IMG/VR virus record: IMGVR_UViG_3300032053_000002
Coordinates: 124,001-188,000 of that record
Strand: one strand, 5' to 3'
Length of the DNA: 64,000 nucleotides
Shown here: piece after piece, positions 1 to 64,000 of the stretch
How positions within the stretch are numbered: the stretch's first letter is position 1
Layout of the letters: every line of letters begins with the position of its first letter
Translations under genes and position numbers: made by a program
The notes under the pieces: model-generated
Databases searched by the model: none
Told to the model about the DNA's origin: nothing
What the model saw: the letters and a program-made list of their open reading frames with translations, nothing else

Positions 1-35
1 GAAAACGTTCTCTGATGCGGGTTGACATCGTTATA

Positions 36-65
36 CCGCTCCAGCTCCGCTCCAGCTCCGCTCCA
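36..65. repeat. 11-bp tandem repeat (CCGCTCCAGCT x2.7)
   Basis: Units at 36-46, 47-57 and partial 58-65 read directly. Confidence 0.8.
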
Positions 66-131
66 AATAGATATGGAGATTTTTTGCCCTGGAAAATAAC
101 TTACAGTTTGCAAAGAGTTATATAGTGGGAA

Positions 132-743
132 TTATAAGTTAATTTTTTTTATAGTGACATTGATTACAGGTGTTTGACGTAATAGCATATGATGATACTT
201 ATTCAGTGAGTCAATAGAGTTTTGTGTTAGTGTATCATCACTGATAAGTTTGTCGCGGATTTTTAGTATACTTTCCAATATATGAGGGCGAGTCCGTGAT
301 ATGTCGACCGTAGCCGCTACGGTCGCGACGTTTTTATAACCGCTATCTATATTCTTGTATAATTTTTCTATCTTAGCTAATAGATATATTTTCTTTATAT
401 AGCGAGTCGCCGCGGGGTGTTCCTTAATTATATGTTTAGTGAAATTGGGTCTATCGAAAAAGAATACAGTTTCCACATTTTCAATCAGCTTGAAATACTT
501 GGGATCATCTTTAAGGATGCCGCCGTTCGCAATACGATATATTTCTTCATGAGTACCTGTTAACTTTATTCTACTCGCCCCTTCTTTAATCTCGGCGACG
601 GTATTAAATACTTTCAGATTTTTCGGGAATGGAACTTCATATGATTCACCGACGTTAAAATGCGGTTCCCCATCTGAAATCTCTATCATTCCCACCGTAG
701 TAAAACGATAGCCGCTATCATTTATAAACTTATATGCCTTCAT
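132..743 (-). CDS. Hypothetical protein with the shared helical 'L..KL..L...LT...LN' module
   Basis: 203-aa ORF overlapping the next gene; LAKIEKLY...LTQNSIDSLNKYH. Confidence 0.75.
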   Translation of the reverse strand: MKAYKFINDSGYRFTTVGMIEISDGEPHFNVGESYEVPFPKNLKVFNTVAEIKEGASRIKLTGTHEEIYRIANGGILKDDPKYFKLIENVETVFFFDRPNFTKHIIKEHPAATRYIKKIYLLAKIEKLYKNIDSGYKNVATVAATVDISRTRPHILESILKIRDKLISDDTLTQNSIDSLNKYHHMLLRQTPVINVTIKKINL

Positions 744-1167
744 TGTTATACTTTCTATTTATCTTGTTCAACTTTTTAACTTCGTCGCCAGTCAATCTAG
801 ACCGATTAAACTTGGTGCCTTGTATTGTACCAGGCGCCAATAAGTCACGCGACGCAGGAGTTTTGCCAGCAGTAGAGAGAACTATAAATCTCGCTATAAT
901 TTCACCCACATAATCATGCGCCATCTTTGATCCAGGTCTGGTTGTATCATTCATACGTCCCAATGTAGCGTACAGTTTCAGTAATCTCCGATAGATATTA
1001 TACCCTTTATACAAACTTATAAACAGCTGCTTAGCAGTAGTTAAATTCCGCGATGCATAGGTTTTTGGTATATCTTTTAATGTTAGTTCCGATTCCACCA
1101 ATGAATATGTCGCCAGTACTTCACCGTTTTCCACGTACAGGTATTTAATCCATTTTCCAGGTAACAT
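730..1167 (-). CDS. Hypothetical protein, paralog of 12306-12731 and 12728-13219
   Basis: LYKGYNIYRRLLKL...RLTGDEVKKLNKINR matches LYKGTTIWRRLKEL...RLTDEEVKMLNKINR. Confidence 0.8.
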   Translation of the reverse strand: MLPGKWIKYLYVENGEVLATYSLVESELTLKDIPKTYASRNLTTAKQLFISLYKGYNIYRRLLKLYATLGRMNDTTRPGSKMAHDYVGEIIARFIVLSTAGKTPASRDLLAPGTIQGTKFNRSRLTGDEVKKLNKINRKYNNEGI

Positions 1168-1172
1168 ATTCC

Positions 1173-3425
1173 TTAATTCCTTTTAATCGTCGAGAACAAA
1201 GAATTCAACTCTTTAGCAAGCGGAACCAGTTGATCAACCCTGATGAAGCGACTATCCTTACCGTACATTTCGCGGAAAGTTACAGCGGAACTAGACGTGG
1301 TATCTACGCGATCACTTACGAAAAAGGACATAACCCGAATACCGTTTGCTCTCATTTTATCTACGGCTTCTTTTGTCAGAGTTTCAATATCCTTAATCCC
1401 ATTATAGCTGTTAGGTTCACCGTCGCTGATGTTGATGAAGTACGATACTTTTCCGACACTACTATTAAGTATTTCTTTCATCGTCGCCTCGAAACACAAT
1501 CCTTCGGGAGTACCACCAGTGGAACACATCATAGAGAAGTATTTACGAAACTTACCGAAACTGTCTTTGCGACTATCATACGCAAGCAGAACCGTCGGCG
1601 CTTGCATACCATTAGTAACGTAGTAATCCCACCGAAGAGAAATCATAACTTTTAAGTTATTCACCTGAGTAGCAGCGTAGGCTAAAGCCGACACCATAGT
1701 CATCGTCCTATTCCACTTATCACCCCCCATAGACGATGACGCGTCAATACTAATATGTAGCATCGCTTCACCGAAAGTGTCCTTAGTAACCTGTGAAAAG
1801 ACAGATTCCAAATCATATCCCAGTCCGTGAAGTAACCGTTTTTCCAGATGGCCGGTTTGTTTACGAATAAGTTTAGTAACCTTTGTCTCGTTACGAATCT
1901 GTAAGCGATTCGCCAACATCTTGCCTAACCGAATTCCGAGATTGACATACGTTTCAGACGGCTTACGATTGGAGTTATGAAATAAACTATCGCGCATCAA
2001 ATGCATCGACTCGTCGTTCAGTTCGCGAATGACAACTACTTGTACACCTTCTTTACTTTCACCATGACTGTCAGATTCAGTACCGGTAGCGCCATCACCA
2101 ACTTTAGTTTTTTTCCCACCAACGTTCTCAACCGTCGTACCGGACGCATCCATTGCGTTAATTATTTCGTGCTCGTCTTTAGTGATAGCACCTTTCTTTA
2201 CTTTTCCATTTACCAGTTCTTTTATTTCTTCAATAGCCTTTTTCAACTGTTTTTTCTGTTCTTTTGTCAGTTCATCTCCAGATTGTGGCGTTCCGTCTCC
2301 GACATTAACCATATCACCGTCTTGCAACTTATCTATTGGGTTATCGTGTTTCGAATCACCGTCATCTTTTTTATCACCGTCTTTGCTGTCGCCAGAGTCT
2401 TTGTCTTTTTTATCACTACCGTCAGAGTCTTTATCTTTTTTATCACTGTCGCCAGAACCGCCACCACTATCACCAGATTCTTCTCCACCATCACCGCTAT
2501 CGCCAGATTCTTTTTCATCACCACTATCTTTTGTCTGCGACTCATCACCGGTTTCCGTAGGTTTATTTAACGGATGGTCAACCGGAAGCGGGTCAATGTT
2601 TTCTAACACAACCGTAAAAATCTTTTCGGCGACTATACGAGAATCGGACGTACTTTCCAGGCGGTCGATATTGTCAATATCAAATATGTTACTGATTTTA
2701 TCTAAACCAGGAAGTGCATTCAGGTCAATGTTACTTTTATCAGACGCCAGACCGTAGAAGCGAAAATGATAACTTTCAAGATTTCTCTCGCGATAGTAAC
2801 TTGATTTCAATCCAAGAGCAACTATTTTCGCGTTCCAATATCTATTATACAACGATGTATAATATGGTCTATAACCGATAACTTTGTCCATCATAATACG
2901 GTCAATGCGACGATCTTCAATAAAGTTCCAGTAGTCAAAGAACAACTTTTCCAACTCTTCTTTATTGGTTATGTTTTTTGTAGCGGCTAAAGCCGTGATT
3001 GATGGGGTTACATTTATAGTTCCAGTTTTAAGAAACTCACTGTACAATATGTGACTGGACTCGTGGAGTGCTAACCCGACAACCGTATCAAAATCTTTGT
3101 TAGTAACGTTAGCACTAATAAAGACATTTTTACTGTCGGTCATACTATGATCTTGAACGTTAAACAATACTTTGATTTTTTTGTCGCGAGTCGCGATGTG
3201 GACAAACCTGGCGACCGCTCTGCGAATAGACGACATTTCGATAAGCGATTTCTTATCTTTTTCTTCTGGGATAGCACGTAGCCAGTAACGAGAATACAGA
3301 TTGGCGGTAGAGTAATCTTCATCTTCCCGAAAACCAAATCGCGTCTTGAAGAAATCTTTCGCCATTTCCTTATCGTATGCTTCGTCGGCTTTATTTTTGC
3401 CACCGAATAAGTTTTTTATACTCAA
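1173..3425 (-). CDS. vWA-domain protein with N-terminal HExxH metallopeptidase-like domain (CobT-like partner of MoxR ATPase)
   Basis: HESSH (aa121-125) followed by IEDRRID; D/G/S/K-rich linker; C-terminal MIDAS motifs IDASSSM, GGTPEG, ISDGEP. Confidence 0.85.
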   Translation of the reverse strand: MSIKNLFGGKNKADEAYDKEMAKDFFKTRFGFREDEDYSTANLYSRYWLRAIPEEKDKKSLIEMSSIRRAVARFVHIATRDKKIKVLFNVQDHSMTDSKNVFISANVTNKDFDTVVGLALHESSHILYSEFLKTGTINVTPSITALAATKNITNKEELEKLFFDYWNFIEDRRIDRIMMDKVIGYRPYYTSLYNRYWNAKIVALGLKSSYYRERNLESYHFRFYGLASDKSNIDLNALPGLDKISNIFDIDNIDRLESTSDSRIVAEKIFTVVLENIDPLPVDHPLNKPTETGDESQTKDSGDEKESGDSGDGGEESGDSGGGSGDSDKKDKDSDGSDKKDKDSGDSKDGDKKDDGDSKHDNPIDKLQDGDMVNVGDGTPQSGDELTKEQKKQLKKAIEEIKELVNGKVKKGAITKDEHEIINAMDASGTTVENVGGKKTKVGDGATGTESDSHGESKEGVQVVVIRELNDESMHLMRDSLFHNSNRKPSETYVNLGIRLGKMLANRLQIRNETKVTKLIRKQTGHLEKRLLHGLGYDLESVFSQVTKDTFGEAMLHISIDASSSMGGDKWNRTMTMVSALAYAATQVNNLKVMISLRWDYYVTNGMQAPTVLLAYDSRKDSFGKFRKYFSMMCSTGGTPEGLCFEATMKEILNSSVGKVSYFINISDGEPNSYNGIKDIETLTKEAVDKMRANGIRVMSFFVSDRVDTTSSSAVTFREMYGKDSRFIRVDQLVPLAKELNSLFSTIKRN

Positions 3426-3455
3426 TCTATCTTTCCTTCTTTAATTGTATACCTA

Positions 3456-3527
3456 AATATACCACCCCCCGGCGTATCAGTCAACTGTTATTTTAACTAT
3501 TTTTTTAACCATATGAATTATTTCACA
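3456..3527 (-). promoter_or_regulatory. Sigma70-type promoter P1 with UP element and palindromic box
   Basis: TTGACT (3484-3479)-17 bp-TATATT (3461-3456); box TATGAA-TTAT-TTCACA at 3512-3527. Confidence 0.8.
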
Positions 3528-3540
3528 TGACCGTTCCTGG

Positions 3541-3584
3541 AAAAAAAGAAATACCCCCTGCACATAATGTATAGGGGGTATTTC
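3541..3584 (-). terminator. Intrinsic terminator after the AAA+ ATPase gene
   Basis: GAAATACCCCCT / AGGGGGTATTTC 12-bp stem followed by T7 on the minus strand. Confidence 0.85.
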
Positions 3585-3603
3585 GCCTTCTTAGGGAAGG
3601 ATT

Positions 3604-4911
3604 TTACATTAAGTCATCTTGATGAAACAGGTCGCCAGATCCAGCCACGACCGGTTCAACTTCTTCTTTTTCCTTTTTCTCTTTTTTCGGCTCTTTGACT
3701 ACATCTTTTTCGAACAGCGGCTCGGCGTCGAGGTTACTATATTGCTGAATGAACTGCAACAGATGTGTTCTTTCGGAATCGGCACCACCTTCACCGGAAA
3801 ACATATTCACCACACTGGCTTCCATCACTTCACTGAAAGTAAACCCATCGTTCAACATGCTAACCTGCGCGACAGTGGAGCGGATAGAAATCATGGTAGT
3901 CAGGGTTGGCGCTTCACTGGTAGCCTCTTTACGAGTATACCCGGCAACAGCAACAATACCCTTAATAAGTTTCTGGTTAATTTCAGGATATAAAAGTTTT
4001 AACAACTTGAATTCTTCGGCTTCAGTAGGAATATCCATTTCAATCATGACCGGAAAACGGTCTTTCGTAGCACGATCAATGATACGAGTAGCGGTGTATT
4101 CACCACCGACGTTAGCGGTCGTAAAGAACGTTACTCCAGGAGCGACATTGATTACAGGTGTTTTCGGGTCTTCATCCAACCGCACATAACGCTGATCCGG
4201 ATCGAGAATCGTCATAAGGATATTTTCAGCATCAGGATTGGCACGAGTTATTTCGTCCAAGAGAATTACAGCACCCGGTGTCGTAATGGCTTTGATAAAC
4301 TCAGACTTGACGAAGTAAGTACCGGTTTCCTTATTGAAGTGTGTGTTACCGATTAAAGTAGCACGAGCGTCCTGTGTAGCCCCAAGATTAAACTTGAAGA
4401 ACGGGCGACCCAGAACTTTACCGATAGTGCGACCGGTAAGTGTTTTACCGAATCCACTATAACCCGTAAAGATGATATTCTGGCCACGAAGAGCAGAGTG
4501 CACCGCATACTTCCATTTCAGTTCAGCCAATATGAGGGTCTTCGGTTTCAGTGAGATTGCGTTCTTGATAGCAGTACGTACATCTTCATCAGATGGGGTT
4601 ACGTATCCTGTATATTCAGATGGAGTAGTCGCCTCGACTGTGGGGTTGGCGACAACCGAAGTAGGCATAAGTGTAGAACCGTTACTATATTCATAGTCAA
4701 CGGGAACTTCATCGGCTTTCAAACGACGCCAGAAAACATTACCGGCCTTCGATACCACTTTTCCTAAGTAGATACCGTGGTCAGCCGCATGGCGACGAGC
4801 GCCGTAAGGTATTGGTTCGCTATACATCTTCTCCGTCTTGATTTCAATCGGGTTCAGATGAGAACCATCGCGAACGACTTTAACGATTACTAAAAATTTT
4901 GGTGATTTCAT
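3604..4911 (-). CDS. MoxR/CbbQ/CobS-type AAA+ ATPase
   Basis: Walker A GYSGFGKT, Walker B LLDEITRA, LIG..HF pre-sensor insert, TANVG sensor I, DRF arginine finger; adjacent vWA gene. Confidence 0.9.
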   Translation of the reverse strand: MKSPKFLVIVKVVRDGSHLNPIEIKTEKMYSEPIPYGARRHAADHGIYLGKVVSKAGNVFWRRLKADEVPVDYEYSNGSTLMPTSVVANPTVEATTPSEYTGYVTPSDEDVRTAIKNAISLKPKTLILAELKWKYAVHSALRGQNIIFTGYSGFGKTLTGRTIGKVLGRPFFKFNLGATQDARATLIGNTHFNKETGTYFVKSEFIKAITTPGAVILLDEITRANPDAENILMTILDPDQRYVRLDEDPKTPVINVAPGVTFFTTANVGGEYTATRIIDRATKDRFPVMIEMDIPTEAEEFKLLKLLYPEINQKLIKGIVAVAGYTRKEATSEAPTLTTMISIRSTVAQVSMLNDGFTFSEVMEASVVNMFSGEGGADSERTHLLQFIQQYSNLDAEPLFEKDVVKEPKKEKKEKEEVEPVVAGSGDLFHQDDLM

Positions 4912-4944
4912 GTAACTTTATTCCTTCCCTAAATTGTATACTTA

Positions 4945-5016
4945 AATATACCAAATCCCGGCTTACTAGTCAACTGCTATTTTAACTATTTTTTCAGCCT
5001 TGTGAATTATTTCACT
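4945..5016 (-). promoter_or_regulatory. Sigma70-type promoter P2 with UP element and palindromic box
   Basis: TTGACT (4973-4968)-17-TATATT (4950-4945); TGTGAA-TTAT-TTCACT at 5001-5016. Confidence 0.8.
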
Positions 5017-5296
5017 TGACCTTTTTCTTAGCGAATTCTGAAAACGTATCACTCTTTCGAGCGACAGTCGCTACTTTCATTAACCGCTTACCGAACACCC
5101 GATCACAATCTTTGTCAGCAAGAGTTTTCTCTATTCTTTGCTGAACTTTCGCCACAAGCGCCGGGTGGATGTTAAAAGACGTAACCTTATATCCCCATTC
5201 CCGAACTTCAAACTTGAATATGCCCACCTTTTTAGGCATTCGTTTCAGTATCGTTAAAGTCAGACGATTATCCTGTTCCTTAAATATCGCTTTCAT
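5012..5296 (-). CDS. Hypothetical basic protein
   Basis: 94-aa ORF tightly tiled with its neighbours. Confidence 0.7.
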   Translation of the reverse strand: MKAIFKEQDNRLTLTILKRMPKKVGIFKFEVREWGYKVTSFNIHPALVAKVQQRIEKTLADKDCDRVFGKRLMKVATVARKSDTFSEFAKKKVK

Positions 5297-5503
5297 TTAT
5301 AGCGCTCCCATTCTTTTTAATTTGTTAATTGCGGTATGCAGTTCGTGGCAAAGATATTTATGCGCAACAAACTTTTCAACATCCTCTTCTTTTCGAGCAC
5401 GGTGAACTATCGTATAGCGTTTGGATTCCTTAACCCACCCAAATACCAGCCATTCGCGATGCCCCCTCAATGTCTTAAATAATCTTGGTCTTCCCGATTT
5501 CAT
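5297..5503 (-). CDS. Hypothetical protein
   Basis: 68-aa ORF, stop/start coupled with neighbours. Confidence 0.65.
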   Translation of the reverse strand: MKSGRPRLFKTLRGHREWLVFGWVKESKRYTIVHRARKEEDVEKFVAHKYLCHELHTAINKLKRMGAL

Positions 5504-5952
5504 TATACTTGTTCCTTGTTATATTTCATGTATATTTTATTTAATTTTGTCGCCACCTTTTCACCTATCGGAATCTTCTCATCGGATGAAATGGCTCTTA
5601 ATACGGTTAGTATCAACATGCACGACTCTACCTCGTCACGATCTTCCCCCACAGCAATTAACTGTAATTTTTTCAGCTTCTCATATAGTATCGTAAAATC
5701 TTTTAATTCCACGACTTTCGCTTTGTAAATGTATAAAATTTCGCCTCTTTTGTATTTATCTACTTTCGGCGTATTATTAGGATCAGAATGTCGTATATCA
5801 AATACCATACTAAAAGTACCGCTGGCATTCCCATACAAATCGACTGTGCCCGACCAGGGTTCGGCAGGTTCTATCAAAGAACCACCTAACCCCTGCTTCT
5901 CGTACCCGTCTTTTTTATCGAATTCTATTATCTTGTATACCATATCAATCAT
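5503..5952 (-). CDS. Hypothetical protein with the shared helical module
   Basis: LYEKLKKL...VATKLNKIYMKY at the C-terminus. Confidence 0.7.
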   Translation of the reverse strand: MIDMVYKIIEFDKKDGYEKQGLGGSLIEPAEPWSGTVDLYGNASGTFSMVFDIRHSDPNNTPKVDKYKRGEILYIYKAKVVELKDFTILYEKLKKLQLIAVGEDRDEVESCMLILTVLRAISSDEKIPIGEKVATKLNKIYMKYNKEQV

Positions 5953-6202
5953 TTATCAGTAAAAGTTTCATCCCATCGATGGAAACATATCTCCAGCCAT
6001 GCGTTTCTCCTTCACCATCTTTGTCGGCTCCAGAAAATATAAAGGTTCGTTTTTCTCCAGTACTCTCGTTCAACACAGTAACACAATTGTATAAGTGATG
6101 GTTTTTCACACGACCACTCAAATCACTCCATTCCCATGCCAGTGTCCGGGTTTTCTTATCCCACCCATTTTTCATCAGTTGGTTATTTACAGTGATTATC
6201 AT
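5945..6202 (-). CDS. Hypothetical protein
   Basis: 85-aa ORF overlapping the next gene by 8 bp. Confidence 0.7.
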   Translation of the reverse strand: MIITVNNQLMKNGWDKKTRTLAWEWSDLSGRVKNHHLYNCVTVLNESTGEKRTFIFSGADKDGEGETHGWRYVSIDGMKLLLIND

Positions 6203-6203
6203 A

Positions 6204-6344
6204 TTATTTGATCCTCTTTGATGTTAAAAAACTGTAGATGACGTACATAACTGCGGCGAATGCGAACAGCATCGGTTCCGTTATCAGTAAGTAAGTCAGT
6301 ATCGCGACAACAAATATCGTTTCAAATGTCGCCTTCAATATCAT
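6204..6344 (-). CDS. Small membrane protein (46 aa, not in ORF track)
   Basis: Manual translation MILKATFETIFVVAILTYLLITEPMLFAFAAVMYVIYSFLTSKRIK; first gene after promoter P3. Confidence 0.6.
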   Translation of the reverse strand: MILKATFETIFVVAILTYLLITEPMLFAFAAVMYVIYSFLTSKRIK

Positions 6345-6374
6345 TTTTTTATTCACTTTACTTTTCATATTCAT

Positions 6375-6445
6375 ATATTACATCTTTCCGAATTATCAGT
6401 CAAATTATATTTTAACTATTTTTATTCTTTGTGAAAAATTTCACT
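6375..6445 (-). promoter_or_regulatory. Sigma70-type promoter P3 with palindromic box
   Basis: TTGACT (6403-6398)-17-TAATAT (6380-6375); TGTGAA-AAAT-TTCACT at 6430-6445. Confidence 0.75.
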
Positions 6446-6469
6446 TTATTTGTGTCCTATTTTTTAATT

Positions 6470-6781
6470 TTAATGCCAGTTAGTCTGATATACGGAACTT
6501 CCACTCCATACGTACGCGCGTTCAAAAGAAGAGATCGATATAAACTCGCGACCATCTTTGGTAAGTTTTACCTTTTTCATTTTATTTTCCATACGAGCAT
6601 AGTCATTACCGGCATTTAGGTCAGGTATAACGTAGTCGCTTAAACCGGTTTCCCTCTTCACGATCTTCTGCCCCACTCCGACAACCTTCACAGACTTAGC
6701 GGTCACGGCAACCACTTTATAAAAGTTTACGTTGGTCTGTTCATAACCCCAGCAACTTACGAGAATGTCATTTACTTTCAT
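6470..6781 (-). CDS. Hypothetical phage protein (WGYEQTNVNFY motif)
   Basis: Start moved to ATG at 6781 behind AAGGG RBS; motif recalled from phage hypothetical proteins. Confidence 0.75.
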   Translation of the reverse strand: MKVNDILVSCWGYEQTNVNFYKVVAVTAKSVKVVGVGQKIVKRETGLSDYVIPDLNAGNDYARMENKMKKVKLTKDGREFISISSFERAYVWSGSSVYQTNWH

Positions 6782-6783
6782 TA

Positions 6784-6981
6784 TTATTTCCCTTTTAGTT
6801 TTAGTGTCAACATAAATGGATACAACCGCGTCAACCACTTTTCTACTTCTTCCAAAAGTGTTTCGTCAGAAACCGTTGATTTTGTCCGTGGTCTTAGCCA
6901 AGCTGCGAGTTCTTTTTTTATTTCGTCGAATGGACGAGTAGTGTCAATCGTAAACGGTGCGTCATTTTTTGATTTACTCAT
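6784..6981 (-). CDS. Hypothetical protein
   Basis: 65-aa ORF in the operon. Confidence 0.65.
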   Translation of the reverse strand: MSKSKNDAPFTIDTTRPFDEIKKELAAWLRPRTKSTVSDETLLEEVEKWLTRLYPFMLTLKLKGK

Positions 6982-7076
6982 TTTATTTATGTCCTATTTT
7001 TTTACTTACCAGTGAATGTATCGTATAGCACATCGCCAGATTCGCGGCGACAACTACTAAAACAACGACTACCATT

Positions 7077-7442
7077 TTAATTAGTCCTCGACTTGGATGC
7101 ACGTAACCAGTCAGTATTGACTACTACCGGAACGACATCAGTGATCTTACCATTAGCAACTTTCGCTAACTGACCAATATATTTTTTGATTCTACGTTTG
7201 ATGATGGCGAACTGCTTGTCAGTGATAAACCCAAACCGTGAATAGAAGTTACCGATGCTGGTAAATATCTCACCATCGACACCAGTGAACCCCACTCCAT
7301 TATCTTCGGTCGTACCAACGAATGATTTTTCGCCACGAGTCTGAAGAGAATAGATTCTCAGGAAACCCTTGAATATGGCGTAGTCATTGTCTATCAGCAT
7401 ATTCGCTATATCTTCTTTATTATACTTTGGTTTTGTTTTCAT
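7077..7442 (-). CDS. Hypothetical phage protein (IY..QT..E...NGVGF..D motif)
   Basis: 121-aa ORF directly after promoter P4. Confidence 0.75.
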   Translation of the reverse strand: MKTKPKYNKEDIANMLIDNDYAIFKGFLRIYSLQTRGEKSFVGTTEDNGVGFTGVDGEIFTSIGNFYSRFGFITDKQFAIIKRRIKKYIGQLAKVANGKITDVVPVVVNTDWLRASKSRTN

Positions 7443-7450
7443 AATAGTAT

Positions 7451-7634
7451 AATATACAATTCCTCAGTATAACAGTCAAATTATTTTTTAACTATTCTTA
7501 CAGAGTGTGAAATTATTCACAAGATCGTCGCCGTGACTGGCGACTTGCCATCCCGAGCCTTGTGAAGTTTTTCACAAAGTAGCGGCTCAGCTTGACGCGA
7601 GCAAGCGGCCGGCCGCGTTGTGAAATTTTTCACA
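7451..7634 (-). promoter_or_regulatory. Sigma70-type promoter P4 with three palindromic boxes
   Basis: TTGACT (7479-7474)-17-TATATT (7456-7451); boxes at 7506-7521, 7561-7576, 7619-7634 (last two are perfect TTGTGAA-N4-TTCACAA). Confidence 0.85.
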
Positions 7635-7644
7635 AGCGACTGTA

Positions 7645-8000
7645 ATAAAAAAGTCCTACGTCCGTGACTTCCATGTAGCCTCGGGTTGCGATCCCGTTCG
7701 TCATGGCCTCGTCACGTAATTCGTAGGACTTTTCTCACCTAAGTCGTTTCCGACTGTCCACATTACCTGCTAGCCGGCGGGATAGTTGGATGGGCGACGA
7801 CTCCCATCATCTCATACCGACACATACGGCCGGTGCGCCTTTCTTCCTTAGACCACAACTATTTTCGGTGATTCTCGCGATTTCTGCCGAATTCGCGATA
7901 CTTTTATTCATTTCTCAAAGAACAAAAGAGTGCCCCGTAGGACACCCCCGAACGTTCTCCCGGGGAGTGTCCTCCACGCGGGTATACGTTCCATATTTGA
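7645..8000 (-). ncRNA. Candidate ~350-nt structured RNA (may encode a 34-aa peptide)
   Basis: Lies between promoter P5 and an 85-nt hairpin plus U-tract; hairpins at 7939-7973, 7789-7808, 7742-7755 (GAAA loop) and 7649-7733. Confidence 0.5.
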
Positions 8001-8006
8001 TATACT

Positions 8007-8035
8007 AATATACAACTTCTTGGCGAGAAAGTCAA
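8007..8035 (-). promoter_or_regulatory. Sigma70-type promoter P5
   Basis: TTGACT (8035-8030)-17-TATATT (8012-8007) with the same UP element TAGTTAAAATAACAG. Confidence 0.8.
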
Positions 8036-8043
8036 CTGTTATT

Positions 8044-8223
8044 TTAACTAAATGGGGAATCTCGATCTTCTAACTCGTCGAGCGTACGCTTGAAATCTTC
8101 GAGCGTCTCAATATATTTCAACTTCAGCTGCTTGTTTTCTTTAAGCAATCGCTCCACTTCCTTCTTCAACTCGGAGATGGTTTTCAGCATCTCGATCTTA
8201 TTCTTTAGTTCAGCGGTAGTCAT
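8044..8223 (-). CDS. Small coiled-coil protein (59 aa, not in ORF track)
   Basis: Manual translation MTTAELKNKIEMLKTISELKKEVERLLKENKQLKLKYIETLEDFKRTLDELEDRDSPFS. Confidence 0.65.
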   Translation of the reverse strand: MTTAELKNKIEMLKTISELKKEVERLLKENKQLKLKYIETLEDFKRTLDELEDRDSPFS

Positions 8224-8249
8224 ATCTTATCCTTATTTTTAAGTCTTAG

Positions 8250-8474
8250 TTATAGAACAAAAAAAACCGCTCGGTTCTTTCCAACCTTTTCATACGTCAA
8301 CACCCTTGAAGGGCGGAAATCGCTCAAATAACCGGCGAGTTCATCCAAAGAATCGAAATACTTCGGCGAAAAAAACTTATCAGGATCGGGGTCTTTTTCC
8401 AATACCCATCGCTTGTTGAGCATTTTGCGCCGATTTTTGACCTTGTTGGCGAAATAATGGTCGGTGGTTTTCAT
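8250..8474 (-). CDS. Hypothetical protein
   Basis: 74-aa ORF, AAGGAA RBS. Confidence 0.65.
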   Translation of the reverse strand: MKTTDHYFANKVKNRRKMLNKRWVLEKDPDPDKFFSPKYFDSLDELAGYLSDFRPSRVLTYEKVGKNRAVFFVL

Positions 8475-8504
8475 ATATTGTTTCCTTTTTTTATATTTTA
8501 ATCT

Positions 8505-8580
8505 TGGGGTGCACGGTGAGATTCGAACTCACGCTCCGCGGGTCACAGCCGCGTAATGCTACCGCTACATCACGCGCACC
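8505..8580 (-). tRNA. tRNA-His (GUG)
   Basis: Cloverleaf: G-1, acceptor GTGCGCG/CGTGCAC, anticodon arm CGCGG-CT GTG AC-CCGCG, TTCGAAT loop, C73 and encoded CCA. Confidence 0.95.
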
Positions 8581-8587
8581 ATATATT

Positions 8588-8770
8588 TTATCCTGAGAAA
8601 GCTTTTTCCAATGTTATTCGTTGCAACACTTCCCAGTATAACTTCGGCATTGCCTTCTTATCGATCATTTCCGATATATTCCGAGCCGATCCGAATTCGT
8701 CTTCAAAAGCCTGTTCGGACTTCTCAATGTACTTTTTTACTTCTTTTAAAAACGTCATGTTACTCTTCAC
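8588..8770 (-). CDS. Hypothetical protein
   Basis: GTG start at 8770 behind AAGGAG, downstream of promoter P6; the track start at 8809 overlaps the promoter. Confidence 0.65.
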   Translation of the reverse strand: MKSNMTFLKEVKKYIEKSEQAFEDEFGSARNISEMIDKKAMPKLYWEVLQRITLEKAFSG

Positions 8771-8799
8771 GGCGAAACTCTCCTTAATTTTTATACTAT

Positions 8800-8828
8800 A
8801 ATATAACACCTATCAGCTTACCAGTCAA
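8800..8828 (-). promoter_or_regulatory. Sigma70-type promoter P6
   Basis: TTGACT (8828-8823)-17-TATATT (8805-8800). Confidence 0.8.
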
Positions 8829-8837
8829 CTGCTATTT

Positions 8838-9275
8838 TTACTTATTTTTTGCGTATGCATTTAGTGCCCATCTCCACATTTCGTTTAAAAACCCAACGTC
8901 TTTTATACTGAGTTTGCGGGTTTTTAAAAATTCTTTATAAAATAACGTTATTTCCGTTGCTGATTCGGTACACCCGACATTCTTTAAACTACTAATTAAA
9001 AGCTCAATTTTTTCGCTGATTCTTTTTATTTTCTCTTCGGGCGACTCTACTCTTTCTAGTACGAAAAATGGAAAATTATATCCGCTATCAAGATGAATTC
9101 CTTTACTTCCGCTACAAATAAACGTTATGTCGCCCTCTTCACCGACATATTTGTCCATCATAGAAGTCCAAGTATTATCCCATCCATTTTCATGATTATG
9201 AGCAATCATTACAACTTTTACTCTGTCGCCAACTTTGAATCCGGCAGCTTTTTGTTTGATTTCGTATTCACTCAT
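8838..9275 (-). CDS. Hypothetical protein, SH3/KOW-like N-terminus plus helical module; paralog of 9272-9706
   Basis: FKVGDRVKV...W.NTW...M.K.VG; EKIKRISEKIELLISSL...LSIKDVGFLN. Confidence 0.8.
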   Translation of the reverse strand: MSEYEIKQKAAGFKVGDRVKVVMIAHNHENGWDNTWTSMMDKYVGEEGDITFICSGSKGIHLDSGYNFPFFVLERVESPEEKIKRISEKIELLISSLKNVGCTESATEITLFYKEFLKTRKLSIKDVGFLNEMWRWALNAYAKNK

Positions 9276-9706
9276 TTTTTAATATACGCTTTCCATATTG
9301 CATTTAAATACTCAACATCGTCTATACTGAATTTATGACTTTTTTTAAATCGCGCGTACATTTTATACACTTCGTTAGCAACACGTTTGCATCCGTTATT
9401 CTGTAAACCACTAATTAAACGCTCAAACTTTTCACTTACTCTCTTTATTTTCTCATCGGACGACTTCACTTTTTTCAGTACGGAAGGTGGGAATCTGTAT
9501 GTCGGGCCTTTACGGGGAATACTTTCTAAACGAATTCCTGCGGTCTTATGAATATCGGATATAACCATTATTTTGCCAACACTTTTATTCATCTCAAGTA
9601 CCCATGTATTCCGCCACTCACTCGTGTAGCTCTCAGCAATACCGGTAACTTTTACTTTGTCGCCGATTTTGAACTGGGTGGGGGTTCTCTTTTTTCCTGG
9701 CGACAT
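9272..9706 (-). CDS. Hypothetical protein, tandem paralog of 8838-9275
   Basis: FKIGDKVKV...WRNTW..EMNKSVG; EKIKRVSEKFERLISGL...FSIDDVEYLN. Confidence 0.8.
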   Translation of the reverse strand: MSPGKKRTPTQFKIGDKVKVTGIAESYTSEWRNTWVLEMNKSVGKIMVISDIHKTAGIRLESIPRKGPTYRFPPSVLKKVKSSDEKIKRVSEKFERLISGLQNNGCKRVANEVYKMYARFKKSHKFSIDDVEYLNAIWKAYIKK

Positions 9707-9708
9707 CT

Positions 9709-10263
9709 CTACACACTCTCCAAATATGCGTGATTTAACCCGCCTTTTTTATTACTGTATATAGACACTTCTGCATCAAGTTCACTGGGAGTATTACTTA
9801 CCCAACCGAAGAACTTCTTTCTACAATCACTGTGACGACAGAAGTCAACTTGCGGACCGTCAACCGGTTTACCACAGTAGTGGCAATACCTTTCTTCACG
9901 AAACATTTCTGTTTTCGGAAGTAAACGTTTCCATAGGGAAATATCCTTCCGCTTATACGTTTTCTTCACCACTGCGGGACTTCCAAATATAACTTCACCA
10001 TGCAACTTAGCGAGATAAGGTCTTATCCATTTTACCGAGTATTCCACCACGGCGACTCGCTTATAAGTGTATTTATAATCGAACAACTTATCCATAGCGT
10101 CTTGCTGTTTTCTAATCAACTCCAGCATACCTGAATCATCTTTCACAGTAACGGTAATCCCCAGCTCACTATTCTTGAAAACTAGGAAGGTACGCCCGAC
10201 TTTATACGCAAAAGATACTTTCGCGTCTCCGTATGTCTCGTAAAACTTTTTTTCGTTCATCAT
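9709..10263 (-). CDS. Hypothetical protein with C-terminal zinc finger
   Basis: CHYC...CRHSDC; first gene after promoter P7. Confidence 0.7.
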   Translation of the reverse strand: MMNEKKFYETYGDAKVSFAYKVGRTFLVFKNSELGITVTVKDDSGMLELIRKQQDAMDKLFDYKYTYKRVAVVEYSVKWIRPYLAKLHGEVIFGSPAVVKKTYKRKDISLWKRLLPKTEMFREERYCHYCGKPVDGPQVDFCRHSDCRKKFFGWVSNTPSELDAEVSIYSNKKGGLNHAYLESV

Positions 10264-10285
10264 TATTCTTTTCTCCTATACCTAA

Positions 10286-10388
10286 AATATACCACTTCTC
10301 AGCGTATCAGTCAAGAACTATTTTCGCTATAGCGGCATTCCGGACGGCAATGCGGTCGTAACTAGAGCCCTTCGTGAACTTTTTCACA
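10286..10388 (-). promoter_or_regulatory. Sigma70-type promoter P7 with palindromic box
   Basis: TTGACT (10314-10309)-17-TATATT (10291-10286); CGTGAA-CTTT-TTCACA at 10373-10388. Confidence 0.75.
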
Positions 10389-10421
10389 TACGGTCTGTAC
10401 GTTTTCTGTAAGTGGTTTTTC

Positions 10422-10493
10422 AATCCGCTCGCTCCTCTCGGTTGCAATCCGCTCGCTCCTCTCGGTTGTCAATTCGCTCGCTCCTCTCGGTTG
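10422..10493. repeat. Three tandem copies of a 23-bp core AAT(C/T)CGCTCGCTCCTCTCGGTTG
   Basis: Copies at 10422, 10446 and 10471 (periods 24 and 25 bp), no spacers. Confidence 0.9.
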
Positions 10494-10586
10494 TAGGGGG
10501 CAACTCGGTAGACGTGTCAGGCGAGTTCAGAACCGTGCATGCAAATAGGCAGCCTGAAGTGTGTTCGTCGTGTGGGGGGGTTCTTG

Positions 10587-10658
10587 GCGGGAGTTTGTGG
10601 TTTGTGCGGGAGTTCTTGCGAGAGTTTGCGCGGGAGTTCTTGCGGGAGTTTGCGCGAG
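10587..10658. repeat. G-rich GCGGGAGTT repeats (24-bp unit x2 plus partials)
   Basis: GCGGGAGTTCTTGCG(A/G)GAGTTTGC at 10606-10629 and 10630-10653. Confidence 0.85.
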
Positions 10659-10833
10659 GAATCGTGGAGAAGTGGGGGCATGGGGGTGGCGGTGCTTCCG
10701 ACGAGTAGCAATTGCGCATCGGCAATACCTGCGACCCACTATTATAATATTATCCGAATATCAAAAAGGCGTGGATTATTTATTTATAATAGGGAAGTGA
10801 TTATCAATTCCAGCAAGTTGTATCAAATAGGCG

Positions 10834-10913
10834 AGTGATATGCAGCGATATGCAGTGATATGCAGCGATATGCAGTGATATGCAGTGATATGCAGTGATA
10901 TGCAGCGATATGC
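10834..10913. repeat. 10-bp tandem repeat TGCAG(C/T)GATA, 7 full copies plus partial flanks
   Basis: Full copies 10841-10910 read directly. Confidence 0.95.
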
Positions 10914-10929
10914 GCTGTAATATATATGG

Positions 10930-11688
10930 CTAATAACGTTGTATAAAAGCGAGTTCCGATTTAAGATTAGAAAGAAAGAAATGTTCATCAGTAGTTCTAT
11001 CGAATACTATTGTAGCATCGTGTATAGTAGGTTGATCATAAATTAGTTTCGGATCTATATTATTTTTAGAATAGTCGCCGATTAGTTGTTTGGCCAGAAC
11101 ATTTAATGTTTGTAAATCATCTTTTTTTAAAGATGGTCGCAGTAACAAATGGTCTACAAATATAAATCGTAATCTTGCCTGAAAGCGTTCTTCTGATATT
11201 AAATACTCAAATATTCTCTCATATTTCGAAGTATCATTTTCCCATAATGCATAGGATTCGCGAAGAATATGTCTCAATTTGTTTAATATCGTATAGTATT
11301 TATTTATGTAATATTTTTCGCCGAGGTGATTCGTATGATATTTACTTCTCCAGAATTCAAGCCGGGTTGAAACACTAACATCTTTACTAAGAAGGCTTTG
11401 CAGATGATTAATAGAAAAAAATGTTTCACTTTGATTGAGTAACTTGCGAACTTCATTAAAATCATAGCTTTCGCCTTCTTGCGAAGTTTGGGCAGATTTA
11501 TTTAGACACTTAGATACGATTTGGTGCTCTATTATTTTATAGTGCGAAAAATCTTTATCATACATTAAAACACCGCCGATTGGCAGCGCTTCTGCATAAA
11601 ACACATAAGAGCGAATATGTATTTTGTTGTCTTTATAAAAAGATTTTAAGTTGATAGCGTGAACAGGTACTATATTTGTATTAGACAT
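10930..11688 (-). CDS. Hypothetical protein, paralog of 14192-14893
   Basis: VPVHAINLK / LPVHVINLR; YYTILNKLRHIL / YFRILNKLKYLY. Confidence 0.75.
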   Translation of the reverse strand: MSNTNIVPVHAINLKSFYKDNKIHIRSYVFYAEALPIGGVLMYDKDFSHYKIIEHQIVSKCLNKSAQTSQEGESYDFNEVRKLLNQSETFFSINHLQSLLSKDVSVSTRLEFWRSKYHTNHLGEKYYINKYYTILNKLRHILRESYALWENDTSKYERIFEYLISEERFQARLRFIFVDHLLLRPSLKKDDLQTLNVLAKQLIGDYSKNNIDPKLIYDQPTIHDATIVFDRTTDEHFFLSNLKSELAFIQRY

Positions 11689-11694
11689 AACTAT

Positions 11695-11943
11695 TTATTT
11701 CGCCAACCAGGCCCAATATTTTGGAGTTCCGTAAGCACCTATTGACAAACCGTTGCACCATATGGTGCAACGGTTACCGTTGTACCATTGTAAAGGATTT
11801 AGTTCGTCTTTCCATGGCGAAAATGATACGGCTCTATTGTGGTTGAACCATACCAGAATAGCACTATTATAATCAACCGTATTAACGTCTGGCGGGTCGC
11901 CTTCAATCCACTCCAAATCAAGCGGTGATTTTGTTATTTTCAT
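11695..11943 (-). CDS. Hypothetical Trp-rich protein
   Basis: 82-aa ORF in the tiled operon. Confidence 0.65.
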   Translation of the reverse strand: MKITKSPLDLEWIEGDPPDVNTVDYNSAILVWFNHNRAVSFSPWKDELNPLQWYNGNRCTIWCNGLSIGAYGTPKYWAWLAK

Positions 11944-11952
11944 AAGTCGTTC

Positions 11953-12309
11953 CTATTTTTCTTTTATTGTAAACGTGCTGTCAGTAGGTTGAGTAATGAT
12001 GTAGTGATTGTCCCCTATTACTACTGGGATTTCGCGTGGTTTGGATCTAAATTGATTACTTTTCAATATACGAGAAATTTCCATTAACTTGCGCCTTGGT
12101 TCATCATACTTTCGGAATATTATAAACTTTTCTTTTTGAAAGTTGATTTCGTCGATAACCGCAAACAACGAATCACCAATCTCTTTTGAAAAACTATTTT
12201 TTTCGGAGAGTATCTTAAAAATAACCGTCAACTCTTCGGTTGGTTCTATATCACAACCGAGCGACATTAAAAATATAGAACATAATAATAATAACATTAA
12301 ATTTTTCAT
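11953..12309 (-). CDS. Putative lipoprotein
   Basis: MKNLMLLLLCSIFLMSLGC signal peptide with lipobox-like SLGC. Confidence 0.6.
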   Translation of the reverse strand: MKNLMLLLLCSIFLMSLGCDIEPTEELTVIFKILSEKNSFSKEIGDSLFAVIDEINFQKEKFIIFRKYDEPRRKLMEISRILKSNQFRSKPREIPVVIGDNHYIITQPTDSTFTIKEK

Positions 12310-12731
12310 TTTTTAACTCCAATTATTTTTGCTATTTTATTTAATCTTAACACATCATATTCGGTAAGGCGAGTACCCGAAAGATGAGTCCAATTTTCAT
12401 TGGCTCCGTAACTCTCAACAAACTTTTCTACTAAACGATTAACATAAATTCGATCTCCCCACGCCTTTTGTTTGGAGTATGATAAATATATCCCATCGTT
12501 TATAAACCTATTAAGTTTATTCGATAATATTTTTAATCGTCGCCAGATAGTTAAACCCTTGTATAAACCGTCTATTTTCTTCTTTGCCTCGTCAACCGTC
12601 ATTATATCATAATAGTTGGCCGGAACTTCAAGTATAACCATAATCTGAGAATCGGGTTTCCATTCGGCTATTGCGGGTACGCGACGATCTTCATAACAAA
12701 AATTTCCAACCCACGTCAAAACATCATTCAT
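12306..12731 (-). CDS. Hypothetical protein, LYKG..IWRRL family
   Basis: L.WV...CYE; LYKGLTIWRRL; RLTEYDVLRLNKI. Confidence 0.8.
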   Translation of the reverse strand: MNDVLTWVGNFCYEDRRVPAIAEWKPDSQIMVILEVPANYYDIMTVDEAKKKIDGLYKGLTIWRRLKILSNKLNRFINDGIYLSYSKQKAWGDRIYVNRLVEKFVESYGANENWTHLSGTRLTEYDVLRLNKIAKIIGVKK

Positions 12732-13219
12732 CTATTCTTATTTCCTTCAACGCACCTATTTATTTTATTTAGCATTTTTACTTCTTCGTCAGTTAGTCTC
12801 GACTCAAATCGCGGTATAACTTTTATGCTTCCAGGAACTTCGGCGGACTCTAGATAAGTAACAAATTTGCCAATTAGCCCATTAACATACCTTTCGTATT
12901 CTTCCAATACCAGAGACATTTTGGCGTAAGAAGATGGATAGTCTTTGTATTTAACCACCAGAGTTTTTTCCAGTTCAATAATTTTAAGTAGTAATTCTTT
13001 TAATCTTCGCCAGATGGTTGTGCCCTTATACAGGTCGTTCATCGCAACTTTTGCTACATCGAGGCTTAGGCAATCATGGTATACGTGCGGAACTTCGTGT
13101 AATATTAAAGATTTTTCTTCTGCGTTATAAGTCGCTATCTTATTAGAAGACCCGGTTTTCACGTCGCCTTCGTAACATTCATCATCAACCCATTGTAAAG
13201 TATTTTTTATTGCGTTCAT
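12728..13219 (-). CDS. Hypothetical protein, LYKG..IWRRL family
   Basis: LQWVDDECYE; LYKGTTIWRRL; RLTDEEVKMLNKINR. Confidence 0.8.
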   Translation of the reverse strand: MNAIKNTLQWVDDECYEGDVKTGSSNKIATYNAEEKSLILHEVPHVYHDCLSLDVAKVAMNDLYKGTTIWRRLKELLLKIIELEKTLVVKYKDYPSSYAKMSLVLEEYERYVNGLIGKFVTYLESAEVPGSIKVIPRFESRLTDEEVKMLNKINRCVEGNKNR

Positions 13220-13395
13220 AACTTACTCTCGATACGTTTTTCCATTACTTTGCATTTTCTGCATAAGCATCCAATCACTAAATTAAGATATTTTTTTCGC
13301 CAACGAGATTCTCTCGTTTTTAAAAACTCGTTTTCTTCTGTTAATTCAAGTATTCTCGCCTTCAATTGGGCGACCTCTTTCATATGTTTGCTCAT
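13216..13395 (-). CDS. Small coiled-coil protein with CxCxxC (59 aa, not in ORF track)
   Basis: Manual translation MSKHMKEVAQLKARILELTEENEFLK...GCLCRKCKV...; 4-bp overlaps with both neighbours. Confidence 0.65.
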   Translation of the reverse strand: MSKHMKEVAQLKARILELTEENEFLKTRESRWRKKYLNLVIGCLCRKCKVMEKRIESKL

Positions 13396-14180
13396 AATCT
13401 TTCAATCTTTTTACCGTATTTGGACAAGTAAATACCCACACATCCGATACAGCTACTTTCCGTGTTGTTAGGTATCGTGATGGCGATTCGCATACACTCT
13501 TCACTACAAAAACCGGCAGTTATAGTTTTGCCTTTTTCTAAATAACAACTACCTTTAATATGTTCGTAATGCAGGTGTCCGGTAAATGTTCGTGCCTTTT
13601 TACCGCAAATTATACACCTATCAACGTGCCAATGGATATGGTTTTTTGCGATATTGTTCATGGCATCTACCATACCAGGAGTAAACCGGTCATTATTTTT
13701 AACCTGCCGCATCACTGCTAAAACCCTTGATCTCGCACTTTCATCATCAACATTTTTCAGAATACTTTTTAGTTTTTTTAAGAGTCTCTCTTTTTTATGC
13801 GGTATAACATAATCATCATATAATTCGGCTAATATTTTATATTTGCCATTAAAAACGGGGCATAATCTACCCGCGAAGTTATTATACGCAAAAATATAGT
13901 CATCTCCGTTACGATGTATGAAATACGAACTCGGGGTTAAGAAAAATAATCCAAACGAAGCCACTCCGCGTCCGGTCTTGGAAAAAACTACATTCAATAA
14001 TTTGGATTTTTTTACTATTTCGCGAACATTTTTATATCTTCTAAAGTTTTCCGGAAGTGGTACGAGCGACATTATTTCCGGGATGCCGGTAATTTCTATC
14101 ATATTTTTATATAATAAATGTCCACCGTCCCCATCATAAATTTCTATGTCAGGAGTTTCATATTTATTTGCAACTAACAT
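13392..14180 (-). CDS. Hypothetical protein with helical module and C-terminal Cys-rich domain
   Basis: LLKKLKSIL...FTPGMVDAMNNIAK; CIIC, CSEEC, CIGC. Confidence 0.75.
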   Translation of the reverse strand: MLVANKYETPDIEIYDGDGGHLLYKNMIEITGIPEIMSLVPLPENFRRYKNVREIVKKSKLLNVVFSKTGRGVASFGLFFLTPSSYFIHRNGDDYIFAYNNFAGRLCPVFNGKYKILAELYDDYVIPHKKERLLKKLKSILKNVDDESARSRVLAVMRQVKNNDRFTPGMVDAMNNIAKNHIHWHVDRCIICGKKARTFTGHLHYEHIKGSCYLEKGKTITAGFCSEECMRIAITIPNNTESSCIGCVGIYLSKYGKKIERL

Positions 14181-14191
14181 AACTTTTATTC

Positions 14192-14893
14192 CTATACATG
14201 ACGCAAATATGGTTTGTCTTTACCGGGTGCAATATCCAATACCGTACCAGACGTGTCAAACAAATAATAATCATTTCCATTGTAACAATTGACTTCTTGA
14301 TAAACTTCGGTGGCGGTCATAAAATCCGAGTAAGAAATGATTTTATTTTTAATCAACCCGTCCGATATTTTGTTTAAAGTTTCAATCGACACAAAATTTT
14401 TAAAACTCTCTATTAGTAAAGTGTGTATTAACGTGCCTTTTATTATATCATAAATATTTTTATTAACAATAGTTGGAAATTTTTTAGTCATATGAAGATA
14501 CAGGTATTTTAGTTTATTTAGTATCCTGAAATATTTTGCAGACTCCAGGTCATGCATTTGCTTAAAATAATCCCAATCGAGAACCACGTTGATATTGTCA
14601 TAATGAATTGATGGGCGAAATTCGGAATCTATATAATTATAAATTTTCGTTATCGCTTCGCCTTGAGGAAACGATGCTAATATTCCTTCAGTCTTAGATT
14701 CTTTTATAATTTTGTTCTGAGTTTTACTTATCAAAAATGCTTTAACTGAAAATCTTGTTGGTGGTCTGTATTTTTTTGTGTCAGATACTTGCGAATAAAT
14801 AACAATAGATTTGACATAGATTCTCGCTCGTGACATATTTTCTCTTAAATTTATAACGTGAACTGGTAAATACCTATCCAGTGATGAAGCCAT
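14192..14893 (-). CDS. Hypothetical protein, paralog of 10930-11688
   Basis: Shared N-terminal PVH.INL and ILNKL..L motifs. Confidence 0.75.
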   Translation of the reverse strand: MASSLDRYLPVHVINLRENMSRARIYVKSIVIYSQVSDTKKYRPPTRFSVKAFLISKTQNKIIKESKTEGILASFPQGEAITKIYNYIDSEFRPSIHYDNINVVLDWDYFKQMHDLESAKYFRILNKLKYLYLHMTKKFPTIVNKNIYDIIKGTLIHTLLIESFKNFVSIETLNKISDGLIKNKIISYSDFMTATEVYQEVNCYNGNDYYLFDTSGTVLDIAPGKDKPYLRHV

Positions 14894-14923
14894 TTTCTGA
14901 TAACCTTACTTTTTTATCTATAA

Positions 14924-15271
14924 TTAAATCATTTTTATTGCGGAGTGGTCGAATAGATAACCTTTAATTTCTTTATTATACATATTCCAATTCTTTTCGT
15001 ACATTGGATATTCATTATAAATATATTCTTTATATTCATCCAATTCGTTTTTTTCTGCGTACAACCACTCATACTCATACGCAAAATATGACGTATTTAA
15101 TATGACCGCCAAATTTCCAATAATTAATGCGACGGCGAAAAGATAAAACAAAATCATCGCATCAGTTATTACTAGAGCCGGATAAGAAAATATAAGAATA
15201 ATCAGTGTTAATAATTCAGTATTAATCGTTACGATAACACCATTTCTACTAAATGTGTATGTGTAATTCAT
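14924..15271 (-). CDS. Putative membrane protein
   Basis: Two hydrophobic segments. Confidence 0.65.
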   Translation of the reverse strand: MNYTYTFSRNGVIVTINTELLTLIILIFSYPALVITDAMILFYLFAVALIIGNLAVILNTSYFAYEYEWLYAEKNELDEYKEYIYNEYPMYEKNWNMYNKEIKGYLFDHSAIKMI

Positions 15272-15272
15272 A

Positions 15273-15587
15273 TCAAATATTTCTCCATCTTTTTGATAAT
15301 GTTTTATCTAATTCTTCGGGAGTGGGTATTCTGGAAAATTGCAGAGATTCACTTTCATCCGCCATTTCCAAACGTCCGGCATCGATATAAAACGCCTGTT
15401 TTGGAAAACGAGACGCAAGAAGTGTTATCACTCCATTCTTCGGTTCGTTAGTGTCAGATATAGATTCTACCCTATCTTCTGACGCCAGAATGTTTTTATC
15501 TATTGAAAATGTTTGAGATGGGAATAATGAATGCAGTATGTTTAATAACTCATTATCATCTTTTATAACGATGTCGCGAAATTTCAT
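15273..15587 (-). CDS. Hypothetical protein with internal duplication
   Basis: LHSLFPSQTFSID / LASRFPKQAFYID. Confidence 0.65.
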   Translation of the reverse strand: MKFRDIVIKDDNELLNILHSLFPSQTFSIDKNILASEDRVESISDTNEPKNGVITLLASRFPKQAFYIDAGRLEMADESESLQFSRIPTPEELDKTLSKRWRNI

Positions 15588-15749
15588 AAATCTATTTCTA
15601 TTTTTTTATTTTGATAAAAACTAAAAAACGGGCGGGATTTGTGTCCGCATCTCTTACCCCAGAGCCGGCTCCGGATAAAGTGTTTTTTCAGCCTTCTATC
15701 TATTATGAGCCTACTTATTAAACTACCGTTCTATTATAAAGTTTCTCAC

Positions 15750-16088
15750 TTACTCCAACGGTGATATAGAAACGTCGCCAGTCTTTAATCCAGTGGCGAC
15801 AATATAATATTTATATCTTGAAGACATGGATAATCCGCTAGTGGAATATTGTATTTCAATTATAGCAATATTAACATCGTTTTCGCCGAAGCCGTCTATT
15901 ACTCGGGTGCCTTCGTATAAGACTTTAACGCCTTTTACTTCGAAACCTCCAGACGTTGTTTGCGAATTCGCGATTTTTATGAATCCGGTGCCGAATAACA
16001 AAAACAATATTAGCATGGTTAAAAAGAATGTTAGCGCCGTTTGAACGGAGGCCGATTTTAATATTTTATTCATAATGTTTCTCCTCAA
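15750..16088 (-). CDS. Putative exported or membrane-anchored protein
   Basis: N-terminal hydrophobic helix; true start may be MNKIL. Confidence 0.65.
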   Translation of the reverse strand: MRRNIMNKILKSASVQTALTFFLTMLILFLLFGTGFIKIANSQTTSGGFEVKGVKVLYEGTRVIDGFGENDVNIAIIEIQYSTSGLSMSSRYKYYIVATGLKTGDVSISPLE

Positions 16089-16105
16089 TTTATTTACGTT
16101 TTTTA

Positions 16106-16202
16106 GGAAGGACGGTGGGATTCGAACCCACCTATTACTTGCTCATACGGACTTAAACCGTCGCACTTTTGTCGCATTCCCGACATTCCTGTCACGTCCT
16201 TC
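16106..16202 (-). tRNA. Atypical tRNA-Leu (UAA) with enlarged D region
   Basis: 8-bp acceptor GAAGGACG/CGTCCTTC, T arm GTGGG-TTCGAAT-CCCAC, anticodon arm ACGG-TT TAA GT-CCGT; extra ~12 nt in D region; no encoded CCA. Confidence 0.6.
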
Positions 16203-16213
16203 ACCACCAAAAA

Positions 16214-17284
16214 TTACTTTACGGGTTGAATATTTACGAACGGAACCGCGCCACCAGTAACTTGTGGCAAAATACCATTCCAAGTTTGAACCGCTTGCCA
16301 TTGAATTAATGCTTGTGTTAAAGACGCATTGACGATTCGATTAGCTTCAGCTTGTCCTTTCGCCACGTTAATAAGTGATTGAGCCGTACCTTCAGAAGTT
16401 TTAATCTTCTGTTGTGCTTCCGCATCAGCTTGACGAATCTTATTTTCGGCTTCGATAGCACGCTGTGTTGCTTCAATAACGGCGTTAATACTGGCCTTGA
16501 CCGTTGGGTCAACGCGCATTTCGCCGACAAACCCAATCATATCAAACTTAAATCCCTTCGGCTCAAGATCCTTCACAGCTATTTCTTTAACTCTATCAAG
16601 TAGTTCTTGTTTTCCCGCTCCAAAAATAGCCGTAACTTTCATACTTGAAGCAATACGATTAAAATAATCCCTAATTTTTGAACGAACATAAACACGGGCA
16701 ATGTGTTCGGGGTCTTGACGATATTCAACGAATAAAGATGGTACTTTTTCAGAAATATATCCAAACGATACGGCTATATCTGTATTGATAACAGCACCTT
16801 CGATAGAATTAAAAGTAATGGCTTCGTCGGTTGGCGACCCCTCGTTAAGGTCTTGTGTCCATACCCAGTTTTGTAAAAATGTCGGGAATTTGTAAACATC
16901 TTCGGTAAATGGGTTTAGCCAAACACGACCGGTCATCAAAGGAAAATCTTCCACACCTTTTTGGGTGCCGTATTGGTTTACTTTGATTCCCACATAACCG
17001 GGTTCTACTTTTACGCAACCATTTAAAGTAAGAAAACAAAACGCGATAATCATTCCCAGCATGAAAATCTTTTTGACTTCTTTCACTAAAAAGATGCCCC
17101 AAAATACTGCGGCGAAAATCATAAGAACCAATATCACCACACCGACTAAAACGGCAATGGAGCTCGGTTCACTTATCATTTCGCCAACACTTTCGAATAC
17201 CCACATAAATGCGAAGATACCGAAAATAATCAGCGCAATGGCCTTGAGAGTCGCAGAGACTCTCGGGTTCATGTTAAATAACAT
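16214..17284 (-). CDS. SPFH/band-7 (prohibitin-like) protein with extra N-terminal TM segment
   Basis: KVEPGYVGIKVNQYG, band-7 core and AIEA/ADAEA coiled-coil tail; internal lipobox-like LNGC. Confidence 0.85.
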   Translation of the reverse strand: MLFNMNPRVSATLKAIALIIFGIFAFMWVFESVGEMISEPSSIAVLVGVVILVLMIFAAVFWGIFLVKEVKKIFMLGMIIAFCFLTLNGCVKVEPGYVGIKVNQYGTQKGVEDFPLMTGRVWLNPFTEDVYKFPTFLQNWVWTQDLNEGSPTDEAITFNSIEGAVINTDIAVSFGYISEKVPSLFVEYRQDPEHIARVYVRSKIRDYFNRIASSMKVTAIFGAGKQELLDRVKEIAVKDLEPKGFKFDMIGFVGEMRVDPTVKASINAVIEATQRAIEAENKIRQADAEAQQKIKTSEGTAQSLINVAKGQAEANRIVNASLTQALIQWQAVQTWNGILPQVTGGAVPFVNIQPVK

Positions 17285-17297
17285 GGTTTACCTCCTG

Positions 17298-17555
17298 TTA
17301 GTTATTGTTTATAGTTATTGTTCTTTTGCCTTCTTCAAGGTTTTTTATTCGTTTATGAAGTTCAAGTATACTGTCGTTTAATTTACCATTTTGTGTTATC
17401 GTGCCATTTACGAGATCCAAAATATCGTTGCTTTGTTTAAGAATCCATTTATCATTTTTGTAAATGCGGATTCCCAGAACAACCATATATATAGTCAATC
17501 CGATAATTATACCATATAATAAACTTAGCATAAAATTACTTTCTTTTTCTTGCAA
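17298..17555 (-). CDS. Membrane-anchored coiled-coil protein
   Basis: One TM helix then a heptad-like region. Confidence 0.65.
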   Translation of the reverse strand: MQEKESNFMLSLLYGIIIGLTIYMVVLGIRIYKNDKWILKQSNDILDLVNGTITQNGKLNDSILELHKRIKNLEEGKRTITINNN

Positions 17556-17565
17556 AACATATCTA

Positions 17566-17817
17566 TTAATTCATCGTATTAAATTTTTTAATAAGTAATT
17601 CTTTACGTTCTCCATCAATTTCTTCTTCATGTTTCAATATCAAATCCATCCTCGTGTATTTTTTCACTATTTCTTCTTCGGTTAAGGAATTCGGGTATTC
17701 TTCCGCAAGAACCAATAAAGTAATTTTTTCGCTCTTGGTTAAAGAATACCAATTTTTATCATTTACGAAATTTTCGATAACTAATTTATACCCACCGTGC
17801 ATTTTTAATCTCCCCAT
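17566..17817 (-). CDS. Hypothetical protein (possible winged-helix)
   Basis: LTKSEKITLLVLAEEYPNSLTEEEI. Confidence 0.6.
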   Translation of the reverse strand: MGRLKMHGGYKLVIENFVNDKNWYSLTKSEKITLLVLAEEYPNSLTEEEIVKKYTRMDLILKHEEEIDGERKELLIKKFNTMN

Positions 17818-17819
17818 TA

Positions 17820-18095
17820 TCAGATTGAAAAACTTGCAATCACGTCTTTCAGTCTTGCTTCAAACATATCATTTTTTATTCTTTTTTTCTTATCCGGCAT
17901 AATCCAGTTAAGATGTTTCCCGGTAGTGTTGCCCCAAATATTCTCGGAGCAAATCAGCCCATGATGAGAAGTGCTAAATGCGACAGGTGTACTGTACGAG
18001 AAATAGACCGACAGATTGCCGATAGAAACTATTAACGTATGAGCACCATAGTTACTGGTTGAGTATTTTCCGTAATTTTCAATTTTTGGTAACAT
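17820..18095 (-). CDS. Hypothetical phage protein (YFSY.TPVAF...TTGKHLN motif)
   Basis: 91-aa ORF; motif recalled from phage hypothetical proteins. Confidence 0.7.
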   Translation of the reverse strand: MLPKIENYGKYSTSNYGAHTLIVSIGNLSVYFSYSTPVAFSTSHHGLICSENIWGNTTGKHLNWIMPDKKKRIKNDMFEARLKDVIASFSI

Positions 18096-18125
18096 AAAAT
18101 TATAACCTTTTACTTTTTATGATGT

Positions 18126-18353
18126 TCAATTTAGATTGTTATTATTACTTGGTTGCATGGTTTTAATAAAAATATTATATTTCTCTTCGCCTAAAATTAA
18201 ATATAAAACCGAATGAATTGCTTTATTTTTTTCATCTTCACTGTATTTTGTGGCGTCAACTCCGGTCGATTCGAAAATTTCGTAAACCACTTTATGAAAT
18301 CGCTCATATTGGTCAGTCGTTTTTAATGATTTTTCTATTTTTGATAAATCCAA
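18126..18353 (-). CDS. Hypothetical protein
   Basis: 75-aa ORF after promoter P8. Confidence 0.6.
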   Translation of the reverse strand: MDLSKIEKSLKTTDQYERFHKVVYEIFESTGVDATKYSEDEKNKAIHSVLYLILGEEKYNIFIKTMQPSNNNNLN

Positions 18354-18386
18354 TTCACTTTCCTTTTTTATTATAATATACTATTA

Positions 18387-18414
18387 AATATACGAAATAT
18401 AATTAAAAAGTCAA
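18387..18414 (-). promoter_or_regulatory. Sigma70-type promoter P8
   Basis: TTGACT-16 bp-TATATT. Confidence 0.6.
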
Positions 18415-18722
18415 GGTTTATTTTTGTTTCTCATAATATAATTTTTCGCCCATATGAACGCATCGGCGCTTGAAGCATATCCGACACATTCGAATAAAAT
18501 TTGTTCCCATGAGTGTTTGCGAGTGTCAATCACTTGCCATACGTTGAAACGTGCTTTATAATAGATGATAAGGTTTTCAAACTGATAACGCTCGTCGTTT
18601 AACGCAACTATCAGACGCACTTTTTCCGACTCTACTCGTTTTTCGTCGATGTGATTTAATTTTTCACGGCGGCGTTCTTTTAAACCGTACTCTATTTTCT
18701 TCTTATTATTATTACTTACCAT
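18411..18722 (-). CDS. Hypothetical protein
   Basis: 103-aa ORF. Confidence 0.65.
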   Translation of the reverse strand: MVSNNNKKKIEYGLKERRREKLNHIDEKRVESEKVRLIVALNDERYQFENLIIYYKARFNVWQVIDTRKHSWEQILFECVGYASSADAFIWAKNYIMRNKNKP

Positions 18723-18885
18723 TTTTATTCTTGCCTCCTACCCAAACTTTGAAAACATACGCCGTAAGTGCGATAATAATTCCCGCAAATCCCCAATTTG
18801 AATCTAGTGTTAGTACCATAAATAACGCGCATATCAACGAAATAAAAATTAAGATTCCGCTGACTATAAGTTTTAATGGCTTCAT
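18712..18885 (-). CDS. Small 2-TM membrane protein (57 aa, not in ORF track)
   Basis: Manual translation MKPLKLIVSGILIFISLICALFMVLTLDSNWGFAGIIIALTAYVFKVWVGGKNKNGK. Confidence 0.6.
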   Translation of the reverse strand: MKPLKLIVSGILIFISLICALFMVLTLDSNWGFAGIIIALTAYVFKVWVGGKNKNGK

Positions 18886-18985
18886 AACTTTTTTCTTTTA
18901 TTTTATTTTCATATTGGATATTTTTATTTTAATTTTTAACTTTATGTATAGTATTTTCATATAAAATCCCCCGGCCTTCTTTTTG

Positions 18986-19153
18986 TTATAGGTGACAGTA
19001 TCCATCATCGATTAACGATTTAGCAGTACGACCATAAAATCCCTGTAATTGCCATACCACTCCGGAATCAATCATCTTCTGAAATTCGGTGATGACTTCA
19101 TCTTCAGTCGCCTCACCATTTTCAAAACGTAAAATAAAATCTAAATTCGGCAT
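18986..19153 (-). CDS. Small phage protein, WQLQG.YGR motif (55 aa, not in ORF track)
   Basis: Manual translation MPNLDFILRFENGEATEDEVITEFQKMIDSGVVWQLQGFYGRTAKSLIDDGYCHL; GGAG RBS. Confidence 0.75.
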   Translation of the reverse strand: MPNLDFILRFENGEATEDEVITEFQKMIDSGVVWQLQGFYGRTAKSLIDDGYCHL

Positions 19154-19285
19154 TATTTTGCTCCTTTATTTTTTCTTGTTTTCATTCCACCACATCACAA
19201 ATTGTTTCCATACCCACTCTAAAAAATGATAGGCGACAATACAAATTATTATATCTATTAGGTATGACAGTACTATTCGCATATT

Positions 19286-19615
19286 TTATACGTGCTCTCC
19301 ATTATTCAATTTCCGGTATAACTCTTTTACCGTTATCGGCCTGAAATACTTATCTCGTTCAAGTCCGCAACCCGGAAAAATTTCTACGGACTCCAGTTCT
19401 TTTAGCGATATTGAACCCATTTCAGGCCCCACATCGTCAAACAGAATTGCCACTCCCCATAAATAATCGGAGTCTTTCGGATCCTGGTTCATTAGATACC
19501 AGGTCGCCCGACCGTAGGGATTAAAGATTTTGGCGACAACTTCCTGTTCGAATGACGAACCTTTTGGAAATTGTTTTTTTAATTTAGTCTCTAACTCTTT
19601 GGTGAGTAACTTCAT
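19286..19615 (-). CDS. DUF2958-like protein
   Basis: VVAKIFNPYGRATWY...PEMGSISLKEL...GLERDKYF; start set at MKLL. Confidence 0.7.
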   Translation of the reverse strand: MKLLTKELETKLKKQFPKGSSFEQEVVAKIFNPYGRATWYLMNQDPKDSDYLWGVAILFDDVGPEMGSISLKELESVEIFPGCGLERDKYFRPITVKELYRKLNNGEHV

Positions 19616-19748
19616 TTGCCTATTCCTTTTTGGTTTTTGTTTTAACAACCGGTTTTTTAACTTCCGCCAACCACGTTTTAGTCGCGTCAGTATTTTTACG
19701 AACCATAACTTCTAAGCAATGCATTTTGTATTCTCCTTGTTATACTCT

Positions 19749-19777
19749 AATATACGAAATTTAAACCTATTTGTCAA
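19749..19777 (-). promoter_or_regulatory. Sigma70-type promoter P9
   Basis: TTGACA-17-TATATT. Confidence 0.75.
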
Positions 19778-19793
19778 CTGAATAAATAAATAG

Positions 19794-19934
19794 TGCCTGG
19801 AGGAGGAGTTGAACCCCCGACCATCCATTCGGGCAAATCTACTAAGGATGGCTTCTCAGTAGGCGATTCTACTTCAGTCATTTGCCAACCGAAATATATT
19901 CTTTTCCTACCTACCCGCTCCGGCGGTTCCGGGC
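19794..19934 (-). ncRNA. 141-nt tRNA-shaped non-coding RNA of unknown class
   Basis: Acceptor-like GCCCGGA/TCCAGGC, D-like hairpin CCGC-CGGA-GCGG, T arm GGGGG-TTCAACT-CCTCC, large structured insert in place of the anticodon arm; own promoter. Confidence 0.6.
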
Positions 19935-19961
19935 ATAATAAATTGTTTTTTATCATACCAG

Positions 19962-19990
19962 AATATACAACTATTTAAAGTAACAGTCAA
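19962..19990 (-). promoter_or_regulatory. Sigma70-type promoter P10 (for the tRNA-like RNA)
   Basis: TTGACT (19990-19985)-17-TATATT (19967-19962). Confidence 0.75.
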
Positions 19991-20039
19991 GTGGTATTTT
20001 GATTATTTTTTTGAAATGGTATACGAATGTACACCAGTG

Positions 20040-20570
20040 TTATTTTTTAAGTTTTATCTCTTGTATAATTTCTCCAGTATACGGGTCATATAGATATTCC
20101 CGTTTTTTTCCGGTCAAATTTCCAACAGTATAAAAATTACAATTATAACAGATCAGTGTTAGATTTTCTAGTTTATAGTTTGTTTTGTCACCATCATTAA
20201 ACCCGAGCAATAACGGTGTTCTACCATCCACTATTCGTTTTTCATTGAGTCCACATATAGAACATTTTTCTTCGACCATTAATTCGGCGATTATTTGGTC
20301 TCTGAAACGGGTAGTATTCATTTTTTTACCGTTATATTTTCCTTCGAGCGTCGCTTTGAATCGTTCCCTAGAGAACCCCCGAAACTTTACAGTACCCTTG
20401 CCACTTCTATTTTTTCCACCACATTCAAATATACCATAACTCTTCGCGACTTTCTTGAACGTATTATAACTAATATGGAGATAGCGAGCCGCATCCATAT
20501 ATGAATGCGTTTTATCGATTGCATCTCTTAATGTAACTTCTGATAATTCGATTAGTGGTCTTCCAGTCAT
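20040..20570 (-). CDS. HTH plus degenerate HNH-fold protein
   Basis: AARYLHISYNTFKK HTH; CSIC...LGFNDGDKTNYKLENLTLICYNC with the catalytic His absent. Confidence 0.65.
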   Translation of the reverse strand: MTGRPLIELSEVTLRDAIDKTHSYMDAARYLHISYNTFKKVAKSYGIFECGGKNRSGKGTVKFRGFSRERFKATLEGKYNGKKMNTTRFRDQIIAELMVEEKCSICGLNEKRIVDGRTPLLLGFNDGDKTNYKLENLTLICYNCNFYTVGNLTGKKREYLYDPYTGEIIQEIKLKK

Positions 20571-20878
20571 TCGTTTTCCTCATTTTGTAAATTATTCCAT
20601 AGAACAATGGCTTTTTTTATTGTTTCGGATTTTTCTGATTCTTTTCCGCATTCTATACAACATATGGAAACCAAAGTCGGCTCACCGACATATATGTTTG
20701 GTATAAGTTTATCATTCCCGCACTTGCAAGGAACTGTATTCTCGTACACTTCATTTCCCCTGCCCGCGATAAGGTTTTTTATATTTTTTGCTTCCTTTTC
20801 TAAAGCGCTTGGTATTCGGAGAATTTCCTTGCCGAGTCTTTTTTGATTTTCTTTTGCTATTGTCTCGTTTGTATTCAC
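20567..20878 (-). CDS. Lar-like (restriction alleviation) zinc-ribbon protein
   Basis: PCKCG...CIECG...KKAIVLWN. Confidence 0.55.
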   Translation of the reverse strand: MNTNETIAKENQKRLGKEILRIPSALEKEAKNIKNLIAGRGNEVYENTVPCKCGNDKLIPNIYVGEPTLVSICCIECGKESEKSETIKKAIVLWNNLQNEENE

Positions 20879-20904
20879 CTATAAAAGCCGCCATAATTTT
20901 TCTC

Positions 20905-21702
20905 CTATTTTTGTTTTCCTACCCAAATATAAGTATCACCTTTGAATTTAAGAGTCTTATGCTCAGAAACTTCAAATTTTGTTTTTAATAAGTCTAATAA
21001 ATAATACTTTCTATCACAATCATCTTTACTACGATTTTCAAAAATATTCATAGTCAAATAAACGTTATTCGAATACGAAAGTATGGAATCGAAGAAAAAC
21101 TTTGTAGCCGAAACATTCATTTCGGATAAACAATAATCACTGATAGTCAAATAACTTTCTTTTTTTTCGACACTGTCAGACGAATTAAATATAACATTGT
21201 TTAAATTAAATTTACTCAGGTATTTTTTAGATAACTCTATTGCTTCAGGCATATCAACCAATCTATACGAATTAAATTTGTATACGCAACTAGTTATTAG
21301 GCATTGACCACCATATGCAGAACCTATTTCGGTTATATCTTTATTATTTAAGTCGCCAAAATGTTTTCCTAAATCCCCAACAACTTTTATATAGCGCGTT
21401 GTATTTGGCGAAAATTTACCGAATTTTTCATATTCGTATATTGGAGGAGAACCATGTATATCATTCTTTCTAAACTCGTCGAAGTGATTTATTAAATATG
21501 GATATTCTTTTTCAATATAGGTAAGGAATTGTTTTCCTCTTTCAATTCCATGGCTATCACACCCAACAATTTGTATGTATTCTCGTAATCTTTTAAATGA
21601 TGAAAATGTTTCTTCATTTACGGCGGCTTCCTTACAAATTTTTGTATATGGTTCTGCGAATCTTCGTTCAAGCATCCAATGTCCCTTTACTGTGATAGTC
21701 AT
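20905..21702 (-). CDS. Putative sugar O-methyltransferase
   Basis: SAM motif ITEIGSAYGGQ; RY..VVGDL; LVDMPEA. Confidence 0.7.
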   Translation of the reverse strand: MTITVKGHWMLERRFAEPYTKICKEAAVNEETFSSFKRLREYIQIVGCDSHGIERGKQFLTYIEKEYPYLINHFDEFRKNDIHGSPPIYEYEKFGKFSPNTTRYIKVVGDLGKHFGDLNNKDITEIGSAYGGQCLITSCVYKFNSYRLVDMPEAIELSKKYLSKFNLNNVIFNSSDSVEKKESYLTISDYCLSEMNVSATKFFFDSILSYSNNVYLTMNIFENRSKDDCDRKYYLLDLLKTKFEVSEHKTLKFKGDTYIWVGKQK

Positions 21703-21703
21703 T

Positions 21704-23317
21704 TTAATTATCCTTCTTTAATTTGCTTACTAAAAGTTTCAATTCATAAAAATATAAAAAATCAATTTGAGTTTTTAAAAAACATTCGATGGCATCTTTT
21801 GGAGTTTCAACAATAGGCTCTCTATCGTTAAAACTGGTATTCAATATTAAAGGGATTCCGGTTTTTTCTTTCCATTTTTTTAAAAAATTATAATACCATT
21901 TATTGTCTTTTTCTGTTACGGTTTGTATTCTCGCCGAACCGTCTGCGTGAACTACTGCCGGAACTTTGTTTTTCATATCTTCTTTAAATTTAACAACGAT
22001 AGACATATATGGACTGTCTACATCTCTAACAAACCAATCTTCTACGTCTTCTCTCAAAATACTCGGAGCAAAAGGGCGAAACCACTGGCGATGTTTTACT
22101 TTTTCATTTACTTTATCTTTCATTTTTATGTCGCGAGGATCGGCAAGAATACTTCTATTTCCCAGTGCTCTTCTTCCGGTTTCAGATTTTCCACCATATA
22201 CGGAAATTATTTTTTGGTTATTCAATAAATCAATGGCTTCTTCATCATTTGAATTCCGTGATTCGATGTTGCTATATTGTTTAATAGATTTAAAAACGTC
22301 CGAATCAGGATAAGAATACCCCAAATACGGAGTGAAATTATCTTTCCAGAATATTCGAGGATTGTTGTTGATATGATGCCAAAAGTATTGAGCGGAGCCG
22401 ATGGCGCACCCAGAATCAGCTGGGGTTGGTGATACGTATATTCCGTCAACGTTGGGAAACCAATCATAAAGTTTCCCGACCATAACGGAATTAAGAGCCA
22501 CCCCTCCGGCCAAGCATAAGAATGTTGGGTTGTATTTTTCAATATAGGGCGACAATGTTTCTCGAATTAAAATTTCTGTATATTTTTGAAGCGCCGCGGC
22601 GACATCAAATTTATATTGCTCATTCTGCTGTATAAGTTCTCGAAGTGCTTCACGCGATATAGGAATTTCTTGAGTTACATTTTTGAAAAATCTTTCCGGG
22701 TCTCCAAACGCAGACATTGCCATAACCGTTCCTTCCTGAGATCCAATCGGATACCCGACAGACAACCCGAATACCTGACTCGTATATTTCTGCCATATCT
22801 CTCCGATATTTGGGTCTCCCTGAAATATTTTGATGGGGTATATTTTATTATCCACACCTGCCCAAATAGTAAATCCGGAAACTTGTTTACAAATACCACC
22901 GTCTTCGCCATTATGAAATTCGTCGCCACCACCATCCATCGTAATAATTAACGCATTTTTATAATTGGAAGAAAAAAACGCATTCGCTGCATGAGATTTA
23001 TGATGCCCAATACCATAACTGGGATTAGTTCCCGGGTCTCCATAAAAGTTAGCTATTTTTTCAGCTTTTTCATACGTATCAGGGTATCGTTTTTTAATTC
23101 CGCCGTGCCATGTCATAACAGGATGAGTAAATGCGTTTATATCACTATAATATGGATATACATTAAACATGAATTCAATAGAATCGGAAACTTTCATCTT
23201 CTCTCGCGAAAATCTTTCCAACTCGTGATGAACGGTCGGTATTCCATTTTCTAATATTGCAAATGAGCAATCATGCCCGCTAAGAAGTCCGCATATTTTC
23301 ATTTCTTTTATCTCCAT
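21704..23317 (-). CDS. O-carbamoyltransferase (CmcH/NodU/TobZ family)
   Basis: GHDCS, HHKSHA, GGVALN, GRRALGNRSILADPR, RPFAPS, LNTSFN. Confidence 0.92.
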   Translation of the reverse strand: MEIKEMKICGLLSGHDCSFAILENGIPTVHHELERFSREKMKVSDSIEFMFNVYPYYSDINAFTHPVMTWHGGIKKRYPDTYEKAEKIANFYGDPGTNPSYGIGHHKSHAANAFFSSNYKNALIITMDGGGDEFHNGEDGGICKQVSGFTIWAGVDNKIYPIKIFQGDPNIGEIWQKYTSQVFGLSVGYPIGSQEGTVMAMSAFGDPERFFKNVTQEIPISREALRELIQQNEQYKFDVAAALQKYTEILIRETLSPYIEKYNPTFLCLAGGVALNSVMVGKLYDWFPNVDGIYVSPTPADSGCAIGSAQYFWHHINNNPRIFWKDNFTPYLGYSYPDSDVFKSIKQYSNIESRNSNDEEAIDLLNNQKIISVYGGKSETGRRALGNRSILADPRDIKMKDKVNEKVKHRQWFRPFAPSILREDVEDWFVRDVDSPYMSIVVKFKEDMKNKVPAVVHADGSARIQTVTEKDNKWYYNFLKKWKEKTGIPLILNTSFNDREPIVETPKDAIECFLKTQIDFLYFYELKLLVSKLKKDN

Positions 23318-24311
23318 TTATCATATAATATTTTTTCCAATATTCGATCATTTCATCTAACATTTCTTCAAATGTTATTTCCGGTTTCCAACCCGTAGCA
23401 TTTCTTAATTTGGTCGAGTCTCCCCGTAGTTCATTTAGTTCTTCAGGTCGTAAATATTTTTTATCAATTTTAACATAATTTTTCCAATCCAATCCTAAAG
23501 ATGCAAATACATATTCGAGCAATTCCTTAACTGAATGAGATACACCGGTGGCACAAACAAAATCATCTGGACTATCTTGTTGTAAAATTAACCACATGGC
23601 TTTGGCATAATCTTTTGCGTGTCCCCAATCTCTTTTTGCATCAATATTTCCGAGGACTAACTCGTTTTCCAATCCAAGTTTTATTTCTGTAGCTCTCTTA
23701 ACAATTTTATTAGTGACAAAATTAGTTCCTCGAACAGGCGATTCATGATTAAATAAAATTCCATTTGATGCGAATAATTTATATGAATGTCTATAATTTC
23801 TTGTAATATTATACGCAAATAATTTCGAGCATCCGTATGGACTTACTGGATTTTTTGGCGTTGTTTCTCGCTGAAATCCATCACTATCAATATTGTTTCC
23901 AAACATTTCGCTTGAGCTCGCCTGATAAAATTTCGCGTTAGGAGTGATTAATTTAATGGCTTCTAATAAGTTCAACGTTCCTATCGCATTCGTCTGTGAC
24001 GTATAAATAGGTTGGTCGAAACTTATTCTAACATGAGATTGCGCCGCGAGATTATAAATTTCGTCGGGCCGTGAATCTTGTAATACACGAATTAGCGAAG
24101 ACATATCCGTCATGTCACCATAAACAAGTTCTAATTTTTTATGTAATTCTTTTTTAAACAGATCTTGTAATCTAGATGTTTGATTTTCGGCGACAGAATT
24201 TCTTTTTACTATTCCCCAGACTTTATAATTTTTTTCTAATAAGAATCTCGCTAAATAGCTTCCGTCCTGACCACCGGCACCAGTGAGGAACGCGACTTTT
24301 TTTATTCTCAT
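23280..24311 (-). CDS. gmd: GDP-mannose 4,6-dehydratase
   Basis: TGAGGQDGSYL, YNLAAQSHV, QASSSEMFG, SPYGCSK, FNHESP.RG..FVT.KI. Confidence 0.95.
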   Translation of the reverse strand: MRIKKVAFLTGAGGQDGSYLARFLLEKNYKVWGIVKRNSVAENQTSRLQDLFKKELHKKLELVYGDMTDMSSLIRVLQDSRPDEIYNLAAQSHVRISFDQPIYTSQTNAIGTLNLLEAIKLITPNAKFYQASSSEMFGNNIDSDGFQRETTPKNPVSPYGCSKLFAYNITRNYRHSYKLFASNGILFNHESPVRGTNFVTNKIVKRATEIKLGLENELVLGNIDAKRDWGHAKDYAKAMWLILQQDSPDDFVCATGVSHSVKELLEYVFASLGLDWKNYVKIDKKYLRPEELNELRGDSTKLRNATGWKPEITFEEMLDEMIEYWKKYYMINGDKRNENMRTS

Positions 24312-25522
24312 ACGGAAACTCCTTTATATCTATTTAATATATTACAGATATATTCAACGTCTTCGTCGTTCATTTCGGGATGATTGGGGACGTAAAATCC
24401 GAATTGGTCGGCTTTGTTGGCGTTATATAGTAATTTGTTTCCATATTTTTGAATGTACATCGGCTGAGTACCCATTGAACCGCATATCAGGGGTCTGGTT
24501 TCCACTCCGGCGTCAATTAAATCATACGTGATAGCGTATTTCATCGGATGAATAACAGGATACGCGAAGTTTGAAACAAAAGTATCGTTTAATGGCTTGG
24601 GTTTCCATCCAGGCAAATTTGGAACGTTTTCTTTCCAGATAAGATTTTGATATGTATTAAAATTTTTATTTCTGATTTCAACATTTTTATTAAGTTTTTT
24701 GAGTTGTAGTAATCCAAGTTTAGCATTTAAATCGGTTGACCTTAAATTAAATCCTGGATGATAAAAAGTCAGAAGCGCATCAAAATTATTTACATTCCAA
24801 TGTTTTCTAAGTAGATTTCTTTTTTCTTCTGGCAAATCCCTGTCCCATCCATGGCTTCGCAACATTAATAACATATGATATAAATCTTCGTCGTTTGTAT
24901 TCACAAATCCGCCTTCAATGGTCGAAATATGATGTCCGAAATAAGTTGAATATGTGCTGGCGATACCAAAATTGCCTAAATGTTTACCATGATATTTTGT
25001 TCCCATTGATTCACAGTTATCCTCAATCAAATCGACATGGTATTGTTTAGAAATATTTACGAGCTTATCCATATTTGGCGAAAACCCAAGAACCGAAACA
25101 GAAATAACGGCGACTATATGGTTGTCGTTTTCTAAGATTGTGGCTAATTGATCTAAATCAAGTGTTAAATCATCCATATTACAATCAACCAACACGGGCT
25201 TAAATCCAAGTTGTATAACCGGTGATAAGTCTGTCGCCCAAGAAATTGCGGGGACAACCACTCTAGCATTTCCGTCATAAAATTTTGCATACGCACTATT
25301 TTTACTTAATAAAGATAACGCGTACAATAAAAGAAGATTCGCGGACGAACCACTATTTACAAACACCGAATATTTAGTTCCGATATATTTTGCCCATTCA
25401 GATTCAAGTTGAACAGTTAGTTCACCTTTGGTCAACCTCGGAAATGTTTTTAACCATTCAATTAATTCGTCAATATCTTGTTTGTCAATTGTATCATTTA
25501 TTAATGCAATTTTTTTCATCAA
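24308..25522 (-). CDS. colD: PLP-dependent GDP-4-keto-6-deoxymannose 3-dehydratase (ColD-like)
   Basis: EDNCESMG; YFGHHISTIEGG has His where DegT aminotransferases have Lys; LRSHGW; adjacent to gmd. Confidence 0.75.
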   Translation of the reverse strand: MMKKIALINDTIDKQDIDELIEWLKTFPRLTKGELTVQLESEWAKYIGTKYSVFVNSGSSANLLLLYALSLLSKNSAYAKFYDGNARVVVPAISWATDLSPVIQLGFKPVLVDCNMDDLTLDLDQLATILENDNHIVAVISVSVLGFSPNMDKLVNISKQYHVDLIEDNCESMGTKYHGKHLGNFGIASTYSTYFGHHISTIEGGFVNTNDEDLYHMLLMLRSHGWDRDLPEEKRNLLRKHWNVNNFDALLTFYHPGFNLRSTDLNAKLGLLQLKKLNKNVEIRNKNFNTYQNLIWKENVPNLPGWKPKPLNDTFVSNFAYPVIHPMKYAITYDLIDAGVETRPLICGSMGTQPMYIQKYGNKLLYNANKADQFGFYVPNHPEMNDEDVEYICNILNRYKGVSV

Positions 25523-26222
25523 TAATCCCTTTCTTTTTCATATCATCAATTATATCCTGTGATAATGTTCTGTTATCATTGATTAAATTAAAATTTAGAG
25601 GCAGGTCAAGTCTTCCTCGTCTTATAGCCTGACATGGTTGAATGACATAATCTCTATATGTCGCCAATATTTTATATCCGTCATTTCTCGCGGCATTAGA
25701 CCCGTATATTTCAAATTCCCATGGCGACCAACCGGGTAATATATATTTTAATAAATATTTTCTATTCCATATCGACCACATTGCCGATAATCGGTAATCA
25801 ACGTTGGGGCGATTAATTATAACATCAAATCCCACTTGCGAACTACAAAAATCAAATGGTCGTAATTTACCATCATTCGTTAAACAAAATCTGCCCAACT
25901 CATCTGTTAGATAGTTTCCAATTATGTGATTATATATAAAAAAATTAACCGGTTGCATAATGAATTGATCTTCTGTTGCCCATACAAAAAATTCATCATC
26001 AATCGACTCAAAAAAAATTTTCAAATCCGTTGACCACATTTGTATTCCACCGGTTTGTTTTCCCATAGAAACAAATGTAAAATTACTCGGTAAATTAAAT
26101 TCGGGCGCATCATACCCCAAAATGGTCACTGATGCGGTTGTACTCCAAAACCTGTTAAACAAGTAAGAAAACACTTTTATTAAAGGCAAACATTGGTCGG
26201 CAGTTGAAATATAAATCTTCAT
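25494..26222 (-). CDS. Putative glycosyltransferase-like protein
   Basis: VWATEDQF (DxD-like), WSIWNRKYL, SPWEFE; island context. Confidence 0.45.
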   Translation of the reverse strand: MKIYISTADQCLPLIKVFSYLFNRFWSTTASVTILGYDAPEFNLPSNFTFVSMGKQTGGIQMWSTDLKIFFESIDDEFFVWATEDQFIMQPVNFFIYNHIIGNYLTDELGRFCLTNDGKLRPFDFCSSQVGFDVIINRPNVDYRLSAMWSIWNRKYLLKYILPGWSPWEFEIYGSNAARNDGYKILATYRDYVIQPCQAIRRGRLDLPLNFNLINDNRTLSQDIIDDMKKKGIIDEKNCINK

Positions 26223-27484
26223 TTATTAAGCACCATATTCCTTTCTTGAATAAATTCTAATATTTCTTTTCTATGTTTTTTTAAATCTTCATTTGATAAT
26301 TTATCATGCGTGAACACAAAATCTCTTTCATCTTCATCTTTATAGAGTCCGACCGTAAATACATAATCACTAAAATTAAGTTGTTTTTTTAATTTAATAT
26401 TATATTTTTCAGGATTGTTATAAATATCAGAACCTGGCAATGGGACAAACGTAGAAAGATCTACCGCGTCCGGATTGGTTTTTTTAATAAAATCAATCAT
26501 ATTTTTACTCACATCACTTTCCTGCCCCGGCAATCCTATCATTAAAAATGCTCTAATTTTAATTCCCGCTTCTTTTGTATTATGGATCGCTTCATAGATT
26601 TCACTAACATTAACCCCTTTATTATTTATATCTAAAACATTTTGAGAAACGTCTTCAATTCCAAAATCTAATTCATAACACCCAGCATCAAACATTTTTT
26701 TTAGAACGTCTTTTTCAGCAAAATCTATTCTTGTATTCGCTCTCCATTTGATATTCAAATCTTTTATTGTATCGCAAAATTCAAATACCCACTTTTTGTT
26801 GGATGTTAAAGTATCATCTTGAAATCTAAATTGTTTTATATCGTATTTATTAATAATATCACGTATTTCTAGCGAAACATTTTCTGGGCTTCTATATCGC
26901 AATCTTCTTTTCCAGATGCTATTGATAGCACAGAAAGAACAGTTGAAAGGACATCCACGAGACGCAATTATAGAAGTTGCGTCTTCTCCCCTTTCGCAAA
27001 GATATTTACTAATAAAAGAATCTTTTGGAAGAAGATGTCTAGCCGGAAAGGGCAAATCGCTTATATTTTTTATTAATTTCGCCTCGTATACATTTTTAAG
27101 ATTGTTTTTTTCATAATCGTTTATCGCATCAATTGTAGATAACTCGCCTTCTCCAATTATTACAGAATCAAATATTTCATCAACTTTGGATGCGGTTCCA
27201 TGCATTCCACCGAGAATTATTTTGCATCTATTATCTCTTCCTTTTAGCAATTTCGCGAGTTTTAAAACGGTTGGATATTCCGGTGTAGTAGCCGTAATCC
27301 CATATATCTCATTTTGTGGCACAAAATTTAACCATCCACGTTCTTCAATATTCCGTAAATCTATCATTTCTACCAAAAATCCGTTCGTTTCAAGATATGA
27401 CGCAATATACATTATACCCAGAGACGGATTGCGTTTCTGGTCTCCTAAAAATAGTGATGGTGGTATTATTAGAATTATTTTCAT
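26219..27484 (-). CDS. B12-binding radical SAM enzyme (class B methylase-like)
   Basis: N-terminal PSLGIMYIASYL B12-binding domain; SRGCPFNCSFC; FQDDT. Confidence 0.9.
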   Translation of the reverse strand: MKIILIIPPSLFLGDQKRNPSLGIMYIASYLETNGFLVEMIDLRNIEERGWLNFVPQNEIYGITATTPEYPTVLKLAKLLKGRDNRCKIILGGMHGTASKVDEIFDSVIIGEGELSTIDAINDYEKNNLKNVYEAKLIKNISDLPFPARHLLPKDSFISKYLCERGEDATSIIASRGCPFNCSFCAINSIWKRRLRYRSPENVSLEIRDIINKYDIKQFRFQDDTLTSNKKWVFEFCDTIKDLNIKWRANTRIDFAEKDVLKKMFDAGCYELDFGIEDVSQNVLDINNKGVNVSEIYEAIHNTKEAGIKIRAFLMIGLPGQESDVSKNMIDFIKKTNPDAVDLSTFVPLPGSDIYNNPEKYNIKLKKQLNFSDYVFTVGLYKDEDERDFVFTHDKLSNEDLKKHRKEILEFIQERNMVLNK

Positions 27485-27490
27485 AACGAA

Positions 27491-27874
27491 TTATTTTTTG
27501 TTGTTTTTTAAACGACCTTTATTTTCCTTACGATTTTTATATTTGTTTTCTTCATTTTTCATTTTTGTTTTTTTAATTTCAGAAAACTTTTCGAAATTTT
27601 CTTCTTGTTCGTCAAGTTCTTCAAAATCCTCGATTTCTCTAAGATTTATTTTAGGCATTTTAATTTTCTCCTCTAAGTTTTTCGTTAGGTCGTTTATGTT
27701 TAAATTGGAAGGTACTACTGATACTATTCCGAAATGATGCAATGATTTGAAGTTCCCCATCGCGAATTTTGTCGCCTCGAAAATGGAATAAGACATCACA
27801 TCGCACAATTTTTGCGGTTGTGTATGTTCATTTTCCATATAAACCATGTATGATTTTAATTGATTTTTTTTCAT
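27491..27874 (-). CDS. Hypothetical protein with charged C-terminal tail
   Basis: 127-aa ORF. Confidence 0.6.
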   Translation of the reverse strand: MKKNQLKSYMVYMENEHTQPQKLCDVMSYSIFEATKFAMGNFKSLHHFGIVSVVPSNLNINDLTKNLEEKIKMPKINLREIEDFEELDEQEENFEKFSEIKKTKMKNEENKYKNRKENKGRLKNNKK

Positions 27875-28161
27875 TTAAATAAATTATTAAACCACGCCGT
27901 TATCTTTTTAACTCTTTCATATTTCCATAAGTATTTAGAAAAAAAAATATGCAAGGGCGAAACATATGTTGCATCTATCAACTCTTGTATTGTGTGCTGA
28001 TAAATATCATCGGCGAGAATAATGAATCCTATTGTAATAATTACTTTCGCTACTATAATGAGAATTATGTAGTGAATAGCAATTGCCAGCCATAATAAAA
28101 GAGCGCCAAAAATCACCAAACCAATTCCTAGATATCCATGATGCCATTCTCTCCAAGTCAT
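27871..28161 (-). CDS. Small membrane protein
   Basis: Two TM helices; HHGYLG, DDIYQH. Confidence 0.65.
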   Translation of the reverse strand: MTWREWHHGYLGIGLVIFGALLLWLAIAIHYIILIIVAKVIITIGFIILADDIYQHTIQELIDATYVSPLHIFFSKYLWKYERVKKITAWFNNLFK

Positions 28162-28583
28162 TTTTTATTCTCCAATTTGTAAATTTCATAGTCGCGATTT
28201 TTTTCAATTGACTCTAAGGATAAATATACTAATCTTTGTTTATAGTCTCGTACTGAATAATCTTTTTTTATATCTCTTCTAACCGCAATATACGCCTTTC
28301 CGTTTGGAGTTAATAGTCTTTTTATTTTCTTGAGTATTGTCGCCTGAACTACTTCTGAAACAACATTCAACACAAACAAACAGGTAATAGTATCAAATTT
28401 TTCTTCAGGAACGGTGGGATTCCAGTGCGGGTCATACGATTCTGTTTTTAATATTTTCGCATCTTCTCCCTGACCGCAACCATAATCTAAAATTCTTCCC
28501 ACCAATAATTTATTATCGGCAAGAAATTTCATCGGCCGGGACAAGGATTTTCTTTTAATGGCGGCTTTCCAGGAAGTATTCAT
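28158..28583 (-). CDS. Small class I SAM-dependent methyltransferase
   Basis: ILDYGCGQGED; YDPH; FDTITCLFVLNV. Confidence 0.85.
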   Translation of the reverse strand: MNTSWKAAIKRKSLSRPMKFLADNKLLVGRILDYGCGQGEDAKILKTESYDPHWNPTVPEEKFDTITCLFVLNVVSEVVQATILKKIKRLLTPNGKAYIAVRRDIKKDYSVRDYKQRLVYLSLESIEKNRDYEIYKLENKK

Positions 28584-28585
28584 AA

Positions 28586-29785
28586 TTATCTATTCATCGA
28601 TTTATCACAAAAAATTAATTCCCGTTCATAATGTTTTACGCGACTAACTATAACAGTAAATATATCAAATTGATAATTTCCAACTTCGGTTAGTTGGTCG
28701 CCCAATATGAAGGGCATCTCGGCGACATAATTAAAAGTTTCTCTCGTCGCTTTTCTGGCGTCAAACTTAATCATAATATCAGGTTCAAAAAGAGTTTTAT
28801 TTTTTTCATTTGGAAATACTCTTTTAGTTAAATCATAAAAAGTATTCGGTTGCTCTTCTTTAATATATTTTTCGCATTCACCAACTGGCAAATCTGTGAA
28901 GATGCGTGTTGAATACGGCTCCAAAAAGTGCAACAAATCCAGAGTTACTCCTGAAACGGAATATGTGATCTGATATTTGTGCGGGATAGTTGGTCTTAAA
29001 TAATTGTCGTGTTTAACCATTGCGCCCCATTTGCGAATAAAGTTTCTTTCTGACCGACGATTTTGTATCAACCATTCTATTGAAGGAGTTCCCACCGTAG
29101 TGAGTTGCGGTTGAAATCTTGATCCGCGACAGGTCATATGATAGCAAAAAGAGTTCCACGTCTGTATTGGTTCATACCCCGCCAGAATAAATCTATTGAA
29201 AATATCAGAGTCTTCTCGCGACTGCGGAGCAAAAAGAGGATCGTGCCCACCAATTTTTAAAAAATCTTCCTTGTGTATCGCCCACGGCGCGAACATCCCC
29301 TTTGTTTTTTCTGAACTTTTTTGTTTTTCCGCAAACTCCAAAAAATCCTTTTCTATAAATTGTTCTGGTTCAGTACCATATGCGGCTAATATCTTTTCTG
29401 GGCCGGGCGGGTGGATTGGTGGTTCTATTCTGGTAACAGATACTACTGTTTTCGGTTTTATTAAATCAGATATTTCAGTATCCATTCCAGGGATTGCGTG
29501 CATGTCCGCGTGCCAGATCATTATTATTTCGTTTGTCGCCGAGTCGATTAACCGGTCGTATAGTATGGTGTGACCGAGACGAGTTGGGCCTTCGTTACGA
29601 AATATCCGAACATTCTTATCTTTTTCGGCGACCTCTTGTAGCCATTTCCACGTTCCATCGTTGGAAAAGTCGTCGTACATACAGATTTCGTGAGATGGGT
29701 CGCAATGTTTTCTTAGCGAATTATACGACCATTTTAAGTACTGTAAATTGTTTCGGCTTGGAACTATAAAACTGATTTTTTTCAT
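28586..29785 (-). CDS. GT2-family glycosyltransferase
   Basis: ISFIVPSRNN, DDFSNDGT, WHADM, REDSD. Confidence 0.85.
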   Translation of the reverse strand: MKKISFIVPSRNNLQYLKWSYNSLRKHCDPSHEICMYDDFSNDGTWKWLQEVAEKDKNVRIFRNEGPTRLGHTILYDRLIDSATNEIIMIWHADMHAIPGMDTEISDLIKPKTVVSVTRIEPPIHPPGPEKILAAYGTEPEQFIEKDFLEFAEKQKSSEKTKGMFAPWAIHKEDFLKIGGHDPLFAPQSREDSDIFNRFILAGYEPIQTWNSFCYHMTCRGSRFQPQLTTVGTPSIEWLIQNRRSERNFIRKWGAMVKHDNYLRPTIPHKYQITYSVSGVTLDLLHFLEPYSTRIFTDLPVGECEKYIKEEQPNTFYDLTKRVFPNEKNKTLFEPDIMIKFDARKATRETFNYVAEMPFILGDQLTEVGNYQFDIFTVIVSRVKHYERELIFCDKSMNR

Positions 29786-30018
29786 CCAAGTTTCTCCACA
29801 AGTTTTTCTTTAAACTTAATAATGGCCGGATTTTTTCCGCACATTGGAAAATCGTTTATCACAGTATTACTCGTTATGACCGTGTTGCAGTATTCACACG
29901 CATAATAATCAGGTCGCAATTCAATCCAAAAATGAGAGTTGAAAACCCAATCTTGCAGCATATTTTCTTTTTCGTCTTTTATATCCGTTGGTTTAAATGG
30001 TTCAAGTCTTTTAAGCAT
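29782..30018 (-). CDS. Hypothetical protein (CxxC)
   Basis: CEYC...C. Confidence 0.6.
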   Translation of the reverse strand: MLKRLEPFKPTDIKDEKENMLQDWVFNSHFWIELRPDYYACEYCNTVITSNTVINDFPMCGKNPAIIKFKEKLVEKLG

Positions 30019-30358
30019 AACTACCTCCCGTTTTTATTTTTAAAATCTTTTTTTCTATATCTTTGATTTTAATCTCTTCCGCTTCAGATTTGTTGTCGCT
30101 TCCGCGCTCTAAAAATATAATGTCGCCATCATTATAAAATTCAAACAAATAATACATATAATCTATTCTGAAAAATTCCATTATGACACCCTCCTCGGAA
30201 GAAGCGACTACTAAATCAGGAAGAAAATTATTTTTAGTGAAGATATTTACCGCTTCTATTGCATTTTTGATGGCGACATCATTTGGAGGGTTCGACTCAT
30301 ACGAATCAAATCCTACGGGTAAATCTTTGAAAGAAAGAATTTTACTTATTAAGTCCAC
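30011..30358 (-). CDS. Hypothetical protein
   Basis: 115-aa ORF, FDSYESNPP...AIKNA. Confidence 0.65.
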   Translation of the reverse strand: MDLISKILSFKDLPVGFDSYESNPPNDVAIKNAIEAVNIFTKNNFLPDLVVASSEEGVIMEFFRIDYMYYLFEFYNDGDIIFLERGSDNKSEAEEIKIKDIEKKILKIKTGGSYA

Positions 30359-30360
30359 TT

Positions 30361-31086
30361 TTATTTTTCTTTAGACGCTTTTTTTCGGTCTTCATCCGTA
30401 ATTTCATAATCTCCGGTGGTACGATATGACGCGACTACTGTATTTACTGCGGAATATAAATTCATCGTTCCTATCGCATTCGCATTATAAGTTAGTGAAG
30501 ATTTTGCTGAGATTCCATATTGAGACGCCGTGGTAATTGCATCCTGATTTGCTCCCAAAAATATAAATTCCCATTTATTATTTTCTTTTTTATCGGTAAT
30601 GAGTTTGAAAATATGTTTAGCATCAAATTCTTTACTATTATTTTCGTAACCATCCGTCATAACAATAATCATAACTTTTTTAGGCTTATCACTTTCGGCT
30701 AATAAACGTATTCTATCTTCCGTCGATTCTATGGTTCTACCTATCGCATCTAGTAAAGAAGTCATTCCTCTCGGAACAAAAGTGCTATCATCCAATTCGT
30801 TTGCGGTTTGTATATCTGCTCCGGTATAGACAACTTCATATTCATGATCAAATTGGAATAAAGAAAATAACGCTCTATCTTTTAACTTTTTCTGTTTTTT
30901 AAGAAATTCATTAAATCCTCCGATAACATCGTTTTTAATAGACGACATCGACCCCGACCGGTCTAATACAAATGATATGTCCGTGTAGTTTTGAGATCCT
31001 ACTTTTTTACTATAATGTTTTTTAATGTAGTTATTCCTTTTTTTTCTAATCACGGACTCTTCTTTTTTGTTAAGTTTTTTTTTCAT
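30361..31086 (-). CDS. Stand-alone vWA-domain protein
   Basis: VLDRSGSM, PRGMTSLLDAIG, MTDGYEN, IFLGAN. Confidence 0.9.
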   Translation of the reverse strand: MKKKLNKKEESVIRKKRNNYIKKHYSKKVGSQNYTDISFVLDRSGSMSSIKNDVIGGFNEFLKKQKKLKDRALFSLFQFDHEYEVVYTGADIQTANELDDSTFVPRGMTSLLDAIGRTIESTEDRIRLLAESDKPKKVMIIVMTDGYENNSKEFDAKHIFKLITDKKENNKWEFIFLGANQDAITTASQYGISAKSSLTYNANAIGTMNLYSAVNTVVASYRTTGDYEITDEDRKKASKEK

Positions 31087-31122
31087 TTTTTGTTTCTCCT
31101 ATTTTTAAATTATAACTCGTTT

Positions 31123-31519
31123 TTAATTATTTGAAAATGGATTTTTAGTTAAATCGTTTTCCGCCTTTTTCTCGCCTCGTGAACTTAAACTGAAAACAAT
31201 GTCGTCTTTTTCGGGCGAATAATCTATAAGGACATCAAAATTGAGGACGGATTTTAATAACGCCAGTCCTATAAATATGGTATCCGCCCCATTTAAGAAT
31301 TTTTTCTACTTCATTTACATCAAATCCTTTGTTATTTCGAGAAACCCCCAGATTCGTAATCAATCTTATAGCAATTTCATCAGTCAACTCATGATTTGTG
31401 TTAATCAGAGTTTTTAATTCTTCGCTAACATTTTCGAGAAATTCTTCCGGGTTGCTGGACAGAAGTTTTTTTATTTTCTCGTCATTTTTTTGATTGCCTC
31501 TTGCCGATTTTGACTTCAT
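31123..31519 (-). pseudogene. Hypothetical gene apparently split by a 1-bp insertion (or assembly error)
   Basis: Removing one C from CCCC at 31287-31290 gives a continuous 131-aa ORF from ATG 31519 (GGAG RBS) to TAA 31123. Confidence 0.55.
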
Positions 31520-31529
31520 TTCTCCTCTC

Positions 31530-32324
31530 CTATCTATTTTCAAACAACTTATTGGGGTCATTTGCTATATGTTTATAATCTTTTACTTTGCTCACACTCA
31601 TGCCTTTATAATGGTAAATAAATGCGGTTTTACACACGGCAGAGAAATCATTGTTCGGAATAAGGGTTGACCAGTTAAATTGGTCTTCGGCTTTATCCAT
31701 CAAGAATTTCGAGTCGAATAAGAATCCGTCGTCTCTTTCATATTTAATAATATTACGACTCATCATAAAAAAGAAACCATTAAACATTTTCATGCGAAGT
31801 GGATCTAAAAAATATAAATTATTTTCTTTAGTTAATTTGGTTTTAATACTTAAAATCTGATCCTGAACGATTTGATAATTAACATCGAGAGTAACAAAAT
31901 TTGCGTCTAATTGGTAATGATTTTCTATTCCTTGAAATTGGCCGTTGTGCCCTGCTCCGTATCTAGTTGACAGTGGTACAACCAATGAAAACGGCCATTT
32001 ATTAAAAACATCAACCATTTCGCTTAATGCGCCATTTGGAACGAGAATATCATTATTGGTGAGAACAATATATTTATAATTCGCGTTATCTTTAAAATGT
32101 TTATATGCATTGTTCCACGAATCAGTTAATCCTCTCCCCGTATCCTTTTCTTTAATCGTAACAGTGTTTTTATAACACCATTGTTGAGTGCCATCCTTTG
32201 ATACATCGTCAAATATCATTAAATCATAATTTACGTCGGTTATTTTTTTAATCGATTCGACACATAATTTAGTGAAAGGCAATTGATTGTATGTAGTAAC
32301 CGCCAATAAAATTTGATCAGGCAT
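31530..32324 (-). CDS. GT2-family glycosyltransferase
   Basis: AVTTYN, FDDVSKDGT, LTNNDIL; start set at MPDQ. Confidence 0.8.
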   Translation of the reverse strand: MPDQILLAVTTYNQLPFTKLCVESIKKITDVNYDLMIFDDVSKDGTQQWCYKNTVTIKEKDTGRGLTDSWNNAYKHFKDNANYKYIVLTNNDILVPNGALSEMVDVFNKWPFSLVVPLSTRYGAGHNGQFQGIENHYQLDANFVTLDVNYQIVQDQILSIKTKLTKENNLYFLDPLRMKMFNGFFFMMSRNIIKYERDDGFLFDSKFLMDKAEDQFNWSTLIPNNDFSAVCKTAFIYHYKGMSVSKVKDYKHIANDPNKLFENR

Positions 32325-32502
32325 TAGCACTCTCAACTTCGATTTTGTATTTCGCAAGTAATGCAATGAGTGCCTCTTCTAAAACGGCGTGTTGACTAGA
32401 TTTTTTGTTTTCTTTGATTGTTTTCAAAACGACTAACTCTTCCAGTAACACTTTTGTATCTTCTGAAACCTTAAAATTTAAATTTACTTTATGGCTTTCC
32501 AT
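32317..32502 (-). CDS. Ribbon-helix-helix-like DNA-binding protein
   Basis: VNLNFKV beta strand followed by two helices (SEDTKVLLEEL, SQHAVLEEAL). Confidence 0.6.
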   Translation of the reverse strand: MESHKVNLNFKVSEDTKVLLEELVVLKTIKENKKSSQHAVLEEALIALLAKYKIEVESANA

Positions 32503-32525
32503 TTTTTTCCTCTATTTTATACTTT

Positions 32526-32541
32526 ATAGTATTTATACTAT
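32526..32541 (-). promoter_or_regulatory. TATAAATA (T4-late-like) box inside an inverted repeat
   Basis: ATAGTA-TAAA-TACTAT on the minus strand, 24-39 bp upstream of the RHH start. Confidence 0.4.
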
Positions 32542-32563
32542 TTATTTTAAAGAAAGTTCCATT

Positions 32564-33541
32564 TCATCTAAATAGTTCGTTGATAACGTTGTTAATATAT
32601 GGTATATAATTCTTTTCATTATATAACGATTTATTAAAATTTTCTCGGGCTTCCAATTCGCACTCTTTTCTAAAAACTTCGTCGGTCTTTAATTTTTTTG
32701 CTAATTTTGTCGCCGTGAGAATATCGCCATCACTAACACTTAGTTTTGGCTGGCAGCTTTCTTGCGTATCCAACCCCCTATATCCGATGCAAGGAATTCC
32801 ATAAAAAGAGCAATTCAAAGTAAACGTTCCTGCGGCGTGAGTCGGCATTAAATGCACCCCAAAGGAAAATTGTGAAAGTTGTCTCATCCATTCCAACCAA
32901 TCAACAAACGGTATATGAATTAACTCCAAATCTTCTTCCTGTTTTATTCTTCTTCCCATACTAGGAGCATATATTGGGTAACCGAATGTTTGGGCGACAA
33001 TATAAGAATCGAATCCCCCATACCATCTAACCATATTTCCACCAATTATAGTCAATTCCCGTCTATTGACAATATTTTGTGAAAGTCTTTCTGTAATCAT
33101 TAAAGTCGGGTTAATAACAGTTTTAACTCCAGTAAGTCCTTGATAATAACTGGCATCTTTTTTATTGTGCGCCCAAATCATATCAAATTCTGTTAAAATA
33201 TTATAATACCAAACCTGTTCTGCCATAGAAAAATCTTGGAAATACCAATGCGGCCCCTCTTGCATCATTATCATTTTTTTAGAATTTTTTTTAATTTTTT
33301 CTATCGAATTCAGTTGAATTAGAGCGGTTATATTTTTTTTAGGTAATGTTACAATAGATAAATCAAATTTTATATCAGGAACATTAAATCTTGTATCGGG
33401 AACATTAAAAATACAATAGTGAGTCGCGTTTAAAACATGCATCCACGCCGAGTCATTTCTCATATTACGATGATCTCTAGGAATTTTTCCGACCCAGTTG
33501 CCCTCTGTAAACCACGCAATGTTTAAGTCTTTTATTTCCAT
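32564..33541 (-). CDS. Putative GT-B glycosyltransferase-like protein
   Basis: MQEGPHW, GTFTLNCSFYGIPCIGY C-terminal GT-B-like segment; context. Confidence 0.5.
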   Translation of the reverse strand: MEIKDLNIAWFTEGNWVGKIPRDHRNMRNDSAWMHVLNATHYCIFNVPDTRFNVPDIKFDLSIVTLPKKNITALIQLNSIEKIKKNSKKMIMMQEGPHWYFQDFSMAEQVWYYNILTEFDMIWAHNKKDASYYQGLTGVKTVINPTLMITERLSQNIVNRRELTIIGGNMVRWYGGFDSYIVAQTFGYPIYAPSMGRRIKQEEDLELIHIPFVDWLEWMRQLSQFSFGVHLMPTHAAGTFTLNCSFYGIPCIGYRGLDTQESCQPKLSVSDGDILTATKLAKKLKTDEVFRKECELEARENFNKSLYNEKNYIPYINNVINELFR

Positions 33542-34455
33542 ATCAGGTCTTCCATTTCTTTGATAGACATTTTTTCCGCCGTTAAAGAAGAATACTTTTC
33601 AAGCAATCTTGTATTCGAATTGGTATTCTTTTCATTTTTAATGTATATAAAGTCGCCTTCGACATATGAATATAATATTTCCATATCATTTATTAAATCT
33701 TCATTTATTTTTTCGCCTTCTCTATCTCCTACTATCATTACTTTGTCGGAAATGATTTTTGCTAAAGAATACATATTTACTGATTTTGATTTATACAATC
33801 CGATTATTCCACCGCCATTTTTTACTGTATATTCCAGTACGTTTTTTATCGTAGTCGCCGCATTTTCTTGGCTCAACATCAATCTATTCATATCGGGATT
33901 AGTAAGTAACAAGGGCTCTCCATTTTCTTTTAGTGATAACCAGTATGGTATAACGGAACCGGTACTGTGCGCGACATTAGCAAACCTGACTATCGAAAAT
34001 TTATTTTTTTCAGAATTGGAATTCAAAAAACACTTTTCCATTAAATACTTAGTTGACCCGTATACATTGCTCGGAGAACACGCTTTATCTGTGCTGATAA
34101 ATAATGTGACTGGAACATTGGTGCGTAAAGACGCATCTATAACGTTTAAACCGCCCGTTATATTTACTTTACACGCATACGTTGGATTTTTTTCAATCAA
34201 ATCAACGTGTTTTAATGCTGCGGTATGAATCACCGCATGCGGTTTAACTTCAGAAAAAACTTTTAATAAAAATCCGGCGTCTTCAATTCCTCCCGAATAC
34301 GTTTTAATGCCAGGAAATTCCCTATTCAATTTTACTGAATTTATTTCCGTTCTATTCACATTTATAAATTCGTAATCGTTTTTATATTTCCTTATAAAAG
34401 AACTTCCAATAGTCCCGCTTCCGCCGGTTACAAGAATTTTCATATTACTCGCCAT
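33532..34455 (-). CDS. UDP-GlcNAc 4,6-dehydratase-like (PseB/CapD family)
   Basis: TGGSGTIG, HTAALKHV, ISTDKAC.P.NVYGSTK, VRFANV..S.GSVIP. Confidence 0.85.
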   Translation of the reverse strand: MASNMKILVTGGSGTIGSSFIRKYKNDYEFINVNRTEINSVKLNREFPGIKTYSGGIEDAGFLLKVFSEVKPHAVIHTAALKHVDLIEKNPTYACKVNITGGLNVIDASLRTNVPVTLFISTDKACSPSNVYGSTKYLMEKCFLNSNSEKNKFSIVRFANVAHSTGSVIPYWLSLKENGEPLLLTNPDMNRLMLSQENAATTIKNVLEYTVKNGGGIIGLYKSKSVNMYSLAKIISDKVMIVGDREGEKINEDLINDMEILYSYVEGDFIYIKNEKNTNSNTRLLEKYSSLTAEKMSIKEMEDLIWK

Positions 34456-34834
34456 CCGATGCGTGGTTTATTTTTATATCTTTAAATCCTTCACCGTATT
34501 CTTCAACAATTTCATTTTTTATTGCAACTCTTTTCTTATTCAGGTCGCGAATTTTTATTGCGCGTCTTCCTACTTCTTCAAGACCGAGTTCACCCTCTCT
34601 ACCCTTTCGTATGTCAGATTCAAGATCCCAGATTTCCGCATTTATATTGTATAATCGTTCGGCATATGAAAAAATATCATTAACTTCTTTTCCATTGTCG
34701 CGAGTTTTCCAAAATTCGGTTATTTCATCAATATACATCTGAATTTCTTTTAACATATCAGCACCCGTTCTCTCTCGTTTGAGAACGCAAATAGAATATC
34801 TATCCGCTATTTCTGAAATAGGCATTGGTATCAT
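34445..34834 (-). CDS. Small all-helical protein (DUF6165-like)
   Basis: ISEIADRYSI..LK...INAEIWDLE.DIR...LNKKR..IKN.I. Confidence 0.6.
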   Translation of the reverse strand: MIPMPISEIADRYSICVLKRERTGADMLKEIQMYIDEITEFWKTRDNGKEVNDIFSYAERLYNINAEIWDLESDIRKGREGELGLEEVGRRAIKIRDLNKKRVAIKNEIVEEYGEGFKDIKINHASDGE

Positions 34835-35859
34835 TTTATTACTCCTTGTACTTTCTCAAAATAATTTTCCCACGTATGAAATTTGAAATTCGGATTATCT
34901 AAATTATTCAGATTTGCTTTTGACATATCTACCAGCATCGACCACCACAATCCCTTATCAGTTGATCCGCAAAATCCCATTTCATTATTTTCGCCTTTAA
35001 TGTATAGCCGTTTTTTTGAACGGCGACGATTATGTACGCGCAAAATATTTTTTATGATGTATTGAGTATAGTTTTTTCCAAGTATTTTTTTCGCCGACCA
35101 TCCAAAACTAGTGTCTTCTCCGCTACATAATAATGCGTGCGGAATATTTACTCCGCACTTAACCATTTCGGAACTAATAACCAAACACGACCCATCAAAT
35201 TTTGGTTCATCCGTTATTCTAATATCATACTTTACGGACTTTTTATTTATTTCATTCATTTGTTCGATTGACATATAACATTTTTCACTGGCGATATTTT
35301 TTAGCGTCCACTCGTCATTATCCTGGAATTGTTCATTTTCAAATTCAGGGTGTTCCAACAATTTCCAATCCGTTCCCCACATTTTACGATAGGCGAAAAC
35401 AATCGTATACCGGCGATTTTCATTGTTTTTTTCAATGTGTTCAGAAATGCTTTCTATTATATGAAATGTTTCTTGTGGAAAAAAACTATCCGTTTCCAAC
35501 CACAATAAAAAATCCACCATTTCGCAATATTTATGATTAAAATCTCTTCGATACTGAGCAATATTATATGGGAACTTTTCGTTTTCGTCATATAAAATTT
35601 TATCATTAACAGTTAATCCAACACTTGTTAATCTGTTTTTTTGCGTATTATATTTTTCTATTATCTTTTCTCTAGTAATTTTATTAATATCTATGGTTTC
35701 AAAAAATTGCGTTGTATTGAAACAAAAATCTATAATAATATTCTCCTTATTTTCTATATCTTTAATCATATTTAATATACCATCAACAAATTCTATAAAC
35801 ATCTCTACTTCGTAAAATTGAATCAAACATCCCAATCCATATTTGTTTTTAAGGATCAT
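34831..35859 (-). CDS. Putative glycosyltransferase-like protein
   Basis: LLWLETDSFF, GEDT; island context. Confidence 0.4.
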   Translation of the reverse strand: MILKNKYGLGCLIQFYEVEMFIEFVDGILNMIKDIENKENIIIDFCFNTTQFFETIDINKITREKIIEKYNTQKNRLTSVGLTVNDKILYDENEKFPYNIAQYRRDFNHKYCEMVDFLLWLETDSFFPQETFHIIESISEHIEKNNENRRYTIVFAYRKMWGTDWKLLEHPEFENEQFQDNDEWTLKNIASEKCYMSIEQMNEINKKSVKYDIRITDEPKFDGSCLVISSEMVKCGVNIPHALLCSGEDTSFGWSAKKILGKNYTQYIIKNILRVHNRRRSKKRLYIKGENNEMGFCGSTDKGLWWSMLVDMSKANLNNLDNPNFKFHTWENYFEKVQGVIK

Positions 35860-35860
35860 T

Positions 35861-36628
35861 TTATTTTCCCCATATTTCTATAAATTCACATTTTAAATAA
35901 TTAATAATTTCTTGTTTTCTTTTTTTATCTTTTTCAATTTGAAATCGGTGACGCTTTTCATAATATTCAAACCAAGTATTAGTTGATTTACTATATCCGT
36001 CGGCCCAATATCCTAAATCTTTAATATAAAACTCGCCCCCGTTTTCGGCGTGTTGCAAATCTGTAATATTGAGTTTTTCCGCGTTTGATTCTAGAATCGG
36101 AATGGCTCTTGGATTATAATTTGGTTTTATTTGCCCTTTATTTTTTTCTATTCTTTTAATAGCAGACAATCTCATTTTTTTCTTTGTTTCTTTTGATAGT
36201 TTTTTTCCTGAATTGGCTTTATTCCCAATAGTTGCGTTACCTATTTTTCTTTTCGTCTCTTCCGTATGTAAATGCCAAGAATTTACTCTTATTTTTTCTT
36301 TTGATTCTTCGGAATGTTTTCTACCACCAAATCCCGCCGGTTTAACTCTCTTTATAGATTCGCTAATCTTTCTTCTATGTTCTGATGAAAGTTGCTTGCC
36401 GAAAAAAGGATTTCCTTCTCCGGTTTTTGATTTACTCATATTTAACTTCGCATTCTCAGAAAGGTGTCTTCCTGAGAATGTACAGGAAAGACATTTATAA
36501 TTTCTAATTTCTGCAAAATTTCTGTTTTTTTGTGATTTATAGAATATTTTTTTCTCACACTTAGGGCACTTTCTGCTCCATTTTTTTTCTTTTATTTTCC
36601 CAATATCGCTTTTTGTTTCGTTCATCAA
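35861..36628 (-). mobile_element. Free-standing homing endonuclease-like gene (NUMOD3 repeats plus C-terminal nuclease)
   Basis: CPKC..CLSC; GNPFFGKQLSSEHRRKIS, GRKHSEESKEKI, HTEETKRKI, GKKLSKETKKKM; YWADGY...FEYYE..H. Confidence 0.8.
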
Positions 36629-36722
36629 TTTTCTCCTTATTTTTCCAATAAAATCTGCGAGATTTTTGACGGTTTGCTTCCATCAGCTCTTCTTTTGTTT
36701 TATATTTTTTTAGTCGTCCCAT
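36561..36722 (-). CDS. Small very basic protein overlapping the endonuclease start (53 aa, not in ORF track)
   Basis: Manual translation MGRLKKYKTKEELMEANRQKSRRFYWKNKEKIDERNKKRYWENKRKKMEQKVP. Confidence 0.55.
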   Translation of the reverse strand: MGRLKKYKTKEELMEANRQKSRRFYWKNKEKIDERNKKRYWENKRKKMEQKVP

Positions 36723-36801
36723 TTAAAATCTCTTTTAATATAAATATCGGAAAAATAAAAAAGTTAGAAAAAAAGTTAGATTATTTTCTATTATTTCTTT
36801 T

Positions 36802-37614
36802 TTAAACATATTTGTCTTTAACCATTTCCCACGTTTCTTTCATCAATCTATTTCTTGTTTCTCCTCTGTCAGAATATCCTGAAAAAATCCAGCAATAACA
36901 ATATTTGATAAAAAATGGCGTGGTATCTTCTTTAAGTTGCCAGTTGTGTGAAAATAATTCGTGGCGATATAAATGGCTAGCCCCATACACTATCGGAAGA
37001 TAGTTTACGTCTATGTTTTTTATTTGCAATAAATAATTTATTACTGGTTGGTCTCGTCCCCTTTTTACTTTAACATCTTCCAATTCTATAATTTTATCTG
37101 TATTCTGCAAATAAAAATCTTTTAACTCCCTGAAAAATTGTTCGTGGTATTGTTTATTAAAAACTATAAATCCAGACGCGATATACTTATCAATATCAAA
37201 ATTGAAATTATTAAAAAACTCTTTATATCCCATCGCGCTCTCATACGTCCATTTCAAGTTTTCATCAGAACGAAATGCGCATAATCTTCTTTTATCGAGT
37301 TCAAAATAATTTGGAGCGTCCCATCTCACCATTGTACTGGCATCAACTGATAATATGTTGTCATAGTCGCCAGGAACAATATCAGATATGTCGAGCCATC
37401 GAGCCCAATTTATTTTAGTTTTTAGCATATCTATATTTTTATCCAGCGGCTTCTCGTATGGAATAAACGTAACCCCATTTTTATTGCACCAGTATTCCCA
37501 CGTTTTCCGAGAATAATCCATCCACGAGAAATCTCCATACCCGTATTTTTCACTAACTCTCGGATCATCTGATTTTACGCCCGTCCAGAATACAAAATTT
37601 TTCATTTTATACAC
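36802..37614 (-). CDS. GT-A glycosyltransferase (GT8/GT34-like)
   Basis: WEYWCNKN, ILSVDAS, SGFIVFNK, DQPVINYLL. Confidence 0.7.
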   Translation of the reverse strand: MYKMKNFVFWTGVKSDDPRVSEKYGYGDFSWMDYSRKTWEYWCNKNGVTFIPYEKPLDKNIDMLKTKINWARWLDISDIVPGDYDNILSVDASTMVRWDAPNYFELDKRRLCAFRSDENLKWTYESAMGYKEFFNNFNFDIDKYIASGFIVFNKQYHEQFFRELKDFYLQNTDKIIELEDVKVKRGRDQPVINYLLQIKNIDVNYLPIVYGASHLYRHELFSHNWQLKEDTTPFFIKYCYCWIFSGYSDRGETRNRLMKETWEMVKDKYV

Positions 37615-38057
37615 TCCTCAACCCATTTTTTAGTTTCTTCAGCAATAGTTATTTTATTTTTATTTTTTTCATACCACTCTTTTATATCCACGAATCCGTT
37701 TATTGCTCTTCCCGCGCCAATCCAGTCGCATAACATTTCAACGCGATATTTTATAGACATCTCCATAACTTTTTCTTTTCCTTCGTCCTCTCTTAAAATC
37801 CACCATTGCCAGTGGTGTTTATTTCTTCTTTGATGGAGTAACCACGCAAAATCAAACTTCTTTTTATTTTCATCATTTTTTTCGCCAAAGAAATAGTTCG
37901 TGTAAGGAATAAATTCCGATGGAAGCAACTTTGACCAGTCGTGAATGATCCCCAGCAAATACTGTTTTCTTTTAAAGCACTCAATTGCCACAAACCATTT
38001 ATGGCGAAGAATATAATTAAAAGTTTTTAAATATTTATTCATTTTTATTTTTTCCAT
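37602..38057 (-). CDS. HD-domain-like protein (DUF5662-like)
   Basis: HKWFV, IIHDWSK, H...NKHHW, EMLCDW.GA. Confidence 0.65.
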   Translation of the reverse strand: MEKIKMNKYLKTFNYILRHKWFVAIECFKRKQYLLGIIHDWSKLLPSEFIPYTNYFFGEKNDENKKKFDFAWLLHQRRNKHHWQWWILREDEGKEKVMEMSIKYRVEMLCDWIGAGRAINGFVDIKEWYEKNKNKITIAEETKKWVEECIK

Positions 38058-38310
38058 ATAATAGTTTTTTAAAAAAGTCTTCTACGTCTATCGCGAAATA
38101 TGTACCGACAAAAAGACCAAACAACCACGGAAATATTGGCCAAGAATTTATAATTATTCCTTTGATTATGACGGCTGCAAATATTCCGGTAGCGACTGAA
38201 TAGAATGCGCCCTGTAATTTTTTTCCTTCGGCAACTTTTCTGATATACAATGCCCAAACTATGTCCGTGAATACTCCCGTCAAAAATAATATTAGTGCAT
38301 AAAGTATCAT
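38035..38310 (-). CDS. Small 3-TM membrane protein
   Basis: Three hydrophobic segments. Confidence 0.65.
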   Translation of the reverse strand: MILYALILFLTGVFTDIVWALYIRKVAEGKKLQGAFYSVATGIFAAVIIKGIIINSWPIFPWLFGLFVGTYFAIDVEDFFKKLLYGKNKNE

Positions 38311-39668
38311 TTTAATTCACCCCAAAAGTATCCGTAAGTTTTTTTCATCCAATAATTCGTCGCTTGGTTGTTTTCATTGTTTGGTATGGCATTAAACTGA
38401 TATATCCAACCGCATTTAGTAAAGAGTAAATCTTCGGTCAAAATTTCTTTTCTATTCATATCTACCATATTGTACGAGTACGGGAGTTGAATGCGCGGAA
38501 TATTATTCATTTGCAGCAAAAAATTAACTGGAGTCTGGTCGGTTCCTCCGTGAAACTTTTCCATTTCTTTTAGTGCGTTTTTACTACTCAAATAAAATTG
38601 AAGTATATTATCATAAAATTTTTTATGCATTTTATTTACGATAAAAAATCCTGCATCCATATATTCCCAATAGTTTATCATACTACCACCAAAAATAAAC
38701 TTGGAATAGTTTTCTATGCTTCTCAAAACCCAATCCCAACTTCCCGCAAAATGCGCTCCCGCGAAATCATATTTAGTCATATCAAAAAAATTGGGCGTAT
38801 CTGGGTGAACTATTGTGTCAGCATCAACCATTAAAATTTGATTATATTTTACGCCATTTCCTACCAAAATTTGAAACATATAATATCTTTGCCAACAGAT
38901 GCCCATTTCCTCGATTGGCATCAGCAAATCTTCTAGCAAAATCACATCCGAGTTATTTTTCTCCGCCCATTTTTGCCAACTGGCGATAGAATATTTGTAC
39001 GGTTCGCTACGGCTACTTGACCATCTTCCGTCACCAGATAGTTTTATATTTAGCATAAAGATTATATCTTTTTTTCTCTTCAATTTGAGAATAACCCCCT
39101 CCGGATCATCGGGACGAAACTCCGTTCCTTTTGCAGAAATTAAATCTTTTCCTAACTCTCCTATGTAGTGAATCGACTCCACCGCTCCAGATTCAACTAA
39201 CTCGCTTACAACCTGTTTTACTCCGACATTTGGATGCGCATAATCATCAAAAATAATATATGGGTCATTCAAATTATCAGTAAATCTTTCGACATCATAT
39301 TTTATGGAACTATAATCGTGCCCCGCATCAATCCAGATTATGCGAACATCGCTCGGGCATTCAAACGTTTTAGAATATACATCGTCTACATAAAATTCCG
39401 TATTAGCGCGATTTTTATTAACTTCTTTTGCAATAGAAATTGCGTTTGGATCTTTGTCCACCGCGAAAACCTTTTTAAACAAATGACTTAATATAAAAGT
39501 TGAATAGCCATTACTACACCCCAATTCAAGCACTTTTAAACCCCGGCTGCCAATTTCTTCTTTGGAAAAATATTCGATAAGGTCTTTCTTGAATTTCCGA
39601 CTAGTCGTATTTTTATCAGTATTTTTATTATGGGGAACCTGGTTTAGCAATTCTTCATAATTTATCAT
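38307..39668 (-). CDS. SAM methyltransferase - GT-A glycosyltransferase fusion
   Basis: N-term VLELGCSNG, WIDAGHDY; C-term ILMVDADT, DQTPVNFLL (similar to 36802-37614). Confidence 0.8.
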   Translation of the reverse strand: MINYEELLNQVPHNKNTDKNTTSRKFKKDLIEYFSKEEIGSRGLKVLELGCSNGYSTFILSHLFKKVFAVDKDPNAISIAKEVNKNRANTEFYVDDVYSKTFECPSDVRIIWIDAGHDYSSIKYDVERFTDNLNDPYIIFDDYAHPNVGVKQVVSELVESGAVESIHYIGELGKDLISAKGTEFRPDDPEGVILKLKRKKDIIFMLNIKLSGDGRWSSSRSEPYKYSIASWQKWAEKNNSDVILLEDLLMPIEEMGICWQRYYMFQILVGNGVKYNQILMVDADTIVHPDTPNFFDMTKYDFAGAHFAGSWDWVLRSIENYSKFIFGGSMINYWEYMDAGFFIVNKMHKKFYDNILQFYLSSKNALKEMEKFHGGTDQTPVNFLLQMNNIPRIQLPYSYNMVDMNRKEILTEDLLFTKCGWIYQFNAIPNNENNQATNYWMKKTYGYFWGELK

Positions 39669-40423
39669 AGCAACTCCTCAGGAAAAGATACCATTTCGGC
39701 TTTCATAGACTCTTTGATTTCTTTATTTTTTTCGGGTATCAGAGATAAAAAATTGTAATAGTTGTTATATCCTGTTTCTGTCCAGGAATACGGGTGACAT
39801 AACAACTGTAATTTATTTATTTTAGATAAATCTTCTTTTAATGGGTGCCCATATTTCCACGAATGATTGCTATCAGAAAAATAATAAACATCTAAATCGA
39901 TAGGTCTTTCGCCTTCGAAATAACGAAAAAATGGTTTATCAAAAAGATTTATCAATTTATTTACTTCAATACGACTTTTTAATAAATCGGGCGTGGGACG
40001 ATGAAATACGAATCGATCAATAGAAATGTTCAAAAAATGCCCGAGAGTCCACGCATCTTGATAAATAAAACCTCTCAAAAGCTCAGGAATAACGATATGG
40101 TTTTTCCAATAATCTATATGAACATGCGCACCTAGGTGGTGCCCTAAATCGTAGATTTTTCTCGCCAATTCTATATTTTTATCTGATAGTGCGTTATAAT
40201 TATTATTTCGCAATTGTATATTATAAGTCGACTGCACTCCCATTTCTTTTTCAACTTTCGCAAGTTTGTATGCACGTTTCATTGAAAATTCTATGTCGTG
40301 GCGAATAACACAATACTTGTCTAAATTTTTATCAATAACGTCTTTATAGTCAACGATCGGCAAATATTTTCTGATCGTGTCCATTATAATTGCGTATTCT
40401 TTGTAACTAAATTGTTCTACCAT
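39665..40423 (-). CDS. Polysaccharide deacetylase-like (NodB-fold) protein
   Basis: IRHDIE, GAHVH, FHRP, LLCHP..W. Confidence 0.65.
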   Translation of the reverse strand: MVEQFSYKEYAIIMDTIRKYLPIVDYKDVIDKNLDKYCVIRHDIEFSMKRAYKLAKVEKEMGVQSTYNIQLRNNNYNALSDKNIELARKIYDLGHHLGAHVHIDYWKNHIVIPELLRGFIYQDAWTLGHFLNISIDRFVFHRPTPDLLKSRIEVNKLINLFDKPFFRYFEGERPIDLDVYYFSDSNHSWKYGHPLKEDLSKINKLQLLCHPYSWTETGYNNYYNFLSLIPEKNKEIKESMKAEMVSFPEELL

Positions 40424-40533
40424 TTTTTAAGTCTCCTAATTATCAAATAAATTTTTTAATAGTTATATTTTTTCAGTATCTTTATGTGGAGTTTCATCTA
40501 ATATTTTTTTATTTAGTCGCGAAAACTCTTCCA

Positions 40534-41319
40534 TTATATTCCCCTTTCTATGTCGCGAATTCGCGAGAATGGGTTTTTCCAATGAAATAAATAATCATAT
40601 ACATTAAACGGGCATCCCGTTTTATCAAGTAAACTCCCAAATCTAAGTCCTTGCGCTTCTAGAACACGTTTTGTTCCATCAAACGCGATACAATCATCCC
40701 ATCTATCAAATTCGAAAACTGCATGAGTTAAATAAGATTTTAAAAAACCGTCAATAAAATATTTTCCTCGTTCCCCCAAATTGAAAATCATAATATCCGT
40801 CTCGGTATAAAGACCAAACAATTTTCTATCTATATGGCAAACATCGAATTTTTGTACCCACGCTAAAAATTCATCATCGATAGGCTTTTTCCAAAAAACA
40901 TCTGCGCCTACCCAAATTAAAAAAGGTGTTTTTACCATATTAATAACACTATGCAATGCGACTACTTTTCTAAACCAAAATATTGCGTTTCTTTTCCAAT
41001 AATGAGGTGGATCAAAAGTGGATGGGGTTCCGAATGTATGGCAATATTTAAAAGGGCTATTAGATAAAAAATCGGGCAGCCACGGATTCAACTCAAATAA
41101 ATCGTATACGTGAAGCTTATCCCAATTTTCCTTAATTATTACCTCTTCCCTCCCTCGTTCTTTTTCAAATTTATTTTCATGAAATACAAAAAAATCCATA
41201 TCAGGATAAGTATCTAACATACTTTTTACTATCATACAATATTCATTTTCGTATAATCGTTTATTAAAAGTTGTTCCGACAGTAAAAAGTTCTTCTATGG
41301 AAAGTTCTTCCGTAATCAT
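40534..41319 (-). CDS. Putative GT-A glycosyltransferase-like protein
   Basis: RKVVAL, LIWVGADVF, WDDC..FD. Confidence 0.5.
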   Translation of the reverse strand: MITEELSIEELFTVGTTFNKRLYENEYCMIVKSMLDTYPDMDFFVFHENKFEKERGREEVIIKENWDKLHVYDLFELNPWLPDFLSNSPFKYCHTFGTPSTFDPPHYWKRNAIFWFRKVVALHSVINMVKTPFLIWVGADVFWKKPIDDEFLAWVQKFDVCHIDRKLFGLYTETDIMIFNLGERGKYFIDGFLKSYLTHAVFEFDRWDDCIAFDGTKRVLEAQGLRFGSLLDKTGCPFNVYDYLFHWKNPFSRIRDIERGI

Positions 41320-41343
41320 CTCGAATTTTCCTCCTTATTATTT

Positions 41344-42261
41344 TTATCCCATGCCTAAATTGTAAAAGTTTTCAAAATACCATTCATACGTTTTTCTCAA
41401 CCCGTTTTCCAACGAAGTAAACGAATATTCATATCCTAACAAACTATTTAATTCGCCGTTATCTCCATCTTTTCTATATTGCCCATCAAGTTTCCCATTG
41501 AATTTTATATGTAGATGTTTACCGCTAATTTTTAATACCATGTCAATATATTCTTTAATACTGATATTTTCTTTTGGCGCAACTATTATCGGAATATCAT
41601 TGTGATGTTTTTCCAACAGAATAGGAATAATATTAGCCAAATCGTCTACATATAATTCTTGTCTTAATGGATTTCCAGTACCAAAAAATTCTATCGTGTC
41701 CCCATTACGTGCATGCACAACTTTTCTAATAAGAACGGATGTAAAATGCGAGGTTTCCAGATCAAAATTGCTTCCCGGCCCATATAAATTTGACGGTACG
41801 AAAGTACAATAATCCATGCCATATTGTTTTCTACACGCATTAATGTGAACGATCAGCATTCTCTTCGCATATCCATAGCCTAAATTTGTTTCAGCTGGAG
41901 CCCCTTCATGCAAATCTCTTTCAGCCATTGGATATTTTGGAAGAACATCTGGAAAAGAACAAACACTAGACGCCGCAATAAGTCTTTTAATTTTCATTTC
42001 AAGCGCGGCTTTAACAACATTAGTATTGATCATAATGTTCTCATAATAAAACGTTTCTGGAAAACTACTATTTGCTTTAATCCCCCCAACGCGTGCGGCT
42101 AAATGAATAATTGCGTCCGGATTATAATATTCTACCATATCACGTGTGTCTTTAAAATCAATAAGATTGTTGTGTTCGTTTCCAACGTATATCCATTCGG
42201 GTTTAACCTTACGTAACGCACTTCCTACAAATCCAGTACCACCGGTGACTAATATTTTCAT
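41344..42261 (-). CDS. fcl: GDP-L-fucose synthase / ColC-type epimerase-reductase
   Basis: HLAARVGGIKAN, YGYAKR, PSNLYGP..NF, G.G.PLRQ.LYVDD. Confidence 0.85.
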   Translation of the reverse strand: MKILVTGGTGFVGSALRKVKPEWIYVGNEHNNLIDFKDTRDMVEYYNPDAIIHLAARVGGIKANSSFPETFYYENIMINTNVVKAALEMKIKRLIAASSVCSFPDVLPKYPMAERDLHEGAPAETNLGYGYAKRMLIVHINACRKQYGMDYCTFVPSNLYGPGSNFDLETSHFTSVLIRKVVHARNGDTIEFFGTGNPLRQELYVDDLANIIPILLEKHHNDIPIIVAPKENISIKEYIDMVLKISGKHLHIKFNGKLDGQYRKDGDNGELNSLLGYEYSFTSLENGLRKTYEWYFENFYNLGMG

Positions 42262-42265
42262 AATA

Positions 42266-42688
42266 TCACTCCCAACTTATTTCCCAATCTTTAAATTCTG
42301 CGGCTATACAATCTATTTTATAATCTTTTCTACCGCCAATTATATTTTGTATTTTATTTTTCGCCGTGTTTCTGATACCATTCAGACCATGAGTTAATCC
42401 AAGATTTCCGTTTCCGGTACCCGCACGATATTCGGTTTCGTTATGCCAGATATGCAAGTTCATCTGCGACAAAACAACAATAGCACGAATGACATCTGCA
42501 TTCATATCCGGATCATTTTCTGCTAATATCAAATCTATATCATGCATTATATCCTTGATCTCTTGAGCATATTCTTCTTTGTGTTCTGGAATAAAAACTT
42601 CTTTCAGTTGTATAATGGATAATCTATCTATCAATTCTGCAAATGTGGGAAGATAACGTCTTCCATTATTTTCTATGCCCATTTTCAT
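42266..42688 (-). CDS. Small all-helical protein (DUF6165-like)
   Basis: FAELIDRLSI.QLK...MNLHIWHNE...LNGIRN..KN.I. Confidence 0.6.
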   Translation of the reverse strand: MKMGIENNGRRYLPTFAELIDRLSIIQLKEVFIPEHKEEYAQEIKDIMHDIDLILAENDPDMNADVIRAIVVLSQMNLHIWHNETEYRAGTGNGNLGLTHGLNGIRNTAKNKIQNIIGGRKDYKIDCIAAEFKDWEISWE

Positions 42689-43433
42689 TTCTCCACTTTA
42701 TAAGTTTCTGAATGTCTTCTTCTATTCTCTGTTTACCTTCCCCGTGATCTAACCAGTACTTAGCAGGGACTTTTACTTTTGTAGAATATCCTCCAGCACC
42801 ATCGTCGGGTAATCCAAAAATTAATTTTTTCGCTCCACCATCATCATAATAATCCATTTCGCCTTTTCCTCTTTGTAAGTGGAGCATTTTCATATTAGCA
42901 TTTAATGGAAGAATACCCGCGCCAATTCCCACCAATTTTAAATAGCCATCCGTTGCTCTACTTCCACTAACCCTTCCAATGATTTCGTACCATTTTCTAT
43001 TTATTCCAACAAAAGTCGGAGTCCCCTTCCAAATTTCGTTTAGCGGAACGCTCGCAATCCAAAATGGCTGCCCTTTGACCGGAGCAACAGCGTTTCTAAG
43101 ATTGGTATCCCACCCCCCTTCTATACAAATTAGATCGTCGTTAAAAATAAATAAACATTCTCCGGTAAACAATTCTCCCGCCTTATTTTGGTATTGTTCT
43201 AATTCCCCGTACCCGTATCGTTTGTCCATAACAAAACAAAACAATTGCGCATCATTCGCATAACACATTGGCGAAATTTTAGTCAACGCGTCTTCGGTTT
43301 CCTTATCGTCGGGGTCTAATGCAAAAAAATACTCGATATTTTTATTATCATCCGCATTTTGAATAAATGACGAAAGAGAATATACCAATTCGTGCGAACG
43401 TTTTCTTGTTATCCACACCACACTAATTTTCAT
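42666..43433 (-). CDS. GT2-like glycosyltransferase
   Basis: ISVVWITRKR, ALDPDD, FIFNDD. Confidence 0.65.
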   Translation of the reverse strand: MKISVVWITRKRSHELVYSLSSFIQNADDNKNIEYFFALDPDDKETEDALTKISPMCYANDAQLFCFVMDKRYGYGELEQYQNKAGELFTGECLFIFNDDLICIEGGWDTNLRNAVAPVKGQPFWIASVPLNEIWKGTPTFVGINRKWYEIIGRVSGSRATDGYLKLVGIGAGILPLNANMKMLHLQRGKGEMDYYDDGGAKKLIFGLPDDGAGGYSTKVKVPAKYWLDHGEGKQRIEEDIQKLIKWRNENGHRK

Positions 43434-43434
43434 T

Positions 43435-44418
43435 TTATCTCCAATATTGATATAATCCTTTTTCTATTTCGTAGTTTTCCCATTTATATACTGGGCGATT
43501 TGGTTGTATTTTGGCCCACTCCCACATTTTTTCCAACCCCTCTTTCAATCCAATCTTATGTTCGAACCCGAGAAAATCAATAGATTTTTGATAAGTCGAA
43601 AACGCATTTTGAACTTCGTGACGACACTCAAGAAATTTCATTTCACCTTTACCGGCAACATCAATTAAAGTTTTAGCCGCATCAAGAATAGTAATTGACT
43701 CAAATCCTCCAAGATTTATAATTTCATCAGTCGATTTTTTGTCGATAGCATTCCACAAAGGTTCTAAAATATCGTCGACAAAAGTGAATGCTCGGCGTTG
43801 TTCACCGTTACCGTATATAGAAATCGGTTCATTATTTAAAATTTGTCTTACCCAAATTCCGAGAACATTCCGATATTTATCCCATATATTTTGGTTAATA
43901 CCATAAACATTATGAGGGCGAATAATCGTATACTCTAACCCATGTTGGGCGTACGCCACTTGTAAGTCTAATTCACACGCAAGTTTTGAAATGCCGTACG
44001 GGTCGATTGGTTTTGGAACATCACGCTCATCAAATGGCACTTCGCCGTGTCCATATACAGCTAAAGAAGATGTGAAAATAAACTTCTTAACGTTATATTT
44101 AATCGCCATATTGATCAATCGTACTGTCGCAATTAAATTTGTTTCATAATTAAAGTGCCGTATAAATGGCGACAATCCTTCGGCAGCATATGCGGCGAAA
44201 TGATATACATAATCAATTTTATGGTTTATAAAGATATTTTCAACATTGTCGTGAACCAGATTCATTTTTTGAAAATAAACACCCTGAGGAATATGTTCCA
44301 AATATCCGCCGCTTAAATCATCGATTCCGATAATCATAACATCTTTTTTATTTTCAAGAACCCAGTGACAAAATCGCGACCCGATCATTCCTGCGCATCC
44401 CGTTACTAAAATTATCAT
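43435..44418 (-). CDS. NAD-dependent sugar epimerase/dehydratase (GalE-like SDR)
   Basis: TGCAGMIG, HFAAYA, YGISK, RPHNVYG; start set at MIILV. Confidence 0.85.
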   Translation of the reverse strand: MIILVTGCAGMIGSRFCHWVLENKKDVMIIGIDDLSGGYLEHIPQGVYFQKMNLVHDNVENIFINHKIDYVYHFAAYAAEGLSPFIRHFNYETNLIATVRLINMAIKYNVKKFIFTSSLAVYGHGEVPFDERDVPKPIDPYGISKLACELDLQVAYAQHGLEYTIIRPHNVYGINQNIWDKYRNVLGIWVRQILNNEPISIYGNGEQRRAFTFVDDILEPLWNAIDKKSTDEIINLGGFESITILDAAKTLIDVAGKGEMKFLECRHEVQNAFSTYQKSIDFLGFEHKIGLKEGLEKMWEWAKIQPNRPVYKWENYEIEKGLYQYWR

Positions 44419-44434
44419 GTACTTCTCCTTAAAT

Positions 44435-45424
44435 TTATAATACACCTCTCCAATATTCCAGCAAATCATCACAGATATGAGTTAAACTCTTTTTAGGTTT
44501 CCAACCAAACTCATTTCTAAACTTTGAGCTGTCGGGAATCTGTAAAGTAATATCAGTTGGTCTAATTCTGTCGGGATTTAGTTGTTTGTAAAAAGCGTCT
44601 GGATATTTAGACATGGAAATTAGCATATCTAAAGCATCGCCAACAGTACAAGTATAATCCCCTCCGATATTGTATACTTCGCCAAACTTTTTTGCAGAAG
44701 AACATAACCAATATGCTTCAACCGCATCTTCAATATGATTATACGTCCTAACGGAGTTTAAGTTCCCGTGCTCTATTGAATATAATCCGATTGGAAAATC
44801 TTTTGATTTTTCATGCGCGACTATTTGATGCGCAAAAGAAGATAGTGCGAATTGTTTGCTGCGTCTTGCTCCCTCGTGACTAAACATTCTCGTAATAATA
44901 ACCTTCATGCCATACGCCGAATGATAATATTGTGACATCAAATCATGCCCGACTTTGGAAATTGAATAAGGATTCGCCGCTCGAATCGGATTTTTTTCTG
45001 TAATCGGAACTTCGTCTTTGGTAGGATTTCCATAGACTTCAGAAGAAGATACACTAACTATTATTGGATTACACCATCCCGCTTCTTTAAAGTTTTTTAG
45101 TTCTTCCATAAGATTTGTCGTACCAAGCACATTTGTTGTCAAAGTCATTATCGGAGTTAAGAAACTCGTTTCAGGAAAACTTTGCGCGGCAAAATGATAA
45201 ACAATATCTGGTAAAGATGCTTTAATAGCTCTAAATAAACTTCCTCTGTCTGTTAAGTCGGCTTCGAGAAACTTTACTCTCATATCAGAATAGAAATGTT
45301 TTATATTATCATCTCTACTTCTCCATCGTCTTATCGCATATATTTGTATATTTTCTTTTTTCAGAAGATAGTCCACCATGTGACTACCGACAAATCCCGT
45401 GCAACCTGTAAGTAAAACTTTCAT
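44435..45424 (-). CDS. GDP-mannose 4,6-dehydratase / Rmd-like SDR
   Basis: TGCTGFVG, HFAAQSF, SSSEVYG, NPYSISK, FSHEG. Confidence 0.8.
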   Translation of the reverse strand: MKVLLTGCTGFVGSHMVDYLLKKENIQIYAIRRWRSRDDNIKHFYSDMRVKFLEADLTDRGSLFRAIKASLPDIVYHFAAQSFPETSFLTPIMTLTTNVLGTTNLMEELKNFKEAGWCNPIIVSVSSSEVYGNPTKDEVPITEKNPIRAANPYSISKVGHDLMSQYYHSAYGMKVIITRMFSHEGARRSKQFALSSFAHQIVAHEKSKDFPIGLYSIEHGNLNSVRTYNHIEDAVEAYWLCSSAKKFGEVYNIGGDYTCTVGDALDMLISMSKYPDAFYKQLNPDRIRPTDITLQIPDSSKFRNEFGWKPKKSLTHICDDLLEYWRGVL

Positions 45425-45624
45425 AAACTTTCTCCCGTTTTTATATCATATACCGGCAACTTGCTCGTATGTTTTTTCTCATACGCATAAATAAACGCGG
45501 ACGAACTTTTGCGATATATATTCTGCGAACGACAATTTGGGCATTCAATAAAAGATTCATAATCCGTATCAACCCATTGTGTATCGCAATCTTCACACCA
45601 CATTTCTTCAACATTTGTATTCAT
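45421..45624 (-). CDS. Zinc-ribbon protein
   Basis: CEDC...CPNC. Confidence 0.65.
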   Translation of the reverse strand: MNTNVEEMWCEDCDTQWVDTDYESFIECPNCRSQNIYRKSSSAFIYAYEKKHTSKLPVYDIKTGESL

Positions 45625-46570
45625 TTTTATACCATTTCAGAGTTTTCTTTATTCCTTCGTCTATACCGGTTTTCGCCGACCAGCCTAATAAATCTTTCGC
45701 CTTTGAGCAATCTAAATATAAAGATGTTGGAATTGTTGGTTTTGATAGATCATGCGTTACCTTTAATTGTTTCCCAGAGTGTTGAATTATTTTATTTACC
45801 AGGTCTATTATTTTAACAGCTTTACCCACCCCAACATTAAATAGTTCATAATTAGATTTTTGGTTTTCTAGCGACAAATCTATAAAATCTATTAAATCGT
45901 CTACATATAATAAATCTCTCGCCTCTTCACCGGTTCCCCAAACAACCAACTCTCCAGTTTTATTTGTCATTACTTTAGTAATTGTGGCGCCGAAAACATG
46001 GCTTTTTTCTAAATCATATTTATCGTACGGCCCGTACACATTCGAATGGCGAATTACTGTATGTTTGGTTCTTCCCAACCTCGAATAAAACTCACACATT
46101 TTTTCAATATAAACTTTTGTATTGCCTACACCAAAATAAGTTTTGTATATCTCGTCGTTACCGTTAAAATCCGTTTCCTTTAATGCTTTATCAGATGGTT
46201 GATACATAACAGTGCAACTTGGAAATATAATATGTTCTATCTTTTGTTCGTAGCATTCTCTTAAAATATAACTATTCATGACCGCATTATCAGTAACGTG
46301 AACGTATGGTTGATTGACTATATCGTTAGCACCAGACGTTGTTGCGGCGAACTGAAGTACAATATCAACATCTTTCAGTGCGTCTTTAACATCTACGGGA
46401 TTTCTCAAATCGCACCAAACCCATTCAGCATTTCGATATTCTCTCGCCAAAAATAATGACCACACGGAAAGAAATGGTATTCTAATTTTGTATTTTCCAC
46501 TTTTGTAATAATGATTTAATAAATTTCTGCCTATAAAACCAGATGCTCCGCAAATTAAAATTCTTTTCAT
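45608..46570 (-). CDS. NAD-dependent sugar epimerase/reductase (SDR)
   Basis: GASGFIG, FAATTSG, FGVGNTK, RHSNVYGP. Confidence 0.85.
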   Translation of the reverse strand: MKRILICGASGFIGRNLLNHYYKSGKYKIRIPFLSVWSLFLAREYRNAEWVWCDLRNPVDVKDALKDVDIVLQFAATTSGANDIVNQPYVHVTDNAVMNSYILRECYEQKIEHIIFPSCTVMYQPSDKALKETDFNGNDEIYKTYFGVGNTKVYIEKMCEFYSRLGRTKHTVIRHSNVYGPYDKYDLEKSHVFGATITKVMTNKTGELVVWGTGEEARDLLYVDDLIDFIDLSLENQKSNYELFNVGVGKAVKIIDLVNKIIQHSGKQLKVTHDLSKPTIPTSLYLDCSKAKDLLGWSAKTGIDEGIKKTLKWYKNEYKC

Positions 46571-46571
46571 T

Positions 46572-46757
46572 TTAACCCCTTCTCATTAAAAATCGTTTTG
46601 ACACGATTGCTACAATTGCCAATGTTAATGTTATTAAAAAAGAAATACTCATAACGTATATTATTGAATGAGTACCTTTTCCAGATAAGCAAACCAGAAA
46701 ATAGTATACCCACGTTCCGACCACAACAAGAGTAAAATTTTTCCAACTCGGTTTCAT
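46572..46757 (-). CDS. Small 2-TM membrane protein
   Basis: Two hydrophobic segments. Confidence 0.55.
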   Translation of the reverse strand: MKPSWKNFTLVVVGTWVYYFLVCLSGKGTHSIIYVMSISFLITLTLAIVAIVSKRFLMRRG

Positions 46758-46760
46758 TTT

Positions 46761-47450
46761 TTAACTTCCTCCCAAATAATCATCAATTGCTTGCCATGAT
46801 GTTTTTCCTGTATAAATTGGATTTGGAAATGTTTCTGGAGTAATATATGTAAAGTCGCCAAATTCAACATCGAAACCATAGTGATATTTAATATCTTTCA
46901 ATTTAACATTTCCCGTAGTAACAAAATCATAAATTCCCTGTAAATCGTAACATTGTTCGCTCATAAAAAATTTCAAAAGATAATCATAGCAAACATAATT
47001 AAAGGTCGATTCTTCAGATAAAGTTATTTTTTCTCCTATAATCATTTTCGTGAAATGATTTTCTCTCATTCCTTTGCCAATTAATGCTGAACATCTCAAT
47101 ATCAATGAATTTGGGTATTGTTTAACAATCGATTCGGTGAATCTTTTAAACATACTGTAAAGATTTTCTTGTAAAGCGAACCAATATACATCAATAGATG
47201 AAATATAAATAAACTTACCATACTTCATGTTTAGCAATCTTTGGGTTAGTAAAATGTTATCATCGATATATTTGTAGTAGTCAGTTATTTTTTTTTCCTT
47301 ATTGAAAGCACAATGAATAACAGTATCATATTCTTTATTTTTTATGTCGTCAAAATTATGTCTATTCAATCCAACAGAGTTATTTAAATTTTCATATAAA
47401 TATTTACCTAGACCGCTACCAACACCTGTAATCAAATATTTCTTTATCAT
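46761..47450 (-). CDS. Short NAD-dependent epimerase/reductase (SDR)
   Basis: LITGVGSGLG, IHCAFN, YSMFK; start set at MIKKY. Confidence 0.75.
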   Translation of the reverse strand: MIKKYLITGVGSGLGKYLYENLNNSVGLNRHNFDDIKNKEYDTVIHCAFNKEKKITDYYKYIDDNILLTQRLLNMKYGKFIYISSIDVYWFALQENLYSMFKRFTESIVKQYPNSLILRCSALIGKGMRENHFTKMIIGEKITLSEESTFNYVCYDYLLKFFMSEQCYDLQGIYDFVTTGNVKLKDIKYHYGFDVEFGDFTYITPETFPNPIYTGKTSWQAIDDYLGGS

Positions 47451-47558
47451 TTTAATTTCCTTTCTTTTGGTAAGAAAGGGTACGCTCCAATTTTCCACCA
47501 TATAAACACCGCTATTAAAAATAGAGAAATCCAAAACACTAAAAATACAATATTCATA

Positions 47559-48554
47559 TTATTTAACTCCCTTCTTAAAAGCATTATATCTTTTATCAAC
47601 AATATCTTTATTTTCTAAATACCATTTTATTGTATCTTTTATGCCTTCTTCAATTGAAATAAATGGCTCGAATCCATATGAACGAATGCGACCTGTATCG
47701 AATAGTCTTTCTAAATCTCCGGTAGGCTTGTCGCTCAACCATTTTATCGGTTTGTTAAATTCTTTCGCCACAATCTCGGCGACTTCCTTAATCGCTACCC
47801 CAAATCCACTTCCCAGATTAACTGGTTGAGTTATACCGCTTTCAACTGCTAATATCATTCCCCTGGCGACATCATCGGCGTGTATAAAATCTCTAATGGG
47901 GCTTCCGTCTCCCCAAACTTCCAACATATCATTTTCATCGGCTTTTCGTATTAGTGAAGGTATAACCATAGCATTTTCTGGATCGAAGTTATCATATCGC
48001 CCATAAACATTCGCGGGTCTGACAATAGATACTTTATTCCAATTATATTGTATGGAATATGCTTCCGCTTGTAACTCTCCCATCCGTTTCGCCCAACCTG
48101 CAAACCTATCATTAGGCGATGGAAATGTTTTCCACACATCGTCTTCTCTAAATAACTTAGCAGGAGAATACACACCAACAGAACTTGTATACAGATACCA
48201 TTCTACATCTGCAAGTCTCGCCGCTTCCATCATGTTTGTGTTGAATTGCAGCATGGGAACAAAAAAACTTGCGGGTTGTTCCGCACACATTTTCGGAGAA
48301 CCTTTTACGCCAACTAAATTAAATACGTAATCCATTCTTTCGCAAATAGCGCGGCAATCTTCAAAATTTCTTAAATCGGCATAAACGTATACGGCATCCA
48401 ACCCTTCAGGATATGTCAAATCCGCCACTTCCACATCCGCTCCGCAAATCTTTAACCTCTCGACCAATGAGCGGCCTATCATTCCACTACCACCAGTAAC
48501 TAAAACTTTTTTATTTTCTAAATTATTTTGTAGCATAACATTCTCCATACTCAA
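47559..48554 (-). CDS. NAD-dependent sugar epimerase/reductase (SDR)
   Basis: TGGSGMIG, YTSSVGVY, AGWAKRMGE, RPANVYG. Confidence 0.85.
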   Translation of the reverse strand: MSMENVMLQNNLENKKVLVTGGSGMIGRSLVERLKICGADVEVADLTYPEGLDAVYVYADLRNFEDCRAICERMDYVFNLVGVKGSPKMCAEQPASFFVPMLQFNTNMMEAARLADVEWYLYTSSVGVYSPAKLFREDDVWKTFPSPNDRFAGWAKRMGELQAEAYSIQYNWNKVSIVRPANVYGRYDNFDPENAMVIPSLIRKADENDMLEVWGDGSPIRDFIHADDVARGMILAVESGITQPVNLGSGFGVAIKEVAEIVAKEFNKPIKWLSDKPTGDLERLFDTGRIRSYGFEPFISIEEGIKDTIKWYLENKDIVDKRYNAFKKGVK

Positions 48555-49059
48555 TTAATAATGTTGATATAAAATCATTTCTATTATATGCAAATTCAAA
48601 TGCTGGAAATATCTGTTCAGCTGAATTTAATATTACTATATTAATTTCGTTTAACATATGTACGAACGCGGAAGTATGATTCTGGGTATGTTGAACTCCG
48701 GCGTCTAACGGTGTTTTCGACCCGACCGAAGTTCGTATAATAACTCTTGGCAATTTTTCCCCTTTTGACATTTCTCGCATTTTATCAAGATGATTTACTA
48801 ACTGATTGCATGCAAGAATTAGAAAATCAAATCGGGGGTAACAAGTTATCGGAACAAATCCTTCCAACGCAAGTCCTGTGGATATACCCATTTGTAATTC
48901 TTCAGCAACAGGCATCTCATATCGTTTTTCTTTTGGTACACGTTCCATTGTACCAGACATAGCATGACCACTATATACAATTGCTTGCCCAATAAAAATA
49001 GTATTTGGTTTTTCTGCTAGCCATTCCATTGCCTTAATTAATTCTTCTCTGTATTTCAT
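48523..49059 (-). CDS. TPP-dependent E1-beta-like subunit, pyrimidine-binding domain only
   Basis: MPVAEELQMGISTGLALEG, QLVNHLDK; 178 aa. Confidence 0.8.
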   Translation of the reverse strand: MKYREELIKAMEWLAEKPNTIFIGQAIVYSGHAMSGTMERVPKEKRYEMPVAEELQMGISTGLALEGFVPITCYPRFDFLILACNQLVNHLDKMREMSKGEKLPRVIIRTSVGSKTPLDAGVQHTQNHTSAFVHMLNEINIVILNSAEQIFPAFEFAYNRNDFISTLLIEYGECYATK

Positions 49060-49072
49060 AAGTTTTTCGCCT

Positions 49073-49699
49073 TTAAAAATTTAAAAATTTGCCAGTTCCG
49101 TGGTGAGGATACTCTAATTTGTATGAATACGTAATAATATCACTGTAAAAAGGACTTGGGATGCCCCACGCAATATTAGTTGGCGTATGAACGCTCATAC
49201 CGTTGTCCTCGACAACAAATTGAATGGGCAAATTGAAATTTTTTGAATACTTATGGCTTTCGTGAAATATTCCCGTTTCATAAGTCATATCGCCAATAAA
49301 GCACCACACTTTTCTTTCAGATTGTTTAAATTTTAGCGCCAGTGCAACACCAACCGCTATTGGTATTATTCCACCAACAATTGAAGATGCATAAAAGTTT
49401 TTATAACTGGTACTCATACTTCTACCATTTAATATGTCTTGAAACAAAATATCTGGCGACATCCCATGTAATAATGCATGATAGTGATTTCTCCACGTAG
49501 AAAACACCCAATCGTCCGGATGAACATATTGAAAAATTTCCATTAGTTCATCTTCATTTCCTTTTGATAAATGAATCGCGGCTTTTATTTTTCCGTCGTT
49601 ATAATATTCGGCAACCGCCGTTTCAAAGTCAATAAGTTCTTGTTTAGTAATTGTAATATCTCTAATTTTTTTAAGATTTTTTGGAATGTGTATATCCAT
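49073..49699 (-). CDS. TPP-dependent E1-alpha-like subunit (short)
   Basis: HLSKGNE, STWRNHYH, IVGGIIP.AVG, GD...ETG...EDN TPP motif; 208 aa. Confidence 0.8.
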   Translation of the reverse strand: MDIHIPKNLKKIRDITITKQELIDFETAVAEYYNDGKIKAAIHLSKGNEDELMEIFQYVHPDDWVFSTWRNHYHALLHGMSPDILFQDILNGRSMSTSYKNFYASSIVGGIIPIAVGVALALKFKQSERKVWCFIGDMTYETGIFHESHKYSKNFNLPIQFVVEDNGMSVHTPTNIAWGIPSPFYSDIITYSYKLEYPHHGTGKFLNF

Positions 49700-49700
49700 A

Positions 49701-50477
49701 TTATACGTCCCTCAATAAATTTTTAATTTTGCTTCCTGAACGCACCCAAACACTTCTCGAAGGCTTTCCAACTACCGCATCTACCATCGAACCCAATTCT
49801 ATGCAATGTATATTCTTATTTAAATTCCACAATCTCTTTGTAATAACTCGCCCCGCCATACCTGCAGTAGGTAAAACCAATTCAACATCATCGACATACT
49901 TTAATACTTCAGGCCACCACTCGTCCATAGAATAATATGCTCCCGAAAATACTTTCTGTTCTTCTACTTTTGCGCAAGGAATTTTAACATAATAATCTAT
50001 TTTACCTACTAATTTTTCGATTTCGTTTTTATCTACACTTCCTATAAAAAGTTTTTTCTTTGGACGTATAAAAACATCTAGAAAATTCATCATTATATCT
50101 TGTTGGCACACGGCTAAATAAGTTAATAAAACGTGAGAATCGAAAGTTATTTCTTCTCTTTCGCCATCATAAAGACGCTCAATAAGATCTAATATTTGTT
50201 TATTGCGAGCCGAATTTACGGGTTGCAAACTAAAACCATTAAACGTAGGCTCGTTTACCATAACACCTTTAATATAATTCGGAGCGTCAATCATAAACGC
50301 GCCAACCAATTCTTTTTGAAGTTCGGGTGACGCGGCGTGTTCTATACACCTTCCCGTACCAAACATAATATTTAAATCGCCGTCACCAAATCTGCAATAG
50401 TATACTTTAGTATTCGTACTCAACAAATTATACAATTTGTTAAGCGTTGTTTGTATGTCATTGGTTTTTATTATCAT
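49701..50477 (-). CDS. GT-D-fold-like glycosyltransferase
   Basis: YCRFGDGD motif. Confidence 0.55.
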   Translation of the reverse strand: MIIKTNDIQTTLNKLYNLLSTNTKVYYCRFGDGDLNIMFGTGRCIEHAASPELQKELVGAFMIDAPNYIKGVMVNEPTFNGFSLQPVNSARNKQILDLIERLYDGEREEITFDSHVLLTYLAVCQQDIMMNFLDVFIRPKKKLFIGSVDKNEIEKLVGKIDYYVKIPCAKVEEQKVFSGAYYSMDEWWPEVLKYVDDVELVLPTAGMAGRVITKRLWNLNKNIHCIELGSMVDAVVGKPSRSVWVRSGSKIKNLLRDV

Positions 50478-50478
50478 T

Positions 50479-51441
50479 CTATTCTCCTCGAATATAAAGA
50501 AGATCGTCGCCTTCTTTACCTTTTATTCCTAACTGATAATTATGTTCTAACATATATGTATGAAAATCGTTAACCTGCGTTGGCGAAAGAATTAATGGAT
50601 GTTGTTCCGCAAAAATAACTTTTGGTCTTATATTTTTTAGCCCTTTTATTACGTTTAATTCCAACCCCTCCACGTCAATATGAAGCAAATCAATTTCCGT
50701 AATGTTGTTTTCTTGACAATATGTGTGCAAAGAAATTGTTTTTATTTTTATGGGATCCGAAAATATAATTCTATAATCCCCATCTTTCGCTCTCGATTCA
50801 ATAAATGTTCCGCTCCCGCAAATTACTTGCCGCCCCGATGCAACTTTAGCTGAATAAAAATTGCGCTCACCATCTTCGTCCGATACTCCAATATTTGAAA
50901 GGATGATGCCTTCATCTTTCATATAATCTTTAATTTTATCATTGATTCCAGGATCCGCTTCAAATGCATGCACTTGCGCGTTTTTCCACTTACGTTTGAA
51001 TCGTATTGAATCTCCACCATTATTGCACCCGACATCAAAAATTACTTTAGGAATTATTTCCAGTTCGTCTATCCAATTTAAATTAAATGCGCTATAGTTA
51101 AGATAGAGAATCGTTTCTTTTCCGAATTCATTTATTGTGGTTTTATAAAAATTCTCGGTTTCTCCGGGTAAATAATCGGATTTTATCTTTTTATTTACGA
51201 TTGTAGGCATTGCCGTCACCCGCGCATTTTCTTCTTTCAATTCTTTATATTTGGATTTTATTTCATCATATAATTTTTCCAATCGAATCTTTTCTTCTTT
51301 CAACTCTTTATATCTCGTTTCTATCTGGTCGAGCGTTTTTTTCAAATAGTCAATTGTTTTTTGAACGTCGATAATTTGAAATTTAGTCTGGCCCAATTGA
51401 AACGCCAGATTTTCATATAAGACTTTAATGGAATCAGGCAT
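50479..51441 (-). CDS. FkbM-family methyltransferase with N-terminal coiled coil
   Basis: FDVGCNNG, AFEADP, HIDVEGLE; repeated YKELKEE heptads. Confidence 0.85.
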   Translation of the reverse strand: MPDSIKVLYENLAFQLGQTKFQIIDVQKTIDYLKKTLDQIETRYKELKEEKIRLEKLYDEIKSKYKELKEENARVTAMPTIVNKKIKSDYLPGETENFYKTTINEFGKETILYLNYSAFNLNWIDELEIIPKVIFDVGCNNGGDSIRFKRKWKNAQVHAFEADPGINDKIKDYMKDEGIILSNIGVSDEDGERNFYSAKVASGRQVICGSGTFIESRAKDGDYRIIFSDPIKIKTISLHTYCQENNITEIDLLHIDVEGLELNVIKGLKNIRPKVIFAEQHPLILSPTQVNDFHTYMLEHNYQLGIKGKEGDDLLYIRGE

Positions 51442-52837
51442 AATTTACATCTCTTTTATATAGTTCTTTATTATTCATCATTTTTTCAAATACGTCTAAA
51501 TTTTTTATTGGCGCCAAATCATACGCTAATTTCTGATATTTTCTAAGTGTTTCTATGCTCATTCTTTCACTTTCCATAACTATCCCGTGTTGTTTTCCGT
51601 ACTCATCCCAATCATTAGATAATATTTTTAATCCATATTCTCCTTTAGTTGCCCACTCTCTCAATATTGTCCCTGGAAATGGAACCGCTATTGGGTATGT
51701 TAGGGAATATACTTTTGGATATAAAAGTTTGGAAAATTCTATAATTTCTTTCGCCGTTTCTTCGGTTTCCCCCGCCAAATTAAAGATAAAACTTCCCGCC
51801 GTAATAATTCCCGCATCCCACGCAGCATCCACCGCACTTTTTATTTGCCATTTTGTTTTAATTCCCTTACCCACTCTCGCAAGCATATCTTCATTCGCAG
51901 CTTCAAATCCGAAAAATATGTAATAACATCCTGCTTCCCTCATCAATTTGTAAAACGAAAGGTCGTCTATATGAACCGTCGTTTCGCAAGACCATTTTAT
52001 TTTTTTGGAGATTCCGGTCTCTATCATTTTTTTAAATAATTGTTCAGACCAATTTTTATTAACTACAAAAGATTCATCTAAAAAAACTATTGCCTCTACA
52101 CCAAAATCTCTGTGATTTCTTTCCATTTCATATATAATACTATCGATTGAACGATAAGTACGTTTCTTTCCAAAAGGTCTGGCGCAGAAATGACAATTGT
52201 ACGGACACCCTCTGCTTGTGCTCATGGGAAGTTCCCGAGATGTTCGGTGTGGGTCGCCTCCCATATATTTATTTAAATCCGCAAAATCTTCCCACGCGGG
52301 TGATGGTAAGTCATCTAACACCGTCACTCTTAGCGAATCGGACGGGGAAAAGGATTCCGCCGTATAAATTCCCGGAACTTTATTTGGAGTATTTAAATTT
52401 TCAAATATCAAAGGCAGAAGTGTATCAGCTTCACCTTTGACTGAAAAATCAAAGACCGGAAATTCTTTTAATGTCTCCACCGGCATAGCGGATGCATGAG
52501 AACCGCCAACGCATATTTTTATTTGCGGAAATTCGTTTTTAATATGTTGCGCAATCTTGGCAGCAGTTTTAATTTGCACAGTGAATGCGGTGAATCCTAT
52601 CAATAATGGTTGTTCTTTTTTTATAATATCAATCAATTCTGGTATATTAACATTTTCCGTTACCAAATTAACAACCTTTGACTTTATATTATATTTTTTA
52701 GCGGATGCCTGTAAATATGCCAATCCAATGTTTGGCACATTTCCAGTAGATAAGTTTTTTAATACTTGTTCTTTTTTAAATTTATCAACCATTCTAGGAT
52801 CAAACTGCGTATCAATTAATAATAAATCTAAACTCAT
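51434..52837 (-). CDS. B12-binding radical SAM enzyme (class B methylase-like)
   Basis: PNIGLAYL, VGGSHAS, SRGCPYNCHFC, FLDESF. Confidence 0.9.
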   Translation of the reverse strand: MSLDLLLIDTQFDPRMVDKFKKEQVLKNLSTGNVPNIGLAYLQASAKKYNIKSKVVNLVTENVNIPELIDIIKKEQPLLIGFTAFTVQIKTAAKIAQHIKNEFPQIKICVGGSHASAMPVETLKEFPVFDFSVKGEADTLLPLIFENLNTPNKVPGIYTAESFSPSDSLRVTVLDDLPSPAWEDFADLNKYMGGDPHRTSRELPMSTSRGCPYNCHFCARPFGKKRTYRSIDSIIYEMERNHRDFGVEAIVFLDESFVVNKNWSEQLFKKMIETGISKKIKWSCETTVHIDDLSFYKLMREAGCYYIFFGFEAANEDMLARVGKGIKTKWQIKSAVDAAWDAGIITAGSFIFNLAGETEETAKEIIEFSKLLYPKVYSLTYPIAVPFPGTILREWATKGEYGLKILSNDWDEYGKQHGIVMESERMSIETLRKYQKLAYDLAPIKNLDVFEKMMNNKELYKRDVNYA

Positions 52838-53532
52838 AATAGATTACTCATTTTTGTTATATTCATAGAAATATCTTCGGAATCAATAAACTTTCTGTTC
52901 TTATGTATAGGTAAAACTTTTGGATTGGTTTTCTTTGCCATATCATAAACCGTTTTTAACTCTGTTCCGATATTATATATTCCGATTGCATCCTTCTTTA
53001 TTACTTTTATCATCAACTTTGCTATCACATCAACATAATCGAAATTTCCAACTAAATCAATCCATGCGCTATCGTAAGGAAATGGTATCGGTTTAAAAGA
53101 AGATCTTAATATTAAGTATTTGTTCGACTTTGCAACTATATATGCATCGGCTAATAACTTTGTATAAGTATACCAATTATCATAATGAATAGGAATATCT
53201 TCTTCTGTCGCCATCTTTTTTGAATTCGCATAAACATAATCCGTGCTGATATGAACTAATTTTATATTTAACTTGTTGCATAATTCTACCAAATCAATCA
53301 CCGCAACATAATTTGTATTCCAGTGCATATTTCTTGTGTTATCCAACGTGTTCGTATACGCAATGCAATTTATCAATTCTTTCGGGTTGTATTTTAACAA
53401 TAAAGGATAATAACTATTGCTATCAATAAAATCAAATTTATCTTTTAGGCGACTTATACAATTCCATCTTGTCAAGTTAATAATTTTACTTCCTAAAAGT
53501 CCATCACCTAAAATTAATCTTTTCGGTTTCAT
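52834..53532 (-). CDS. rfbD: dTDP-4-dehydrorhamnose reductase-like
   Basis: LGDGLLG, INCIAYT, HISTDYVY, YTYTK. Confidence 0.75.
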   Translation of the reverse strand: MKPKRLILGDGLLGSKIINLTRWNCISRLKDKFDFIDSNSYYPLLLKYNPKELINCIAYTNTLDNTRNMHWNTNYVAVIDLVELCNKLNIKLVHISTDYVYANSKKMATEEDIPIHYDNWYTYTKLLADAYIVAKSNKYLILRSSFKPIPFPYDSAWIDLVGNFDYVDVIAKLMIKVIKKDAIGIYNIGTELKTVYDMAKKTNPKVLPIHKNRKFIDSEDISMNITKMSNLL

Positions 53533-54836
53533 TGAGAAAATTCCTTAACTATTTTTTTAATATAATTTATTGTTTTTTTATTGTATTGCGGGGAACATCC
53601 AACAAAAAATACTCTTTTCAACACTTTATTTGCATTTTCATATTCTTTCCAATCGCCTAAATGTTTATATGCTGGATGAATTAAAATGTTTCCTGCAAAA
53701 TAATTTCTAGTTTGAATTCCGCTTTTTTCCAAATATTCGACCAATAAATATTTCATTTCTTCATTATCGCATATTAGCGGAACTCCAAACCAACAAACGT
53801 CCGATAGAGAAAGAACATCTACTCCCCGTAAACCGATTATATTCGATAAAAATATTTCTTCTATTTCATTTTTATATTTTATTCTTTTTTTATGTATTTC
53901 GCCAAATTTTTGTAGTTGAACCAACCCAATCGCGCCTTGTAAATCTAACGGTTTTAAATTATACCCAACATTGGTAAATATGTATTTGTGGTCGAGTATT
54001 CCATCGTGTTCAGGTATCCATTTATCAAATCTATGTTTGCAGGTTCCGCCGGGTAACAAATTTGCAGCTCCAACACAATAACAATCCCTTCCCCACCATG
54101 CCATACTTCTGGCGATTTTTATTATTTCCGAATTATTGGAACAAATCATTCCACCTTCTCCGGTTGTAATGTGGTGCGCGGGATAAAATGAAAATGAACT
54201 CGCAATCGCAAAATTATGCAAATACTCACCATTCCACTTTGTCCCTAAGCTATCACAACTATCTAATATTAATTCTATTTTATGTTCGTTTGATAAATTC
54301 ACTAAACAATCCATATCCGGCGGATTTCCGAGAACGGGAGATATGAATATTGCGCGTGTTCTTTCTGTTATTTTATTTTTTATTTCGGCGACATCAAAAT
54401 TAAGAGTGCCGAATTCAATATCCACGAAAACCGGTTTTAAATTGTTAAGCGTTATTGCAGATAATGTTGTCGGAAATCCAACTACTGATACTATAATCTC
54501 ATCCCCATCACTCCATTTTAAATATTTTTTTAACGCGGCTATCATCAACAAATTGGCCGAACTTCCAGAATTCACCATTACAGAACTTGTTATGCTAAAC
54601 ATTTTTGAAAAGGTTATTTCAAATTTGTGGACATATTCTCCTCCAGAAAACCATTTTCCGAAAATCAATGATTCCATTATTGCCAATATTTCTTTTTTAT
54701 CAAAATACGGACCGGAATAAAAAACTCTATTCTCAAATTTTTTATTGTTGTAAACAAACTTTGGAAATTGACCAAAACTTTTTGTCAGTTTATTTATTAT
54801 GCCATGAAGTTTTTTCTTATTTTTTTCCGTAATCAT
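53529..54836 (-). CDS. rfbH: CDP-4-keto-6-deoxyglucose 3-dehydratase E1 (RfbH/DdhC)
   Basis: SFYPAHHITTGEGG, WGRDCYC...C..RF Fe-S motif, DHKY...GYNLK. Confidence 0.9.
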   Translation of the reverse strand: MITEKNKKKLHGIINKLTKSFGQFPKFVYNNKKFENRVFYSGPYFDKKEILAIMESLIFGKWFSGGEYVHKFEITFSKMFSITSSVMVNSGSSANLLMIAALKKYLKWSDGDEIIVSVVGFPTTLSAITLNNLKPVFVDIEFGTLNFDVAEIKNKITERTRAIFISPVLGNPPDMDCLVNLSNEHKIELILDSCDSLGTKWNGEYLHNFAIASSFSFYPAHHITTGEGGMICSNNSEIIKIARSMAWWGRDCYCVGAANLLPGGTCKHRFDKWIPEHDGILDHKYIFTNVGYNLKPLDLQGAIGLVQLQKFGEIHKKRIKYKNEIEEIFLSNIIGLRGVDVLSLSDVCWFGVPLICDNEEMKYLLVEYLEKSGIQTRNYFAGNILIHPAYKHLGDWKEYENANKVLKRVFFVGCSPQYNKKTINYIKKIVKEFSQ

Positions 54837-54861
54837 GTTTCCTCATCTAAAGTTATTATTT

Positions 54862-55908
54862 TTATTCAGTACCAATTCCATCTAATTCTTTTAATAAATA
54901 ATAGAGATGTTCGGCTCTCTTTTCGGGTTTGTTCTGAGCTTCATATATTTCTTGAAAACGCGTATACATTTTTTTATGAATATCCTGCCATTTAGAAATC
55001 GCAAAATCGAGTTTTTCTTCTAAATTACTCCAGTCCCACTTAACGGAAATATAGGATTCGCCATCGACGTAAGGATTCGGTATGGTTTCAATATGGCTCA
55101 TATCATTTTTAATTAAAATGCTTCCAAACATTGAAGATTCTAAATCACGATGGGTTATTTCACCATAACCCAAAGGCCCAATAACCACTTTTGCGTTTGT
55201 CATTTTTTGATAATATTGGTCTAGTGGCAATCTAACTCCGTTAATCAATTTATTTATGCTATATTTTTTTTCTAATTTTTCTAACTTTTCTATCACCGGT
55301 CGACGAAGTTCATCATAATATTTTGATTGAAGTTCTTCATGTTCATAAACTTCTTTTCCCATTGGATATTGGAACATTGCTGAAATATCAACCGGTTTCG
55401 GATTATTTCTGAACGGCAAATTCCAATTAGGAATTGTGGTCGATAACCAATTAAATCCGGCGAGTTTCATTTTATGTTTCATATCATCTATATCCGGAAC
55501 CGAATATTTTCCTTCGCCCCAATATATTCTTCCAGTATTCCACCCCCTTTTATACAGATCAAAATCTTTAAGATACGTGGGTTTAAGAAATAGTCGGCAT
55601 CGTTTATCTTTATAGACGTGTCTAAAGACATCAACGGTTCCTATTAGTGTCGTGGCGTCTTGCCCATCAACGATTATGTAGTCGCCAGTAATGGAATCGA
55701 GTTTTTTCAACCCCATTTCTACCGACTCTTTTAATGATTTTTTCTTGTCGATAATAGACGCCTGTCCAACCATCGCGAAATCGTAAGAAGTCGCGTCGGT
55801 GATTAATTCTATCCCGAGTTGTTTAAGTAAATTTTTAATAAATAAATAAGGTCGATATGTACATTCGTTTCTATGAATATCTGGCTCAAATAACTTTATT
55901 TTAATCAT
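54862..55908 (-). CDS. Putative GT-B glycosyltransferase-like protein
   Basis: C-terminal GYGEI..RD.E...GSILIK...YISVKWDWSNL segment. Confidence 0.55.
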   Translation of the reverse strand: MIKIKLFEPDIHRNECTYRPYLFIKNLLKQLGIELITDATSYDFAMVGQASIIDKKKSLKESVEMGLKKLDSITGDYIIVDGQDATTLIGTVDVFRHVYKDKRCRLFLKPTYLKDFDLYKRGWNTGRIYWGEGKYSVPDIDDMKHKMKLAGFNWLSTTIPNWNLPFRNNPKPVDISAMFQYPMGKEVYEHEELQSKYYDELRRPVIEKLEKLEKKYSINKLINGVRLPLDQYYQKMTNAKVVIGPLGYGEITHRDLESSMFGSILIKNDMSHIETIPNPYVDGESYISVKWDWSNLEEKLDFAISKWQDIHKKMYTRFQEIYEAQNKPEKRAEHLYYLLKELDGIGTE

Positions 55909-55926
55909 TATTCAACCTTTTCAATT

Positions 55927-56895
55927 TCAATATGCCGCATTTTTCCACCAAGCTTCATTTTTAACATACCATCTAATCGTTTGTAATAAACCAACTTCAA
56001 ATTTCCATTTATGCGACCACCCTAACTTTTTCATCTTATCGTATTCTATCGAATACCTAAAGTCGTGACCTGGCCTATCATTCACAAACTCGATCATATC
56101 TTTTGGCTTATTCATATATTCTATAATTAAATTTGCTATTTTTATATTTGTGAATTCTTTTTCTCCACCGATGTTGTAAATATTTCCAGATTCGCCATAA
56201 TTTAATACATATTCTATAGCTCTACAGTTATCTAAAATGAAAATCCAATTTCTAATATTTTCGCCTTTTCCATATATCGGTATGGGTTTATCCTGAATTA
56301 AATTAGTGATTGCTAACGGAATAAATTTTTCTGGATGCTGATAATATCCATAATTATTTGAACTCCTAGTGATTACTACCGGAACACCATAAGTTCGATA
56401 ATATGATAATGCTAACAAATCTGCGGCAGCTTTCGATGCGGCATAAGGATTCCCCGGTTTCAACATTGATTCTTCCGTAAAAGAACCGCTATGAATTTCC
56501 CCGTACACTTCGTCCGTGGATATTTGAATGAACTTTTCTATTTTATATTTTTTCGCCGCTTCCAGTAGGACATACGTTCCAAATAAATTAGTATCCAAAA
56601 ACTGTTTCGCGGAATCTATGGAGCGGTCAACGTGAGTCTCCGCGGCGAAATTTATTATAACATCAACATTTCTCATTAAATTATTAACTACATTTTCGTT
56701 ACAGATGTTCCCGCAATAAAACATAATATTTTTATCGTTTATTATACCGTCTATATTTTTTATATTGCTAGCATAAGTCATTGCATCCAATATTATTATT
56801 TCCTGGTTGTTTTTATCCTGACCATTTTTATTGTGCAAGTATCTGACAAAATTGCTACCAATAAAACCCGCTCCGCCGGTCACCAATATTTTCAT
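55927..56895 (-). CDS. rfbB: dTDP-glucose 4,6-dehydratase
   Basis: TGGAGFIGSN, FAAETHVDRSI, ISTDEVYG, PYAASKA, NNYG.YQHPEK.IP. Confidence 0.95.
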   Translation of the reverse strand: MKILVTGGAGFIGSNFVRYLHNKNGQDKNNQEIIILDAMTYASNIKNIDGIINDKNIMFYCGNICNENVVNNLMRNVDVIINFAAETHVDRSIDSAKQFLDTNLFGTYVLLEAAKKYKIEKFIQISTDEVYGEIHSGSFTEESMLKPGNPYAASKAAADLLALSYYRTYGVPVVITRSSNNYGYYQHPEKFIPLAITNLIQDKPIPIYGKGENIRNWIFILDNCRAIEYVLNYGESGNIYNIGGEKEFTNIKIANLIIEYMNKPKDMIEFVNDRPGHDFRYSIEYDKMKKLGWSHKWKFEVGLLQTIRWYVKNEAWWKNAAY

Positions 56896-56896
56896 T

Positions 56897-57097
56897 TTAT
56901 TTCCCGTTATTTATTATCGTATCTTTAATTATTTTCGCGCAACTAGAACACAAATCATATTTATCCGTTTTACGTCCACTTGGAGTTAAATAAGATTCGT
57001 ATGTAAACGTTCCCGCCAACTCTCTCGATATGTCGTTTGAAAGATAACCTCGTTCAATTATTTCTTTTTTACACATATCACAATAATGTTTTATCAT
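56897..57097 (-). CDS. Small zinc-binding protein
   Basis: CDMC...CSSC. Confidence 0.65.
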   Translation of the reverse strand: MIKHYCDMCKKEIIERGYLSNDISRELAGTFTYESYLTPSGRKTDKYDLCSSCAKIIKDTIINNGK

Positions 57098-58041
57098 TTT
57101 ATCTCCTCAAATCTTTTTTTTACCGCATCATATGAATATATTTCATTTACTTTACTCCAAGCATATTGAATAGCATTTATTCTTTTATTTATATCTTCAA
57201 AATATTCTGCAAACATATTTTCTAATATTCTTTTGTCGTTTGTCGCAGTATCAGGCCATAAAAACTGATGTGAGTCGTTTATCCCTCCTATGTGAACCAC
57301 TCCCAATGCAGAACATTGCATAGCTTGTTGCCCCGGATATTGTGGAGTAGGATCTAAATTAAAGTGAAATGTGCATGGAGTCCACAACTTTAAAAAATCC
57401 TCCCACTGTGTTTTACTGTTTTGTGTGTGCTCTCTGATAAATGGAACTTTGTATTTTAAACTGATGTATTCCGTAAATTTTAATGTCTCCCCCCATCGAG
57501 ATTGATTATGAACCGGAAAATATGAAAAGATTTTTTCAACCCTATTTTCTTTATAAAAATGGTCGTATAAATACTCAACATGAACAGGTTGCGGTAAAAA
57601 GACTATTTCTTTCTCGCAATATTTTAATTCTGGAAACAAATCAATTTTACTTACCGGAATGATAACTTTGTCGCATTTATTATAAACGGAAATTCTTTCT
57701 GAAAATGTTTGACCCCAATTCCATGTTTCCTTTAATGCGGCAAATAACTTTGCATTTGGGTATTTCCTTCGCAAATCACAAATTTTATATTTATTAAAAT
57801 CTCTTTCAATTATGATAAAAATGACATCCAAATCTAAATTTGGAAGACTTTCCCATTCGCTCCAATTTATAAAACACCCGCCAAATACAAATGGATAACC
57901 CCAAAATCCAATAAAAGATTCATTTCCGACGGAATGATGAAATTTGTACGGAACTTCTGGAAATTTCATTTTGTATGCTTTTTGATTTCTTATAATATAT
58001 GATTCTACTTTACAGTGATCTACAATCAACGCAAAATTCAT
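57094..58041 (-). CDS. Putative GT-B glycosyltransferase-like protein
   Basis: FLPQPV, PGQQAMQCSALG; island context. Confidence 0.4.
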   Translation of the reverse strand: MNFALIVDHCKVESYIIRNQKAYKMKFPEVPYKFHHSVGNESFIGFWGYPFVFGGCFINWSEWESLPNLDLDVIFIIIERDFNKYKICDLRRKYPNAKLFAALKETWNWGQTFSERISVYNKCDKVIIPVSKIDLFPELKYCEKEIVFLPQPVHVEYLYDHFYKENRVEKIFSYFPVHNQSRWGETLKFTEYISLKYKVPFIREHTQNSKTQWEDFLKLWTPCTFHFNLDPTPQYPGQQAMQCSALGVVHIGGINDSHQFLWPDTATNDKRILENMFAEYFEDINKRINAIQYAWSKVNEIYSYDAVKKRFEEIK

Positions 58042-58682
58042 TTGGCTTCCAATATTTTACTATATTTTTGGTTTTGTTCTATTTGTCGCCAGAGAGTTTT
58101 AACGTGTTTTATGGCGACATATTCGGTCATATCCATTTCAAACGGCAAAAATGCGTGATTTTTGTATCCGGTAAGTCTTTCGTGCACTTTATTTATCCAG
58201 CATATTCGCGGATAATCTTTTTTAAAAACCCGCTGTTGCGGATCCGGCCAGTTTACCCAACCTTTTTCGTTTACGCGAAACCCAAATCTTTGCGCCCATT
58301 CTGGCGTAAGTCCCTCAACAATGTTAACGCGCGGAAGCCACAGACATTCAGCTTTGTTTTGTTCGATGATAAGATGTATATTTTCTAAGAGATAATCAGG
58401 AAAAATCTCGTCCGCATCTGGATTTAATATGTAGTCGCCAACGCATTTTTCTATCATAAAGTTTTTTTGAGCCGCATAATCATTATTGAGATGTCGTTGA
58501 TAAACTTTAACTCCCCTTTCTGCCTGATGATAACCGAGAATCCCCGCCGTTCCCTGATTATCAGAATAATCATCTATGATCACAACCTCATATTCATAGT
58601 CGCGATGTTTTAATAGGGAATCTAATAGTTTTTGTAAACTATCCGTTTCGTTATGAACGAGTATGCCAAATGATATTCTCAT
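58038..58682 (-). CDS. GT2-family glycosyltransferase
   Basis: ISFGILVHNE, IDDYSD, QKN, DADE, VHE. Confidence 0.85.
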   Translation of the reverse strand: MRISFGILVHNETDSLQKLLDSLLKHRDYEYEVVIIDDYSDNQGTAGILGYHQAERGVKVYQRHLNNDYAAQKNFMIEKCVGDYILNPDADEIFPDYLLENIHLIIEQNKAECLWLPRVNIVEGLTPEWAQRFGFRVNEKGWVNWPDPQQRVFKKDYPRICWINKVHERLTGYKNHAFLPFEMDMTEYVAIKHVKTLWRQIEQNQKYSKILEAK

Positions 58683-58981
58683 AATGTATATTGTAATAAG
58701 TTTATCGGTTTCACTGTGATTTCATTAGTATTGTCGTTATATGATTTTAGCAAAAAGTTTCCTGCCCATAGACTGTTATCCTTCCCATAAAAATATAATG
58801 GTATATAGTTATTTTTATGATCTATTCTATTTTTTATGGATGTTGGGATCAGTTTTTTAAGTTTGACGGTGACTTCATTCCATTCAATGCGGTCGTGTGA
58901 ATGTTTTGGGTCAAAAATAAAATCTGTTTCAACCATCCCAAGTTGATAATCAAACTCATATGGAAACATATAATATTCCAT
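58679..58981 (-). CDS. Hypothetical protein
   Basis: 100-aa ORF in tiled operon. Confidence 0.6.
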   Translation of the reverse strand: MEYYMFPYEFDYQLGMVETDFIFDPKHSHDRIEWNEVTVKLKKLIPTSIKNRIDHKNNYIPLYFYGKDNSLWAGNFLLKSYNDNTNEITVKPINLLQYTL

Positions 58982-59000
58982 TATTTACCTCTTTTTATAT

Positions 59001-59207
59001 TTATTTTTCCTTTACTACAGGTTTCGCCATTGGCTGCGACATGACCCAGTTCATAATTTTATCCACGTCCAACTTCTTATTTTTTTCTTCTTTGTAATAA
59101 TCTAGCCAGGCTCTCATCCACGCAAACTTATCTTCGTTTCTTCCGCGGCGCAACATTTCGTCAAATAACTCGCCATCGTTAAATAATTTTAATAGTTTTT
59201 CTTTCAT
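59001..59207 (-). CDS. Hypothetical protein
   Basis: 68-aa ORF, AAGGAG RBS. Confidence 0.65.
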   Translation of the reverse strand: MKEKLLKLFNDGELFDEMLRRGRNEDKFAWMRAWLDYYKEEKNKKLDVDKIMNWVMSQPMAKPVVKEK

Positions 59208-59224
59208 GGTAAACTCCTTTTATT

Positions 59225-59416
59225 TTATTGTTCTCTAAATTCTACGGTGGTTGTTTTTTTAACTTTTCCGATATTAACTAATTGATATACCGCGACATCA
59301 ACACCATCATCGTAACCATCAACATCATTGTCAGCGATATAATAATCACTATCATTCGCATCACTACCTCTCATAACATACAATTCGTTTGGAAATTCTA
59401 CTTTTTTGTTTTTCAT
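59225..59416 (-). CDS. Hypothetical protein
   Basis: 63-aa ORF. Confidence 0.65.
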   Translation of the reverse strand: MKNKKVEFPNELYVMRGSDANDSDYYIADNDVDGYDDGVDVAVYQLVNIGKVKKTTTVEFREQ

Positions 59417-59434
59417 AACTCGTTTTCCTTTTTT

Positions 59435-59929
59435 TTAAGTTTTTGATTTTAAGTCGTTAGGCATATTTTCGTCCAACCCAGAATAGAAATCTTTATAGTG
59501 ATAATATATCAGGCGAAGATTTGTTATACCGCTTACTTTATATGTTCTATAAGGCGAATCGCCTTCACTGAAATGTAATCTAATAAATGGTTTTAATTCG
59601 TTGTCGTAAAACCTTCGTGGGTCTTGTATAGTTGCTTTCAATAAAGGAAGTCGCAAATGCAATAACTTCTGCAATCTTTCTGTTTTGGTCTCTTTAATTA
59701 TGTCGTGTAGTTTAATCAATACTCTATCACTAACATAATCTAACACTACCCCATGTAAATAACTTCTCCAGTCCGGATTTAATATTAAAACAAGCGGGCG
59801 TTTTATATGAGATCTGTCGCCAGAATAGTTAAACCGAACAATCTGCCCGGCCTCCAATTTCGTTCTCAGAACAACATTTTCAGAAAGTATGTTTCGCTGG
59901 TGGAATCCTGTCCAAACCTTATTAGGCAT
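59435..59929 (-). CDS. Hypothetical protein, possibly T4 gp2-like DNA end protector
   Basis: GQIVRFNY...RPLVL...HGVVLDY resembles the gp2 F.Y...PL...G.NLHY core; start set at MPNKV behind AAGGAG. Confidence 0.35.
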   Translation of the reverse strand: MPNKVWTGFHQRNILSENVVLRTKLEAGQIVRFNYSGDRSHIKRPLVLILNPDWRSYLHGVVLDYVSDRVLIKLHDIIKETKTERLQKLLHLRLPLLKATIQDPRRFYDNELKPFIRLHFSEGDSPYRTYKVSGITNLRLIYYHYKDFYSGLDENMPNDLKSKT

Positions 59930-59939
59930 TTTTGTCTCC

Positions 59940-60461
59940 TTATTGTGTTTCGTTTGGTTTTTTCGACATAAAATCTTCTTCGGGCAAAATCGCGCCCATT
60001 TCGATAAGAGCATCGTAGAATCTCGTGAATCTTTTAGCGCTGTTAGGATTTATTCTATTTTCATAATATTTATTTTTACTGTTTGGAATTGGAAAGTTGA
60101 TTCTTTCATTCTCCGGTATAATTTCTATCGGCGCGTATACCCATATTATATTCGTCTTAGTTCCTTCTGGAAAAAGTATTCCTTTGGACGGCATATTGAT
60201 AACGGTCGGGATCCACCAAATAAATCTAATGTTGTCGTATTCTCGAAAACCGATTATCAATTTTGGCGATGTATTTATTACCTGCCGAAATTCTTTAGAA
60301 TTTTTCTTCCAGGTCGAGTTTGAAGTGTATCCGCAATTTATACATAACCAGGTTTTAATTTTATCAAAGTCTTCTTCTAGTGCGGAATACTTATTACATA
60401 CCGGACAATAATCCGTTTTTCCTGACAACGGAATAAAGTTATTACTTCTGTCATTTTCCAC
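59940..60461 (-). CDS. Hypothetical protein with N-terminal zinc ribbon
   Basis: CPVC...CINCGY. Confidence 0.7.
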   Translation of the reverse strand: MENDRSNNFIPLSGKTDYCPVCNKYSALEEDFDKIKTWLCINCGYTSNSTWKKNSKEFRQVINTSPKLIIGFREYDNIRFIWWIPTVINMPSKGILFPEGTKTNIIWVYAPIEIIPENERINFPIPNSKNKYYENRINPNSAKRFTRFYDALIEMGAILPEEDFMSKKPNETQ

Positions 60462-60636
60462 CCGAATCTCCTTCTCGTTTTTTTAATATTATAGACATAT
60501 AAATTCTTTCCAATTTTTTGTAAGGCAAGTTCGCTAAAGTTTCCCCATATTTCTCTAACTCGCCGTCAAAATATTTTTTTCGTATTTCAATTAATTCGGT
60601 GAACATTTTTATTCTATCTGTTTCATTCGTTTCCAT
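60451..60636 (-). CDS. Hypothetical protein
   Basis: 61-aa ORF overlapping both neighbours. Confidence 0.55.
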   Translation of the reverse strand: METNETDRIKMFTELIEIRKKYFDGELEKYGETLANLPYKKLERIYMSIILKKREGDSGGK

Positions 60637-62134
60637 TATTTTTCTCCAATGCGGGTTCCCCCATTTTATCAGGTTCTTCCATTCTAGGAAGACTTATTTT
60701 CATTGTGTCTTCTTTCGCCGCCTCATTACTTCCCGCCGCAGGTTCTTCTGCATTTAATCTTTTCAATTTAGGCAAAATAATGTTTTTTTGCAGGTCTGGC
60801 GAAGATATATCTTCTATACCGCTTATTTTTCTAAGTTTTGGTAAATTAGGTAAACTGATAGATACTTCACTCGGAAATTCTGGTAAATACTTGTTTAATA
60901 TTTCTTCAAATTTTTTCTTCATTTTTTCTCTTGTAAATCTGGCTTCATTTATCGCTCCCAACTTTTTAGCGTTTAATTCATATTTTTGATAATTTCTATG
61001 CACATCTTTCATCGCAGCGATTGCGTAACCATAATTTACAGTAAACCATTTTGATTCTTTAACTATGACCCCTTCCCATACCGCCGATTTGTGTACATCC
61101 GTTATTTGTCCTGGAAGTAATACTGATAAATCCTTATTGAGAAAATCCATTTGCCCAGACCAACCACTCGCTATAATAGGTTTCCCGCTTATAGATGCTT
61201 CTAGTAAAGGTCTTCCAAATCCTTCCCCCTTAGTAAAAGAAATATGAACTTTTACTTTTGGATGATTATACAGAGCATTCATTTCCTCGTCAGTTAATTC
61301 TCCATGTAATAGATATATCGGTGGGTGAGTATTGACATCAGTTCCTATTGATGACTTTATAGAATTTATTTTCATCGTAAGTTCTTCTCTATCCATAACA
61401 GAAAATCCCGCTCCGCTCGTTTTTAGAATCAACCCGGGAGGATTTTTTTCATCTTTAAAAGCGTCTATAAAAGTTTTTAATAGCATACCAACATCTTTTC
61501 TATCCTGACCGATGTCGCCTTTTAGCCAGTGTCCAACAAATAGAAAATTAAAAGTGGTATGAATTTCTTTCATTTTATCCGCAATCGGCTTTGGATATTC
61601 GTCGATTTTCGATAGGCGACGATATATTTTCGAGTTAAATCCTTCAAATAAAACTTCTATTGGTTTTTCGCATTTTAGTTGTTTGACTGGTTGGTTGTTT
61701 TGATCTCGTTGAGTCCAAACCGTAGTAGTAAAAACATTTTTAGCGTGTTCGGACGGGACAATGTTCAAATCCATTCGATTCAATCCCATAATCCAATCCG
61801 CCGAACACATTGTCGTTTCTATTCCGGCCGTTATTCCTATATTAAATTTTGCAATAGTTTGATATTCATTCGGCACTACTAAATGAACGTGAATGTCGGG
61901 AGTTTTATTTAATGGTTGATTCATATTTATTAACCGTTGAATAATTGGAATGTGATCCGGATTGTCGATCTTTAATGCGTTTCTTGGGGTGCTTCCCCAG
62001 CGAACATCTCCGATTTTTATATCAAACCTATCCATCTCAATTAATGCGTTCGCAATATCTACGGCATGGCTACCATAACCACTGCGAGTTCCAACTGGCG
62101 CGGTCATTATCAAAAAAGGTTTGCTTTTGCCCAT
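60623..62134 (-). CDS. GT4-like (GT-B) glycosyltransferase
   Basis: GYGSHA, FLFVGHW, TKGEGFGRPLLEAS..GKPIIAS. Confidence 0.85.
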   Translation of the reverse strand: MGKSKPFLIMTAPVGTRSGYGSHAVDIANALIEMDRFDIKIGDVRWGSTPRNALKIDNPDHIPIIQRLINMNQPLNKTPDIHVHLVVPNEYQTIAKFNIGITAGIETTMCSADWIMGLNRMDLNIVPSEHAKNVFTTTVWTQRDQNNQPVKQLKCEKPIEVLFEGFNSKIYRRLSKIDEYPKPIADKMKEIHTTFNFLFVGHWLKGDIGQDRKDVGMLLKTFIDAFKDEKNPPGLILKTSGAGFSVMDREELTMKINSIKSSIGTDVNTHPPIYLLHGELTDEEMNALYNHPKVKVHISFTKGEGFGRPLLEASISGKPIIASGWSGQMDFLNKDLSVLLPGQITDVHKSAVWEGVIVKESKWFTVNYGYAIAAMKDVHRNYQKYELNAKKLGAINEARFTREKMKKKFEEILNKYLPEFPSEVSISLPNLPKLRKISGIEDISSPDLQKNIILPKLKRLNAEEPAAGSNEAAKEDTMKISLPRMEEPDKMGEPALEKNNGNE

Positions 62135-62137
62135 AAT

Positions 62138-62344
62138 TTATTTCCTCATAAGTTTTAATTCATTCAATAATTGTTTTTGTTTTGCCTTCCCACCCGATAT
62201 TTCTCTTTTCAGATAAATCCAATGGTCATCCTTAAACATAACTTCCCAACCGTTCAACCCGGCCGCATTTAATCTAATTATCAAATCCTCCGGTTCAATA
62301 ACGCTGGCAATAATATCTATTTTTTTATACTCAAACTCCTTCAT
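62138..62344 (-). CDS. DUF4177-like small protein
   Basis: FEYK...LNAAG.NGWE...YLKRE. Confidence 0.55.
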   Translation of the reverse strand: MKEFEYKKIDIIASVIEPEDLIIRLNAAGLNGWEVMFKDDHWIYLKREISGGKAKQKQLLNELKLMRK

Positions 62345-62814
62345 TTTTTCAACCCCCTTTTTGCTGAAAGTTTCCCGTTCCCTTCAATGAAATCTTTATT
62401 CCATAATGAAGGATTTTTTCTTATTTTAAATTTTTCGCCCGTTTTGGTATCTTTTATGACAATGTTTTCCGGTTCCGTTTTTTCAACTGCCGCGATTGCT
62501 TTTTTTACCACATCATCTTTTACTCCATAACGCAACCGTAAAAGATTTTTAACGTTACGAAAAAAATTCTTGATTTTAGTTTTTAGTGAAGGTTTGAGCA
62601 TTTCAATTTCAAGATCATTTGGTGTATTTTTCTTCCTCTTCAAAGAACTTGCTGATGCGGGTTTTGATGCGGATATGAACCCGGTTCCCCATTTTTCATC
62701 AATATCAAAAATTTCAAAATTCGAATCGAGAGATTCTAGCGCCGATTTCTTTTTCGGTCGCGGTTTTGTTTGTGTGCTAATTTTCTTTTTGGTACTCATT
62801 TTGTTTCCTCCCAT
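62341..62814 (-). CDS. Hypothetical basic protein
   Basis: 157-aa ORF; start probably MSTKK. Confidence 0.6.
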   Translation of the reverse strand: MGGNKMSTKKKISTQTKPRPKKKSALESLDSNFEIFDIDEKWGTGFISASKPASASSLKRKKNTPNDLEIEMLKPSLKTKIKNFFRNVKNLLRLRYGVKDDVVKKAIAAVEKTEPENIVIKDTKTGEKFKIRKNPSLWNKDFIEGNGKLSAKRGLKK

Positions 62815-64000
62815 TTAGTCGCGAATTCTTTTTGAAAATCCGATATTCCGAAAGATTCGGCGACAAATTTTATTTTATCATCCACTGGTTTTATTTCAAA
62901 AATATCAAATCTTTTTCTCGATTTAAAATTTTCAAAAGTGATGTCTATAAAATCCATAAAATTCTTACCCATCATTTCAGACGTCATTCCACATTTAATT
63001 AAATATTCTCGCCCTTCCAATCCACGCTTATCTCTTTCCTCTTTGGGCACGTCATACCAGTATTTTATCGCAACCGCCGCATCGTACCAGTCGCATCTAT
63101 CGTCAAAAATGTATGGCGTTGGAGGCGACCCAACTAGTGCACGATTAGTCGGGAACAGTGGTCTTACCCAACTACCGTGTTTTTTATATTTTCCATCGTG
63201 ATTTGAACCCCATTCCGAATTGAAGTGCTTATCGGGATCGATGTATTCTCCGTTCTCATCGACAAATCCCATTTGATCCTGTAATCCTCCAGTAACCGTT
63301 GCTATAATAGGTTTCCCGACCATAAGAGATTCGCAAGTAGATAACCCGAAACCCTCGTTTGACGCCATGTTGATTGTCACATCGCAAACATTGTATAAAT
63401 AATTTAAGTATTTTGGCTCTAGCCTATCATTAGAAAAGATTAGATTTATATCAGGTGCAACTGCACGTTTAACCGCAATCAAATCCGTTCCATTTTCGTC
63501 TATTGGTTGAGTATGCATGACCAACGCAACTTTTTTTCGTTGTTCTTCGGTTAGCATATCAGTGAAGCATTTAAATGCTAAAATCACATCACCCGGCATT
63601 TTTCTGCGAATATTTCTATTATTGTAAAATACAATGAAATCAAAATCTCTTTCCTTAAAAATCTTTTTTCTGAAATCTCGTAATTCTTCGTATTCATTAG
63701 TGATTTTAACGGTTTCGGTTTTTTTATCTTTTATTTCGAAACTTTCTTCGGGAGATGATAAGCCGAGAGGTTTAAAGTTTATATGATCTACTCCGTGTGG
63801 TAAGTATCTTAGCGCCCAAGATTCAAGAGGCAATCTTTTTCTTGATTGTTTGACTATGTTGTATGTCTGTTTGCTAATACACCCAACACTGTCACATGAT
63901 TCATAATAATCCTGATTATACATTGGAATCGGAACATCGTCCCATATCGCGTAAAATGACAATGGTATGTATTGCCGTATTTCGTGTTCCATCTGATATA
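62796..64000 (-). CDS. GT4-like (GT-B) glycosyltransferase, 5' end beyond the window
   Basis: NRNIRRK, SNEGFGLS..ESL..GKPIIA; frame is open to the window edge (TAT CAG ATG). Confidence 0.85.
   Translation of the reverse strand, partial: YQMEHEIRQYIPLSFYAIWDDVPIPMYNQDYYESCDSVGCISKQTYNIVKQSRKRLPLESWALRYLPHGVDHINFKPLGLSSPEESFEIKDKKTETVKITNEYEELRDFRKKIFKERDFDFIVFYNNRNIRRKMPGDVILAFKCFTDMLTEEQRKKVALVMHTQPIDENGTDLIAVKRAVAPDINLIFSNDRLEPKYLNYLYNVCDVTINMASNEGFGLSTCESLMVGKPIIATVTGGLQDQMGFVDENGEYIDPDKHFNSEWGSNHDGKYKKHGSWVRPLFPTNRALVGSPPTPYIFDDRCDWYDAAVAIKYWYDVPKEERDKRGLEGREYLIKCGMTSEMMGKNFMDFIDITFENFKSRKRFDIFEIKPVDDKIKFVAESFGISDFQKEFATKWEETK

What the first reader, a model, noticed from the sequence alone, without database searches (positions are those of the whole stretch)
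20905..64000. Phage-encoded glycan factory of more than 40 kb with no membrane assembly or export genes
Seen: about 10 NDP-sugar SDRs, 2 PLP 3-dehydratases, a TPP E1 pair, 2 B12-radical SAMs, 4 SAM-methyltransferase domains, a carbamoyltransferase, a deacetylase and up to about 15 GT or GT-like genes (GT-A, GT-B, GT-D-like). All are co-oriented and lack TM segments, and the only membrane proteins are under 100 aa. No Wzx, Wzy, Wzm/Wzt, WecA/WbaP or GtrA/B-type gene is present. Known: bacterial O-antigen/capsule loci and serotype-converting phages need lipid-carrier and flippase functions, whereas chloroviruses, mimiviruses and some mycobacteriophages glycosylate virion proteins with their own soluble GTs. 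Inference: a cytoplasmic assembly line that builds a complex, heavily decorated glycan on the virion (or on DNA), on a scale like giant eukaryotic viruses. It could serve shielding, receptor mimicry or anti-defence.
Basis: partly seen in the sequence, partly recalled or inferred. Interest (0 to 1): 0.85.

Follow-up and report, generated by a model that had tools for sequence, protein, structure and literature searches.

The report
Giant sugar-building island in a jumbo phage
A 293-kb T4-like phage carries a 43.5-kb block of about 50 sugar-making and sugar-attaching genes with no membrane export machinery; it is an extreme expansion of a glycan locus that thousands of aquatic phages share, and whose target (probably the virus particle) has never been tested.

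Summary
Window 20905-64000 (true end 64424) is one co-oriented block of about 52 ORFs. It has 10 NDP-sugar SDRs, two PLP 3-dehydratases with His in place of the catalytic Lys, a split ThDP E1-like pair, two B12-radical SAM enzymes, three methyltransferase domains plus one candidate, a carbamoyltransferase, a CE4-like deacetylase and at least 11 glycosyltransferases. Only three ORFs of 61-96 aa are hydrophobic. No Wzx, Wzy, ABC, WecA/WbaP or Gtr gene was found in the 156 kb inspected.

The contig is a phage: IMGVR_UViG_3300032053_000002, 292,723 bp, with gp23 capsid, T4 baseplate, gp32, PolB and gp44/62 genes.

The island is not a one-off. A colinear core (GT-B, GT-B, Zn-ribbon protein, GT2) follows the replication genes in two cultured phages (hosts Microcystis and Flavobacterium) and in at least 600 viral contigs. 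Among 185,579 species genomes it occurs only on phage-like MAG contigs. The payload behind the core differs from phage to phage; here it is 5-6 times larger than in the cultured relatives.

A phage-encoded acceptor, most likely a virion protein, is the best reading but is not shown. DNA is disfavoured and host-envelope remodelling remains open. The kind is known: the "LPS" clusters of T4-like cyanophages.

The parts
62796..64000 (-). Core GT-B1. GT1/GT4-like, cut by the window end; the full gene is 62796-64424, 537-542 aa.
   Evidence: Pfam Glycos_transf_1. Orthologs at 43-63% identity, in the same position, in Mel-JY01, immuto, L013 and L014. Present in 73 of 80 IMG/VR loci.
62138..62814 (-). 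Two small ORFs (157 aa basic, 68 aa) between the core GTs. Function unknown.
   Evidence: No Pfam or PHROG match. Relatives also have small ORFs at this place.
60623..62134 (-). Core GT-B2, a retaining GT4-like glycosyltransferase of 503 aa.
   Evidence: AF2 model pLDDT 84.6. Best PDB hit is chlorovirus B736L (3OY2), E 5e-16, followed by GT4 enzymes. At least 8000 metagenomic homologs. Among species genomes, found only on phage-like MAG contigs.
59940..60461 (-). Core 173-aa protein with an N-terminal CxxC...CxxC zinc ribbon.
   Evidence: Four invariant Cys in alignment A3. Homolog in the same slot in L013, L014 and immuto, and in 48 of 80 loci.
58679..60013 (-). Small ORFs of 192, 63, 68 and 100 aa. 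Function unknown.
   Evidence: No family match. The 192-aa ORF has a 40% identical homolog in L013.
58038..58682 (-). Core GT2, a soluble GT-A of 214 aa.
   Evidence: Pfam Glycos_transf_2, 1e-20. Best PDB sequence matches are GmaR, TarS, GalT1 and SunS. Present in 62 of 80 loci.
57094..58041 (-). 315-aa conserved protein of unknown function.
   Evidence: 72% identical in L013, where it sits next to the E1 dehydratase. 134 representative homologs. No PDB or Pfam match; only a weak hhalign match to the C-terminal half of a GT-B.
55927..56895 (-). dTDP-glucose 4,6-dehydratase (RmlB).
   Evidence: TIGR01181, 424 bits, above the 365 cut-off.
54862..55908 (-). GT-B, GT47/GT90/RXYLT1-like, 348 aa.
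   Evidence: Atlas feature and structure matches, TM 0.6-0.9, to viral and bacterial Glyco_trans_1_2/RXYLT1_C clusters. 50-64% identical in L013 and L014.
53529..54836 (-). E1-type NDP-4-keto-6-deoxyhexose 3-dehydratase (RfbH/AscC-like).
   Evidence: RfbH model, 341 bits. Alignment to 3BCX shows His at E1 His220, and the four Fe-S cysteines are kept.
52834..53532 (-). RmlD-like short NDP-sugar reductase, 232 aa.
   Evidence: Pfam RmlD_sub_bind, 2e-17. The same gene pair with the dehydratase occurs in huge phage LR756502.
51434..52837 (-). B12-binding radical SAM enzyme, likely a C-methyltransferase.
   Evidence: Pfam B12-binding plus Radical_SAM. Nearest NCBIfam models are HpnJ, PhpK and the RiPP C-methyltransferases.
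50479..51441 (-). FkbM-family SAM methyltransferase.
   Evidence: Pfam Methyltransf_21, 5e-18; TIGR01444 above cut-off.
49701..50477 (-). 258-aa protein of unknown function.
   Evidence: No match in Pfam, PHROGs or PDB.
48523..49699 (-). Split minimal ThDP enzyme: an E1alpha-like PP domain (49073-49699, 208 aa) plus an E1beta-like Pyr domain (48523-49059, 178 aa).
   Evidence: Pfam E1_dh 3e-16 and Transket_pyr 3e-8; NCBIfam PDH E1 alpha and beta, both below cut-off.
41344..48554 (-). Run of six SDRs: 47559-48554 Fcl-like, 46761-47534 weak, 45608-46570, 44435-45424 4,6-dehydratase-like, 43435-44472 epimerase-like, and 41344-42261 Fcl-like. Interleaved with a 61-aa hydrophobic ORF (46572-46757), a GT (42666-43433) and a 140-aa unknown ORF.
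   Evidence: Pfam Epimerase and GDP_Man_Dehyd. NCBIfam GDP-fucose synthase-like. PHROG 14945 glycosyltransferase for 42666-43433. Hydropathy scan.
40534..41319 (-). 261-aa protein of unknown function.
   Evidence: No match anywhere.
39665..40423 (-). CE4 (NodB-fold)-like carbohydrate deacetylase or esterase.
   Evidence: AF2 model pLDDT 88.3. The top 20 PDB hits are all CE4, best E 3.7e-7. Invariant H42-D43, H95 and H100. More than 540 homologs, none with a Pfam domain.
38307..39668 (-). Two-domain protein: SAM methyltransferase plus a GT8-like glycosyltransferase.
   Evidence: Pfam Methyltransf_24 7e-9 at the N-terminus and Glyco_transf_8 1e-3 at the C-terminus.
36802..38310 (-). 91-aa hydrophobic ORF (38035-38310), DUF5662 protein (37602-38057), and a GT8-like paralog (36802-37614).
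   Evidence: Hydropathy scan. Pfam DUF5662, 3e-37. 30% identity over 194 aa to the GT8-like half of 38307-39668. 43% identical in L014.
35861..36628 (-). NUMOD3 homing-endonuclease-like gene inserted in the island. It is not a glycan gene.
   Evidence: Pfam NUMOD3 x2, 6e-17. It is preceded by the largest gap of the island (36629-36801, 173 nt), which holds an ATATTTATA motif.
31530..35859 (-). GT-A (34831-35859), 129-aa unknown ORF, PseB/CapD-like UDP-HexNAc 4,6-dehydratase (33532-34455), GT4-like GT-B (32564-33541), 61-aa ORF, and GT2 (31530-32366).
   Evidence: Atlas. Pfam Polysacc_synt_2 5e-55 and TIGR03589 PseB 177 bits, below cut-off. Pfam Glycos_transf_2.
29782..31561 (-). 108-aa ORF, weak VWA-domain protein (30361-31086), and two small ORFs. 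Their role in glycan synthesis is doubtful.
   Evidence: Pfam VWA, 1e-5, below cut-off.
28586..29785 (-). GT2 of 399 aa. This is the conserved GT that closes the locus in the cultured relatives.
   Evidence: Pfam Glycos_transf_2. 42% identical to immuto WcaA-like gp169 and 24% to the Mel-JY01 COG1216 GT.
26219..28583 (-). Short SAM methyltransferase (28158-28583), 96-aa hydrophobic ORF, 127-aa ORF, and the second B12-radical SAM enzyme (26219-27484).
   Evidence: Pfam. Hydropathy scan. NCBIfam B12-rSAM families.
25494..26222 (-). 242-aa conserved protein of unknown function.
   Evidence: 54% identical in L013; also present in L097 and L104. No family match.
23280..25522 (-). GDP-mannose 4,6-dehydratase (23280-24311) plus a ColD-type GDP-4-keto-6-deoxymannose 3-dehydratase (24308-25522).
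   Evidence: TIGR01472, 417.6 bits, above the 415 cut-off. Best PDB match is ColD (2GMS), 3e-60, with His at His188.
21704..23317 (-). NodU/CmcH-type O-carbamoyltransferase.
   Evidence: Pfam Carbam_trans_C 7e-64 and Carbam_trans_N 2e-19.
20905..21702 (-). 265-aa protein, the last gene of the island. A possible methyltransferase fold (weak).
   Evidence: Homologs sit inside the glycan loci of L013 (40%) and LR756502 (28%). Only E~0.5 PDB matches to methyltransferases.

Best explanation
This is an expanded, lineage-specific glycan locus of a T4-like jumbo phage.

Shown:
- A colinear, phage-restricted core follows the replication module (PolB, clamp loader, ClpP, PD-(D/E)XK nuclease, YAcAr). The core is GT-B1, GT-B2, a Zn-ribbon protein and a soluble GT2.
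- The core is followed by a payload of sugar-tailoring genes and extra GTs that differs between related phages.

Inferred from the enzyme families:
- The payload takes primary NDP-sugars from the host pools, because no nucleotidyltransferase is encoded.
- GDP-mannose is converted to a colitose-like 3,6-dideoxyhexose by Gmd, a ColD-type dehydratase and Fcl-like reductases.
- dTDP-glucose is converted to 3,6-dideoxy, C-methylated and possibly two-carbon-branched hexoses. The enzymes are RmlB, an E1-type dehydratase, an RmlD-like reductase, B12-radical SAM enzymes, FkbM and the split ThDP enzyme.
- UDP-HexNAc is converted to 6-deoxy-HexNAc derivatives by the PseB-like dehydratase and further SDRs.
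- Methyl and carbamoyl groups are added, and acetyl groups are removed.
- At least 11 soluble GTs assemble the sugars on the cytoplasmic side.

Inferred and not shown: the acceptor is phage-encoded, most likely one or more virion proteins. Each phage lineage would then display its own surface glycan, in the way O-antigens vary among bacteria or fibril glycans among Megavirinae clades.
For: Viral backbone: gp23 MCP (53% identical to Mel-JY01), T4_baseplate, gp32, PolB and Phage_clamp_A. The contig is in IMG/VR. Independent assemblies are identical. GC matches the backbone.

Enzyme identities.

No membrane machinery: hydropathy scans and Pfam over 156 kb.

Conserved core with variable payload:
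- Mel-JY01 has a locus of about 7 kb and immuto one of about 11 kb, in the same slot and order.
- L013 and L014 carry different payloads, including NeuB, CTP_transf_3 and a formyltransferase.
- In 80 IMG/VR loci the core genes are present in 48-80 loci and each payload gene in 1-28.

Phage restriction: 23 loci in 185,579 species genomes, all on MAG contigs. All 19 with enough flank carry further core genes in the same order; four contigs are too short to tell.

The cultured hosts belong to different phyla, Microcystis and Flavobacterium.

The best structural match of GT-B2 is a chlorovirus GT, not a DNA GT. The GT2's nearest solved relatives glycosylate proteins, peptides or teichoic acid.

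No glycosylated nucleoside was reported in immuto DNA (PMC10516641).
Against: - No glycan on any virion of this clade has been shown.
- The locus lies about 60 kb from the capsid gene and next to DNA-metabolism genes, unlike the mycobacteriophage GTs, which (from my own recollection of PMC10527164, not read here) sit beside the capsid genes.
- Undecaprenyl phosphate is also common to all bacterial hosts. Conservation across host phyla therefore does not exclude a lipid-linked acceptor handled by host enzymes.
- About 47% of the contig (record 1-95 kb and 252-293 kb) was not inspected.
- Several ORFs of 240-315 aa and three small hydrophobic ORFs in the island have no assigned function.
- The E1-type dehydratase needs a reductase partner, and none was found.
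- Substrate assignments come from family membership, not from assays.
Confidence: 0.5

Rival explanations
1. Host-envelope remodelling. The soluble phage enzymes build a new oligosaccharide on a host undecaprenyl-phosphate-linked primer. Host initiating transferase, flippase and ligase then export it. This changes LPS, EPS or the S-layer glycan of the infected cell, for superinfection exclusion, to stop progeny adsorbing to debris, or to avoid grazers.
For: This is the standing hypothesis for the 'LPS/CWSM' clusters of T4-like cyanophages (PMC1079782, PMC12801897). In bacterial O-antigen loci most GTs are also soluble. The sugars predicted here (3,6-dideoxyhexoses, 6-deoxy-HexNAc) are typical O-antigen sugars. 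Kyanoviridae islands share the RfbH-like and RmlB genes at 44-55% identity.
Against: No initiating, flipping, polymerising or ligating gene was found in 156 kb (and the Pfam lists). The core GT family is absent from isolate bacterial genomes. It is conserved at 44-64% between phages of Cyanobacteria and Bacteroidota, whose envelope glycans and Wzx specificities differ. The phage would depend on relaxed host flippase and ligase specificity in every host.
Confidence: 0.25
2. DNA hypermodification. The core GTs glycosylate a modified base in phage DNA and the payload diversifies the glycan. This would protect against restriction and CRISPR, as in T4 and in the 5hmC-glycan clusters.
For: The locus sits at the end of the replication module and is always linked to a PD-(D/E)XK nuclease and usually to a YAcAr (SLOG) protein. 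In this phage dCMP deaminase, two DNA N6/N4 methyltransferases and a Macro domain lie between them. Phage GT-A and GT-B enzymes are known to put mono- to trisaccharides on DNA (bioRxiv 10.1101/2023.12.21.572611).
Against: No thymidylate-synthase-like hydroxymethylase, TET/JBP dioxygenase or C5-methyltransferase was found in the 156 kb inspected (Pfam lists). T4 alpha/beta-GT are not among the 50 best structural matches of GT-B2. LC-UV-MS of immuto DNA reports only dA, dC, dT and fdPreQ1. At least 11 GTs and three sugar pathways far exceed any known DNA glycan.
Confidence: 0.12
3. Another cytoplasmic acceptor. The product would be a soluble oligosaccharide or glycosylated small molecule, or a glycan put on a host protein. 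The deoxysugar tailoring set (E1-type dehydratase, B12-rSAM C-methylation, ThDP branching, carbamoylation) resembles antibiotic sugar pathways.
For: The nearest structural relatives of GT-B2 include enzymes that act on small soluble acceptors: BshA, MshA, sucrose-phosphate synthase and TreT. The tailoring enzymes match families used in natural-product sugars (the AviB1/B2 and YerE parallels come from my own knowledge and were not tested).
Against: No aglycone-forming genes (PKS, NRPS, terpene) and no exporter were found. A conserved core with a hypervariable outer part is the pattern of a displayed surface glycan rather than of a metabolite.
Confidence: 0.08
4. Non-functional cargo ('stuffer' DNA for headful packaging), a cellular fragment, or an assembly chimera.
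For: The 'stuffer' idea was raised for cyanophage LPS clusters (PMC3037559).
Against: The ORFs are intact, tightly packed and overlapping. The catalytic His and the Fe-S cysteines are kept. Orthologs are conserved at 40-72% across phages. GC equals the backbone. The same sequence was assembled three times and spans both junctions.
Confidence: 0.02

Closest known systems
[quoted passage not shown]
   Same: A T4-like backbone with clusters of NDP-sugar SDRs, DegT enzymes and many soluble GTs in a plastic region, and no assigned function. RfbH-like and RmlB homologs are shared at 44-55% identity.
   Different: Those clusters have 22-24 genes and at most 13 GTs; 13 was reported as possibly the highest in a marine phage. 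This island has about 52 ORFs in 43.5 kb. It adds two 3-dehydratases, two B12-rSAM enzymes, a split ThDP enzyme, a carbamoyltransferase and a CE4 enzyme. The three-GT core found here had no tblastn match in Kyanoviridae records; only Mel-JY01 and immuto matched.
[quoted passage not shown]
   Same: The same slot after PolB, clamp loader and PD-(D/E)XK. The same order (GT-B, GT-B, GT2 ... closing GT2), with orthologs at 24-48% identity. The capsid is 53% identical to that of Mel-JY01.
   Different: Their loci are about 7 kb and 11 kb. Mel-JY01 has no NDP-sugar tailoring genes. Immuto has an aminotransferase, an acetyltransferase and an epimerase instead of the deoxysugar set.
Glycosylation gene clusters of giant viruses (chlorovirus capsid N-glycans; Megavirinae fibril glycans; the CroV 38-kb cluster)
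   Same: Virus-encoded soluble GTs plus NDP-sugar pathways for bacterial-type rare sugars. Multidomain GT-methyltransferase proteins. Clade-specific cluster content. Comparable size: 6-33 genes in Megavirinae and 34 ORFs in 38 kb in CroV (PMC9614988). The best structural hit of GT-B2 is chlorovirus B736L.
   Different: Here the host is bacterial and the virus is tailed. There is no sequence-level orthology. Glycosylated virions are demonstrated there and not here.
Bacterial O-antigen loci for 3,6-dideoxyhexoses (colitose: Gmd-ColD-ColC; Salmonella/Yersinia rfb: RfbH/AscC; yersiniose with ThDP-dependent branching)
   Same: The same enzyme chemistry: a 4,6-dehydratase, then a PLP/PMP 3-dehydratase with His replacing Lys, then a reductase or epimerase. 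A ThDP enzyme sits next to the dideoxy pathway. The yersiniose and avilamycin AviB1/B2 parallels come from my own knowledge.
   Different: There is no nucleotidyltransferase, no E3 reductase, and no Wzx/Wzy/Wzz or ABC transporter. The ThDP enzyme is a split, shortened E1alpha/beta pair rather than a YerE-type enzyme.
Mycobacteriophage virion glycosylation (Freeman et al. 2023, PMC10527164, as cited in PMC12619734)
   Same: Phage-encoded soluble GTs thought to act in the cytoplasm on capsid and tail-tube subunits.
   Different: In those phages one or two GTs lie next to the structural genes and there are no sugar-tailoring pathways; this description comes from my own recollection of the paper, which I did not read here. 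In this phage more than 11 GTs lie about 60 kb from gp23.
Phage DNA-glycan biosynthetic clusters (T4 alpha/beta-GT; C5-MT/5mYOX or ThyS plus GT, with or without an epimerase)
   Same: GT-A and GT-B enzymes, with sugar epimerases, close to DNA-metabolism genes.
   Different: No base-hydroxymethylating enzyme was found. The known products are at most trisaccharides. The structural matches are not DNA GTs. The relative's DNA shows no glyco-nucleoside.

Membership tests
Bacterial O-antigen / capsule locus (Wzx/Wzy- or ABC-dependent) | NDP-sugar synthesis genes plus several glycosyltransferases in one co-oriented cluster | tested here: met
   10 SDRs, 2 dehydratases and at least 11 GTs.
Bacterial O-antigen / capsule locus (Wzx/Wzy- or ABC-dependent) | Initiating polyprenyl-phosphate transferase (WecA/WbaP/PglC type) | tested here: not met
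   No Glycos_transf_4 or Bac_transf hit. No protein over 100 aa in the island has hydrophobic segments typical of membrane proteins.
Bacterial O-antigen / capsule locus (Wzx/Wzy- or ABC-dependent) | Flippase and polymerase (Wzx, Wzy, Wzz) or ABC exporter (Wzm/Wzt), and a ligase | tested here: not met
   None in the island or in the 156 kb inspected. There is no multi-TM ORF apart from a 1198-aa protein among the baseplate genes and small 3-4-TM ORFs without Pfam. 47% of the contig was not inspected.
Bacterial O-antigen / capsule locus (Wzx/Wzy- or ABC-dependent) | Located on a cellular chromosome | tested here: not met
   The contig carries gp23, T4_baseplate, gp32, PolB and gp44/62 and is in IMG/VR.
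Serotype-converting phage modules (GtrABC, O-acetyltransferase) | GtrA (4-TM flippase), GtrB (GT2 with C-terminal TM helices) and GtrC (polytopic GT) | tested here: not met
   The GT2 proteins lack TM segments. There is no GtrA Pfam hit, including for the 153-aa 4-TM ORF about 41 kb beyond the island's downstream end (window 20905).
Glycan ('LPS/CWSM') islands of T4-like aquatic phages | T4-like structural and replication core genes on the same genome | tested here: met
   Pfam Gp23, T4_baseplate, gp32, DNA_pol_B, Phage_clamp_A and DnaB_C. PolB is 30-32% identical to Kyanoviridae and pelagiphage PolB, and 44% to Mel-JY01.
Glycan ('LPS/CWSM') islands of T4-like aquatic phages | A block of sugar epimerase/dehydratase, transferase and synthase genes without export genes, variable between related phages | tested here: met
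   for the known islands; for variability in this clade.
Glycan ('LPS/CWSM') islands of T4-like aquatic phages | Cyanobacterial host and photosynthesis AMGs (Kyanoviridae sensu stricto) | tested here: inconclusive
   No psbA or hli was seen in the 156 kb inspected. The nearest cultured relative infects Microcystis and another infects Flavobacterium. The host of this phage is unknown.
Phage DNA glycosylation clusters | A base-hydroxymethylating step (dCMP/dUMP hydroxymethylase, or C5-MT plus 5mYOX/TET) encoded with the GT | tested here: not met
   No Thymidylat_synt, TET_JBP or C5 DNA_methylase in the Pfam lists for record 95-252 kb. Only N6_N4 methyltransferases and dCMP deaminase are present.
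Phage DNA glycosylation clusters | Glycosylated nucleosides in virion DNA | not testable with these tools
   Literature only: DNA of immuto, which carries the homologous core, gave dA, dC, dT and fdPreQ1 (PMC10516641).
Virus-encoded virion glycosylation (chlorovirus, Megavirinae, mycobacteriophage) | Soluble virus-encoded GTs and virus-encoded NDP-sugar pathways, with content specific to the lineage | tested here: met
   comparison with PMC9614988.
Virus-encoded virion glycosylation (chlorovirus, Megavirinae, mycobacteriophage) | Glycan covalently attached to capsid, fibre or tail proteins | not testable with these tools
   This needs glycostaining, glycoproteomics or cryo-EM of virions. Cultured relatives exist.
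PLP/PMP-dependent sugar 3-dehydratases (ColD, E1/AscC) | His replaces the Schiff-base Lys of DegT aminotransferases; for E1, four Cys ligands of a [2Fe-2S] cluster as well | tested here: met
   Residue-level alignments to 2GMS/3B8X/2R0T and to 3BCX/3BB8 (wild type versus H-to-K/N mutants).
CE4 carbohydrate esterases/deacetylases (for 39665-40423) | NodB fold with an Asp-His-His metal triad | tested here: inconclusive
   The fold matches: the top 20 PDB hits are CE4, E 4e-7, but TM is only 0.42-0.56. Invariant H42-D43, H95 and H100 fit the triad. No Pfam Polysacc_deac_1 hit.

The most novel reading that the evidence does not exclude
A clade-wide 'virion O-antigen' system. A phage-restricted core of two GT-B enzymes, a Zn-ribbon protein and a GT2 primes a conserved phage structural protein. 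A hypervariable, mosaic payload then builds lineage-specific surface glycans. In this phage the payload is more than 35 kb and would include colitose-like and branched or C-methylated 3,6-dideoxyhexoses with carbamoyl and methyl decorations. Tailed aquatic phages would then have a serotype-like diversity layer comparable to bacterial O-antigens and giant-virus fibrils. It could be tested directly in two cultured phages.
Probability: 0.4. Interest if true: 0.9.

Novelty: new variant of a known kind. Interest (0 to 1): 0.7.

Why it matters
Large aquatic phages have been known since 2005 to carry 'LPS' gene clusters, and their function is still open. Suggestions in the papers read here range from host-surface change and DNA glycosylation to stuffer DNA.

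This window holds the largest phage glycan cluster I could find in the papers and records searched. More usefully, it exposes the architecture: a conserved, phage-only GT core with a payload that varies from phage to phage. That architecture is shared by at least 8000 metagenomic protein clusters and by two cultured phages.

This turns the open question into an experiment: virion glycoproteomics, nucleoside LC-MS and host LPS profiling in Mel-JY01 and immuto, with core-GT knockouts.

If the acceptor is the virion, tailed phages would have serotype-like glycan diversity. That would bear on host recognition, defence evasion, particle stability and aquatic carbon chemistry. The island would also be a compact source of soluble enzymes for rare deoxysugars.

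Tried and rejected
- Megablast of 44 kb of the window against GenBank phages gave no hit.
- PHROGs gave almost nothing for the left part of the window or for the dark island ORFs.
- Pfam at E up to 10, single-sequence PDB searches, and one profile search left six ORFs of 240-315 aa unexplained.
- The exact-protein look-up of the last gene failed because the window end cuts it.
I found gp23 by walking instead.
- The T4 late-promoter consensus TATAAATA is not over-represented overall (13 found, 12 expected). A different motif, ATATTTATA, marks the structural genes, and only one copy lies in the island, so timing could not be settled.
- The 'moraphage' jumbo-phage paper (PMC12619734) was considered as the source lineage and rejected. 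Those phages fall outside the T4 group, though they also have core GTs.
- The small hydrophobic ORFs were considered as GtrA- or SMR-type flippases. They have two hydrophobic segments rather than four and no Pfam match.
- The SPFH protein (16214-17284) was considered as membrane machinery. It is a Band 7 protein.
- A GtfA/GtfB-like pair for the two core GT-Bs was considered. GtfA was not among the 50 listed PDB matches (the table is truncated; 484 matches had E <= 0.001).
- A tRNA-like stretch near 16.1 kb is only a T-arm fragment.

Full report
**1. What the window is.**
All sizeable ORFs of the 64-kb window lie on the - strand, and GC is 0.31-0.42. Megablast against GenBank phages found nothing.

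Exact-protein look-ups and an IMG/VR scan place the window at bases 124001-188000 of JGI contig Ga0315284_10000017, which is IMGVR_UViG_3300032053_000002 (292,723 bp). Identical sequence occurs in an ENA assembly (168,695-bp contig) and in Logan contigs.

Walking along the contig, plus IMG/VR fetches, gave 156 kb in total (record 95-252 kb). Going upstream from the island, I found:
- dCMP deaminase, two N6/N4 DNA methyltransferases, a Macro-domain protein, a GT_PLOD-like GT, YAcAr, a PD-(D/E)XK nuclease and ClpP;
- Phage_clamp_A, the AAA clamp loader and family-B DNA polymerase;
- dUTPase and a class II RNR;
- a DnaB-type helicase, a 5'-3' exonuclease, two RecA-like proteins and gp32;
- a divergent PolA, large structural-size ORFs, T4_baseplate and a gp23 major capsid protein.

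The capsid protein is 53% identical to that of the cultured Microcystis phage Mel-JY01, and PolB is 44% identical. The island's GC (0.338) equals that of the backbone (0.349 and 0.358). The ENA contig spans both junctions. So the contig is a T4-like jumbo phage, and it is neither a cellular fragment nor a chimera.

**2. The observation.**
The block 20905-64424 holds about 52 ORFs. It has only four gaps of 60 nt or more, and many start and stop codons overlap. The inventory in the observation check is confirmed. Points that needed more than Pfam:
- Both DegT proteins are dehydratases. The alignments to E1 (wild type 3BCX against the H220K mutant 3BB8) and to ColD (2GMS against the H188N and H188K mutants) put a His of the phage proteins at the critical position. 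The E1-like protein also keeps the four cysteines of the Fe-S site.
- Gmd and RmlB pass the NCBIfam equivalog thresholds.
- Three Pfam-negative ORFs are GT-B or GT-A folds according to the Atlas. One ORF matches a PHROG GT. One is a paralog of the GT8-like half of the methyltransferase-GT fusion.
It has no Pfam hit, but a confident model (pLDDT 88) whose 20 best PDB matches are all CE4 enzymes. His-Asp, His and His are invariant.
- The hydropathy scan shows that only the 61-, 91- and 96-aa ORFs are membrane-like. A single hydrophobic stretch in the ThDP protein lies within the stretch that Pfam matches to ThDP-binding domains (residues 102-172); I read it as buried core rather than a TM helix (inference).
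- No NTP_transferase domain is present.
- A NUMOD3 homing-endonuclease gene, a DUF5662 gene and a weak VWA gene are passengers.

**3. The island is an expansion of a conserved phage locus.**
This is the main new result.
- In Mel-JY01 the same gene order is found: PolB, clamp loader, PD-(D/E)XK, and then a GT cluster of about 7 kb. Its members are orthologs of window 62796-64424 (43%), 60623-62134 (45%), 58038-58682 (33%) and 28586-29785 (24%), in that order.
- The cultured Flavobacterium phage vB_FspM_immuto has PD-(D/E)XK, GT, GT, a 152-aa ORF and a GT2. These are followed by aminotransferase, methyltransferase, mannosyltransferase, acetyltransferase and epimerase genes, and a closing WcaA-like GT that is 42% identical to 28586-29785.
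- Two metagenomic relatives show the same core with other payloads. L013 shares RmlB, the 348-aa GT, the E1 dehydratase, and the 315-, 242- and 265-aa unknown proteins, at 40-72% identity. L014 instead carries a GXM-like methyltransferase fusion, a formyltransferase, a CMP-sugar synthetase, NeuB and a carbamoyltransferase. It also carries the CE4-like and GT8-like genes found here.
- In 80 IMG/VR loci fetched through GT-B2, the counts are PD-(D/E)XK 71, GT-B1 73, GT-B2 80, GT2 62, the Zn-ribbon protein 48 and YAcAr 47. Each payload gene occurs in only 1-28 loci.
- GT-B2 has at least 8000 protein clusters as homologs, many from Tara samples at 53-58% identity.
- In one genome for each of 185,579 bacterial and archaeal species it occurs only 23 times, always on MAG contigs of incoherent taxonomy. 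All 19 with enough flanking sequence carry further core genes in the same order; four contigs are too short to tell. I read these as mis-binned phage contigs.

So the core is phage-restricted, and the payload is mosaic and hypervariable. In this phage the payload is 5-6 times larger than in the cultured relatives.

**4. Likely chemistry.**
This part is inferred from family membership; nothing was assayed.
- Route 1: Gmd plus the adjacent ColD-type dehydratase, with one of three GDP-fucose-synthase-like SDRs, would give a GDP-colitose-like 3,6-dideoxyhexose. The neighbouring carbamoyltransferase and B12-rSAM/methyltransferase genes suggest decoration of that sugar or of the glycan.
- Route 2: RmlB, the E1-type dehydratase and the RmlD-like reductase would give a dTDP- or CDP-3,6-dideoxyhexose. 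A B12-radical SAM enzyme and FkbM follow directly, then a 258-aa unknown ORF and then the split ThDP pair. This suggests C- and O-methylation and two-carbon branching at the 4-keto stage. The parallel is yersiniose (YerE) and the avilamycin AviB1/AviB2 pair, which I cite from my own knowledge and did not test. No E3-type reductase was found, so host ferredoxin systems or an unrecognised ORF would have to supply electrons.
- Route 3: the PseB/CapD-like enzyme with further SDRs would give 6-deoxy-HexNAc sugars. No aminotransferase or NeuB is present.
- The primary NDP-sugars must come from the host.

**5. Where the glycan goes.**
There is no lipid-carrier, flippase, polymerase, ligase or ABC gene in the island or in the 156 kb inspected. 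The only larger hydrophobic proteins are an SPFH protein, a 1198-aa protein among the baseplate genes, and small 3-4-TM ORFs without GtrA or other Pfam matches.

Several points argue for an acceptor that the phages bring themselves:
- The core GTs are absent from isolate bacterial genomes.
- They are conserved at 44-64% between phages of Cyanobacteria and Bacteroidota.
- GT-B2's best structural match is chlorovirus B736L, then GT4 enzymes; T4 alpha/beta-GT are not in the top 50.
- The GT2's closest solved relatives are GmaR (flagellin), GalT1 (serine-rich adhesin), SunS (peptide) and TarS/TarP.
- For DNA as the target, no hydroxymethylase, TET or C5-methyltransferase was seen.
- Published LC-UV-MS of immuto DNA shows dA, dC, dT and fdPreQ1 only (PMC10516641).

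Against the virion reading:
- Nothing has been measured.
- The locus sits with DNA-metabolism genes and is always linked to a PD-(D/E)XK nuclease.
- Undecaprenyl phosphate is universal too.

My estimates are: virion or other phage protein 0.5, host envelope through host machinery 0.25, DNA 0.12, other cytoplasmic acceptor 0.08, junk or artefact 0.02.

**6. Timing.**
The region downstream of the island (window 1-20 kb) is full of TTGACT-N17-TATAxT promoters in front of small ORFs, an early-gene pattern. The motif ATATTTATA is strongly intergenic (10 of 21 copies, against 1.4 expected). Nine of those ten copies precede genes in the structural-gene region. The tenth lies in the island at 36747, ahead of the endonuclease gene and the distal half of the island. 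This hints at some late transcription, but one site is not enough to conclude.

**7. Comparison with what is known.**
- Large T4-like cyanophages carry 'LPS' or 'CWSM' clusters. P-SSM2 has 24 genes. S-SCSM2R has 22 genes, including 13 GTs that its authors call possibly the highest number in a marine phage. Their function is unknown, and 'stuffer DNA' has been suggested (PMC1079782, PMC3037559, PMC12801897).
- S-H68 has an island of about 17 kb with homologs of RmlB and the E1-type dehydratase.
- Giant-virus clusters range from 6 to 33 genes, and CroV has 34 ORFs in 38 kb (PMC9614988).

The island therefore belongs to a known kind. It is the largest example I found, it has an unusual enzyme set, and it reveals a conserved-core, variable-payload organisation that I did not find described in the papers I searched.

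**8. Limits.**
- 47% of the contig was not inspected.
- Six mid-size ORFs and the three hydrophobic mini-ORFs remain unassigned.
- Substrate and product names are family-level inferences.
- The host is unknown.

Noticed in passing
window 730-1167, 12306-12731, 12728-13219; L001 16905-19871 (just beyond the window start): A multi-copy paralog family of proteins of about 140-170 aa (27-38% identical). It includes a tandem array of five to six copies downstream of the window. No Pfam match.
   Followed up: partly
window gaps 3426-3603, 4912-5011, 6375-6469, 7443-7903, 19957-20039: Near-consensus sigma70-type promoters (TTGACT, about 17 nt, TATAxT) in front of small ORFs. TTGACT is intergenic 18 times against 3.7 expected over 146 kb. 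This looks like the early, host-takeover region of the phage.
   Followed up: partly
window 36747; L258 upstream of 2363, 8146, 8468, 11977, 14732, 15846: The motif ATATTTATA is strongly enriched between genes (10 of 21 copies, 1.4 expected). It sits upstream of the gp23 operon, T4_baseplate and other genes in the structural-gene region, so it is a candidate late promoter. One copy lies inside the island.
   Followed up: partly
window 35861-36628 and 20040-20570: Two homing-endonuclease-like genes. One is a NUMOD3 protein inserted in the middle of the island, preceded by the island's largest gap (173 nt). The other is a 176-aa homolog of the immuto HNH endonuclease, at the island's downstream edge.
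   Followed up: partly
window 8505-8579 and about 16115-16131: One tRNA-His. A separate fragment resembles a tRNA T-arm and acceptor end, but ARAGORN and Rfam do not call it as a gene.
   Followed up: yes
window 1173-3425, 3604-4911, 30361-31086: A MoxR/CobS-like AAA ATPase and a 750-aa protein form a pair that is conserved in Mel-JY01 and adjacent in the 484-kb huge phage LR756508. A weak VWA-domain protein, a usual partner of MoxR ATPases, sits inside the glycan island.
   Followed up: partly
window 16214-17284: An SPFH/Band 7 membrane protein (PHROG 200) with N-terminal hydrophobic segments. It is the only larger membrane protein in the window and is unrelated to glycan export.
   Followed up: yes
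L257/L258 (record about 232-236 kb): L257 6386-9982: A 1198-aa protein next to T4_baseplate has about nine hydrophobic segments and no Pfam match. It may be a tape-measure or ejection protein.
   Followed up: no
L282 12450-12911 and 14108-14437 (record about 101.5-103.5 kb): Small membrane proteins of 153 aa (four hydrophobic segments) and 109 aa (three). They have no Pfam match, GtrA included. They lie about 41 kb beyond the island's downstream end (window 20905), near RNA ligase 1, a PNK-like HD/AAA_33 protein and UDG.
   Followed up: partly
L010 12768-14270; L258 1950-2177; L257 1005-2102; L256 6325-7668: Other unusual cargo on the same phage: a PAS-HisKA-HATPase-REC hybrid sensor kinase, a ribosomal protein S21-like ORF, a lysine-2,3-aminomutase-like radical SAM gene on the opposite strand, and a divergent PolA (of the 'divPolA1' kind described for immuto-like phages) alongside the regular PolB.
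   Followed up: no
L003 1761-2549 (window-equivalent 69586-70374) and L255 16472-17473: Two further GT-like genes outside the island: a GT_PLOD-like protein of 262 aa between YAcAr and the DNA methyltransferases, and a faint GT1-like protein of 333 aa upstream of PolB.
   Followed up: no
window 29-131: The intergenic gap contains a short tandem GGAGC(G/T)-type repeat (GGAGCGGAGCTGGAGCGGAGCTGGAGCGG).
   Followed up: no

What the first reader, a model, noticed from the sequence alone, without database searches (positions are those of the whole stretch)
45608..54836. Miniature TPP-dependent E1 alpha/beta pair, three SDRs and RfbH: candidate branched-chain 3,6-dideoxysugar pathway
Seen: alpha (208 aa) and beta (178 aa) are much shorter than pyruvate dehydrogenase subunits, no E2/E3 genes are present, and they are coupled to three SDR genes with RfbH, RmlD-like and RmlB nearby. 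Known: YerE (TPP) adds a pyruvate-derived two-carbon unit to CDP-4-keto-3,6-dideoxyglucose (the E1/E3 product) to give yersiniose, and AviB1/B2 (E1 alpha/beta-like) are implicated in the branched sugar of avilamycin. Inference: the phage makes a C4-branched octose-type sugar with a minimal TPP enzyme. No E3 reductase or CDP-glucose enzymes are recognisable in the window, so they would come from the host or elsewhere in the genome.
Basis: partly seen in the sequence, partly recalled or inferred. Interest (0 to 1): 0.65.

Follow-up and report, generated by a model that had tools for sequence, protein, structure and literature searches.

The report
Phage mini thiamine enzyme in deoxysugar operon
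A jumbo phage carries a stripped-down two-subunit thiamine enzyme inside a large sugar-making gene island, and its neighbours in hundreds of other phages suggest it attaches a two-carbon side branch to a deoxysugar, a reaction not yet tested for this enzyme family.

Summary
Two tightly coupled genes encode a 208-aa E1-alpha-like and a 178-aa E1-beta-like protein. They are followed by SDR genes. An RfbH/E1-type 3-dehydratase, a short RmlD-like gene and a true RmlB lie upstream. All of this sits in a >40-kb glycan island of a 293-kb tailed phage.

The pair keeps the thiamine-diphosphate (ThDP) motifs. It lacks the E1-beta C-terminal domain and much of E1-alpha. The phage has no E2, lipoyl or E3 genes.

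The family is overwhelmingly viral: at least 565 IMG/VR loci, against 12 MAG/SAG contigs among 185,579 prokaryote genomes. Natural alpha-beta fusions occur in cyanophages S-SM2 and P-TIM68.

In 88 non-redundant loci:
- 76 have keto-sugar genes on the same strand.
- 49 have a His-type (dehydratase-type) DegT enzyme.
- In about 41 of those 49, that enzyme lies directly after beta.

This supports a branching role like YerE or AviB1/B2, acting on an NDP-4-keto-(3,)6-deoxy sugar.
- The chemistry is untested.
- RfbH is not part of the conserved core in the window's nearest relatives.
- The nucleotide is more likely dTDP or GDP than CDP.

Divergent relatives sit beside radical-SAM or heptose-type genes. 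I rate it a new variant of a known kind, of moderate to good interest.

The parts
55927..56895 (-). dTDP-glucose 4,6-dehydratase (RmlB), 322 aa
   Evidence: TIGR01181 424.4 bits, above the 365.1 cutoff; PF16363 228 bits.
54862..55908 (-). Unknown protein, 348 aa, conserved in syntenic relatives
   Evidence: No Pfam or NCBIfam hit. Homologues found in 4 related loci, and L104 carries 348/349-aa genes at the same relative position.
53529..54836 (-). E1/RfbH-type NDP-4-keto-6-deoxyhexose 3-dehydratase, 435 aa
   Evidence: 222 bits to 3BCX. His is kept at the H220 position (motif YPAHH). All four Cys aligned with E1 C193/C251/C253/C261 are kept, with 4 extra residues before the last one. NF011936 341 bits, below the 423 cutoff.
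52834..53532 (-). Short RmlD-like SDR, 232 aa (N-terminal half only)
   Evidence: PF04321 residues 9-145 match profile positions 7-149 of 287. GxGxxG and YxxxK motifs are present. No homologue in the 88 related loci.
51434..52837 (-). B12-binding radical SAM enzyme, 467 aa (probable methyltransferase class)
   Evidence: PF02310 plus PF04055. Best NCBIfam hits are HpnJ, BchE and PhpK-type, all far below their cutoffs.
50479..51441 (-). FkbM-family methyltransferase, 320 aa
   Evidence: PF05050 5.4e-18; TIGR01444 81.8 bits, above the 37.7 cutoff.
49701..50477 (-). GT-D-like glycosyltransferase candidate, 258 aa, directly upstream of alpha
   Evidence: ESM Atlas features 0.95-0.96 and structure TM 0.70-0.79 to GT-D / GT-D-like clusters. 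57% identical to the gene directly upstream of alpha in L104.
49073..49699 (-). Mini E1-alpha-like ThDP subunit (PP domain), 208 aa
   Evidence: PF00676, TIGR03182. AF2 pLDDT 91.6. Foldseek to human E1 alpha: E 3e-13, TMq 0.70, TMt 0.41. Invariant G136-D137...E164/N166, plus H43, E49, R70, H72 and H199, across 60 homologues.
48523..49059 (-). Mini E1-beta-like ThDP subunit (Pyr domain only), 178 aa
   Evidence: PF02779. AF2 pLDDT 94.4. Foldseek to E1 beta: TMq 0.87, TMt 0.48. Invariant E53 and Q123-H124 across 49 homologues. No Transketolase_C domain.
47559..48554 (-). Fcl/ColC-like extended SDR (331-aa ORF; probable start at the ATG at 48536, giving 325 aa)
   Evidence: PF01370 6.4e-43; GDP-L-fucose-synthase model 148.6 bits, below its cutoff. 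An Fcl-like SDR lies on the same strand in 72 of 88 loci. Start read from the sequence.
46761..47534 (-). Short SDR-like reductase (257-aa ORF; probable start at M29, position 47450)
   Evidence: Weak PF01370 hit. TGxxxGxG and YxxxK motifs present. Homologues in 31 of 88 loci, and directly after beta in L060.
45608..46570 (-). Extended SDR, 320 aa (Fcl/GalE-like)
   Evidence: PF01370 2.4e-37; Fcl 120 bits and GalE 99 bits, both below cutoffs.
44435..45424 (-). 4,6-dehydratase-like SDR, 329 aa, part of the conserved block
   Evidence: PF16363 228 bits. dTDP-glucose dehydratase 145.6, LegB 131.5 and Gmd 117 bits, all below cutoffs. A 4,6-dehydratase-like SDR occurs in 67 of 88 loci.
43435..44472 (-). 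GalE-like SDR, 345 aa
   Evidence: PF01370 3.1e-46; GalE 119.9 bits, below cutoff.
42666..43433 (-). Unknown protein, 255 aa, recurrent near the pair
   Evidence: No family hit. Homologues in 7 of 88 loci. Not a PfkB kinase.
42266..42688 (-). Unknown phage-specific protein, 140 aa, recurrent near the pair
   Evidence: Homologues in 44 of 88 loci. The nearest Atlas clusters are viral, unnamed or carry weak DUF6165. Not a cytidylyltransferase.
41344..42261 (-). Fcl-like SDR, 305 aa
   Evidence: GDP-L-fucose synthase model 205.6 bits, below its cutoff; PF01370 4.8e-45.

Best explanation
The two genes encode a self-sufficient heteromeric thiamine-diphosphate (ThDP) enzyme reduced to the two cofactor-binding domains of a 2-oxoacid dehydrogenase E1: the PP domain (alpha) and the Pyr domain (beta).

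I propose that it decarboxylates pyruvate to hydroxyethyl-ThDP and adds that two-carbon unit to the keto carbon of an NDP-4-keto-6-deoxy or NDP-4-keto-3,6-dideoxy hexose. The acceptor would be made by the neighbouring 4,6-dehydratase-like SDR and a His-type 3-dehydratase: RfbH435 in this window, a ColD-like enzyme in most relatives. One of the adjacent SDRs would then reduce the acetyl branch, as YerF does. The GT-D-like transferase directly upstream is a candidate for installing the branched sugar in a phage-directed glycan.

Shown:
- Domain identity, and the retained cofactor residues.
- Loss of the E2-docking domain, and absence of E2/E3 genes.
- The viral distribution and the natural alpha-beta fusions.
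- The gene neighbourhood.

Inferred:
- The donor, the acceptor, the position of the branch and the fate of the product.
For: - Fold and motifs: alpha and beta model with high confidence and superpose on E1 alpha and E1 beta. The diphosphate/Mg motif (G136-D137...N166), the cofactor-activating Glu (beta E53) and the beta Q123-H124 pair are invariant across 60 and 49 homologues.
- E1 models score far above DXS or transketolase models: 95.9 bits against 23.8 and 22.8.
- No role in a dehydrogenase complex is apparent. Beta lacks the C-terminal half of E1 beta (TMt 0.48), and the genome has no E2, lipoyl, Fer2 or FNR domains.
- The subunits work together. Beta follows alpha directly in 68 of 88 loci. 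Single-chain fusions exist in cyanophages S-SM2 and P-TIM68, in PHROG 34187 and in L099/L101.
- Context in 88 non-redundant loci: RmlC-like cupin in 72 (41 directly upstream), 4,6-dehydratase-like SDR in 67, Fcl-like SDR in 72, His-type DegT in 49 (about 41 directly after beta), Lys-type DegT in only 2.
- The DegT next to beta in L005 is ColD-like: 187 bits to 2GMS, with His at position 188. The window's RfbH435 is E1-type.
- Precedent: E1 alpha/beta-like alphaKADH2 enzymes (aldgamycin, Plm8/Plm9, KbDH-alpha/beta, the last tested in vitro) and YerE add pyruvate-derived C2 units to keto-deoxysugars (PMC12247030, PMC4802897, PMC9306805).
Against: - No biochemical data exist for any member of this family.
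- The alpha/beta complex prediction could not be run, so completeness of the active site at the subunit interface is unverified.
- I could not obtain sequences of the known sugar-branching E1-like enzymes, so there is no phylogenetic link to them.
- Gmd-like, ColD-like and Fcl-like genes alone would already make a colitose-type sugar, so the neighbourhood does not by itself demand a branching step.
- 39 of 88 loci have no His-type DegT within 10 kb.
- In divergent relatives the pair lies beside radical-SAM/SPASM genes or beside heptose-type kinase, adenylyltransferase, SIS and aldolase genes. These contexts could point to another substrate.
- Whether alpha keeps the active-site loop His of E1 alpha is unresolved.
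Confidence: 0.5

Rival explanations
1. The pair acts before nucleotide activation, as a transketolase- or DXS-like carboligase that builds or extends a sugar-phosphate skeleton (heptulose, octulose or a 1-deoxy-ketose). That skeleton is then isomerised, phosphorylated by the PfkB kinase and activated by the HldE-domain-II-like nucleotidyltransferase.
For: - An HldE-domain-I-like PfkB occurs in 42 of 88 loci and an HldE-domain-II-like transferase in 24 of 88.
- The fused cyanophage homologues lie among a carbohydrate kinase, a heptose-1-P adenylyltransferase-like gene, phosphoheptose-isomerase-like genes and a class II aldolase.
- From my own knowledge, E1-like enzymes that use ketose donors exist in NRPS pathways. 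E1 alpha/beta fusions next to NRPS genes were seen here.
Against: - The window's phage has no PfkB and no NTP_transferase. Its only cytidylyltransferase-like domain is far away, in an 895-aa protein, yet it keeps the pair.
- E1 models score much higher than transketolase or DXS models.
- The tightest partners are NDP-sugar enzymes: the RmlC-like cupin directly upstream and the ColD-like enzyme directly downstream.
Confidence: 0.17
2. The pair is a ThDP-dependent lyase or decarboxylase acting on a different intermediate. Examples would be cleavage of an alpha-hydroxyketone, decarboxylation of a 2-keto-3-deoxy (ulosonic) acid, or supply of an acyl unit for a step that involves the nearby radical-SAM enzymes.
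For: - NeuB and CMP-sugar-synthetase-type genes lie within 10 kb in several loci.
- Radical-SAM/SPASM or B12-rSAM genes flank the pair in divergent contigs, lie near it in L104/L105, and lie near it in the window.
- The acetoin-cleaving Ao:DCPIP oxidoreductase belongs to the same superfamily (PMC12247030).
Against: - The radical-SAM association is seen in only a minority: 14 of 88 loci have any B12-rSAM hit.
- The nonulosonate genes are separate sub-blocks, not the immediate neighbours.
- I found no precedent for such a reaction in nucleotide-sugar pathways.
Confidence: 0.13
3. It is an ordinary 2-oxoacid dehydrogenase E1 (an auxiliary metabolic gene) that uses the host's E2/E3 to make acetyl-CoA during infection.
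For: The closest sequence and structure matches are PDH and BCKDH E1 subunits.
Against: - Beta lacks the whole C-terminal domain. From my own knowledge, this is the part of heterotetrameric E1 that docks the peripheral-subunit-binding domain of E2, as in PDB 1W85.
- Alpha lacks roughly 130 residues of E1 alpha.
- The pair is embedded in glycan operons in nearly all loci.
- There are no E2, E3 or lipoyl genes.
Confidence: 0.03

Closest known systems
alphaKADH2-type (E1 alpha/beta-like) sugar C2-branching enzymes: AviB1/AviB2, the aldgamycin enzyme, Plm8/Plm9, KbDH-alpha/beta (PMC12247030, PMC4802897)
   Same: - A two-subunit E1-like ThDP enzyme without E2/E3.
- Encoded inside a deoxysugar gene cluster with a 4,6-dehydratase, epimerase and ketoreductases.
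- The proposed donor is pyruvate and the proposed acceptor an NDP-keto-deoxysugar.
   Different: - Those enzymes come from actinomycete antibiotic clusters. This family is phage-borne and marine.
- Each subunit here is cut down to a single domain (208 + 178 aa).
- Sequence relationship to those enzymes was not tested, and no activity is known for this family.
YerE/YerF of the yersiniose A pathway (and ErwE, MygE) (PMC9306805)
   Same: The pathway logic is the same: 4,6-dehydratase, then a PMP/PLP-dependent 3-dehydratase, then a ThDP enzyme acting on the 4-keto-3,6-dideoxy sugar, then a reductase.
   Different: - From the paper and my own knowledge, YerE is a single-chain enzyme of the decarboxylase (acetolactate-synthase-like) superfamily.
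- The pair here matches E1_dh and Transket_pyr instead.
- The resemblance is therefore one of analogy, not membership.
2-oxoacid dehydrogenase E1 alpha2beta2 (PDH, BCKDH, acetoin dehydrogenase)
   Same: The same PP and Pyr folds, the same ThDP/Mg motif, and the same activating Glu and beta His.
   Different: - No beta C-terminal domain.
- Alpha is truncated after the last strand of the PP domain, with shorter loops.
- No E2/E3 partners, and a glycan-operon context.
Small two-subunit ThDP decarboxylases of the decarboxylase superfamily (sulfopyruvate decarboxylase ComD/ComE, named from my own knowledge; AzcB/AzcC, PDB 9U8Q)
   Same: The same minimal architecture: one PP-domain subunit plus one Pyr-domain subunit of roughly 170-200 aa each. 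9U8Q appears among the fold hits for beta.
   Different: - A different superfamily.
- The match to 9U8Q is weak (E 2.4e-6, 13% identity), whereas the matches to E1 beta are strong.

Membership tests
2-oxoacid dehydrogenase complex E1 (alpha/beta type) | Alpha PP domain with the GDG...NN-type ThDP/Mg motif | tested here: met
   G136-D137 and E164/N166 are invariant. PF00676 3.3e-16. Fold match to E1 alpha.
2-oxoacid dehydrogenase complex E1 (alpha/beta type) | Beta Pyr domain with the cofactor-activating Glu | tested here: met
   E53 is invariant and aligns with the Glu of a Burkholderia PdhB. TMq 0.87 to E1 beta.
2-oxoacid dehydrogenase complex E1 (alpha/beta type) | Beta C-terminal (Transketolase_C) domain that docks E2 | tested here: not met
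   Beta is 178 aa and covers only about half of E1 beta (TMt 0.48). No PF02780 hit. The alignment ends where the PdhB C-terminal half begins.
2-oxoacid dehydrogenase complex E1 (alpha/beta type) | Full-length alpha (about 330-400 aa) with its C-terminal region | tested here: not met
   Alpha is 208 aa, and E1_dh profile positions 6-170 of 300 are matched. TMt 0.41. Alignment to a 340-aa PdhA.
2-oxoacid dehydrogenase complex E1 (alpha/beta type) | E2 and E3 / lipoyl partners | tested here: not met
   PF00198 and PF00364 are absent from the whole phage record. Host partners cannot be excluded.
alphaKADH2-type sugar C2-branching enzymes | E1-like alpha/beta pair encoded within an NDP-deoxysugar cluster, without E2 | tested here: met
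   76 of 88 loci have a 4,6-dehydratase-like, RmlC-like or His-type DegT gene on the same strand within 10 kb.
alphaKADH2-type sugar C2-branching enzymes | Sequence clade shared with AviB1/B2, Plm8/9 and KbDH | not tested
   No reference sequences could be obtained. The Streptomyces plasmid hits were NRPS-linked fusions, not sugar-cluster enzymes.
alphaKADH2-type sugar C2-branching enzymes | Pyruvate-dependent C2 transfer to a keto-sugar | not testable with these tools
   Needs an enzyme assay.
YerE-type ThDP enzymes (decarboxylase superfamily) | Single chain with TPP_enzyme_N / _M / _C domains | tested here: not met
   The best Pfam hits are E1_dh and Transket_pyr. TPP_enzyme_C gives only 22 bits over about 65 residues around the shared ThDP motif.
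Transketolase / DXS | Best match to transketolase or DXS models | tested here: not met
   DXS 23.8 bits and transketolase 22.8 bits, against PDH E1 alpha 95.9 bits.
E1/RfbH (AscC) 3-dehydratase (for the gene at 53529-54836) | His replaces the PLP-binding Lys | tested here: met
   The YPAHH motif aligns with E1 H220. The H220K variant 3BB8 shows K at that position.
E1/RfbH (AscC) 3-dehydratase (for the gene at 53529-54836) | Four Cys of the [2Fe-2S] motif (C193, C251, C253, C261). Their role as ligands is from my own knowledge. | tested here: met
   All four aligned positions are Cys, with 4 extra residues before the last one.
E1/RfbH (AscC) 3-dehydratase (for the gene at 53529-54836) | NCBIfam equivalog score | tested here: not met
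   340.8 bits, below the 423 cutoff. It is a relative, not an equivalog.

The most novel reading that the evidence does not exclude
The mini alpha/beta pair defines a phage-specific class of minimal ThDP carboligase: PP plus Pyr domains only, about 386 aa in total. It would make C-branched higher sugars, built on 3,6-dideoxy-hexose or even heptose, that have not yet been seen in any characterised glycan. Given its abundance in ocean viromes, it could be one of the commonest sugar-branching enzymes in nature.
Probability: 0.35. Interest if true: 0.75.

Novelty: new variant of a known kind. Interest (0 to 1): 0.6.

Why it matters
- Phage biology: if the function holds, many marine phages, including cultured cyanophages that carry the fused form, encode a route to branched-chain deoxysugars. 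That chemistry is so far known from a few bacterial O-antigens and from actinomycete antibiotics. It would bear on how phages remodel host surfaces or decorate virions.
- Enzymology: the pair would be the smallest E1-type ThDP enzyme. That makes it attractive as a compact carboligase for tertiary alcohols, and as a natural experiment in what an E1 needs once freed from its complex.
- Annotation: it gives a testable function to a large unannotated viral family, currently labelled 'transketolase central region-containing protein' or PHROG 34187 'unknown function'.

Tried and rejected
- The idea that the window's 255-aa and 140-aa genes are the PfkB kinase and cytidylyltransferase of the conserved module was rejected: no similarity, and the genome has no PfkB.
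- An RmlC-like cupin was looked for in the phage because 72 of 88 relatives have one. None was found.
- megablast of the region against isolated phages found nothing.
- I tried to find reference sugar-branching E1-like enzymes on Streptomyces plasmids. The hits were NRPS-linked alpha/beta fusions.
- The avilamycin paper PMC544256 is not held.
- Literature searches for phage branched sugars or for the cyanophage gene name returned nothing.
- Adding a full-length PdhA to the alpha alignment did not settle whether the invariant C-terminal YPHHGTG motif corresponds to the E1 alpha loop His.
- The large representative-protein search, sequencing-run search and read mapping were not used. No claim here rests on absence of relatives or on expression.


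Full report
**Setting**

The window is bases 124001-188000 of a 292,723-bp IMG/VR virus record estimated 91% complete. The record encodes a phage major head protein (phrog_138, 228 bits) and a phage-type helicase. It is therefore a jumbo tailed phage.

Nearly all genes lie on the minus strand. From about 20.9 kb to the right end, the window is one long glycan-biosynthesis island. It holds:
- at least eight glycosyltransferase-like genes;
- a carbamoyltransferase;
- two B12-binding radical-SAM enzymes;
- methyltransferases;
- a true Gmd and a true RmlB;
- a PseB-like dehydratase;
- many SDRs.

**Check of the observation**

- Alpha (49073-49699, 208 aa) matches E1_dh and PDH E1 alpha models.
- Beta (48523-49059, 178 aa) matches Transket_pyr and E1 beta models.
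- Three SDR genes follow, and three more lie further downstream.
- Upstream lie a GT-D-like transferase, an FkbM methyltransferase, a B12-rSAM enzyme, a half-length RmlD-like SDR, an RfbH-like gene, an unknown gene and RmlB.

The phage record has no E2, lipoyl, Fer2, FNR-type, NTP_transferase or PfkB domains.

Gene spacing indicates an operon. There is 1 nt between the GT-D-like gene and alpha, and 13 nt between alpha and beta. The next SDR probably starts at the ATG at 48536, which overlaps the end of beta by 14 nt.

**What the pair is**

AlphaFold2 models built on 60 and 49 homologues are confident: pLDDT 91.6 for alpha and 94.4 for beta.
- Alpha superposes on the human and bacterial E1 alpha PP domain (E 3e-13, TMq 0.70) but covers only about 41% of the target.
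- Beta superposes on E1 beta (TMq 0.87) and covers about half of it, namely the Pyr domain.

Residues invariant across the family:
- in alpha, G136-D137 and E164/N166 of the diphosphate/Mg motif, plus H43, E49, R70, H72 and a C-terminal H199;
- in beta, E53 and Q123-H124.

In an alignment with a full-length Burkholderia PdhA/PdhB pair, beta E53 aligns with the cofactor-activating Glu and Q123-H124 with the conserved Gln-His of E1 beta. Both mini subunits stop where the extra E1 parts begin. From my own knowledge, the missing beta domain is the one that docks E2 in heterotetrameric E1 (PDB 1W85). Whether the invariant YPHHGTG tail of alpha replaces the E1 alpha active-site loop His is unresolved.

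E1 models outscore DXS and transketolase models fourfold.

**Distribution**

The word-based protein search found 3523 relatives. The 120 best are 206-243 aa long, 61-93% identical, and mostly from marine metagenomes.

A pattern scan of IMG/VR gave at least 565 confirmed viral loci. The same kind of scan of one genome from each of 185,579 prokaryote species gave 12 loci. All were MAG or single-cell contigs, including Pelagibacteraceae and Prochlorococcus single cells.

Single-chain alpha-beta fusions of about 380-400 aa occur in:
- Synechococcus phage S-SM2;
- Prochlorococcus phage P-TIM68;
- a 735-kb uncultured phage;
- loci L099 and L101.

These fusions define PHROG 34187, 'unknown function'. 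The fusions, together with the adjacency of beta to alpha in 68 of 88 loci, are the evidence that the two proteins act as one enzyme. The complex prediction could not be run.

**Neighbourhood statistics**

I translated all ORFs of 94 loci and searched them with the window's proteins and with the module proteins of locus L005. I then reduced the set to 88 loci with distinct alpha sequences.

| Neighbour on the same strand, within 10 kb | Loci (of 88) |
|---|---|
| RmlC-like cupin (TIGR01221-like) | 72, of which 41 end just before alpha |
| 4,6-dehydratase-like SDR | 67 |
| Fcl-like SDR | 72 |
| Short SDR-like protein | 31 |
| Window's unknown 140-aa protein | 44 |
| HldE-domain-I-like kinase | 42 |
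| HldE-domain-II-like nucleotidyltransferase | 24 |
| DegT-family enzyme with His at the Schiff-base Lys position | 49 (Lys in only 2 loci) |
| None of the nucleotide-sugar genes searched for | 9 (short contigs or divergent lineages) |

About 41 of the His-type DegT genes start 1.1-1.2 kb after the alpha start, which is directly after beta.

The commonest order is: RmlC-like, alpha, beta, ColD-like, Fcl-like SDR, short SDR, SDR, Gmd-like SDR, kinase, nucleotidyltransferase.

**The 3-dehydratases**

- The DegT next to beta in L005 is closest to ColD (2GMS, 187 bits) and keeps His188.
- The window's RfbH435 is closest to the Yersinia E1 dehydrase (3BCX, 222 bits). It keeps His220 and all four Cys aligned with C193, C251, C253 and C261.
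- From my own knowledge, those Cys bind a [2Fe-2S] cluster that needs an external reductase. None is encoded by the phage, so electrons would come from the host.
- The window also holds a second His-type enzyme (24308-25522) directly downstream of, and overlapping by 4 nt with, a true Gmd (23280-24311). This is a colitose-type pair that should need no reductase.

**How the window compares with its nearest relatives**

In L104 (alpha 74% identical) and L105 the order from the GT-D-like gene through alpha, beta, four SDRs and the 255/140-aa homologues is conserved. L104 has one extra gene after beta, and L105 has two genes between alpha and beta. The RfbH, RmlD-like, B12-rSAM and FkbM genes are missing, and a small SPASM-domain protein sits there instead. 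The RfbH block is thus a variable insertion. It is plausibly a swap for the ColD-like gene that most relatives carry after beta.

**Proposed mechanism**

1. A host nucleotide sugar is used, dTDP-glucose or GDP-mannose. The phage has no nucleotidyltransferase in this island.
2. It is converted to the 4-keto-6-deoxy form by RmlB, by the 4,6-dehydratase-like SDR at 44435-45424, or by Gmd.
3. It is deoxygenated at C3 by RfbH435 or by the ColD-like enzyme.
4. It receives a pyruvate-derived two-carbon unit at the keto carbon from the alpha/beta enzyme.
5. An adjacent SDR reduces the acetyl branch.
6. Methyltransferases may decorate the sugar further, and a glycosyltransferase, perhaps the GT-D-like one, transfers it.

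Only the identities of the parts and their linkage are shown. The reaction, the order of steps and the regiochemistry are inferred by analogy. The analogues are YerE/YerF (PMC9306805) and the E1-like alphaKADH2 branching enzymes of the aldgamycin, paulomycin, avilamycin and kibdelomycin pathways (PMC12247030, PMC4802897).

**Rivals**

- A sugar-phosphate-level transketolase/DXS-like role. This is suggested by the kinase and nucleotidyltransferase genes and by the heptose-type neighbourhood of the cyanophage fusions. It is weakened because this phage keeps the pair without any such kinase.
- A lyase or decarboxylase role on another intermediate, or a link to radical-SAM chemistry. Divergent contigs place the pair beside rSAM/SPASM and glycosyltransferase genes.
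- An ordinary E1 using host E2/E3. This is unlikely given the lost docking domain and the glycan context.

**Comparison with what is known, and novelty**

The pair is not a member of the complex-forming E1 family: three defining features were tested and not met. It is not a YerE-type enzyme either. It works most like the alphaKADH2 sugar-branching enzymes, but membership in their clade was not tested.

I found no paper that mentions this phage family. I file it as a new variant of a known kind: a miniaturised, virus-borne E1-type ThDP enzyme in a deoxysugar pathway.

Noticed in passing
window 20905-64000: A glycan-biosynthesis island of more than 40 kb, all on the minus strand. It holds at least 8 glycosyltransferase-like genes, a carbamoyltransferase (21704-23317), two B12-rSAM enzymes (26219-27484 and 51434-52837), a methyltransferase/GT8-like fusion (38307-39668), a PseB-like dehydratase (33532-34455), and Gmd and RmlB. 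This is unusually large for a phage.
   Followed up: partly
window 23280-25522: A true Gmd (417.6 bits, above the 415 cutoff) lies directly upstream of, and overlaps by 4 nt, a ColD-type DegT with His at the Lys position. This is a second 3,6-dideoxy (colitose-like) route in the same phage, and it could equally feed the ThDP enzyme.
   Followed up: partly
window 35861-36628: A NUMOD3-motif protein (homing-endonuclease-like DNA-binding motif) sits inside the glycan island.
   Followed up: no
L009 (S-SM2 149421-150629) and L010 (P-TIM68 167767-168912): Fused alpha-beta homologues in cultured cyanophages, annotated 'transketolase central region-containing protein'. They sit next to a Zn alcohol dehydrogenase, a PfkB kinase, an HldE-like adenylyltransferase, phosphoheptose-isomerase-like genes and (in S-SM2) a class II aldolase. 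This is a heptose-type context that differs from the window's.
   Followed up: partly
L096, L102, L103 (MAG contigs labelled Woesearchaeota, Nanoarchaeota, Omnitrophota): Divergent mini alpha/beta pairs flanked by radical-SAM/SPASM and B12-rSAM enzymes and a glycosyltransferase, rather than by SDR/DegT genes. L103 also has a reverse transcriptase and a ParB-methylase nearby.
   Followed up: partly
window 42266-42688: A 140-aa protein with no family assignment, conserved in 44 of 88 loci that carry the pair and often just upstream of the RmlC-like gene. Its nearest clusters are viral only. It may be an unrecognised pathway component.
   Followed up: partly
G000 277067-279754 (outside the window; L113:2867-5554): An 895-aa protein with a cytidylyltransferase-like domain (PF01467 32 bits; phrog_395). 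It is the only nucleotidyltransferase-like domain found in the phage among those searched.
   Followed up: no
window 3604-4911 and 30361-31086: An AAA ATPase matching phrog_249 ('porphyrin biosynthesis', CobS-like) and a separate VWA-domain protein. From my own knowledge, this pairing is common in marine phages.
   Followed up: no
window 8505-8579: tRNA-His (GTG) on the minus strand, the only tRNA in the window.
   Followed up: no
L115 and L116 (Streptomyces plasmids): E1 alpha/beta fusion proteins of about 670 aa lie directly upstream of NRPS genes. RenH of the renieramycin symbiont plasmid is also among the hits (H30, H32, H33). These belong to a different, NRPS-linked use of E1-like ThDP enzymes.
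   Followed up: no
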